Source: Chiloscyllium plagiosum (Eukaryota). Taken from it: 49,006 nucleotides of DNA. Numbering within the stretch: the stretch's first letter is position 1; every line of letters starts with the position of its first letter. The position numbers and the translations under genes are program-made. Below, piece after piece: positions 1-49,006 of the stretch. The stretch covers positions 5,701,643 to 5,750,648 of the forward strand of contig NC_057719.1 of assembly GCF_004010195.1 (NCBI RefSeq), written 5' to 3'. The notes below the pieces were generated by a model. That model was not told where the DNA came from and searched no databases. It worked only from the letters and a program-made list of their open reading frames with translations.

Positions 1-134
1 AACAAGCAGTTGGGCTGGGAGTCTGTGAACCACCGCAACCTGCGGTTGCAGGGGACTGCTGCGTGCAGCACCCTCCACCCCAGATCCCCGAGAGAAAGGG
101 GGAGGACTCCCGCGTAGAGAGCCCTCCACTGGGG
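1..134 (-). mobile_element. Tx1-clade LINE ORF2 fragment (zf-RVT region), 5'-truncated
   Basis: Minus strand reads PQWRALYAGVLPLSLGDLGWRVLHAAVPCNRRLRWFTDSQPNCL, typical of the Tx1 ORF2 C-terminal region. Confidence 0.75.
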
Positions 135-149
135 AACAATTCTGTTTCT

Positions 150-464
150 TTTATTTTACCAAAGCAACTTTTTTTTTTCCCCCACACTACCGCCTAACTG
201 CGGTAGTGCTTATTACAATTCTGTTTCTTTTTTTTTTGTTTTGGGAGGGTAGGGACTAAATCAAAATAGAGTTGGAATGTCACCGCTTTTATTTATTTAT
301 TTTTTAAATTCCACCACCAGGAAGATAGGAAAACACCCGAGTGTCCAGTGACAAACACTGCCCTTCACATCAAAGGGCAGTGCTGTGTGATCAAAACAGT
401 GAAGGGGAGGGTAGGGACTAAATCAAAATAGAGTTGGAGGGAGAAATGATGCACTCCACTCCCA
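150..464 (-). mobile_element. Two short Tx1-like 3'-end fragments separated by a repeated 14-bp target
   Basis: Minus strand GVECIISPSNSILI* (ORF2-like end). T-rich heads correspond to A-rich tails. Hairpins CACTACCGC/GCGGTAGTG and CACTGCCCT/AGGGCAGTG. ACAATTCTGTTTCT at 136, 215 and 465. Confidence 0.65.
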
Positions 465-719
465 ACAATTCTGTTTCTGTCAGCCAGGGGTCAGTGATTG
501 GACCAGATTAACAAGCCCAGTCAGAGAACTCATAGTCTGTGAGGTCCACCTGACTGACCTTGTTACAGTCAGTACAGTTAGGATCCAATAGGGAAGGCAT
601 ACAGAATGGTGTCTTTATTTCAAACGAAATGGAGTATAAAACTAGGATGTCTTTCTAAAACTGGTTAGACCACAACTGGAATACTATGAGCAGCTTTGAT
701 GTCCTTGTCTGAGGAATGA

Positions 720-1198
720 TACACTTGATAATTTTTTATGATCCCTTTACCTTAATTAGTTTGTCCAGTTTTGGATTACTTGGATACTCTTAGCATGCAA
801 CTCTGATACCTATCATGTTATTCCAGCCATTAGGGTTGTTTCATGCACCACCTTATTTTTAATTATTTTGGAATTATCTATCTGCCTCAAATAATCAGAT
901 TACTGGCCATACCTTCACCAGCTGTTCACCTGTTTACACTTTACTCACACCATCTGACACTTTTGATCACCTACAGAGACTTATTATTCAGCCTATTGAC
1001 ACTCCACTCACACCATTTGTACAATCTTTTGGTCTCTCTGCCTACACTTCATGTGCCTGTGTGCTTCCCTTCACTTAACCTGATGAAGGGGCAGCGCTCC
1101 GAAAGCTTGTGATTTCAAATAAACCTGTTGGACTATCACCTGGTGTCAGGTGACTTCTGACCTTGTCCACCCCAGTCCAACACTGGCACCTGCACACC
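720..1198 (+). mobile_element. Penelope-like element 3' pLTR (family B) with hammerhead motif at about 1077-1111
   Basis: CTGATGA-A-GGGGC-AGC-GCTCC-GAAA-GC-TT followed by aataaacctgttggactatcacctggtgt, shared with copies at 12880, 14200 and 27005. Confidence 0.75.
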
Positions 1199-1224
1199 AT
1201 GAAAGATATACTAGCACGGAAGCA

Positions 1225-1596
1225 AATGTAGATTTCACTCGTTTCCTCATTTTCCCCTATCCCCATCTTATTCCAGTTCAACCTTCCAACTCAGCACCAT
1301 CTTCATGACCTGTCCATCTTTCTTCCCATCTGTCAGCTCCACCTTCCCCTTTGACCTATCATCTTTACCCCCATCCCCATCTACCTATCACACTCTCAGC
1401 TACCTTACCCCCAGCCCCACCCCCTCCCATTTATCTCATCAACCCCTCGGCTCACAGCCTCATTCCGGATGAAGGGCTTTTGCCCGAGACGTTGATTCTC
1501 CTGGCTCCTCAGATGCTGCCTGACCTGCTGTGCTTTTCCAGCAACACTCTAATGTAGACTCTGATTTCCATCATCTGCAGTCCTCACTTTCGCCTA
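1225..1596 (+). mobile_element. Penelope-like element 3' pLTR (family A), degenerate HHR
   Basis: ccggatgaagggcttttgcccgagacgttga, then gatgctgcctgacctgctgtgcttttccagc...catctgcagtcctcactttc. Confidence 0.75.
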
Positions 1597-1639
1597 GAAT
1601 TGGGGGCAGAGAAAGTTATTAGATTAATACAGATATGAA

Positions 1640-2090
1640 TAGATTTTCTTCCGAAGAGAGGTTGAGTATGTTGAGCCTGTATTCATTGGAAATTAGAAGA
1701 ATCAGAAGAGATTTTGAGAAATATATGAGAAATTTAGGGGCTTGACGAGGTAGATGCAGAGAATCTGTTTCTCCTTGTGGGAGAATAAAGGCACTGATGG
1801 AATAGTCTCAGATTAAGGGATTGCACATTTAAGACAGAGATGGTAAGGAATTCCCTCTCTCAGAAGGTTAACAATCTGTGGAATTCTTTACCACGGAGGG
1901 CTGTCAAGGCTGGGTCATTAAATATATTCAAGGCTGAGACAGACTTTTAATCAGTAAGGGGATCAAGGGTAATGGGGCTAAGACAGGAAAGCGTTGATGA
2001 TTATCAGGTCAGCCATAATCTCATAGAATGGTAGAGCAATCTTGGTGCACTGAATGGTCTATTTCTGCTCCTGTGTCTTATAGTCTTATT
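1640..2090 (+). mobile_element. CR1-group LINE 3' end, degraded (related fragment at about 590-720)
   Basis: Remnant of the RT C-terminus (NSLSQKVNNLWNSLP) and tail tctgctcctgtgtcttatagtcttat. Confidence 0.65.
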
Positions 2091-2484
2091 ATGCTTATCC
2101 ATCTCACACAGGCCTTCATATCCTGGATCCACAAATCTACCTACAGACTACAAAACGACAATCAAGGAACCAATTCACCGATCCCAAGTTGCAGAGATTG
2201 GACTGAAATTATTAACTACGATAGGTTGTGCGTAAAGTGTGATGAAAGCCACATTGTCTCTTTCTGCATTTAATGGAAGGGTCTATGGCCACATGAAGGA
2301 CAAGCAAAGACAAGGGCAAATAGCTAAAACCTACATTTCTGTAGTGGTTTTCAAGGTCTCAGGACAATGTCATAATGTATGAATGTAACAGCCAATTTGT
2401 GAATGGTAAGATCCCACAAACGAGAGTAAAGTGAATGATCATCTGATTTCAATGACTTTTCTTTGTCATTCACTGACAGATCTA

Positions 2485-2700
2485 TGAGGAGAAAGTGAGG
2501 TCTGCAGATGCTGGAGATCAGAGCTGGAAATGTGTTGCTGGAAAAGCGCAGCAGGTCAGGCAGCATCCAGGGAACAGGAGAATCGACGTTTCGGGCATAA
2601 GCCCTTCTTCAGGAAGAAGGGCTTATGCCCGAAACGTCGATTCTCCTGTTCCCTGGATGCTGCCTGACCTGCTGCGCTTTTCCAGCAACACATTTCCAGC
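2485..2700. mobile_element. Fold-back Penelope-derived mini-element (family A) with 13-bp target duplication
   Basis: Near-perfect inverted arms centred at about 2612. ACTGACAGATCTA at 2472-2484 and 2701-2713. Confidence 0.9.
2581..2615 (-). ncRNA. Minimal type-I hammerhead ribozyme motif (intact core)
   Basis: Minus strand: ttc-CUGAAGA-A-GGGC-UUAU-GCCC-GAAA-CG-UC^GAUU. Confidence 0.8.
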
Positions 2701-4679
2701 ACTGACAGATCTAGCCAGGATCATTCCGGAATGTGAAGATACTACTGGCTTCTTTCCTCCGCTCCCTCACTCCAGATTGTCTTTTTGAACATTTCTCCCT
2801 TGCCCTCTTCACCAATAGCAATCTAGTGAATTTATCAACAACTTGGACTAAAATGCTGATGACGTTATATATTTAATAGAAACCCATCTGGTTCAAAATG
2901 TCCTTTGGGGAACAAAATCTACTATCCTTGCATGAGCTGGCCTACCTGTGACTCCGGGCTACACAAATCACAGACCCTCTGAAATAGCCAAACAAAGCAC
3001 ACAGATGTGTCAAAACTGCGACAGGAAACCTGAAGAAGAACAGACAGAACCCCATTAATTGACCTGTGCACAAGGAATGACAAGACACACCCTCTTCTGG
3101 TGCCAAACTTGGGTAATCTGAGTCACAGGCTCGTCAAGCCTGAAAAGTCATACTCATGGAATCGTACCTTACAACGTCCCATCACCACGATCACCATCCC
3201 TGGGTATGTCCTGTCCTAATGGCAAGGCCGATCCACAAAACCTGCAACACCGTGGAATGGATTCAAGAGGAATTTACCCTAGGAGTCCCCAGTATTGACT
3301 CTGGACCCCATGAAGTCTCATGGTATCAGTCATACGTAGGCAATGAAATCTGCTGTTTCCTCCCCTTGGCTGACCAGTCCTTGTACTTCCCGATATTTGG
3401 AAAAAAGCACAGAGGCTGACAAGGGCCACAGAATGTACTCTGGGTGGGGGATCTCAATGTCCACCATCATGAGGAGCTTGGCAGCACCACTCCTGACTGA
3501 GGTGATCAAATCCAGCTGGACTGGATTTGCAGCAGATGGTGAGGGAACCAACAAGAGGGAAAAACAGAATTGAATTTATTGTCACGTATACCGAGGCACA
3601 GTGAAAAGCTTTGTCTTGCGAGCAATACAGGCAGATCATAGAGTTAAATAGCACAGAGAAGTAAATAATAGGTAAACAACGGCAAAAACAGGCGAATGCT
3701 AAGAGTTTGAGTGTCCATTCAGTATCTAACAACAGTCGGGTAGAAACTGTTACAAAACCGGCTGGTGCATGTGTTCAGGCTTCTGTACCTTCTCCCCAAT
3801 GGTAGAGGGTGTAGAAAAACATTGCCAGGGTGGGATGGATCTTTGAGAATGCTGGCGGTCTTTCCTTGACAGCGGGTCTGGTAGATGGATTCTATAGGTG
3901 GGCCTTTGTAATTGTCTGGGCCAAGTTCACCTCTCTCTGTAACTGTCTCTGATCTTGAATGGTACAGTTGCCACACCAGGGAGTGATACATCCAGACAGA
4001 ATGCTCTCGATGACGCACCTATAAAAGTTGGCGAGGGTATTCGCCGTCATGCTAAATTCCCTCAGCTGCCTGAGGAACAGGAGACGTTGTTGGGCCTTTG
4101 TAACCAGTGCATCCACATGAAGAGTCCAAGAAAGCTCATTGTGGATGACCACTCCCAGGAGCTTGACACTCTCCACTCATTCCACCTCTGTGCTGTTAAT
4201 GTGTAGGGGGTATGAGTAACATCCCGCTGAAAGTCAGTAATGAGTCCCTTGGTTTTGCCAGCATTGAGAGCTAGGTTGTTCTCAGTGCACCATTTTCCCA
4301 GGTCTTCCACCTCCCGTCTGTAGTCTGTTTCGTCAGCATCTGAGATTTGACTGACTATGGTGGTGTCCTCAGCGAACTTGTAAATGGCATTAGTCTGGTT
4401 TTGGCGACACAGTCATGGGTATACAGTGAGTACAGTAGGGGGTTGAGTACACACCCCTGGGGGCTCCAGTATTGAGCGTTAGTGACGATGAAACATTGTG
4501 GCCTGTGGGTTAGGAAACTGAGCATCCATTTGCAGAGAGTGGGGCTTAGTCCAAAATCACTAAGTTTCGTAATCAGTCTCCAGGGGATAATAGTGTTGAA
4601 GACTGAACTGTAGTCAATGAGTAGGATTCTTACGTAGCTGTTCTTGGTGTCAAGATGTTCTTGGGAGGAGTGAAGGGCA

Positions 4680-5364
4680 NNNNNNNNNNNNNNNNNNNNN
4701 NNNNNNNNNNNNNNNNNNNNNNNNNNNNNNNNNNNNNNNNNNNNNNNNNNNNNNNNNNNNNNNNNNNNNNNNNNNNNNNNNNNNNNNNNNNNNNNNNNNN
4801 NNNNNNNNNNNNNNNNNNNNNNNNNNNNNNNNNNNNNNNNNNNNNNNNNNNNNNNNNNNNNNNNNNNNNNNNNNNNNNNNNNNNNNNNNNNNNNNNNNNN
4901 NNNNNNNNNNNNNNNNNNNNNNNNNNNNNNNNNNNNNNNNNNNNNNNNNNNNNNNNNNNNNNNNNNNNNNNNNNNNNNNNNNNNNNNNNNNNNNNNNNNN
5001 NNNNNNNNNNNNNNNNNNNNNNNNNNNNNNNNNNNNNNNNNNNNNNNNNNNNNNNNNNNNNNNNNNNNNNNNNNNNNNNNNNNNNNNNNNNNNNNNNNNN
5101 NNNNNNNNNNNNNNNNNNNNNNNNNNNNNNNNNNNNNNNNNNNNNNNNNNNNNNNNNNNNNNNNNNNNNNNNNNNNNNNNNNNNNNNNNNNNNNNNNNNN
5201 NNNNNNNNNNNNNNNNNNNNNNNNNNNNNNNNNNNNNNNNNNNNNNNNNNNNNNNNNNNNNNNNNNNNNNNNNNNNNNNNNNNNNNNNNNNNNNNNNNNN
5301 NNNNNNNNNNNNNNNNNNNNNNNNNNNNNNNNNNNNNNNNNNNNNNNNNNNNNNNNNNNNNNNN
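4680..5364. other. Assembly gap (N run)
   Basis: Continuous n characters. Confidence 1.
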
Positions 5365-6109
5365 TTTTAGCAGGTTCTGTATGTCCTGATTCATCCAGGG
5401 TTTCCTGTTGGGGAACACCTGGATTGACTTCCTCACTACACAGTCCTCCACACACTTGCTGATAAAGTCTGTGACGGTGGTGACGTACTCGTCTAAGGTA
5501 CCTGCAGACTGTTTGAACATGGCCCAATCAGCTGATTCCAGACAGCACTGGAGTTGATCCTCTGCCTCCTCCAACCAGCACTGGACCTGTATCCGCGAGG
5601 TTGTCTCCTGCTTGAGCTTTTGCCTATAAGCCGGGAGAAGAAACACGGCATTGTGGTCAGAGTTCCCGAAATGAGGGCGGGGGGATGGAGTGGTAGGCAT
5701 CCTTCACAGTGGTGCAGCAGCAGTCTGAAATGTTCGGGCCCCTGGTGGGGCAGGTAATGTTCTGGTGGTACTTGGGCAACACCTTCCTTAGATAGGCTTG
5801 ATTGAAGTCACCAGTTACAATAAACAGGGTCTCGGGGTGTTCCATCTCCAGGGTGTTGGTGGTGGTGTACAGCACATCCAGAGCTTCCTCAACCTTTGCT
5901 TGTGGAGGTATGTACACAGCAGTTAGTATCACAGCGGTAAATTCCTGCGATAGATAGAAGGCACGGCATTTGATGGTGAGGAATTCAGGGTTTGGGGAAC
6001 AATGGCTGCCCAGAGGTTGCAATGTCCGTGCACTACAAGTTGATTGAAAGAGCAAACCCCTCCACCCTTTGTCTTATCCAAGGACGCTGTACAGTCAGTA
6101 GGATGGATA

Positions 6110-6248
6110 CTGAAGAAGTCCTGAAGAAGGGCATATGCCCGAAACGTCGATTCTCCTGTTCCCTGGATGCTGCCTGACCTGCTGCGCTTTTCCAGCAACA
6201 CATTTCCAGCTCTGATCTCCAGCATCTGCAGACCTCACTTTCTCCTCC
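6110..6248 (+). mobile_element. Solo family-A pLTR inserted into Rex1, intact HHR at about 6117-6152, 14-bp TSD
   Basis: CAGTAGGATGGATA at 6096-6109 and 6249-6262. Motif aguc-CUGAAGA-A-GGGC-AUAU-GCCC-GAAA-CG-UC^GAUU. Confidence 0.9.
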
Positions 6249-7174
6249 CAGTAGGATGGATAGAAAAACCATCAGCCTGAAGTGCACAGTCGGGAATGGA
6301 TGGGTTGAGCCAGGTTTCTGAAGCAGAGTGTGGAGCAGTCCCGCAGTTCACGCTGGAAGCTGAGCTGTGATCTGAGTTTGTCCATCTTGTTCTCCAGAGA
6401 TTGTACATCTGCTAGGGGTAAGCTAGGAAGGGAGGGTCTTGAAACTGCGTAGCCGCGGTCTTACTAGCAGGCCGGCACGCTTACCCCACTGCCTCGCAGG
6501 TGACTTCATCCTCACCAATCATAACAGCATTGGCAGGAGGAACCACCTCGGGTTTTTATGATCACTTTCCTTGGTCCATCAGGTTTACTGTGGGTTTCAA
6601 CGACATGTAGCAATTCTAGGAATAGACCATTTCCAATGTTCGTTGTTAAAGCAAAGTATGCCATGGAAAATACTGCAAAAATCTTCTCACACTGTGCTTA
6701 CACTCACAAGTTAATTCCTTTCACATGGACTTGTCCAAAGATCAGACCAGAACAGAGCATGTGATTAGTGAACACGGTCTAAACTTTGAGTCAGTGATCT
6801 ATCGACCTCCTTGAGTTAGCTACACGTTTACTGTGAGAGAAGCTGTTTTATACTCGTCCCATAGATGCTGAACATTCGAAGCCTTGACATTATCCAATCT
6901 CCAGCAAGTGATTAATTTAACAAATCGCCAACATCACAAACGTGTCATGTTTTCCACATCGCTTTGATAATTAATTTATTAAGACTTGAATGTGTCGCTT
7001 GGAAAGACACTTATCTCTTGCCTGAAATGAGCCTTGACATAAAACTTAACTTGCACACGATGTTCACCATTTTTATATCGTCAAATCAACTGTCTGATTT
7101 TCATACAGCACAAGTCCATGGCAATCACAGTAGTCCACATTGAAAATCTGATTCAGTATCTGTTTTAAACAAAA

Positions 7175-8378
7175 CTTAAGGATTTACATGTATTTGGAAA
7201 GGCAAGGACTGATTAGGGATAGTCAACATGGCTTTGTGCATGGGAAATCATGTCTTACAAACTTGGTTGAGTTTTTTGAAGAAGTAACATAGAGGATTGA
7301 TGAGGGCAAAGTGGTGGATGTGATCTACATGGACTTCAGTAAGGCATTCGACATGGTTCTGCATGGTACACTGGTTAGCAAGGTTAAATCACATGGCATA
7401 CAGGGAGATCTAGCCATTTGGATACAGAAGTGGCTCAAAGGTAGGAGACAAAGGGTTGCTTTTCAGACTGGAGGCCTGTGACCAACGGTGTTCCACAAGG
7501 AATGGTGCTGGGTCCACTGCTTTTTGTCATTTATATAAATGATTTGGATGTGAACATAGGAGGTATGGTTAGTATATTTGGTGGTGTAGTGGACAGCAAA
7601 AAAGGTTACCTTAGAGAACAACGGGACCTTGGGCTGAAGAGGGACAGATGGAGTTTAATTTAGATAAATGTGAGGTGCTGAAATTTGGAAAGGCAAATAA
7701 GGCAGGACTTATACACTTAATGGTAACGTCCCTGGAGTGCAGGTTCATAGCTCCTTGAAAGTGGAATCTCAGGTAGACAGGATAGTGAAGAAGGTGTTTG
7801 GTATACTTGCCTTTCTTGTTCAGTGCATTGAATATAGGAGTTGGGAGGTCATGTACATGAAATTGGTTAGGTCACTTTTGGAATACTAGGTGCAGTCCCT
7901 GCAGTAGAAAGGATGTCGTGAAACTTGAAAAGGTGCAGAAAAGATTTACAAGAATGTTGCCAGGGTTGGAGGGTTTGAGCTATAGGGAGAGGCTGAATAA
8001 ACTGGGGCTTTTTTTCCCTGGAGCATTGGAGGCTGAAGGGTGACCTTAAAGAGGTTTGTAAAATCACGAGGGGCATCGATAGAGTGAATAGCCAAAGTCT
8101 TTTCCCTGGTATGGGGAGTTCAAAACTAGAGGGAATAGGTTTAAGGTGAGAGCTGGAAATGTGTTGCTGGAAAGGCGCAGCAGGTCAGGCAGCATCCAGG
8201 GAACAGGAGAATCAACGTTTCAGGCATAAGCCCTTCTTCAGGAATGAGGAAAGTTTGTCCAGCAGGCTAAGATTAGGTGAGAGGGGAAAGATTGAAAAGA
8301 GACCTAAGGATAAACGTTTTCACATAGAGGGTGGTGTGTGTATGGAATGAGCTGCCCGAGGAAGTGGTGGAGGCTGCA
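7175..8378 (+). mobile_element. CR1/HER1-like LINE RT region, interrupted at 8153-8274 by a family-A pLTR
   Basis: [55 protein letters not shown]. The insert is flanked by AGGTGAGAG at 8144-8152 and 8275-8283. Confidence 0.88.
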
Positions 8379-9219
8379 GTTACAAAGTCTCATCTACCTG
8401 ACAACATGGAGAATTGCCCAAATATGTCTTGTCCCTAAAAATCAGGACAAATCCAAACCATCCAATTAGGCCATGTCTAAGGCCATCTTGATCATCCCAC
8501 CACCACAATTTGAGATATTCGCTGGTGATTACATGATGTTCGGCACCATTCACGACTCCTCAGATCCTGAAGCAGTCCAATGTCTAAATGCAGCAAGGCC
8601 TGGATAACATTCAGTCTTGAGCTGATCAGCGTGAAATAACATTCACATCACACAGTGCCGAGTGGTCTCGTCACCACCTGGAGGTTACCTCCGGTGTCGG
8701 CATCCAGGTATTCCAGCAGCTCGGCAGCTGGTCTCATCCAGGAGTGGTGATCTCTGCTCTTTGACCCAGCATCGTGGTCTACCCTGGATGCATCTTCCAG
8801 CTACTCCATCATCTTTAATCAAATTTCTCTGAGCCCAGGAGCTGAACTGTGATGAACTTTGTCTTAATTTTACTTTATTTTATCATTATGTATGAGTTTT
8901 TTCATTAATGTAAGCACCGTGTTAGGATGACTTATAAAACTTGTCATTGTTTTATTCATGTAAAACTACACATGACAATAAATGTCTATTCTATTCCAAT
9001 GACCATCTCCAATGGGAAATCATCTGAGCCATGTCCCCAGTAATTAAAGCTATGACAATAGCTGAATCTCCCACCAGCAACATCTAAGTGGTTACCATCA
9101 ACCAGAAGCTTAAATGATCCAGATATATTAATATTGTGCTATCAGAGGCTGAGAATCCTGCACTAAATATCTCACCTTCTTTCTCCCTGATGCATGTCCC
9201 TATCAACAAAGCACAAATC

Positions 9220-10160
9220 ATCGAACAGTGCAGCACAGTACAGGCCCTTCAACCCTCAATGTTGTGCCTATCTTTTTTCCGCTCTAATACCAAACTAACC
9301 TACATACCCTTCATTTTACTATCGTCCAAGAGTCGCTTAAATCTCCCTAATGTATCTGACTCTACGACCACTGCTGGCAGTGCATTCCACACACCCACCA
9401 CTGTCTGCACAATGAACCTACTTCTGACATCTCCCCTAAACCTTCCTCCAAACACCTTAAAATTGTGCCCCCTCCTGGTAGCCATCTCTGCCCTGGGAAA
9501 AAAGTCTCTGGCTAACCACATTATCGATGCCTCTCAACATTTTGTACACTTCAATCAAGTCACCTCTTATCCTTCTTCACTCCAATGAGAAAAGTCCTAG
9601 CTCCCTCAGCCTTTCTTCATAAGACCTGCCCTCCAGTCCAGGCAGCATCCTGGTAAATCTCCTCTGCACCCTCTCTAAGGCTACCACATCCTTCCTTTAA
9701 TGAGTCGACCAGAACTAAACACAGTGTTCCAAATGTGGTAGGGTTTTATAGAGCTGCAACCTAACCTCATGGCTATTAAACTCTATTTCCCTGCTAATGA
9801 AAGCCAACACATGCTATGTCTTCTTAACAACTCTATCAACTTAGGTGGCAATTTTGAGGGATCTATGGACATGGGACCCAAGATCCCTCTGTAGCTCCAC
9901 ACTGTCAACAATCCTGCCTTTAATCCTGAATTCTGCATTCAAATTCTACCTTCCAAAATGAATTAAAGAACAAAGAAAATTTACAGCCCAGGAACAGGCC
10001 CTTCGGCCCTCTAAGCCTGAGCCGATCCAAATGTACTGTCTAAACCTGTCGGTCAATTCCTAAGCATCTGTATCTCTCTGCTCCCCACCTACTCATGTGT
10101 TTACTTCACACTTTTCCAGGTTGAACTCAATCTGCCACTACCAGCCCAGTTCTGCATCCT
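9220..10160 (-). mobile_element. CR1-like LINE 3' part, with a second CR1-type 3' end nested at about 9965-10100
   Basis: Minus ORF RDFFPRAEMATRRGHNFKVFGGRFRGDVRSRFIVQTVVGVWNALP is a CR1 ORF2 C-terminus. Confidence 0.85.
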
Positions 10161-10240
10161 GAGTGTGAGGTGAGTGTGATGGAATACCACACACTTGTCT
10201 GCTTGAGTGCAACACCAGTAACACTGAAGAAACTCAACAT

Positions 10241-10553
10241 GGGGGGCACGGTGGCTCAGTGGTTAGCATTGCTGTCTCACAGCACCAGGGTCCCAGGTTT
10301 GATTCCAGCCTCAGGCGACTGTCTGTGTGGAGTTTGCACATTCTCCTCGTGTCTGTGTGGGTTCCCTCCGAGTGATCCGGTTTCCTCCCACAATCCAAAG
10401 ATGTGCAGGTCAGGTGAATTGGCCATGCTAAATTGTCCATAGTGTTAGGTACATTAGTCAGAGGGAAATGTGTCTGGATGGTTTACTCTTTGGAGGGTCA
10501 GTGTAGACTTGTTGGGCCGAAGGGCCTGTTTCCGCACTGTAGGGAATCTAACT
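10241..10553 (+). mobile_element. HE1-type tRNA-derived SINE (V domain)
   Basis: A box GGTGGCTCAGTGG, B-box-like GGTTTGATTCC, core tgtgtggagtttgcacattctcc, CR1-like tail gggccgaagggcctgtttcc..gaatcta. Confidence 0.88.
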
Positions 10554-10950
10554 TCCAGCAGAAACAGCTACACTTGACTGGCAAGTCAACTACCATCTCC
10601 ACATTCACTCCCTCTGCCAATGCACAATAGCAGCACTGTAAACCATCTACAAGGCTGAACCACACCTTTTTGAATTGCTGTAGTCCAAGACACAGTGAGG
10701 GAGGAAGTTTTGGAATGTTGCCACAGCAGCTACCATTTGAGGCTGCTGCAATTTGGTAGGTGTGCCACTGGAGGGGGTTGGTGTGTCCACTTGTTCTTTC
10801 CTGGAATAGTCATGTTGTGATTATAATATTTCAGTTAATGCTGCAATTCAGTGCACTGACTGTGGGATAGAGCTGCACTTAGAACATAGAACAGTACAGC
10901 ACAGTACAGGGCCTTTGGCCCGCAATGTTGTTCCAACCTTTCATTATAGA

Positions 10951-11162
10951 GGAGAAAGTGAGGACTGCATATGCTGGAGATCAGAGCTGAAAATGTGTTG
11001 CTGGAAAAGTGCAGCAGGTCAGGCAGCATCCAGGGAACAGGAGAATCGACGTTTCGGGCATAAGCCCTTCTTCAGGAATCAGGGCTTATGCCCGAAACGT
11101 CGATTCTCCTGTTCCTTGGATGCTGCCTGACCTGCTGCGCTTTTCCAGCAACACATTTTCAG
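10951..11162. mobile_element. Fold-back family-A Penelope mini-element inserted in a CR1 3' end (10881-11280), 13-bp TSD
   Basis: Inverted arms centred at about 11078. CTTTCATTATAGA at 10938-10950 and 11163-11175. Intact minus-strand HHR at about 11044-11079. Confidence 0.9.
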
Positions 11163-11742
11163 CTTTCATTATAGACCAAACTAACCAACATACCCTTCAT
11201 TTTACTGTCACCCATGTGCCTATCCAAGAGTCGCTTAAATGTCCCTAATGTGTCCGACTCTACCAGCACCACTGGCAGTTCAGATGACCTGCTAAAAGGG
11301 ATAATGATGCTGCATTTTTATTATGGAAATGGAAAGTACTGGAGGAACCCAGCAGATTTTTATTTATCAATTATGAATTCATTGGATGTAGGCCTGGCTG
11401 ACTGGGCCACCTTTTACTGTCTACACCAAGCTGCCTGTGAGAAGGTGGTGGTGAGCTGTCTTCTTGAACTGCTGCAGTCCCTGTAGGTTGTCCCACAATG
11501 CTCTTCAGCAGGGAATTCCTGAAATTTGTCCCAATGACACTGAAGGAACACCAATATATTTGCACGTCAGGATGGTATTCAGTTTGGAAGGGATTTTGGT
11601 GATGTTACTTAGAGATATGGGCAGACACCCTCAGCCTGAAAATACTCCCAAGTGATATCTCAAGTAGCAATATTGACTTAAAACATGAGGTGAAGCTGAT
11701 ACAAAGCAAACTTGTTCTATTCAGCAATTCCTTTCTTTGAAG

Positions 11743-12560
11743 GTGGCACAGTGATACAGTAATTTAGAATTACTGTCCCACAGCACCAGAGACCCAGGTT
11801 CAATTCCAGCCTCAGGTGACTGTCTGTGTAGTTTGCATCCTCTCTCTCCATGCCATAGAGAGATGTACAGCATGGAAACAGACCCTTCGGTCCAACCCGA
11901 CCATGCCGACTAGATATCCCAATCCAATCTAGTTCTACATGCCAGCACCCAGCCCATATCCCTCCAAACCCTTCCTATTCATATACCCATCCAAATGCCT
12001 CTTAAATGTTGCAATTGTACCAGCCTCCACCACCTCCTCTGGCAGCTCATTCCATACTCTAACCACCCTCTCAGTGAAAAAGTTGCCCCTTAGGTCTCTT
12101 TTATATCTTTCCCCTCTCACCCTAAACTTATGCCCTCTAGTTCTGGACTCCCCCACCCCAGGGTTTTACCTCTGGTTTCATCCCACAATCCAAAGATGTG
12201 GATTAGACATGAGAAACTGTAGTGATTGTAGCAAGGTCAGCCAGGTAGCCTTCAAAGAATTTGAGTTCTCTGATTGGGCTGTTAATCTTGTTCAACCAGG
12301 GAACCCTGGCTGACAGATCTGAACAGGGATGTCAGAGGTTCTGTTCACTCTGAGAGTTGGTCCTGAGGTAGCTGGATCAGTGTCAAGGACTTTCCACATG
12401 TAAACAAAGGGTGACTTCATGATGGGGCCCTGGCTATTTCAAAACGTGGGGTTTTAGGGTCAGGGTGGAGGGATGTGGGTCCAATGGGATACTGTTCAGA
12501 GGGTCAGTGCAGATTAAAGGACCAAATGGCCTCTATCTGTATTGATGGGATTCTATGACT
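11743..12560 (+). mobile_element. HE1-type SINE split by a CR1 3' end (about 11851-12160, minus) and an LTR-like insert (about 12217-12441)
   Basis: SINE head at 11743, continuation tcccacaatccaaagatgtg at 12181, tail near 12530. CR1 ORF GESRTRGHKFRVRGERYKRDLRGNFFTERVVRVWNELPEEVV. The insert resembles 478-575 in reverse. Confidence 0.7.
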
Positions 12561-12784
12561 TTAAGAATGTAGTTTGCCACTTCATTCACCTGCATGGCAC
12601 TGCTTTCATTTGGATTACTCAGTATGGGTTGAACCTGTTGTCCTGTTTCATTGGAAATCAGCAGGTTCCCCAAGTCATCACCGAAATTGGTTTTGAAAAT
12701 AACTATACAATTTATTTGATTTCCAAACACAGGTTGATAGACAGCACATACCACATTTATTTATTTAACAAGACTACGAGGAAT

Positions 12785-12880
12785 TAGAGTCGAGAGTGTG
12801 GTGCTGGAAAAGTACAGCAGGTCAGGCAGCATCCGAGGAGCAGGAGAATCGACATTTCGGGCAAAAGCCCTTCTTCAGGA
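12785..12880 (-). mobile_element. Family-A pLTR fragment fused to the 3' end of a family-B Penelope
   Basis: gtgtggtgctggaaaagtacagcagg...gcccttcttcaggaat joins directly to cacacaacacc. Confidence 0.8.
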
Positions 12881-14068
12881 ATCACACAACACCAGTTATA
12901 GTCCAACAGGTTTAATTGGAAGCACACTAGTTTTCGGAGCACCGCTCCTTCATCAGGTGGTTGTGGGGGACACAATTGTAAGGCACAGAATTTATAGCAA
13001 AAGTTTAGTGTGATGAAACTGAAATTATACATTGAAAAATACCTTGATTGTCTGTTGAGTCTTTCATCTGTTCGAATACCATGTTAATTTCACTTCTTTC
13101 ATGTCTAAATCACAAAACCTTTTTGTAAAAGTTGCATTCTCAGGTTAGCTGTAACAATTGGTGATAGCTAGATCTCTGTCTGTGCCGTGATGTTTAGATT
13201 GATACTAATCTAAAGAGTGAGATAACAGAGTTTTACATGAATTCATGCAGTTTTTGAGCAAAGTACAATGTAACTCTGCAAGTACAAATTCACCCCACAA
13301 AATATATGTGTGCATGTGGGTCTTTGTGTCTATGTGTGTGTGTGTGTGTCTGTCTGGGTTGGGGGTTGTGAGTGTGAGAGAGAGTGTATATGTGTGTGTA
13401 GTGAGTTTGTAGAGTGTCTTAAGTCTGTGAGAGGATGCCTGTGTGAGTGTGGGAGTGTGTGTGTCTGTGTCTGTGTGCGCGTCTGTGTGTATGTGTATAT
13501 AGTGCAATGGCAGTCACCTGTAGTGTGACATGAACCCAAGGTCCCGGTTGAGGCCCTCCCTATGGGTACAGAACTTAGCTATCAGCCTCTGCTCGGCCAC
13601 TTTTCGCTGCTGCCTGTCCCGAAGGTCGCCTTGGAGGATGGTCACCTGAAGGTCCAAGGTCGAATGTCCTGCACCACTGATGTGTTCCCCAACTGGGAGG
13701 GAACCCTCCTGTCTGTTGATTGTTGTGCAGTGCACATTCATCCGTTGCCAAAGCCTTTGCTCTGTTTCCCCAATGTACCATGCCTCCAGGCATCCTTGCC
13801 TGCAACATATAAGGTAGACAACATTGACTGAGTCACATGAGTACCTGCCACGTACATTGTGGGAGGTGTCCCCAAGTGTAATGGTGGTATCCATGTCCAC
13901 ACTCTGACACATCTTGCAGCGCCTACCGTGACAGGGTTGTATGGCGTTGTCCTGAGAGTCGGGCAGCTTGCTACGAACAATGATTTGTTTGAGGTTTGGC
14001 GGTTGTTTAAAGGCAAGTAGTGGAGGTGTGGGGAAGGTCTTGACATTGTGTGATTTTTAACTTTGTAC
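12879..14068 (-). mobile_element. Penelope-like element (family B): GIY-YIG endonuclease C-terminus, (CA)n-rich UTR, HHR, short inverted end
   Basis: ORF 13514-13912 NVVYLICCRQGCLEAWYIGETEQRLWQRMN..EQRLIAKF..GLN. HHR at 12925-12959. Inverted ttgtgtgatttttaactttgtac at about 14046-14068. Confidence 0.9.
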
Positions 14069-14199
14069 CTATACACAACTTCTTTGTCCCAGTTCATTCG
14101 CAATCCACATTTTAATTGCCACTTCTTCAAGCAACTCTTTGCACAATGCACGCCATGAGTGTCAGGTTACCCTTTCAAAGCATCCTTTAGAACATTATT

Positions 14200-14376
14200 C
14201 GGAGATGCTGGTATTGGACTGGGGTGTACAAAGTTAAAAATCACACAACACCAGGTTATAGTCCAACAGGTTTAATTGGAAGCACAATCACCTGATGAAG
14301 GAGCGTCGCTCCGAAAGCTAGTGCTTCCAATTAAACCTGTTGGACTATAACCTGGTGTTGTGTGATTTTTAACTTT
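14200..14376. mobile_element. Fold-back family-B Penelope mini-element upstream of TTC7B
   Basis: Inverted arms at about 14230-14285 and 14321-14376. Flanks CTTTAGAACATT (14185) and CTTTAGAAGATT (14373). Confidence 0.88.
14289..14323 (+). ncRNA. Minimal type-I hammerhead ribozyme motif (intact)
   Basis: cac-CUGAUGA-A-GGAGC-GUC-GCUCC-GAAA-GC-UA^gug. Stem I cac/gug, 5-bp stem II. Confidence 0.82.
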
Positions 14377-14390
14377 AGAAGATTGGTGTG

Positions 14391-14890
14391 GTTCCCGGAG
14401 AAGCCGCTGTTCAAGGATAGGCCACTGGGGTGGGAGAGGGCGCTGCAGTTCCCGGAGAAGCCGCTGTTCCAGGACAAGCCGCTGGGGAGGGAGAGGGCGC
14501 TGTAGTTCCCGGAGAACCCCTGTTCCAGGACAAGCCGCTGGGGTGGGAGAGGGCGCTGCGGTTCCAGGACAAGCCGCTGGGGTGGGAGACGGCGCTGCGG
14601 TTCCAGGATAAGCCGCTGGGGTGGGAGAGGGCGCTGCAGTTCCCGGAAAACCCGCTGTTCCAGGACAAGCCGCTGGGGTGGGAGAGGGCGCTGCTGTTCC
14701 AGGACAAGCCGCTGGGGTGGGAGAGGGCGCTGCTGTTCCAGGACAAGCCGCTGGGGTGGGAGAGGGCGCTGCTGTTCCAGGACAAGCCGCTGGGGTGGGA
14801 GACGGCGCTGCTGTTCTAGGACTAGCCGCTGGGGTGGGAGAGGGCGCTGCTGTTCCAGGACAAGCCGCTGGGGTGGGAGAGGGCGCTGCA
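14391..14890 (+). repeat. GC-rich minisatellite, 39-bp unit with some 57-bp variants, directly upstream of the TTC7B ATG
   Basis: Tandem GCTGTTCCAGGACAAGCCGCTGGGGTGGGAGAGGGCGCT, about 11 copies, some with an extra GCAGTTCCCGGAGAAGCC. Confidence 0.95.
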
Positions 14891-14911
14891 GGTTCAGGTG
14901 GCTTTGCCGAA

Positions 14912-15032
14912 ATGGCCGCTAAGAAGTTGGGCACTCGGTTGGAGATTGAGATTGAGCGCTGTCGGAATGAATGTCTGTGGGAAAAGATCCCGGAGCTCGT
15001 TAAACAACTGTCGGCCAAGCTCATCGGGAACG
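14912..15032 (+). CDS. TTC7B: Tetratricopeptide repeat protein 7B, coding exon 1 (121 bp)
   Basis: ATG at 14912 encodes MAAKKLGTRLEIEIERCRNECLWEKIPELVKQLSAKLIGN, which matches the vertebrate TTC7B N-terminus (MATKKAGSRLETEIERCRSECQWERIPELVKQLSAKLIAN). Donor G|GTAAG at 15032/15033, phase 1. GC/CpG-rich context. Confidence 0.95.
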
Positions 15033-15177
15033 GTAAGGACCCGCGGCCTCTCCTGGCGGTTCCCCCGGGCCCCGGGCAATGTCGGCCCCACCGGGGGCTC
15101 GGGACCCAGAGCTTCACCTCCCGAGGGTCGCCGAAGGAACCTTCCAGAAAGACCTGCCTCAACCCCAACCCCCTCCC

Positions 15178-16118
15178 NNNNNNNNNNNNNNNNNNNNNNN
15201 NNNNNNNNNNNNNNNNNNNNNNNNNNNNNNNNNNNNNNNNNNNNNNNNNNNNNNNNNNNNNNNNNNNNNNNNNNNNNNNNNNNNNNNNNNNNNNNNNNNN
15301 NNNNNNNNNNNNNNNNNNNNNNNNNNNNNNNNNNNNNNNNNNNNNNNNNNNNNNNNNNNNNNNNNNNNNNNNNNNNNNNNNNNNNNNNNNNNNNNNNNNN
15401 NNNNNNNNNNNNNNNNNNNNNNNNNNNNNNNNNNNNNNNNNNNNNNNNNNNNNNNNNNNNNNNNNNNNNNNNNNNNNNNNNNNNNNNNNNNNNNNNNNNN
15501 NNNNNNNNNNNNNNNNNNNNNNNNNNNNNNNNNNNNNNNNNNNNNNNNNNNNNNNNNNNNNNNNNNNNNNNNNNNNNNNNNNNNNNNNNNNNNNNNNNNN
15601 NNNNNNNNNNNNNNNNNNNNNNNNNNNNNNNNNNNNNNNNNNNNNNNNNNNNNNNNNNNNNNNNNNNNNNNNNNNNNNNNNNNNNNNNNNNNNNNNNNNN
15701 NNNNNNNNNNNNNNNNNNNNNNNNNNNNNNNNNNNNNNNNNNNNNNNNNNNNNNNNNNNNNNNNNNNNNNNNNNNNNNNNNNNNNNNNNNNNNNNNNNNN
15801 NNNNNNNNNNNNNNNNNNNNNNNNNNNNNNNNNNNNNNNNNNNNNNNNNNNNNNNNNNNNNNNNNNNNNNNNNNNNNNNNNNNNNNNNNNNNNNNNNNNN
15901 NNNNNNNNNNNNNNNNNNNNNNNNNNNNNNNNNNNNNNNNNNNNNNNNNNNNNNNNNNNNNNNNNNNNNNNNNNNNNNNNNNNNNNNNNNNNNNNNNNNN
16001 NNNNNNNNNNNNNNNNNNNNNNNNNNNNNNNNNNNNNNNNNNNNNNNNNNNNNNNNNNNNNNNNNNNNNNNNNNNNNNNNNNNNNNNNNNNNNNNNNNNN
16101 NNNNNNNNNNNNNNNNNN
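15178..16118. other. Assembly gap (N run) in TTC7B intron 1, with C-rich flanks
   Basis: Continuous n characters. Confidence 1.
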
Positions 16119-16169
16119 TCCCCGTCCCACCCCATCCGTCCCCGTCCCATCCCCCCGTCCACTCCCCCC

Positions 16170-16680
16170 ACTGTCAGACACATGGGGCATGCAAGCAGGA
16201 CATTGTGTTAAAGCGACAGGCCACGGGAACATCGGGGTCATGCTTGTGCACAGATCGGAGGTGGTCGGCGAAGTGGTCACCCAGTCTGTTTGGTTTGTCC
16301 AATGTAGAGTAGGCCACGTTGGGTGCAGTGATTACAGTGCACCAGACTGGAGGAGGGACACATGAAATGCTGCTTCACCTGGAAAGACTGTTTCGGCCCT
16401 TGGATGGTGAGGAGGGGAAGGGGCAGGGGTTGCACCTTCTGCGGTTACATGGGAAGGTGCCGTGGAGAGGGGTGTGTGGTGTTTTTGGTTGTGGAATAGA
16501 TTAAGGTGTCCCGGAAGGAATAACGGGGAAGTGAGGGGAAAGTATGTTTGGTGTTCTGCAGGAGCTTGCCCCTGCCCATCACTTTCAGCAGTGTGATTGG
16601 ATTCCCCTTGTCCTCACTTTTCATCCCACCACCCTCCACATTGAAAGAATGATTCTGCTCCATTTCAGACAACTCCAGCA
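16170..16680 (-). mobile_element. Degraded Penelope coding fragment with an inverted piece at about 16565-16680
   Basis: Plus-strand piece IPLVLTFHPTTLHIERMILLHFRQLQ is typical of the PLE RT-endonuclease linker. The minus part resembles the GIY-YIG region. Confidence 0.6.
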
Positions 16681-17284
16681 GTCTCCTGGTTGCTTTGGGA
16701 GAGGACACGGCTGTCTTACTGGTCAATAAATTTGAAGGATCTTGTGGAAACACGGCTGTTGGCACTTGTCCAATGGTTTGAGTGTCTACTATATATTTGG
16801 GGGGTGGAGGAAGTTGGTGGTTGGTTTTCCTGTGGGAACTGGTTGGAAGTGGACTTCAGGTTTTTCTGGGAGTTTAGTGAAAGATTCACCTTCTCGTATG
16901 TTTCAGAGGAGTTGCCGATGACCTGGAGCTCGAGTCAGCACACAAGAATATCATCTGTATCAAAATCAGAAACTGCGAGAGCAATTCCGCAGGTCTGGCA
17001 CTGGACTTGAAACATTAATTCTCATTTCCACAGAGACTGCCAGACCAGCTCAGTTTCTCCAGCAGTATTGGTTTTTGTTTCAGATTTCCAGCATCCACAG
17101 TTCTTTATTCTATTTAGCGTCATCTGCACTTTGGGTGTGGTCTTCAAATTATCTTGGGTAAATCTACTGTCTTCTCTCAATACTGCTCTGATTGAGAGAC
17201 TTCAATTTACTCTGTGTCTGTGACTGGCCGTAGTGTCATATTGTGTCATGTGTGTGGGTTATTGGACTCTAGTCCTTCACCCTG

Positions 17285-17550
17285 AGTCGAGAGTGATTTG
17301 CTGGAAAAGCACAGCAGGTCAGACAGCATCTGAGGAGCAGGAAAATCGATGTTTCGGGCTAGAGCCCTTCATCAGGAATGAGGCAGGGAGCCTCCAGGAT
17401 GGATGGTGCTGAGCTGGAAGGTTGGAACTGGGGTAAGGTGGGGGGAGGGGAAATGAGGAAACTGGTGAAACCCATATTGATGCCCTGGGGTTGAAGGGCC
17501 CTGAGGCGTAAGATGAGGTGTTGTTCCTCCAGGCGTCGGGTGGATGATGA
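17285..17550 (-). mobile_element. Family-A Penelope 3' end (GIY-YIG C-terminus + pLTR), HHR at about 17344-17379
   Basis: RRLEEQHLILRLRALQPQGINMGF. Minus strand CUGAUGA-A-GGGC-UCUA-GCCC-GAAA-CA-UC. Confidence 0.85.
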
Positions 17551-18052
17551 AGTGGTACTGCATAAATGATGCATTGTGTGTGAATGGGGAACTGATGTGG
17601 CAGGCTCCCTTGGTGGGAGTCATGGATAAACTCAAACCTGCTCGTGATTCCCAACAAAATCTGACTCCCAATTGTCTAGGAACCCCTTTGCCATTGGACC
17701 AAAGCCCCAGTTTAGTTGATGGAGTGGGGTGTCAACCCATGGTGATCTAATTCTGAGGCGTGTGTGACTCAGCCAAAAATGCTGTGTTGGGATTGCTTGC
17801 TCTTGTCAGAAGAGATTGTGTACATCTTCTGTATCTCTGTCAGAGTCAACATTGAAGGAGAATGCCAGTGTTTAAAATCAAATCGACAGAATAAGGGACT
17901 CTCAGCCTCACAAACACATCAGTAACTGCAATTTGGGAAGTATTTAATTTTCTGTGAGGTGCTTTAGACATCCTAAGAACTTGAAAGGCGGTAGAGAACA
18001 GTAAGTTTGTTTTTCCTTTCTGTAAGATTCTGTCACCTCTGTTCTCTCTCAG

Positions 18053-18207
18053 ATGACCTGGCAGAGCTACTACTTGGAGAGTCAAAGTTGGAGCTGTACC
18101 TGAAAGACAATCCAATCAAACAAGGAGTCACTCCTTCAGATGCCAAGCCAAAGCTAAGCGAGGTGAAGAAGCACTTGCTAGGTGCACTCGATAGAGGCAA
18201 TTTAAAG
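18053..18207 (+). CDS. TTC7B: TTC7B coding exon 2 (155 bp)
   Basis: Acceptor ctctgttctctctcAG at 18051-18052. Encodes (D)DLAELLLGESKLELYLKDNPIKQGVTPSDAKPKLSEVKKHLLGALDRGNLK. Donor AAG|GTAATA. Exons 1+2 total 276 nt, so frame is kept. Confidence 0.95.
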
Positions 18208-18649
18208 GTAATACATCTTTCATTCAGGATCTTGCTACAACCTTTGTACCTGAAAGAAAAGCAGAGAATGATGTGAATGCTGAGCAGGTAAGGCGACATC
18301 TGAGTAAGGAGAAACAAAGTTAATGTTTCAGTTTGATGACAATGAACCTGAACCTGGTTCTCCCCTACAGATGCTGCCGAATCTGCAAAACGATTCAACC
18401 ATTTTTGTGGAGCACTTCTGTTTTGTACCAGTTTACAAACTGAAGTATGCAGTGTCAGCAGCATGATTAACAGTGTTCTTTCAGTTATGTACCTGGAAAT
18501 CTCTTTACAACTTGAATCATTTTAAAAACTGACTAAAAATGCTGTTGCATTGAAGGTATTTTGTAGGTGGCGTGGTGCTGAGTGTTAGGGCATTGTTGTT
18601 GGGTGGCTTTTTTTAAACTCTGAATATGCTTTTGTGAAGAATTTTATTA

Positions 18650-19001
18650 GAATTGTCATAGAATCCCCACAATGTGGAAACAAGCCATTTGGCCCATTGA
18701 GTTCGCACTAACCCTCTGAAGAGCATCCCACCCAGACTCACCGTCTTACCTCGTCTCTGTAACTCTGCATTTATCATGGCTAACCCACCTAACCTACGCA
18801 TTCCTGGACACTATGGGCAATTTAGCACGGCCAATCCACCTAACCTGCACATCTTTGGACTGAGAGGGGAAACTGGAGCATGTGGAGGAAACTTACACAG
18901 ACAAACGGCTTACGTGCAAACTCCATACTAACAGGGGCCCAAGGCTGGAATTGATTGGGGTCCCTGGTGCCGTAAGGCAGCAGTGCTGACCACTGAACTA
19001 C
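18650..19001 (-). mobile_element. HE1-type SINE
   Basis: Reverse complement of the same head, core and tail as 10241-10553 (cacctaacctgcacatctttggact, gtgcaaactcca). Confidence 0.8.
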
Positions 19002-19474
19002 TAAATTATATATATAGGTATATAATACTTATATTAAAGGTATGATATAAACGTAAACAGTTGCCTGATTTTCTGGAGTACCATTTATGGCGCACAAGGG
19101 TGTCTGTTCTACCTCAGATTTCACACTTCAAAATGTCACACACCTTTTAACAAAAACCATTCTCAGGCCACTGATATATCACTTTCAGTTTAACAATATT
19201 AGGGTGAAATTTGAAATCCATCTGAAGTGAGTAATTTTCACTTTTAAGTTGGCTAATGTATCTCATTAATTTGAGTTTAATTGCTGGCGATCTCTGACTT
19301 TCCAGAAATTAGATTTTATGGTCTTAAAAATCATATCACAACAGTGGTTGTATTTCAAAAGTACTTAATTGGCTACAATATTCTTTGTGATGTTTGGTGG
19401 TCATGAGAGATTGTATAAACCCCAATCTGTCTTTTTTAATATTCAGAGGACCTAAACAATCTTTACATTTAATG

Positions 19475-19790
19475 CAAAAACAGAAATTGCTGGCCAAACT
19501 CAGCAGGCCAGGTAGCTTCTGTGGGAAGGGCTTATGCCCGAAATGTCGATTCTCCTGTTCCCTGGATGCTGCCTGACCTGCTGTGCTTTTCCAGCAACAC
19601 ATTTTCAGCTCTAGCTTCTGTGGGAAGAAAGCAAAGTTAACCTTTCTAGTCCAGTATCTCTTCATCAGATTTATCAGTCACTGGATGAAACATTAACTCT
19701 GCTTTCTTCCCACAGAAGCTGCCACATCTAGTGGGTTTCGTCAGCATTTTCTGGTTTTGTTCCAGATCTCTTGCATTTGAAGTTCTTGTT
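19475..19790. mobile_element. Older fold-back pLTR element with a family-A fragment (19529-19611) nested inside, 16-bp TSD
   Basis: TAGCTTCTGTGGGAAG at 19513-19528 and 19612-19627. Host arms cttctgtgggaagaaagca / tgctttcttcccacagaag. Confidence 0.8.
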
Positions 19791-20137
19791 TTATTTTCAT
19801 TTAATACCGTATTTGTGTAAGTAAAGTTAATAAAATCTCTCTGTTAAACAAGGCTCATCGCCAGCCTTCATAACCATACTTGGCCTGACAATCCTCTGTC
19901 ACTTCCAGTGTTTCTCCAGTGAGATGAGCTGTCTGCTCTGTATTATATGTGCAGCAGTTTCATTGGTTCCTCCCATTTAGCTCCAGGTTGCTTCCAGCCA
20001 TAACTTATTTATGCACCACTTGCCTTGTTAAACCACACCGCCCCCCCGCGCCCCCCAAAAAAAATCAGCAGAGCCCAGATTGAGAAGCTGATGTTTGCTA
20101 AGATATTTACCCACTGCACTGTTTGCTCTTTTGTCAG

Positions 20138-20306
20138 CAAGACTTTGCTCAGGAAGCCAATTTGATATTGGCCAAGTGTTACTATGTGGAGGGTGACCAC
20201 ACCCGGGCTCTCAACCTGTATTCCAAGGTTGATCTGGAAAAGTTGCAGTTGGTGGGAGTGCCTGTCTACAGACTGAGGATCATTGCAGAATCCTTTGCTA
20301 CAAAAG
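20138..20306 (+). CDS. TTC7B: TTC7B coding exon 3 (169 bp)
   Basis: Acceptor ttgctcttttgtcAG. Encodes QDFAQEANLILAKCYYVEGDHTRALNLYSKVDLEKLQLVGVPVYRLRIIAESFATK(G), similar to TTC7B SEFLQESNLIMAKLNYVEGD...YRLRVIAEAYATKG. Donor AAG|GTAAGT. Confidence 0.95.
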
Positions 20307-21479
20307 GTAAGTGGGCTTTTATTCCAAATATCTGTTAGCTCCAAGTATCTGTATGGTCGCATTCTGTCAGGGATGCTCCAGTTACTTAACCTCTTGCAAA
20401 GTTGTGTTATTCAACAAAGATGTATAAAGAAATTTAAAAACAAAAACAAAACAAAAAAAACACAGTCTGCCAAGACTGGTATTCTGCATTTCGAGGAAAA
20501 ATAAATTTTGGAGGTTAATTGGCTTTTGAAGAGAAGGATTTCATCCGTGTGAAGGGGAGACTTGGCTAAGAGGTAGCCCTGTCTTTGTCCTGTCCTCCCT
20601 GCCCATGCTGACTGCCTTGCGATAGCCTGCCATCATTTTCTGTTCTTATCACAAAAGAGCGACATGTATGGATCAGCCACGATTTTATTGGATGTCTGCA
20701 GTAGGAAACCAATTGTGCTGGAACAACCTGGTGACAGCACCTCAGCTTTCACTCTATTTCCGAGAAGGATTTGGGCAAATTGGAGAGGGTCACATTGGAG
20801 GATCTTGTTTCCAGAACCCTTCCATTTCATTCATCTACCTATCAAATCTAACCTTCAATATTGTCATAATTTCTTCCTCAGCTAATTGGAGGTAATTTCC
20901 CCCCAGTCCATAGATGTGAGAGAGATGAAGTCTCTGACTTCTGTTTTAATTCTTTTACATTTAATCTTCCATCTATGCCAGCCATTCTCAATGCCTCAGC
21001 TATTGGAAGCTGACTGATTCTATCTGCCTAATCCTTTTTAAAATTTGGAATTATCTTGCCTTATTATCTACAATGTTTTAGTTAAAACAACATCCTCCAG
21101 ACTTTTCAAGTCTCCTTTCATATTGCCTTAGACCAAAATATCTAGTGAAACGAAAGAAAGATGCTGAAAATCTGAAATGAAAGCACAAAATACTGGAAAT
21201 GCTCAGTAGGGTCAGGCATCATCTGAGGAGAGAGAACCAGTTAGTGTTTCAGGCCTGAGGAATGTTAGGAAAATCCATATGTTTGAGCAGTTGCATGTTG
21301 GGCAAAAGAATGAAAAGTAATTTCTGTAATAGGGTTGGTGGGGGGTGGAGAGAGGAGAGATTTTAGGTCGCTGCTATCTGAAAGCAAAATCAAGAGGAAA
21401 ATGGACCAAAACAAATGGCAAAGAAACAAACCAACTAAGAAAAACACATCAAAATGGAGTTAGAAGCTTTTAAAATTTC

Positions 21480-22150
21480 ATTGAGGGGGTGTGGGCATCG
21501 CTGGCTATGTCAGCATTTATTGCCCTTGAGAAGGTAGTGGTGAGCTGCTGCTTTTAATTGCAGCAGTCCATGTGCTGTAAGCACAGCTACAATGCCATTA
21601 GGGAGGGTGTTTCAGGGTTTGGCCTTGGATGGTGACACGTACCATGACAAAGCAGGATTTGACCCATCCACACTAAAGGAATGGTGATATATTTCTAAGT
21701 CAGGATGGTGAGTGGCTGAGAGGGGATCTTGCAGGTGGTGGTGTTCCTATGTATCTGCTGTCCTTGTCCTTCTAGATGATAGTGGTGTGGGTTTGGAAGG
21801 TACTGTGGAAAGCCTTGGGTTGCTTTGTCCTGGATGGTGACATGCTTCTTGAGTGTTGTTGGTGCTGCTGTTATCCAGGCAAGTAGGGAGTATTCCAAAC
21901 ACTCCTGACTTGTACCTTGTAGGTGGTATAGCGGCTTTGAGGAGTCAGGATGTGAGTTACTGCATAATTCCTAACCTCTGACCTGCTCTTGTTACTACAG
22001 TATTTACGTGCCTGGTCCTGGTCAGTTTCTGGTCAATGGTAACTCCTGTAGAAAGTGACAGATTGTGTTTGTAACACATTGAATATTAAGAGATGATGAG
22101 ATTCTCTCTTGGTGATTGTCATTGTCTGGCATTTGGGTGGCATGAATGTT
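21480..22150 (-). mobile_element. Old CR1/Jockey-group LINE 3' part
   Basis: MEYSLLAWITAAPTTLKKHVTIQDKA. Same family as 34460-36660, 40700-42330 and 26580-27000. Confidence 0.7.
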
Positions 22151-22625
22151 ATAATCTAAAATTGCTAACTGTAGCAATGCCCTGTCAAACGATGAGATGC
22201 TGTTCCTTGAGATTGCATTGAACCCTATAGAGACACAGCAGCAGGTCAAGGACAGAAAGGTCAACATTAGAATCAAGTTGGAGAATTAAATGGAAGGCAA
22301 CTAGAGCCTGACGGTGATCGTATAGATTGAAAGGAGGTGTTCTGCCAAATCAGTCCCCCAGTCTTTGATCTCGCCAACACAGAGGGTACTGTGTCATAAG
22401 CTACGAATAGACTATGATGAATTGAAAGAGGTACAAATTCTTCTCTGTTACACTTGTAGTAGTGTTTGAGCTTCGGATGTTGAGAAGGGATGCCAGGGTA
22501 GGAAACAGGTTGTAGTATGATGAATTGCTCTGTCCAAGCAGATGAGACTGAGAATCGGGGAGAATGTAAGAGAGCTCATTTAGGAACAATAATGTGGACA
22601 GTGTAGTCTAGGTAATTATAGTAGA

Positions 22626-22800
22626 GGGGATCGGTTAGCTCAGTTGGCTGGATGCTTTGCAATGCTGAATGATGCCAACAGCATGGATTAAATTCCCACA
22701 CCGGCTGAGGTTGCTATGAAGGGCTTTCTTTCCCACTGCTTCCCATCACCAGTTGAGTCTCCCTAATGAGCAAGCAGCCCTATGGTCTGGTAGCCGTTAT
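22626..22800 (+). mobile_element. tRNA-derived SINE, family unassigned
   Basis: A box ggttagctcagttgg and degenerate B box ggattaaattccc. Confidence 0.55.
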
Positions 22801-24264
22801 GGGAGTCAGTGGGTTTATAGTGAATATTGGTTGATTCTTTCCATTTCTGAGAAGTCAAGGAAGGGAACAATAAAATTTGAAGATGGATCTTTTTTGTGGA
22901 TAAAATTATGCAAAAATCGGATTTTGTAGCAGGTCAAAGCACAGTTTATTACGAAAAAACTTTGGGGAGAAGCGAGGTCGCCCTAAGAGTGAGATTCCAA
23001 CCAGGCAATCTCATCAATTACAAAATTCAGCACTCTTGATATCTTTGAATTATAGCAAAGCACACAGTTTTGATTACGTAAATTGCTCTTCAGAATTCTC
23101 CACACCGGTGTCCGTCTGCGGAGACTGCAGCCACCAGTTATTTTGAGTTTGTGGTTTTACTTGTGAATGGTCATACTTCCGGTTATCCAGCTTGCTCCTG
23201 CAGCAGTCAGCACTTTAGCAAGATTTAGCACAAATTGCAAATTGCACAGAATTTTGTCAATGATCCCAACATGCTTTGCAAATGTAGTCAAATGCTCTAC
23301 TTCAGTTTTGTTTGGGGAAGAGACATTGGAAGCAAACTCAGTTACATCTTTCAGTTCCAGTTGAGAGCAGGCCAAAATCATCTATGTATAGAAAAAAGAA
23401 GTGGGGGGAGGGGCCTGAGCATGAGTGGAACAAGAAATATTTCGCATCTCCAACTGTGAGAAAGCTGTGGCAAAAACTCGTAAGGGTATCGATAACAACA
23501 GCTTTGATATGGTGGAAGTGGAAGAAAACATTGTTTGGTGTGTGGACAAGTTCAGTTGGGTGGAAGGGAGAGTGTTTGTTGGTACATCTAATGAATAGGT
23601 TGAATCCTTTTAAAGCTTCAATACACTTTTCTATGGGTGGGAATATTACACACATTACTCCGACTGAGGTCCTTATGTGGGCTAAGTATTATCTGTTGGC
23701 TTTTATTTTCTATGATTTTGCAATTGAGAAACTTCTTGAATTTTGTATATAGATATAGAATAGCTCTGTTGAATTGTGATTCCCATGGATCTGCACCCTT
23801 AAATTTCTGAGATCACTGAGACTCGAGAAAATTGTTGTTGATTAAAATCTTGATTTGCATGTTCTTTCTGAATTCCCATTGAAACCATCCATTTTCTGTT
23901 TTAGAGGCTAGACAATGCTGCTGTATCATCTTGGAGCACAGCCAGTAAAACTGTTTGAGGGAAGTCTGTGGGTTCAAGGTCAGCTATTAATCACAGCGTC
24001 TATCAGATGAAAGAATAACTGCAAAGCTGTCTGTTTGCCAGGCTTCCTGTTACCTGTCTTAGCCTTTGCTTTCCAGTGAAGCATTTTCAAAATGTATTGG
24101 GGTTTGGGCATTGTTGATGAGCCAACACTAATAGTCCAAATCTGAATGGAACATAGAACAGTCCAGCACAGGAACAGACCCTTCAGCCCATCATGTTTGT
24201 GAGTGAGTTAGTTATTATCACATATATTGAGAAAGATACCATGGTAACTGTTTTTTCGCCACAA

Positions 24265-25070
24265 TTTGAAGAGTGGCAGATGGAGTTTAATTTGGATAAT
24301 TGCGAGATATTAGATTTTAGTTAAACAAACAAAAGGCAAGACTTTTTCAATTAAAAGTAGGGCCTTGGGTAGTGTTGTAGAAGACAGAGACCTAGGGGTT
24401 CAGGTCCATAATTCTTTTAAGTTTGCTTCATTTATAGATAGGGTGGTTAAGAAGGTGTTTAGCACACTTGCCTTCATTGCCCAAATCTTTTGAGTATAGC
24501 AGTTGGGATGTCATGTTGAGGTTGTACAGGACGTTGGTGAGGCCTCTTTCTAGAGTACTGTTTTCAGGTCTGGTCGCCCTGTTATAGGAAGGATATCATT
24601 AAGCTGGAGAAGGTTCCGAAGAGCTTTACCAGATTTTTACTGGGAATGGAGAGTTTGGGTTGTAAGGAGAGGCTGCATAGGCTGGGTCTTTTTTCACTGC
24701 AGTATAGGAGGTTGAGAGGTGACCTTATGGGGCTTATAAAATAATGAGGGGTATAGATAAGGTGGATGGCAGGTGTATTTTCCCTAAAGTGAGGGATTTC
24801 AAGACGAGGGGACATATTTTTAAGGCGAGAGGAGAAAGATTTTAACAAGGCATGAGAAACAATTTTTGTACACAGAGGGTGGTTCCTGTGAAGAATGAAC
24901 TTCCAGAGGGAAGTGGTGGATGTGTGTACAATTCCAACGTTTAACAGACATTAAGATAAGTAAGTGAATAGGAAAGGTTTGGAGGGATACAGGCCAGGTG
25001 CAGGCGAATGGGACTAGTTTAGTTTGGGATTACGGTTGGACTGAAAGATCTGTTTGTATGCTGTATGAGA
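24265..25070 (+). mobile_element. CR1/HER1-like LINE 3' part
   Basis: EWQMEFNLDNCEIL-type sequence, fragments like RGDL and QRVV, and a CR1 tail. Shares sequence with 47160-47355. Confidence 0.85.
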
Positions 25071-27004
25071 CCATGATCCAGCACCATTTTTGAGTTACGA
25101 AAGGAATAAAAAGAAATTACATAAATAGAGATTGTCTTTCTTGTAAGGAGTATTCAAATACATCTCCAGGGATTCTGCAAGGTCTCTCCTCAAGAAGTCC
25201 CCACTCCAGGTGCGGCAGTGAAGACCCTGACAGGAATCGACGCTTCAGGCCTGCCGCAGGCATTGTCACCACTGCAGCCAAAGGCCGGCCAAGTTGATAC
25301 TCCAGGCCTACCGCAGCCAGGAGCCCTCATTTCGGGCATAGCCGCAGGTGCTGACTCGCTGAGTCCATGCTCTGGGTCTGATGCAGCGAGGAGTCCCCAC
25401 TCCGTGCATCATCACTGCTGTAGCTGATGACCTGCCAAGTCCCGTCCACGATCCAGGCCTATTGCAGCCAGGAATCCTCGCTCTTGGCACAGCCACTAAC
25501 TGCAACTGATGCCCTGCCGAAACTGCTCTGGCTTCTCCCAGGTATCAGAAGATGAAGGATAAAAAAGAAAGGGGAAAGGAGAAAGTGAGAGAAGGCTGTG
25601 GCTAGTTGGAACAGATGGGCTAGGAGCCTGAACACAACCTCCTGTGCTGGCACCGTCATCTTGAATTGCCAACCGTGATGCTATTCTAAACCAATCTCAT
25701 CTGTCTGCACATGCTCCATATCCCTTTATTCTCTATCTGTTCATGTGTCAGTCTAAATGCCCCTTAAACTTTGCTATTGTAAGTACCTCTATGACCTCCC
25801 CCAGCAGTGGGTTAAAAGCCCCTACTACCGTCTTTAAAAAATAAACTTTCCTCGTAAGTCGTCTTTAAATTTTCCTCCTCCCACCTTAAACCTGGGTTTG
25901 ACATTTCCGCCCGGGAAAGAGACTCTGACAATCCACCAATCCACCCTATCTGTGCCCTTCATAATTTTTATACGCTTCTGTCAGGTTACCCCATCAGCCT
26001 CTGAGGCTCTAGCGGAAATAATGTATGTTCGTCTAATCTCTCCTTAAAGCTGATTGTCCTATTGTCACTGTAATCTTGGACAGTAAGGATAATCAAGAGA
26101 GCATTTGGATTTGTTGTTGGACGGGAGCGAGGAGAGGTGGCTGGTAAGTCTGCTTTGGTCTGGAGAGAATAAGATGTCTTTAGTTATGGGGGAGAGTATA
26201 TCTGAAAATTGGGCACTGTTCCATTTAGAATTATACTTTGCAAAAGGCCAACTGTGATTGTGTAGACTCTTCAAGGATTTATCCAATCAACTTATACAAA
26301 TGTAAGGTACTCTCAGACTATCTGAAAATGACTATTACAACTGACCTCCACTAGACTCATATTTGTAATAATGACACAGATAAACCCTGAATTCTTTCCT
26401 GAAACCATTATGTTTGGCTATGCTTCATAAAACCGACCTCTGCTGTTCTAATATCCATTCGAGCAGCTTGGTGTCAAATTTTGTCCAAATTATGTTCCTG
26501 TGGAGAGGATATTCAAAACCACATTAAATTGAGTGGCTTTAGAGAAGAACTTTCCTTCTCTTGATCATTCTTGAGATTTTGTCTCAGCCAACATTTATTG
26601 CCTGAACTAAATTGTCTCTGAGAAGGTGATGGTGAGCTGTCTCCTTGAATTGCTGCAGTCCCTGTCATTAAGAACACCCACACTGCCATTTTGGAGTGAG
26701 TTCCAGGATTTTGATCTTGTGACAGTTAATGGTAATATGCTTCTGATTCAGCATGTTTTGGCTCGTGGTAGGGAATTTGCAGAGTGGTGATCCATTTATT
26801 TGCTGCCCTTGTTGTAGGTGGTAAGCGGTAATAGGTTTGGAAGGTGCTATTGAAGAGGCTTTGGTGAGTTGCTGCAGTGCATCTTGTAAATGGCATAGAT
26901 TGCTACAGTGTCGGTGTTAGAGGGAGAGTGAATGTTTGGGGATGTGGTGTACTCAAGAGTACACCACATCCTGGATGATATTGATTTTCATGAGAGTTAT
27001 GACT

Positions 27005-27645
27005 TGCAGGTGCCAATGTTGGACTGGGGTGGACAAAATTAAAAATCACACAATACCAAGTTATAGTCCACCAAGTTTATTTGGAAGCACTAGCTTTCAG
27101 AGCACTGCTCCTTCATCAGGTGTTTGTGGGGGTTAAGATCATGCTCACAGAATTTATAGCCAAAGGAGTCCAGTGTTATGGAGATGTGATACAGGAAACA
27201 ATCTGAGATTAAAACTTACATCTTTTAGAATGGGGTATGCTGATTTCTGTTCTTTGATATGTACTTCCCAGAACTTCTTTTAAATTACATTCCCAAGATA
27301 GCTCAGCTTTTTAAACAACAGGTGTGAAGTCTGTCTGTGTTCCAATGCGATGTCAGACTGACAAACCCTCACAGTTTTACAGTTTCACATGGATTCATGC
27401 AGTTCTTGAGCAAAATTAAATGTATTTCTGCCAAAAACAAATTCACCCCATAAGCTTATACGTGTGCTCATGTAGGAGCGACAGATTGAGCGTGCATGTG
27501 GGTGTGAGTGCACATGATATATGTGTGTGTGTAAGCTTGGTTAAGTGTGTCTGAATGTGTGATGGGATATGTGTGAGAGGATGCATGTGTCTGTGTGAGT
27601 GCGGGGCTGTGTGTGTGTGCACGAGAGCTTGTGTGTGAGTGAGGG
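27005..27645 (-). mobile_element. Family-B Penelope pLTR with HHR at 27088-27122 and a TG-rich tract
   Basis: Minus strand cac-CUGAUGA-A-GGAGC-AGU-GCUCU-GAAA-GC-UA^gug. Homologous to 12880-13500. Confidence 0.85.
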
Positions 27646-30600
27646 GTCCCCCCGCACTGCACCACACTGCAATAAAATATAGGTTTCCTTTAATATTTAG
27701 ATTTAGGTTATAGTGCCATTGAAAGGGCTATCACTAGTCAATTTATCTTGATTTGTTCTTTAAAAAGAATGAAAAAACAGTATAATCAACTATGATTGAG
27801 TTAGGAAGTCTGTGTTTGTAATGTTTCCTTTTGTAAATAAATACCAGTCTGAGTAAGTGTTGTCTCCTGTATCATTCCTTCCCATCTGGCTTTCTGGAAT
27901 TTATTTCAGATGGAGGATCATGATATTCTCTCCCTCCATCACTAGCATGCAGGGTTATATACCATCTACAAAATGGACTGCAGAAACTTGTCAAGGTTGT
28001 TTTGACATTGTCATCCAAATCTGTGATCTATGACCTTCAAAGACAAGGTCACCAGACTGATGGGGACACCAGTTCCTCACCTCGCACATCATCCTAACTT
28101 CAAACTGTGTTTTCATTTCTTTGCTATTGCTGAGTCAAAAATATGAAACCCATGCCCTTGTTGCCCTGTGGGGCATCCACACCATTTGGGCTACGATGCT
28201 TCAAAGAAGCCACTCAAATCCACCTTCTCGAGCAATTAGGGATGGATGTTATGTTAGTCTAGCCAGCAATGCTCACCATACGAACAAATAAAGAAAATAA
28301 TAAACTGTATCACAAGGCTGTTGTGGCCAATACTGCTGAGATGGAAGCTGAGGAACGTGGTTTGAGTCGGTGAATTTCAAGTGTGCGGCTTCATCTTGCC
28401 TGACCATGCTTGATATCGATACTTGATCCCTTAAAGTCTAAGGTGCCTCATTCTTCAACAGTCACATCTCTCTGTTCTGATCTCCGCTCCATAGGAATAT
28501 GGATAATACAAAGGACAATGAAAATTGTCGCTCTCCCATGCTAGCATGTATATTCTTGTAAGGCTTGCTGCTATTTGTCACAAGAATAGATGATGTGTTA
28601 TTTATTGCATTATTTTGATCCCAGCTAATACTGGGCAAGTTAAACCCCGGAATGAATCTGAATTGGCAGATTAGCTCCAAAACACAGCAACAGAAATTGC
28701 TGGAGAGGCTCAGCTGGTCTTGTGACATCGCTGGAGAGAAAACAATTCATGTTTCAGTTCAGAGACCCTTCTTCAGAATTAAATATTTGGATAGCTGATA
28801 GATTCGTTGGTCACCATGATGGTTTATTACTGAAGCGTAGTCACATGAGGTTGCAGGTGTCCTTCAACAACAGAATGCAAACTTCTTACACTTTTTAAAA
28901 AAAAAATCTATTTATGCGACAGTTGAAATACAATAGCAGAAGGGAATGTCAACTTAATGCCAGAGAAATATCACTTCTATCTCAGCTTATTAATTCTTCC
29001 ATTAACTGAATTCTCAGCTTACTTTCATAGGATTGTCGATACCATTTTATAAATCTTTTTGGAGACCATTGGCATGAACTTTTCATAATTTTAACTTAAA
29101 ATTTTTCAGTTTTTCAAGAACTTGATCTGTACAAATTTCTAGCTTGGAAGCTTCAGGGAGATGCTTGATTTCCCTGAATTGAAGGCTTGATTCTCTGGCT
29201 GGGAGAAAACTTCTCCTTACTGAACTAATTACCTTGGTTCTGTTAGCAGTTCAGCAGAATAAATATTCAATTTATTTAATATTTCAGCTTTCCTATCAGA
29301 CACTCGACTGAGCTCCCATGCCTTCTCAGAAACAGTGAAGTTGGGATACTGTTCCAAATGACTTTCTGAACTTCTTAGAAAAAAATGTTCACAGAATTAA
29401 TCGCAATTCATCTCCTCTATTTTAAAAACCACACCGTAAATTATGATTGATATAAGACATACACCTTTTATGACAGCATTATTTATTTTTAGAATATTCG
29501 CTGAGGTGTTGTGGCTGCTTTTCTGATATTTTACCAGAAGAGGGCATCTGAGTACATATGACTGCATTGAGATTATCTTCAAAGCGAGTTCAGTGTTAAT
29601 TGCATAGTCTAAGCATGGTCTTAAATCCTGTGTGTGTTCGCGTACACAAGATTTAACCTACAATCAACATCAATAATTTATCTGTCATTGTTTTTCATTC
29701 AGTTCAGAAAATAAAGGGATAATAGAGACCTTTAGCTTACAGATTAGAACTGGTTAACATATTACTCAGAGTTTGAATAGTTATGGTACTGGAGTATTAA
29801 CCTAGAGATTGAGGGTTCACATGCCACCCATTGGCAAGTGGAATTTAACTTGACTGTAAGCAATAATTGCTTGATTGTTCACTGATGCTCTTCAGGGAAG
29901 GAAATGTGGCTCTTGCATAATCTAGACCGATGTGTGACTCCAAACCCCTCATTATATACTTCACACTTATTGCCCTTTGGTTTACCCCATCACCACTGTT
30001 CCTGAGCATTTTCAAATAGAGAATAAATTCACAGCCATCTCAAGTTTGATGAGATAGTATGGGAAGGGATGGCATATGTATTACATCTTAGATAGAATTA
30101 CTGAAGAGTTCTGACAGCTGAGGCTGGTGATGTAATTTTATGATATCAATATGAATTTGTTTAGAAATTATTGGATCCTTTGTGTCATGAGTGAAAATGT
30201 TATTAGAAAAAAGAATCTATGATAACAGAAATTAAAACACAAAATGCTGGAGAAACTCATCAGATCCAGCAGCATCTATGTGCAGAGAAACAGTTGACAT
30301 TTTGAGTCCATTGTGACTCATCTTCAGAAAATTGATTCTGTTCTTGTGTCCACATATTTTGCCAGATCTGAGATTTTCCATTTTAAATTTTTATTTCCAA
30401 TTTCCAGTACCTGTGGTATTTTACCTTTTTTATGAAAGATCTTATAGCTAATCATTCACAAATACTGCTTATTCCTTACCCTTCATACTGGTGCATCTTA
30501 TACATTTTGCTTGTTCCACTTGCAGCCATTTAAAGTTTTCCAGCTTGCCATTTCTTACCTCCACATTTTCAAGCCTGCTGGAAAACAACTGCTACTTGGT

Positions 30601-31061
30601 CCTTCTGTCATCTTACATTTTTACACACACGTCCGCCATTCCAAAAAGAGCTAGTCACTTTCTTGTAAATAACTTCTAGTGGGTGAGGAGCCTTGGGGAG
30701 AGGTGCACATTTTAATGATTAAAATGTTTTAAAGAGGTTTGACGCCACTATTAGAAACACACTGGCCATTTAAAAAATTACTTCACATACCTGTTCTGTA
30801 CTCAAATCTGCTGCTAGTAATTTAGTCCTTTATTTTTTGCAAGAAATATTAATTTACTCCATATACTAATGATTCAGTGCTAAAGAAAGCCAATTAGCCC
30901 ATCGTTCCTGTATAGCCAATTTGATGTGCTCTCTTATCCATAAATTATGAATTTGAATTAATTAAAAATGATGCTAAAATAATACAAAGTAATTCAGACA
31001 AGTTAACTTTAAGAGCATGGAAAAATTGTATATATTTTGTGTAAATGACCAGGGTATGAGT

Positions 31062-31800
31062 AACATGTGGCGCCGGAAAAGCACATCATGTCAGGCAGCA
31101 TCTGAGGAGCAGGAGATTCAATGTTTCGGGCATAAGCCCTTCATCAGGAATGTGGGGAAGGGGGCTGACTGATAAATAGGGTGGGGGTGAGGTAGCTGAG
31201 AAGGTGATAGGTAGATGCAGATGGGGGGTGATGGTGATAGGTTGGAGCAGAGAGTGGAGTGGATAAGTGAGAAGGAAGATGGACAGGTAAGACAGTTCAA
31301 GAGGGCGGTGCCGAGCTGGATCTGGGATGAGGTAGGGGGAGGGGGGCGGGGTGGATGAGGAAACTGGTGAAATCAATGTTGATGTCGTTTGGTTGGAGGG
31401 TCCCAAGGCGGAACCACTTCAACTCCCCCTCTCCCACTCCGCCAATGATATGCAAGTCCTGGGCTGCGTCTACTACCAAATGCCTTCTTCCTCCAGGTGT
31501 TGGGTGACTTGCATTTGGTAGTAGACGCAGCCCAGGACTTGCATATCATTGGCGGAGAGGGGTAGTTGAAGTGGTTCCGCCTTGGGACCCTCCCACCCGA
31601 CATCCTAATTATCTCATAACCCACTCCTCTTCTCTCTCTCTCTCTCTCTCCCCCCCCCCCCCACCGCAACATTCCTGATGAAGGGCTTATGCCTGAAGCG
31701 TGACTCTCGTGCTCCTCAGATGCTGTCTGACTTGCTGTGCTTTTCCAGCACCACACTTTTCAAATGTGATCTCCAGCATCTGCAGTCCTGACTTTCTCCT
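31062..31800. mobile_element. Rearranged family-A Penelope with double inverted-repeat structure
   Basis: Outer inverted pLTRs (31062-31153 and 31670-31800) and inner inverted arms (about 31395-31482 and 31511-31593). Remnant RLGTLQPNDINIDF. Confidence 0.85.
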
Positions 31801-32439
31801 TTAGAGTGTAAGGAGCACCATGCAGCTAATCAACTGATGCCCTTTCATATGAGTGTGCCTGTGATAGAAACCTGGCAACTGTTCTGCTAAAATCATATCA
31901 CAAATCTGTACGTACTGTGCTATGTAACTGTATATATTGAAACTGTATACATTGCCAACACCGACAGTAACATAGGTTAATTTCACCGTAAACATTTTCT
32001 TTGCAGCTTTGACTTGAAGAAACCTTGATTTATTTTTCAAAACTCCTGTTAGGTTGCATTGGTTGTAACTCTGGTTCTGAAACAATATGGTTAAGAGTGA
32101 CATAAGTCAGGCTCACTGTTGGTCACAGAAATTGTGCATTTGTTTACGAATACTGCGGGTCAAGGTCTAGCAGTAATTTTCTGAATGGTGTTTCTGTGAG
32201 CCCCCTATTCGCACTCCATAATTTTGTTTTAATGAGAGATCGAAATAACTGTCTATTCCTGAATCAAGCTATCATTCTTATTTATTTATGGGTTACAGGT
32301 TACACTTTGAAACAACCACTCTTACTTTTGGAGCCCCCTGCTGGTAAAATGGCTTTGTTTGGAACAAAAGTTAGAAAGAGACTGAGTCATGGTTTCTACT
32401 AAAGAAAAATACAAAAATGAAAAAAGTTACAATGGAAGA

Positions 32440-32790
32440 AGAAAGACTTACATTTATATAGCAACCTCAAAACATTGAAGACAATGAAACATAGTCACTT
32501 CTGAAGTATAGTCACTGTTGGAATGTGGGAAATGTGACATCTAATTTAAACAGCAGGATCCTGCAAATAGCAAAGTGATAATGACCAGATGATGTTGGAT
32601 GAGGGATGAATTATTATTAGTCAGAATACCCTTGTTCTTCTTTAAAATAAATCTGAGAGATTTTATCCACGTGAGACACGTTGTGGATTTTGCTTTAAAA
32701 TGTACCATAAAGATAGTACCATGAGCAGTGTCAATGCTTCATCCACACAGCACTGGAAAGCCAGGTTTGGATCCACACCCTTCCCGATGT
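32440..32790 (-). mobile_element. Deu-domain SINE remnant (further remnants near 2350-2480, 17850-18020, 19340-19430, 34170-34460, 40070-40350)
   Basis: Minus strand aggatcctgctg..ttcccacattccaacagtgactatacttca..ctatataaatgtaagtctttc resembles the DeuSINE core and tail. Confidence 0.6.
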
Positions 32791-33914
32791 GGAGGTGAGA
32801 GTGCCTTCCAATGTTATTGTTCAGGGTTTATAGTCAATGGGTCATTACATCACAGGAATCAATGTGAGCTCTGTGCAGAGTAATCCCAGTCAGTCCTATT
32901 CCTTGCTCTATCACAATTGCCCTGCCAGTTTATTTCCTTCAAATGCCTATTTAATTTTCTTTTCCTTTCACTAATCATCTCTGCTTCCACCACCCTCGTA
33001 GGCAATGGGTTTTGGCTAGTTACTTCTTAGTGTTAAAAAATGGTTCTTCCTTGCATCTGTCCTACGTCTCATTCCCAAACATTTAATCATTAACCATTAG
33101 CTAATGGGAAAAGCTCTTCTTCATTTAAATCTCAAGGAAGATTTAAACAATCCTTGGGTAAGCATGTGGATGTTGATGGGATAGTGTAGGGGGATGGGCT
33201 TAGATTAGTTCTCAGGTTGGTGCAACATCGAAGGCTGAAGGGCCTGTTCTGCGCTGTATTGTTCTATGTTCATCTAGCTTATTTGAACCTGTCAAAATTT
33301 TGAATGTCACCTCTATCAAATCTTTCCTTGATCAGCTTTGCTACAAGGAGAACAACCCCAAATCCTCCAAATTAACCTTGCAGCTAAAAATCTCTCATTC
33401 CTGGAACATCTACTCCCCCTCAGAAACCCTCAAATAATAATAGTAGTGTGAAAATAATAGTGAAAAGCTGGATGTGTATTAAATGCTGCAGATGATTTCC
33501 TGTGTACTGTGTCAGAACATGCATACTGACTGATATTGATGGAAGCAGAATGCCACACAGTGCAAAGTGGGTTTTTTAATAGTATGGGGAATGTTCGTAT
33601 TTTGCTAGTTCTTTCATGATAGTAATGAAATTCAGTTGCTGCTCAAGTGGAGTTGTGACATTTGAGGAAGTGCTCCCTATTGTTATAGCCTTCGATTAAC
33701 TATAGCCTAATTGTTTTTGCTGAAGGATGTGAAAGTTGATTGTGAGTAGCTGCCTTCTGAATGATGTTTGAACCAAGTAGATGTAGATATGACTCTTTCA
33801 GGTGTAGCAAGCATTAAACCTTATGCAGAAATATGGAATTGTACTATTGTCTTTACAATCTCAGAAACACACCTAAATTTAAAACAAAAGGTTAATTTCT
33901 CTTTTATTGTCTTG

Positions 33915-34123
33915 GGTCGAGACAGTGGTGCTAGAAAAGCACAGCAGGACAGGCAGCATCTGAGGAGCAGCAGAATCGATGTTTCGGGCATAAGCCCTTC
34001 ATCAGGAAGGGCTTACACTCGAAATGAGGATTCTCCTGCTCCTTGGATCTTGTGTGACCTGTGCTTTATCAGCATCACACTCTTGACTCTGATCTCCAGC
34101 ATCTGCAGTCCTCACTTTCTCCC
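33915..34123. mobile_element. Fold-back family-A Penelope mini-element (older)
   Basis: Inverted arms around 34005. Minus-strand HHR core at 33974-34007. Confidence 0.85.
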
Positions 34124-34459
34124 TCGGTGATTTTTACCGTCTTGGCACTGGTTTGAAATCCCAAACAAAATTGATTCTGTTTGGAGTGTAGTTACTGTTG
34201 CTATGTTAAAAAATCAGGATCAAATCAAAGAATAATCAGCTATTTTGATGATTATACGTTTGTTTAAGGGATTCTGGAATATTCACCAATGGTGGAATTC
34301 CCTATTTTTCTTCAAATATCATCACAGAAAATGTTGAGCCTGTCAGGACAGGCAGCCAGGACTTTGATTTTATATACCATCTAAAAGGTGGCAGCCCTGA
34401 CAGTGCAACACCCCCTTATTCCTGCTCTGCTGTCAGTCTCAATTATGTACTCAAATCCT

Positions 34460-36660
34460 CAAGTAAACAGTTTTTTTGATGTTGATTGAGAGATGGATAT
34501 TTTGATAGGACACAGAGAGAACTCTGCCTGCTGTTCTTTGAACTTGTCTTGTCCTAAACAACGTGGCTGCTATATTGGTTCTGCAACAGATGATGAGGAA
34601 CCAACAAGAGAGAGAAATCTTAATCTCATCCTTCCCAACTTTCCTGCTGCTGATGCACCTATTCATGACAATATCAATAAGAGCGGCCACTGCACAGTCC
34701 TTGTGGAGATGAGGACCTGTCGTCATATTGAGAATACCCACAATTGTGTTGTGTGACATGAGCGCAATAACAGGTATGATCGACTTTGAACAGATTTAGC
34801 AACTTAAGACTGGACATCCATCAGGCACTGTGGGCTATCAATTGCAGCAGAATTGTAAATATTTTCTAATCAATCTTCTGGAGCAGATAGGACTTTAACT
34901 CAGCCAGGTAAAAACAATGACTGCAGATGCTTGAAACCAGATTCTGGATTAGTGGTGCTGGAAGAGCACAGCAGTTCAGGCAGCATCCGAGGAGCTTCGA
35001 AATCGACGTTTCGGGCAAAAGCCCTTCATCAGGAATAAAGGCAGTGAGCCTGAAGCGTGGAGAGATAAGCTTCCTGGTTCAGAGTTAGGGATATTACCAC
35101 TGGACCAGAAGTGCCCACTAGCAACAGAATTGTTCCCCAATGCAATCTGCAACCTCATGCCCTGCCCAACCATTAAAATCAAACCAAGAGATCAGCCTTG
35201 TTTCAATGAAAGTTGATGGAGGAGCACCAAACGTATAAAACAGGACTACTTACATGCCAAATAGCATTAGCAGCAACTGCTAGACAGAGCTAGCAATTCC
35301 ACACCAATGGATCAGGTCTAAACTCTGCATCCTGCACTGTCCACTTGTGAATCATGGTGAACAATAAACAGCTTAGTGGCAGAGAGAAGTCCGCAAGCAA
35401 TCCTGACCTCAGTCATTGGAAGCCCAGCACTTTAGTCCAAATGAAACATTTGAAATAATCATCAACTAGAAGTGCTGAACAGATAATCCATCTCAAACTC
35501 ATCTGGAGCTCCCAGCATCACAGATGCTAATCTTTGATTCACTCCATGTGATACCAAGAAACAGCTGGATGCACTGGATATTGTGAAATCTATATCCCTG
35601 ACAATATTCCAGCAATAGTTCTGAAGTCGTGTGCAGTAGAACTTGCCATGCCCTGAACCAAGCTGTTCCAGTATACCTACAAACACTGGCATCTACCAAG
35701 CAACAAGGAAACTTTCCCAGGTATATTCTGTACACTAAAAGCAGAAATCTATCCAGCCAGTGACCACCTCATCATTTCTACTCTTGATCATTGCAAATTG
35801 TCATCAACAGTGTTATCGGGCAGCGCTTGCTTCATAATTTCATCACTGAAGCTCAGTTTGGGTTTTGTCAATGCCACTGGGCTCGTGACCTCTGTTATAA
35901 CCATAGTTCAAACATTGAGAGAAGAGCTGAATTCTAGAGGTGTGGTGAGAGTGCCTGCCTCTAAAGTCAAGGCCACATTTGATCAAGCGTGTAATCGAGG
36001 AGCTCTAGCTAAACTGGAGTCATTGAGAATCAGAGAAAGTTGTCTGAATAACTACTGTAGCTACAAAAGCGTGTCAGAAGCTAGAAATACTGCAGCAAAT
36101 ACTGCACCTTCTGGCTCCCCAAAGTCTGTCCCCACCATTTAGAAGATATAAGTCAGGAGTGTGATAGAGTACTCCCCACTTCCCCGGATGAGTGCAGCTC
36201 CAACAGCACTCAAGAAGCTTGACTCCATCCAGATCAAAGCAGCCCACTTGATTGGTACCACATGCACAAACGTTCATTCCCTCCACCACCAGCACTCAGT
36301 AGCAGCGGTGTGTACCATGTACAAGATACACTGCAGAAATTTACCAAGGCTTCTTTGATGCACCTTCCAACGCCATGATGACTACCATTCAGCAGAATGA
36401 GGACAGTGGATAAAACACCACCTGCAAGTTCCCTTCCAAGCTTCACCATCTTGACTTGAAAATATATCACAATTCCTTAAGTGTCACTGGGGGAAAATCT
36501 TGGAACTCCCTAACAGCATCATGGGTGTACATATATCAAATGGGCTACAGTGATCCAAGATGGCACCTTCTTGAACCCCACTTTGATGAGCAGTCAGAGA
36601 CGGGCGATAAATACTGGCCCAGACAGTGATGATGACTTCCCATGAATGAATAAAAATAAA
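34460..36660 (+). mobile_element. Long degraded CR1/Jockey-group LINE
   Basis: VRSVIEYSPLPRMSAAPTALKKLDSIQIKAAHLIG..HSLHHQHSVAAVCTMYKIH. Ends in tgaatgaataaaaa. Confidence 0.7.
34900..35070 (-). mobile_element. Family-A-related pLTR with intact HHR at 35001-35036
   Basis: Minus strand auuc-CUGAUGA-A-GGGC-UUUU-GCCC-GAAA-CG-UC^GAUU. Confidence 0.85.
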
Positions 36661-37184
36661 TGTTGTGAGATCTTTTGTATCCATATTACAATTTAAAACA
36701 AAAACCAATATCTTGAGCATGATTGCTTCCTCTCAGTGTAGCTTGACATTGCACATCCAACAATGTTTTTAAACTGGAAGCCAGGCTCGTCTCTGAATAA
36801 ATGCACCATGTGTTAAGTAATGAGTCCTAAAGGACAAGCAGTCACACCATCTTCAAACTGATCTCTTTCGGTTTCCTCTGCTGTAATAATTGGAAACCTA
36901 TGTTTCTCAGATTCTTCTTTTGACAATACCTATGCCTCTCAGGTGTGGATCAGAATGTAGTACTTAGGTGTCCCCTGCTATCTGAAAGTAGAAAGTTCCT
37001 ATGAAACAGTTTGTAAGCTGAAATGGCATAAAGTGAAGAAGCAATTACTGTTAATTTATGTGGGAAAATTAACTCTACCAAGTCATACCAAATAACACAC
37101 AAACCTAAACTAACGTTAACATATGGTAAAGGCTGTTGGGGGTTGGGGTGGTGGGAGGTATAGGAAAGTGGGGTGTAAGAGAGA

Positions 37185-37798
37185 GAGTGGTCGTCAACAA
37201 CAAGCTTTCTTGGACTCTTCCTGTGGATGCACTGGTTACAAAAGCCCAACAACGTCTCCTTTTCCTCAGGTAGCTGAGGAAATTTGGAATGGCAGCGAAT
37301 ACCCTTGCCAACTTTTATAGTTGTGCCATCGAGAGCATTCTGTCTGGATGTATCACTACCTGGTATGGCAGCTGTACCATTCAAGATCAGAGATGGTTAC
37401 AGAGAGTGGTGAACTTGGCCCGCACAATCACAAAGGCCAACCTCCCATCTATAGAATCCATCTACAAGGCCTACTGTCGAGAAAAGGCCACCAGCATTCT
37501 CAAAGATCCATCCCACCCTGGCAACGCTTTTCTACACCCCCTACCATCAGGGAGAAGGTACAGAAGTCTGAACACGCACCAGCCAGTTTCGAAACAGTTT
37601 CTACCCTACTGTTGTTAGAATACTGAATGGACACTCAAACGCTTAGCATTCGCTTGTACCTGTGGTTTTGATTTGCCGCTGTTTACCTATTATTTACTTA
37701 TCTATGCTATTTAACTCTGTGATCTGCCTGTGTTGCTCGCAAGACAAAGCTTTTCACTGTGCCTCGGTGCACATGACAATAAGTTCAATTCAATTCAA
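37185..37798 (+). mobile_element. Rex1/Babar LINE 3' fragment nested in the Tigger
   Basis: ANFYSCAIESILSGCITTWYGSCT..LPSGRRYRSL and tail catgacaataagttcaattcaattcaa. Same family as 3567-4200. Confidence 0.9.
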
Positions 37799-39406
37799 GA
37801 GGGTCATCTATTAACATCCCCTTGTCTCCTGAATCCATCAGGGCAGGCAGATCACTAATGTCTAAACTTTCTTCTCTGTCTGCCTGCCTCCATGTTGAAA
37901 GTTGAGGGTCATCATCTGCTGTGGCTGATGTGGAAGGCTTGAAATGCAACAGGATGCTTGACTGCTTAGCCTCACACATTTTTCTATCATACAGTTCTTT
38001 GTACACTTCAAAACATCCTGCAAGCCTGCCCTAAACCTATGTGCCTTTTCAAAATTAAAGTCATACTTTTACGCAATCATTGCAGCACTGTCAGTCATAG
38101 TGAAAATCTCACGCAAGTGCTTCATGTTCTGTTCCTGGTTGACTTCTCTTTTGCGCTGTTCGCTATTGCGTACAGTTTCAATTCATATCCTTTCCTCTTG
38201 CAATTTCATCAGCTCTTCATCAGTCAGTTCTTGGTCATGGGATGCCAAAACCTCTTCATTGTCAACTTCCACAAACCCAACTTCCTTAGCCGAAGTCACT
38301 ATTGCCATTTTTTTGTCGTCGGTTTGAAGCCTTTAAAATCTTCGGGACACCGTTTTCTCCAAACACCATTTCTCATCGAGACTGGTAGTCCATTGTGAGC
38401 ATCTCCAAGATTGGTGATTGCCAATTTTATATTGTACTGTTTCCAGATCTCTTGCAAAGATGCTTTGGAGTTGCCCAGCCTGTCAATGGGACTTACAATA
38501 AAACGTTTTGCATGTAGTAACCCTTAATTGTGGCTATTAGGCTTTGGTCACATGGTTGTATTTGGTGGTAAGAACACAACACGAATGTTACCGCCATACT
38601 GAGCGATGCCAGGTGGGTGAGCAGCACAATTATCAACAATCACAAGACACCTATTATCGAGGTTATTTTCTCGACAGTATTTTTCAACAAAAAGACTAAC
38701 ATATCCACTCATTCTTGAAAAAAATCATTTGGGTATTCTAACCGCTTGGACGTGAATGAAATACAACAGGAAGTGTATTCTTATCAATGCCTTTAAGTGC
38801 CCTCGGAATTTTTGAATGGGACACTACTAGAACCCTAAGGACAACATCACCAGTGGCATTAATAATAGGCATTAGGATAAACCTGTCCTTCTTTTCTAAA
38901 TGTCTTGCTCAGCAATTTTTTCCAATTAAATTCCAGTTTCGACACAGTTAAACACTTGCTTATATGAATAATCACCTTCTGTAATTGTTTTCTTCAGTTC
39001 TTCTGGGAACTTTTTGGCAGCTTCAGTGTCACTCCTTCCAGTAACCTTTGAGCTATGAAGCTGCCCTCGCCTCAAAAACCAATCAAACCATCATGACTAC
39101 CTTTAAATTCCACTTTTGCAATACTTTCATCACCATCGTTCAGTGCTCTCAGTTTCAGCTAATTAAAAAGACTGACTGATTTCTCCTTAAGTATAAGATA
39201 ACTTACCAGAACACCGCAGTTTGTTTACTCATCAATCCAGTCAAGCAATCGATTTTCCATTTTATCCATTACTGGATGCTGACTAAAGGAGACCATTTTG
39301 CTACGAGCAGAACCAATAGCAACTTTGGCAGCTTTCAAGATTCTTTGTCTCTGCGTTTAAATAGTATGAAGGGTGGATGCAGGCAAGTTTCAGTGCATGC
39401 ACATAG

Positions 39407-39727
39407 CAGCTCAGTGGTTAGCACTGCTGCCTCACAGTGCCAGGGACCCCAGGTTCAATTCCTGTCTCGGGTGACTGTCTGTCTGGAGTTTGCACATTCT
39501 CCCTGTGTCTGCGTGGGTTTCCTCCGGGTGCTCCTGTTTTCTTCCAAAATCCAAAGATGTGCAGGTCAGGTGAATTGGCCATGCTAAATTGCCAATAGTG
39601 TTAGGTGCATTAGTCAGGGATTAATATAGGGTAGGAGAGTGGGTCTGGGTGGGTTGCTCTTCAGAGGATTGTTGTGGAAGTGTTGGGCTGAAGGGTCAGT
39701 TTCCATACTGTAGGGAATCTAATCTAA
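39407..39727 (+). mobile_element. HE1-type SINE nested in the Tigger transposase
   Basis: gctcagtggttagcactgctgcctcacag..ggttcaattcc..ggagtttgcacattctcc..gaatctaatcta. Confidence 0.9.
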
Positions 39728-40699
39728 TTGAAACGCTTAATTATATCCAGTTTTACGCTAAGCATAACAGCCTTACGAGCTCTCTTAGGCTTTTCTGATA
39801 TCTTAGGACACATCTTGCTAACGGATGCACAAAATAAATCGAGATAAAGCACAGATGCTCACAGACACATTTCAAAGCTGTAGCGACTTGATGCTGAGTG
39901 TAATTCTTGGGGAAAGTGTTTGGCGGCGCCACTCTCGCTGCACGCGGTTTTTCATAAAAGCAAAAATCCTTTCAGTTAGTGAAAACATGTACTAAAGTAG
40001 GTCTTTTGTAAAAGCAAATTGGCGTAAAGTGAACATTTGAAAAGCGGGGGATACCTGTATTTCTTCTGAGTCAGATGTTGGTTCACTTTCCAATCTCCAG
40101 GAACTTGAGTGCAAAATCTAGTATTGTGTAGTACTAAGGAGTGCTGCACTATTGGGTAAATTGTCTTACAGATGTGATGTTTAAACAAAGCTCCCGTTTG
40201 CTCTCTAGTGTGGATATAAAATATTCCGTGGTGTTTTGAATGTGCCGGCCAGGATTTATCCCTCATCCATCACTTATGGCTGAAAATTAGTGTGAGTAAG
40301 TTGGCTCCCACCAATCTTCCATTATCAAAGTCACTACGCTTCAGAAATCATTGATGTCTCACTGGTGTAAAAATTTCAAGGCATAAATCTCTCCTTCGTC
40401 AAAAATAGTAAAGGTGCTGAATCCAAATGTGGTGTCCTCTACAGCCACCCTTAGTTGAGATCAAGGCTAATTTGCTCTGCACAAAGAGGAGTATTTATCA
40501 ACCCACAGCTAGAATAAAAGTAGGGGAATTCGTGAGACAGTGTTTGGAGTATTGTGTTACCATCGTGGTCTTCTTTCTTGAAGCATCAGATGCACTTAGA
40601 AGAAGTTCACTCCACTGATTGCTGGGATGGAGGAGTTATGAGGAAAGGTTAGGTTTGTAGCCTTTGGAGATTAGAGGAACAAGAGGTTGTCTTATTGAA

Positions 40700-42330
40700 A
40701 CTTTTATTTCCAGTTCAGAATGATTATGGACTTGGGAAGAAACTTGCAAGTGATAGTATCTCATAAATCTGCCATCCTTGTCCTTTTAGATCATAGTGGT
40801 CACAAGTTTGGATGGTGCTGCCTAAGGAGCGTTGGTGAATTTCTGCATTGAATCTTCTAGATTGTGCTTGTTACTTCTACTGAGCATTGGTGGTAGAGGA
40901 AGTGTATGTTTGTGGATATGGTGCAATCAAACAGGCTACTTCAGCCTTGATGGTATCAAGCTTATTGAATGTTATTGGAGCTGCAAGTGGGGAGGATTCC
41001 ATCACATTCCTGACTTGTGTCTTGTGGCTGGTGGACTTGCTTTGGGGAGTTAGGTAAGTTACTGGCTGCAGGATTCCCAGCCTCTGATCTGATCTTGTAG
41101 CCACAGTATTTATATGGCGAATCCAGTTGAATTTCTGGTCATTGGTAATCCCCAGGATGTTGATAGTTGGAGATTCAGTGATGGTAACGCCATTGAATGT
41201 CAAGGGGAAATATTTAGATTCTGTCTTATTGGAGACTATTATTACCTGACGTGTGTCATGCAAATATTACTTTCACTTGTCCCGGTCTTCCTGCCCTTGG
41301 ACATGGATTGGTTCAATATCTGAGGGATCATTAATTGTCCTCAGCATTGTCCAATCAGTAGCATACATCGCCACTAATGTATGACCTTTTGATGGAGGGA
41401 AGGTTATTGATGAAGCAGCTAACATAGTTAGACCTAGGACTCAACCCTGGAGAACGCCTACAGAGATTTCCTAGAACTGATATCCTTAATACTAATGGAA
41501 CTTTACTTCTGATGCTCATTCACTGTAGTTTTGCTGGTGTCCTCCTGCCACAGTCTGTCAAATGTAGCTTTGTTGTCAAAGGACAGTCAACCTCACCTAT
41601 TCTCTGGCCTTCAAAACTTTCGTCAGTGTTTGAACCAAGACTGTAATGAGATCAGGAACTGCATTGTTTTAGTGAAAATCAAACTGAACAGTGAGCAGAT
41701 GATCACTACATATGTATTACATGATAGTACTGTTGATGATGCATTCCAAAACTTGACTGATGGTGTGGTAAGTGGGAGAGTTCAATTTGTCCTTTTTTTA
41801 TGTGTACAGCTCACTCCTGTATAATTTTCCAAATTGCTAGATAGATGCCAGCTTTGTAGCTATATTGGAATAGCTTGTCTACAGACTCAGCTAGTTGTCA
41901 AGTGCATATCGTCATTACTGTTGCTGGAATTTTGCCTGGGACCATAGTCTTTGCAGCATTCAATGCCTTTAGCACTTCCTTCATATCCTGTGGAGTGAAC
42001 TGAATTGGCTGAAAACTGGTATCTGTGATGCTAGGAACCCCAGGGGGACTGAGATAGATCATCGACTCGATATCTCCAGCTGCTGGTTGTAGCAAACGCC
42101 TCAGCCTTACCTTTTGTACTGATGTGTTAGGCTGCTCACCATTGAGCAAGGGGATATTTGTGGTGCCTCCTCCAGTGAGGTGTTCAATTGTCCATCACTA
42201 TATATGACTGGATTTAGCAGGATGCCGGAGCTTAGATCTGATCTGTGGAATCTCTTAGCTCTATCACTTGCTGCTGATGCTGTTTGACACTAAAATTTCT
42301 GTGAAAAGACTCCTCCAGGCTGTCAGGAGT
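40700..42330 (-). mobile_element. Degraded CR1/Jockey-group LINE
   Basis: PLTFNGVTITESPTINILGITNDQKFNWIRHINTVATRSDQRLGIL..QVRNVMESSPLA. Confidence 0.75.
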
Positions 42331-45319
42331 CTAGTTTCCTAACATCAAAATGTTAGCTGCAGTGGAGATTTCAGTCAAATTCACAATGGTTATGGATCAC
42401 ATGATCATTCATTCCCTATACCAGTGTTACAAATGAGATGAAACTGCAGTATAATCTGACCCAACACTTTACTGCACATAACAGGTTGCATTTGTGTAGT
42501 GCCTTTAATACAATGAGGCACGTTATGTCATAATTGACACTAAACCAAAAAAAAAGGTGAAAGAGATGGATTTTGAGTAGAGTCGTAAATGAGGATGGGA
42601 TGGAATTCCACAACTGAGAGCCTCGGCTGCATTTGTAGCCATCAATCGTGAGGTCCAGAATTTGCTAGTGATGGTTTGATGTTGTTGCGTATCACTTTCA
42701 CACTGTAGAAACCAAGCAGGTCAGAGAAGTCATTGGTTCTAGACTTGAATCTAAATGTCGATACCTCAGGCCCCAATATACAGGAATACTAGGATCCCGG
42801 ATTATCTGAATAAACAGAGCACCAGCTGCTCCCTGATAACTGAAGCAGCAATTCCCATTAGTCTAAACAATAATGTAATTAAGTAGACAAATATACTCAA
42901 AAGGCTGAATAAGGCCCACATCTATTGTTATATATCATTCCCCTAACTTCAGTAGAGCACCCCTACATATTCCCCACAGCAAACATTTTGGTAGCCTTTG
43001 AGGGAGTTTACTTATTTAACTCTGAAGCTGGGGAGGTTTTGTGTCATGAATGCACTGAATATTTGAATATGACCTCTGCCAACCACAAATCAGCAAAATG
43101 CTGTTACAAACCTGAAATAAAAACTGAAAATGCTGTAATTACTCAACAGGTCAAGCAACATTTGTGGACAGAGAAGTTAATGTTGGTGAACAGAACTCAG
43201 AAGAGTGAAAGATGTATTAGGATTTGAGCAGCAGTGAGTCTGATAAGAACAAAAGGTAGTCTATGTTAGGTGGGAGATAGAAGAGTCTGACAGAAGAGTC
43301 AGTCTTGCAGGGAATGATGAGGGGCACGAGATGGATAGAAATTTTTATATATTGAATTATGGTCTGGAATGCCCTTCCTGAAATGTTGGAGAAAGCAGAT
43401 CAATAATCAAGGGCAAAATTTGATGGGCAGAAGTTTGCAGGGGTGTGCAGAGAGCAGAGACCAGGACAAATTAGAGAACTCTTCAAAGAACCAGAACAAA
43501 CACAATCAGAAGCATGGTCTTCTGCTGTGTTGTCTCATTTTAGGATTAGTTTGCTGAGTACTGATCTGCACAGGCTAGTGAGAATGCAAAAGGTTAAATT
43601 TTGCTCATCAGTTGTCCCATTGAAATTCTGTATTGTCAGAGGTCGGGTTGCCATGGTAACAAGTACAGTGTCTCCATGGGACCCAGTGTAGTTGCAGATC
43701 TGATGAGATTTTGTCATAAAATCCTTATTAAACTGTCTCTATGACAGATAATGGTACAATCCACTCTCTGTATCTTCATGCTGTCGACAAGATTGATATT
43801 TGCAGTTCGCTGCATCTCATCCATTCTGATATTGGAAGGCGTCATCCTTATTTTTAAATATAAAAGCCTGTCTGTCTGATGGGTAATGTCTGAATTCTAA
43901 TCCTTGTCCTGCTAGTTGCAAATTGTTCAGGGAAGCACTATCCTCAACAGGACTTAACTGTGTCTTTGAACCTAATGCATGTTATATTGATAATTACAGA
44001 CTGGGGTCTTAGATTGTACTCAGTAGCCGGAAGGTAATGGTAATAATGGCTGCCAGCCTCCAGGTTTGGCTTGAAGTCTCTCGGAATTAAAGATGATCTT
44101 TTGGATGCTGTACAGTTAACCTAGGAGAAAACTGAAGGGCAATAATAAAAGTAAAAGCAATTGTTTTTGTATTCCTTTTGCATCTTTGAGTACTCATTAA
44201 TCATAAAAACTAAAGTCGAGGATCATCCACTTGGCTAATGAAGGGTCTGCTCGATTCCTGATTTACACGGGAGGGTGGATGTGTCAGATCCAGTGGCGGG
44301 CATGGAGATTGCTGCAGAGGAAGTCGATGTGGGTGTGTCTTGTGATGAATCCTCTTGCAAGGTACCCAACCAAACTTGCCAGTCCTAGTCCATACCAATT
44401 ACTGACATGACTTCAGACCTCTGCTGCCGCAGGATTGGACTGTACCTTTCCCACTGGTGCCCACATCATTGGGTATATATTCAGCAAGGGGTCAAAGTAG
44501 ATTGACCGCACATTGTGAAAGGAAAATTCATGGCCGTTGATCAACTCCCTTCAGCATCATGCCCCTACCACCATTGTTTTCTTTAAGTTCTGGGGACCTC
44601 ATCTCCAGTAGAATATGTCAATCCTTTGTAAGATTGGATAGATTAGATTCATTAGAATGATGATAGGGCTTAAAGTATTAAATTATGAAGGCAATTGCAA
44701 AAATATGGCTTGTAATTTATATGTCAACTTTAAATCAAAGTTTTTTAAAATGATAGTGCAGGTAGAGAAAATTTCTGCTTAAGTATTACAGACAAACTTG
44801 AATTAGAGCTATTTAGAAGTGAGGTCAGGAAATGTTTTCTCTCTCAAAGGCTAATGGAAATCTTGAACTCGCTTTGAAGTTCACAGATGCTAGTCAAGTA
44901 CATTAGTTTCAAGAATGAGATCAATAGATTTGGACAGGGGGTATCAATGGAGGTGGATCTTGTGTGGTTGTTTTCTAATGATCTAATTATTTAATTAATG
45001 GTTTAATCAAAAGGCCGACCAAACCCTAGGGACTGACTGGCGCCTCCTGTTTCCAGTGATCTCTATCTAGTTGCTGTTGAGAGCTCTGTAACTTCCAGAT
45101 GTGGGCTTGGAAGGGTTTCTGCTCCTGATTATGCCTCTGCATATGTAGATATGAGAAAGGACTGTTCATTTACAATGATAGATAGCTAGTTGGTGCTTGT
45201 CTGAAGGTCAGTTGCTTGAATAAAATACTGATAGCTGATGGAAAGTTTGGAGTGTTGTTCATTGGCAAAGCGAGTATTGTAGGTGACTGTAGGAGAAGAA
45301 TTTCGAGAACCGAGAAGCC

Positions 45320-45725
45320 GATTAAGGTATATCGAGTAAGAGCATTGAATTGGGAGTAATGGAAGATTAAGGTATATCGAGTAAGAGCAGTAAAATGGGA
45401 GTAATGGAAGATTAAGGTAAATAGAGTAAGAGCAGTGAAATGGGAGTAATGGAAGATGAAGGTATATCGAGTAAGAGCAGTGAATTGGGAGTAATGGAAG
45501 ATTAAGGTATATCGAGTAAGAGCAGTAAAATGGGAGTAATGGAAGATTAAGGTAAATAGAGTAAGAGCAGTGAAATGGGAGTAATGGAAGATGAAGGTAT
45601 ATCGAGTAAGAGCAGTGAAATGGGAATAATGGAAGATGAAGGTATATCGAGTAAGAGCAGTGATGTGGGAGTAATGGAAGATTAAGGTATATCGAGTAAG
45701 AGGAGTGAAATGGGAGTAATGGAAG
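45320..45725 (+). repeat. 45-bp minisatellite, about 9 copies
   Basis: Unit GGAAGATTAAGGTATATCGAGTAAGAGCAGTGAAATGGGAGTAAT. Variants recur at a 135-bp period. Confidence 0.95.
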
Positions 45726-46147
45726 TTGGTGAATACCTGATGGCTGAAATGTCTTTCATTCTTTGCTATAAACCTTTAATAAAATAGTATTCCAGTTTTA
45801 AGATTTTGTGAAAGATGCGAGCAAAGTGATCAAAACTGTTGAAAAAGTCTGGTTAAACAGTGATATAAATTAGAATGAAACTTGGGGACAGTATCTCTGA
45901 TGGCTGAGATTTCGGATATTACTTCAGCCCAATGAGGTAAAAGGTTCTATGATGTTAGGCTTGTAATTAAAATGATAAAGTTTCTATTATTGTTGTTACA
46001 ACACAGGAATAGCAAACCAAATCAGCTTCATTATCATTGGATTTGCAACACAGTGAAATTAAAACATTAAATTACATTTCTGTGCATTTAAATTCATCTG
46101 CCAGACGTCTGCCCATTTGACCAATTTGTCAATGTCCCTTGGAGATA

Positions 46148-46364
46148 CTCTTACTCGATATACCTTCATCTTCCATTATTCCCATTTCACTGCTCTTACT
46201 CGATATACCTTCATCTTCCATTACTCCCATTTCACTGCTCTTACTCGATATACCTTAATACTCTATTTACCTTCATCTTCCATTACTCCCATTTCACTGC
46301 TCTTACTCGATATACCTTAATACTCTATTTACCTTAATCTTCCATTACTCCCATTTCACTGCTC
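46148..46364 (-). repeat. Inverted partial copy of the 45-bp minisatellite, followed by (TTCA)n/(TCCG)n
   Basis: ctcttactcgatataccttcatcttccatta(t/c)tcccatttcactg is the reverse complement of the unit. Confidence 0.92.
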
Positions 46365-46464
46365 ATTCATTCAATTCATTTATTCATTCATTCGTTCGTT
46401 CATCCGTCCGTCCGGCCATCCGTTCAATTCAAATTTAAACATTCAGTTACCCTTAAAGTATCGC

Positions 46465-47355
46465 CGAGGGACATTGACAAGTTGGTCAAATGGGCAGACA
46501 TCTGGCAGATGAATTTAAATGCACAGAAATGTAAGGTAATGCATTTTGTTATGGTCGAAACAGGCTCAATGGTACAACTTTGAGGGGAGTACAGGAACAG
46601 AGGGACCTAGGGTTCAAGTGCATAATTCTGTGAAGGTGGCCAGATAAGTTGAAGCTGTTATTAAGAAGGCTTGTAGGGTCCTTGGGTTTATAAGTAGAGG
46701 CATAAAATATAAAAGCATGGAAGTGATGCTACATCTCTACAGAGCATTGGTAAGACTACATTTGGAGTATTGTGTTCAGTTCTGGGCATCCTATTTAAGG
46801 AAGGGTATTAAAGCCTTGGAGAAAATTCAAAGGAGATTTGCTACAATGAGGGATTTTGAATGCAAGGTAAAATGAAGAGAAATTGGGTTCATTCTTCTTG
46901 GAGCAGAGAAGATTAAGAGATGACCTTATTGAGGTGTTAAAAATTACGATCAATTTTGACAGGGTAAAGCAGGACATTCTGTTTCCACTAGATGGTATGT
47001 CAGTAACTAGGGGTCACAATTTCAAGATTGTCAGCAAGAGAGCTAGGAATGCGATGAGAAACTTCTTTACTCAGAGTTGTTAGGATTTGGAGTGTGCTTG
47101 ATGGGAGAGTGGTGGAGGTGTATTCCACGGGAGGTTTCAAAGATATGTATTTGGAAGCGGTGAATTTAGAGGGCAAAGTTGATTGTCTCATGGACAGTGA
47201 AGAAGGTTATCTCAGAATACAAAGAAATCTTAATCAGTTGGGTCAGTGGGCTCAGGAGTGGAAGATGGAGTTTAATTTGGATAATTGTGAGATATTGCAT
47301 TTTGGTAAAACAAACAAGGGCAAGACTTGTCCAATTAATGGTAGGGCCCTGGGTA
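46465..47355 (+). mobile_element. CR1-like LINE fragments; the 5' end is mirrored in inverted orientation at about 46060-46140
   Basis: DIDKLVKWADIWQMNLNAQKCKVMHF, LYRALVRLHLEYCVQFW, LEQRRLRDDLIEVLKI. A second subfamily piece lies at 47160-47355. Confidence 0.85.
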
Positions 47356-49006
47356 GGGGGTAGTAGATGGGGTCTGACTCGATGTGTTTGTTGATAGAGT
47401 TCCAATTGGAATGCCAAGCTTCTAGGAATTCTCGTGTGTGGCTTTGTTTGGCTTGTCCTAGGATGGATGTATTGTCCTCGTCGAAGTGTTGTCCTTCCTC
47501 ATCCATATGTGAGGATACTATTGAGAGAGGGTCATGTTTTTTTATGGCTAGTTGATGTTCATGTATCCCGGTGGCTAGTTTTTTGCCTGTTTGTCCAATA
47601 TAGTTTGTTACAGTCCTTGCACGGCTACCATGATGCTAAGGGGTCTGAGTAGCCCACAAACCCACCAACACGCTATAACAGCAGCTAATTTGAATTTGAA
47701 AAACCCTATAGTGACAATAAGCAAAACTAATGTCATTTACAAAATACTGTGCAAGGACTGTAAGAAACACTACATTGGACAAACAGGCAGAAAACTAGCC
47801 ACTAGGATACATGAACACCAATTAGCCACAGAAAGATATGACCCTCTCTCACTAGTATCCACACATATGGATGAGGAAGGACACCCCTTCGACTGGGACA
47901 ACACATCCATCCTAGGACAAGCCAAACAAAGACACGCACAAGAATTCCTAGAAGCATGGCATTCCAACCAGAACTCTATCAACAAACACATTGAGTTAGA
48001 CCCCATCTACCACCCCTTGAGAAAAGGAACAGGAAATGACTTCACCACAGGAAGTGACTTCACCACAGGAAATGACATCACCAACCCAAAGAAACCCCAA
48101 ACATATAAATAGAAAGCAGGAATTGTTAGCAGTGCCTCATATGATGTCCACTGAAGATGTTACCTAGTAAGGTAACAAAATGTCTGGAAATGAACCTTGC
48201 AGCTCAGCGAGCAAACTTACATCCAAAACCTCAACCCGAGCTTCAAATCTTCTCAAAACTCGCTAAGACCTATGGGCACAATACGCTAAAAATGGCCCGA
48301 AAATGGGAAACGAATGCCATCCAACAGAGTGCCACCCGCGAACAGCTGTAATTCCTGCACAAATGCCTAAGGAAACAGGTACTATCTAAATGTCTTCAAT
48401 GCAAACCTCCCCTTAACACCCCACTAGCCACAAGAATAGTAAAGCAAAACAGCTGCAGAATGCTTAGAGAAATGATTAATGATGCCCACAATACACTCCG
48501 TAAATACAACTGGGAAATTTTGCATCAAAAATCTTTACTCAGTCATGCAACAGACCGTGAATGGACAGACACAGTACAACAAACCATAGATATTAGACAG
48601 TGACAATCACAAAAAATGAAAAAACTAGACCTGCAGTAAAAACTAGACAAACTTACACAAAGTAACAATGACAACACAGAAGCATGGATATAAAACTTAT
48701 CTGACCAACTTATCTGACCAACAGACACTGAAAAAGCCATCTTAGTAAGAGGATTAAATTACAACTGCCAGTTGCGGACAAGAAAGATTTCTTAGCTGCA
48801 TTAGACACAACACTAAAAGACAACCAACTCATAGAAGAAACCCAACAAACCATCAGACAGGTAGTCGCACCAACATTAAGCAGAAAAAAGGAAGGAGAAA
48901 CACTCAATACACAAGAAAGGAAAGCACTGGAAAGACTAAAAAAAAGAAAGAAACATTGTTATCCTCCCTGCAGACAAAGGACGCTTGACAGTCATTCTAA
49001 ATCGAA
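47355..49006 (+). mobile_element. Penelope-like element: inverted GIY-YIG copy + direct GIY-YIG/pLTR + start of the next ORF (runs off the window)
   Basis: NVIYKILCKDCKKHYIGQTGRKLATRIHEH..EFLEAWHS..SIN at about 47700-48020, with an inverted copy at 47355-47621. HHR remnant at 48148-48187. Decayed N-terminal ORF ending IVILPADKG (48961-48981), the PLE DKG motif. Confidence 0.9.

Follow-up and report, generated by a model that had tools for sequence, protein, structure and literature searches.

Why does a single stretch of shark DNA hold about 20 minimal hammerhead ribozyme motifs, most of them detached from coding sequence of the Penelope elements (PLEs) whose pLTRs carry such ribozymes? We investigated this question in a window of 49,006 nucleotides from Chiloscyllium plagiosum, by which we mean the whole stretch of DNA that was analysed. 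A strict descriptor (CUGANGA-N-stem II of at least 4 bp-GAAA-NN-UH) picked out 13 minimal type-I hammerheads in the window, whereas 200 dinucleotide shuffles averaged 0.02 and never exceeded 1. All 19 positions listed by an earlier, sequence-only reading were located, together with its four "core-less halves". Thirteen of them match the strict descriptor, with C3 at 1080+, 2612-, 6121+, 8241-, 11075-, 12878-, 12956-, 14292+, 17375-, 27119-, 31147-, 34005- and 35032-, while the core or a stem is altered in the six decayed ones (1466+, 19668-, 28776-, 30327-, 31675+ and 48151+). The minus-strand coordinates of that reading mark the 3' end of each motif. A one-base insertion between A9 and G10.1 and the closing G10.1-C11.1 pair are present in 13/13 strict matches, which together with the core bears out the assignment to minimal type-I hammerheads from PLE pLTRs; the palindromic stem-III tetramer (ACGU or AGCU) is retained in eight of the 13. 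An Rfam search of the window, with no fitting hammerhead model, gave 10 matches, all below the gathering score and none of them a ribozyme.

The motifs are members of four PLE pLTR families, A to D, in agreement with the proposal of at least four Penelope-derived families. Their copies, and the host gene among which they lie, are distributed along the window as follows.

1078 to 1194, plus strand: short solo copy of family B, strict hammerhead 1080-1108
1225 to 1595, plus strand: older family A copy that includes the 3' UTR, its core at 1466 decayed
2485 to 2699: family A head-to-head pair, long arm on the minus strand (strict motif 2612-2585), short arm on the plus strand; 14-bp target duplication at 2471 and 2700
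6119 to 6247, plus strand: tailed solo copy of family A, strict motif 6121-6148; target duplication of 14 bp at 6096 and 6249
8149 to 8273, minus strand: tailless family A copy, strict motif 8241-8214
10949 to 11164: family A head-to-head pair whose minus-strand long arm starts with an extra G ahead of ATTC and has strict motif 11075-11048; target duplication of 13 bp at 10938 and 11163
12783 to 12882, minus strand: family A short copy starting G-ATTC, motif 12878-12851, adjoining the 3' end of a family B copy
12880 to 14056, minus strand: family B copy with 3' UTR, motif 12956-12928; linker and GIY-YIG-type frame 13514-14056, CxxxCxxC linker
14214 to 14376: head-to-head pair of family B, plus-strand strict motif 14292-14320
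14912 to 15032, plus strand: first coding exon of a TTC7-family host gene, exons 2 and 3 near 18049 and 20135; later motifs are intronic
16999 to 17106, plus strand: family D fragment without core, absent from the earlier list
17290 to 17731, minus strand: older family A copy that includes UTR and the endonuclease frame's end, motif 17375-17348
19475 to 19777: old head-to-head pair of family D, with a decayed minus-strand motif at 19668
19525 to 19612, plus strand: young family A copy inside the old family D pair, beginning within the core; 16-bp target duplication
26995 to 27625, minus strand: family B copy with 3' UTR, strict motif 27119-27091
28689 to 28778, minus strand: family D short copy, decayed motif from 28776
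30226 to 30329, minus strand: family D short copy, decayed motif from 30327
31062 to 31604, minus strand: family A (older) copy, motif 31147-31120; endonuclease end folded back at 31381-31604
31670 to 31800, plus strand: tailed family A copy whose core at 31675 is decayed
33916 to 34122: family A head-to-head pair, motif 34005-33978 on the minus strand
34906 to 35071, minus strand: tailed copy of family A (subfamily A3), strict motif 35032-35005
47252 to 49006, plus strand: family C (Poseidon-like) element with an endonuclease piece in inverted orientation (47252-47635), a GIY-YIG frame (47579-48112), a decayed motif (48151-48184) and an ORF start

GIY-YIG-type frames lie directly upstream of the motifs in families A, B and C. 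An 893-aa frame with RVT_1 and GIY-YIG stops 159 nt ahead of a family-A motif, and a single ORF with RT and, at its C terminus, GIY-YIG precedes the pLTR at two family-A loci, L285 and L287. The linker between RT and endonuclease reads CNRRRCNTC in L285 and CHGRRCKMC in family B at window positions 13514-14056. Since a CX2-5CxxC linker at this place is a Neptune feature (PMC8557442), families A and B can be classed as Neptune-like, judged by the linker motif (CxxxxCxxC and CxxxCxxC). Motifs of family C flank a gapped ORF on both sides: the element continues beyond the window and through an assembly gap, on the far side of which another motif lies at G000:C10:5752388. For family A, none of the 12 + 28 loci examined, where long frames often crossed N gaps, contained a full-length element with a pLTR upstream.

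The core is intact in homology-built family majorities, small decayed groups excepted. Stem I majorities are UC/GA, AUUC/GAAU, CAC/GUG, AGUU/AACU and CUCA/UGAG, stem III is ACGU in families A and C, AGCU in B and ACAU in D, and stem II is GGGC/GCCC, GGAGC/GCUCC, GGGUC/GACCC or GUUACC/GGUGAC. Stem II is thus paired in all families, as had been claimed, but two of the variants then listed (GAGUC/GACUC and GUUACC/GGUAAC) are decayed single copies standing for the last two majorities. Inspection of these majorities indicates that stems I, II and III covary between families. Folding predicted that stem II forms (pair probability 0.54-1.0) and that stem I is weak; the predicted stem-III dimer of five copies lies 2-14 kcal/mol above the best dimer fold.

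One exact 28-mer has 52,878 occurrences genome-wide. Sampling of 381,444 bases gave 25 strict matches, or 24 without one that fits no family; the window has 13 in 47,380 called bases. Extrapolation from the 381-kb sample puts the genome total at about 2x10^5 strict motifs, about one per 16 kb, so that the earlier genome-wide density of roughly one per 2.5 kb was too high. That the motifs are mostly detached from coding PLE sequence held up, with 29/206 family-A copies reaching at least 160 bases upstream, where the ORF ends.

We then examined where the copies end. Most are decaying solo or head-to-head insertions of 100-130 bases, among which an optional tail, an inverted 5' copy and a target duplication are all present. 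Family-A 3' ends fall at two fixed sites (positions counted from C3), +83 to +101 in 103/206 copies and +121 to +129 in 90/206, and sequence past +127 is unrelated from copy to copy. They match the pair of RT start sites between which the PLE "tail" lies (PMC11167929). One long and one short arm make up 29/29 head-to-head pairs, 23 of which share a flank word of at least 9 bases, mostly 14-15; a script found such a word in only 7/29 solo copies, with further cases visible by eye. The "core-less halves" at 2617, 11081 and 34006 are mirror arms of such pairs. The one at 19525 is a short copy in its own right, with a 16-bp target duplication.

At the other end, 5' ends pile up at the edge of the motif. 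The hazard of a 5' end per base in family A is 0.041 from +13 to -13 (0.052 in young copies alone), against 0.005 before and 0.004-0.011 after, and the pile-up reaches 0.044 in family B and 0.063 in family D. Family C has no pile-up (0.008 vs 0.006-0.009) although it keeps the hammerhead, which shows that RNA structure alone is not the cause. Ends at -6 to -2 account for 51/206 family-A copies. Copies starting at the ribozyme cut site, at +26 to +30, form no peak (5/206). Family-A 5' ends are spread over about 25 bases, starts at -3 (7,497) being as frequent as at -4 (7,568), and 17,595 exact-core copies extend upstream beyond -5, so read-through templates also exist.

Many copies carry at this junction an extra G that the element itself lacks. 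The base before ATTCC in family A is G in 4,424 copies genome-wide versus A or T in 3,144 (G 58%); at two neighbouring start positions G was found in 11/100 and 21/100 among the matches listed, and C and T predominate ahead of TTCC. For family B, we predicted the position of the extra G ahead of the search: among the matches listed, copies starting at A(-8) have G in 50/61, and those starting one base further in have it in 8/39 (Fisher p 1e-9). The A at these start sites is presumably initiator-like, going by initiator consensus strings. Native UTR lies upstream in 0/30 G-class family-A loci. The G is not the other arm's next letter in 8/15 mirror junctions; the other arm or the target could supply it in the remaining 7/15 and in several solo junctions. 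At full-length L1 5' junctions, an extra G has been interpreted as a copied cap (PMC11702581).

The motifs are minimal type-I hammerheads of PLE pLTRs, and we consider it likely that their 100-130-base solo and head-to-head copies arose as run-off reverse transcripts of capped, uncleaved RNA, from an initiator a few bases before the core. The pLTR promoter would start in family A at the A of TCA+1TTC, 4 nt before C3, and in family B at that of TCCA+1CA, 8 nt before it. With either target strand as primer once nicked, the PLE protein would begin reverse transcription at two internal sites, ~88 and ~127 nt past C3. Because these sites are very near the RNA 5' end, most cDNAs would run to the cap, copying it as an extra G, or lose a few bases on joining. 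Priming of both target strands, one per site, would give a head-to-head pair, and the inserted copies would then be dead and decaying. Uncleaved RNA dominates as PLE template in vitro (PMC11167929). PMC2377424 and PMC4209133 together place the start site of D. virilis Penelope ~120 nt plus an intron upstream of the ribozyme, so that a start at the ribozyme would not be a general layout. The hammerhead and its PLE kind were already known; the earlier reading did not remark on the fixed sites of the 3' ends, on the 5' ends gathered at the motif edge or on the extra G, which likely account for the detachment.

Three other explanations were weighed. The best placed of them, though unlikely, is random 5' truncation with ends gathered by near-palindromes (TTCCTGAA, ATTCC/GGAAT) that favour fold-back or microhomology joining. 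It would fit the use of microhomology at many junctions, the C and T before TTCC, the snap-back documented for R2 cDNA (PMC11371274) and the palindromes at inverted PLE junctions, which were interpreted as self-priming (PMC3846280). However, the RT meets stronger palindromes first (stem II, ACGT) and few ends lie there, solo copies have the same pile-up, and family B, with different upstream sequence, moves the extra G to -9. Fold-back also leaves the 29/29 long/short pairs unexplained, and at locus L199 the long arm cannot be a fold-back copy of the short G-bearing arm.

Less likely again are a few G-starting non-autonomous master elements amplified like SINEs. The copies are indeed short, 3'-uniform and very numerous, and short copies could be re-mobilised. 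But G occurs in subfamilies A1 and A2 in about the same proportion as in upstream-extended copies, the upstream flanks are all different, and the G of family B at a different offset would require several independent G-starting masters.

That solo motifs are a selected repertoire, kept for cleaving host RNA or spreading as retrozyme-like RNAs, is very improbable, despite their very high number, the covarying stems, their presence in host transcripts and a weak deficit of A/T changes in family-A cores, since the copies decay much like their flanks, form no tandem arrays in the window and have 5' ends that avoid the cut site. The core is intact in 83/125 family-A copies that span it. Family-B copies chosen by endonuclease alone have changes in 16/230 core cells versus 13/552 downstream and 93/1,104 upstream. 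G/C cells of family A change at equal rates in the core (24/369) and downstream (187/3,077), and A/T cells slightly less in the core (26/861 vs 127/2,387, p 0.006). When family A was pooled, the core changed less (4.1% vs 6.8%), an effect that came mostly from subfamily sites; after their removal G/C was equal and A/T slightly lower. The strand bias of the window (8/10 listed intronic motifs antisense) was gone in sampled introns of nine genes, with 28 strict motifs in sense and 35 in antisense, and 16 versus 18 for intact solo copies. The copies are therefore not a maintained ribozyme repertoire: of the "very large ribozyme repertoire" proposed earlier the abundance stands, while conservation and covariation are seen between families and not among inserted copies, and intronic copies show no sense-strand depletion.

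Motifs were read inside host transcripts in a poly(A) single-cell run (1,496 and 1,000 reads, 93-95% continuing into unlike flanks). Read starts or ends did not pile up in about 2% of one such run, a library ill-suited to 5' ends; one poly(A) run, of a library type that loses circles, held no back-joint of circular RNA, and a second raw poly(A) run gave 0 matching reads. Long pre-mRNAs hold many sense copies without visible cost.

Extending run-off from the cap to Neptune-type PLEs at large, we regard the following as probable, with somewhat less assurance than for the copies themselves. The hammerhead would sit at nucleotide 5-9 of the capped RNA, and each 3' pLTR would be the promoter of a ~130-nt template, twin-primed from two fixed sites, each used by one target strand, and copied through to its cap. 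The shark insertions, in their hundreds of thousands, would then form a fossil map of PLE start sites, the in vivo template being uncleaved and ribozyme cutting lying off the transposition path. These findings bear on PLE insertion, on inverted copies with a one-sided tail and on the role of the ribozyme. The model predicts capped starts at the two named bases, with opposite target strands primed at +88 and +127; cleavage by the ribozyme would remove the cap or sever the ORF from the priming sites. Genome-wide hammerhead counts in such genomes would measure an insertion by-product, not ribozyme function. In mainly open-access literature on shark hammerheads, PLE twin priming and cap-derived G, we found no description of this insertion pattern for PLEs.

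As far as the accessible sections of PMC4209133 go, the metazoan PLE hammerheads share with the C. plagiosum copies the type-I core, the base between A9 and G10.1, the G10.1-C11.1 pair, a loopless palindromic stem III, many consensus families and mostly single motifs with some opposite-strand pairs. Those sections do not name sharks among the hosts, and give ~4,000 motifs in coelacanth and ~9,000 in Xenopus with another descriptor, versus ~2x10^5 strict motifs here. Unlike the motifs described there, stem II in C. plagiosum is only 4-6 bp; evolution at the RNA level or circles were proposed, whereas our data point to neutral fossils of uncleaved RNA. The Anolis Poseidon element PAc, in the available portion of PMC11167929, likewise has two internal RT starts bounding a 30-40-nt tail just after the ribozyme, nicking and extension of both target strands, and insertion without need of cleavage. 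PAc is a Poseidon element, while families A and B appear Neptune-like, and that portion is silent on cDNA run-off at a capped 5' end and on the long/short pairing rule. Insertion units of EN+ PLEs (PMC3846280; PMC8557442) have in common head-to-head arms, a tail on one arm and target duplications, and an Inr-like motif was noted in a PLE pLTR; compared with those units and their 5'-truncated inverted copy, the arms here are reduced to 100-130 bases and the 5' ends are non-random. Non-LTR (animal) retrozymes (bioRxiv 10.64898/2026.07.22.740005; see also PMC7229834) are also non-coding, PLE-derived and equipped with a type-I hammerhead, but form head-to-tail tandem units with a ribozyme in each, whereas the C. 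plagiosum copies are dispersed, solo or head-to-head. Full-length LINE-1 insertions (PMC11702581) likewise have an additional G at their 5' junction, priming at two target ends and discrete 12-18-bp duplications; L1 twin priming copies adjacent, non-overlapping parts of the RNA, whereas the arms in C. plagiosum copy one stretch from two fixed starts.

The sequence-only reading had listed hammerhead motifs across the window, and all of them were found there, six in a decayed state. The strict descriptor (CUGANGA-N-stem II of at least 4 bp-GAAA-NN-UH) matched 13 times, against 0.02 in 200 dinucleotide shuffles; a looser 14th match at 38212 belongs to no family. Using an anchor downstream of the motif, a homology search recovered 25 motif-end copies in the window. 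The motifs fall into four families of Penelope-like element (PLE) pLTRs, distinguished by stem II:

Family A: GGGC/GCCC, several subfamilies
Family B: GGAGC/GCUCC
Family C: GUUACC/GGUGAC
Family D: GGGUC/GACCC

GIY-YIG-type frames lie directly 5' of the motifs in families A, B and C, and an 893-aa frame carrying both RT and GIY-YIG ends 159 nt ahead of a family-A motif; no ORF was tied to copies of family D. By similarity, we take family C to be Poseidon-like. The Cys linker typical of Neptune (PMC8557442) is present in families A and B and absent from family C in the frame seen. Compared with public proteins, the family-A protein at locus L287 has its closest named relatives in two carpet sharks, Chiloscyllium punctatum (83%) and Rhincodon typus (70%), which makes a carpet shark the probable host. 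A tandem array at L284:2559-3148 repeats 26 bp from the end of the family-A ORF in ~20 units. Homology-built majorities show compensating changes between families in stems I, II and III around a constant core. Because the stems covary while the core stays, the sequences argue that the hammerhead is under selection in active PLE lineages.

We next give copy numbers. An exact family-A pattern of 28 bases occurs 52,878 times in the 3.56-Gb genome, its reversed control not at all. We sampled forty 10-kb stretches, placed at fixed positions in the middle of contigs C1-C10 (381,444 called bases), and found 25 strict matches, 24 of them from known families, which extrapolate to ~213,000 in the whole genome (Poisson range 137,000-318,000); the 93 copies of any state extrapolate to ~830,000. 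The window is ~4 times denser than this sample, so its motif density does not carry over to the genome. A very large number of motifs is borne out by the sample, at a lower density than was proposed from the window, but not a maintained ribozyme repertoire, since inserted copies look dead.

Greater conservation of the core than of its flank was seen only in part. In family-B copies chosen by endonuclease alone (motif spanned in 23 of 29 loci), 7.0% of core cells were changed, 8.4% upstream and 2.4% downstream. For family A, G/C cells changed equally in core and downstream (6.5% vs 6.1%), and A/T cells changed less in the core (3.0% vs 5.3%, p 0.006). This last difference counts against the dead-copy reading, with T-runs downstream as a possible cause. 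In introns sampled from nine genes, whose orientation was taken from Pfam exon matches, strict motifs were sense in 28 cases and antisense in 35, and intact solo copies in 16 and 18. One poly(A) run held the motif in reads of both strands, nearly all continuing into unlike flanks, and no read-end pile-up was seen at the motif in that run.

Several features of the setting were recorded alongside. The window spans G000:C10:5701643-5750648. A TTC7-family gene on the + strand, presumably TTC7B-like judging by the human protein, occupies the window from 14912 and extends to at least G000:C10 5854630; a paralogue lies on contig C9.

14391-14889: 39/57-bp tandem array, rich in GC, with its end ~20 bases upstream of the TTC7 start codon
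45320-45725: 45-bp tandem array, with a partial inverted copy at 46148-46364
3567-6073 and 37185-37791: LINE fragments, 87% alike across 609 bases, with an RVT_1 and ALKBH8_N-like C-terminal match
12783-12882 and 19525-19612: two young family-A copies, each inside or abutting an older PLE end (B and D), a hint that PLE ends may be preferred targets

Two head-to-head insertions of family A2 lie 12 kb from each other (G000:C10:5885649-5885925 and 5897833-5898052). They have ~500 bases of one flank in common and differ in centre and other flank, which may reflect local duplication or transduction.

We mapped 363 copies in 1.19 Mb (A 206, B 58, C 37, D 62), numbering positions from C3 of the hammerhead core, which puts the predicted family-A cut after +27. 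The 3' ends are two-peaked in every family; in family A, 103 of the 206 lie at +83..+101 and 90 at +121..+129. Head-to-head pairs, in which oppositely oriented copies meet at their 5' ends, were scored among A copies that share at least 88% identity with a reference and start at most 15 bases from the core. All 29 join a long arm to a short one, and 23 have a duplicated flank word of at least 9 bases. In A, B and D, 5' ends concentrate in the interval from +13 to -13, at ~4-18x the rate on either side; family C shows no such pile-up at the motif. Loss of alignment is ruled out as its cause because young A copies share it. Of the family-A 5' ends, 51/206 lie at -6..-2 and only 5/206 at the cut site.

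Many short family-A copies read G-ATTC where the native sequence ahead of the core is TCATTC. Genome-wide, with an exact core, the base before ATTC is G in 4,424 copies and A or T in 3,144 (T in 32/100 of this class among the matches listed). The native TC continues in 17,595 copies, and a non-native base precedes CATTC in 3,669 and TTC in 7,497. G makes up 58% of non-native bases at -5, and 11/100 at -4 and 21/100 at -6 by hand tally among the matches listed, all on contig C1. Before CATTCC, C is unexpectedly common (53/100 among the matches listed), perhaps as a subfamily base or mirror-junction effect. Native UTR lay upstream of none of 30 G-class family-A loci. At mirror junctions, the G differs from the other arm's next letter in 8/15 and could match it in 7/15. 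From the initiator-like TCCACA of family B, we predicted ahead of the search that a G would precede the A at -8; among the matches listed, G was found in 50/61 copies starting there vs 8/39 one base further in. Contigs of other runs, one possibly the genome's own source, have the same joints with G or AG at this base. In L1, an additional 5' G is read as the mark of a copied cap (PMC11702581).

We propose that transcription would start from a pLTR promoter at the 5' side of stem I; Drosophila PLE pLTRs contain an internal Inr/DPE promoter (PMC2377424) and a rotifer pLTR has an Inr-like motif (PMC3846280). The PLE protein would prime at +88 or +127, reach the cap within 130 nt and copy it, and joining would possibly trim a few bases. 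Fold-back is an unlikely source of pairs: it cannot produce the tailed arm at L199 from the untailed, G-bearing arm. Under cap copying, long/short pairs would come from priming on both nicked strands, one per site, and longer copies from read-through RNA bringing the ORF into the 3' pLTR. Cleavage at +27 would leave the short RNA without its cap or separate the ORF from the priming sites; this fits the scarcity of 5' ends there and the in vitro use of uncleaved RNA by PLE (PMC11167929). One guess at the ribozyme's function is trimming of read-through mRNA.

Earlier publications describe the ribozyme, the element that hosts it and the inverted-plus-tail layout. Among the papers listed by literature searches, none describes cap-terminated PLE copies or shark copy numbers; 10.64898/2026.07.22.740005 samples one chondrichthyan, for tandem retrozymes only. 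The shark copies give a known kind of ribozyme a testable mechanistic signature. The motif is the minimal hammerhead of PMC4209133, which gives ~4,000 in coelacanth and ~9,000 in Xenopus with another descriptor, compared with an extrapolated ~213,000 strict matches here. In folding, stem II is stable, stem I weak and the stem-III dimer not the most stable pairing, in line with the reported low, dimer- or protein-dependent activity (PMC4209133, PMC11167929). In PMC11167929, the PLE tail lies between two RT start sites, and the two 3' end sites seen here correspond to these.
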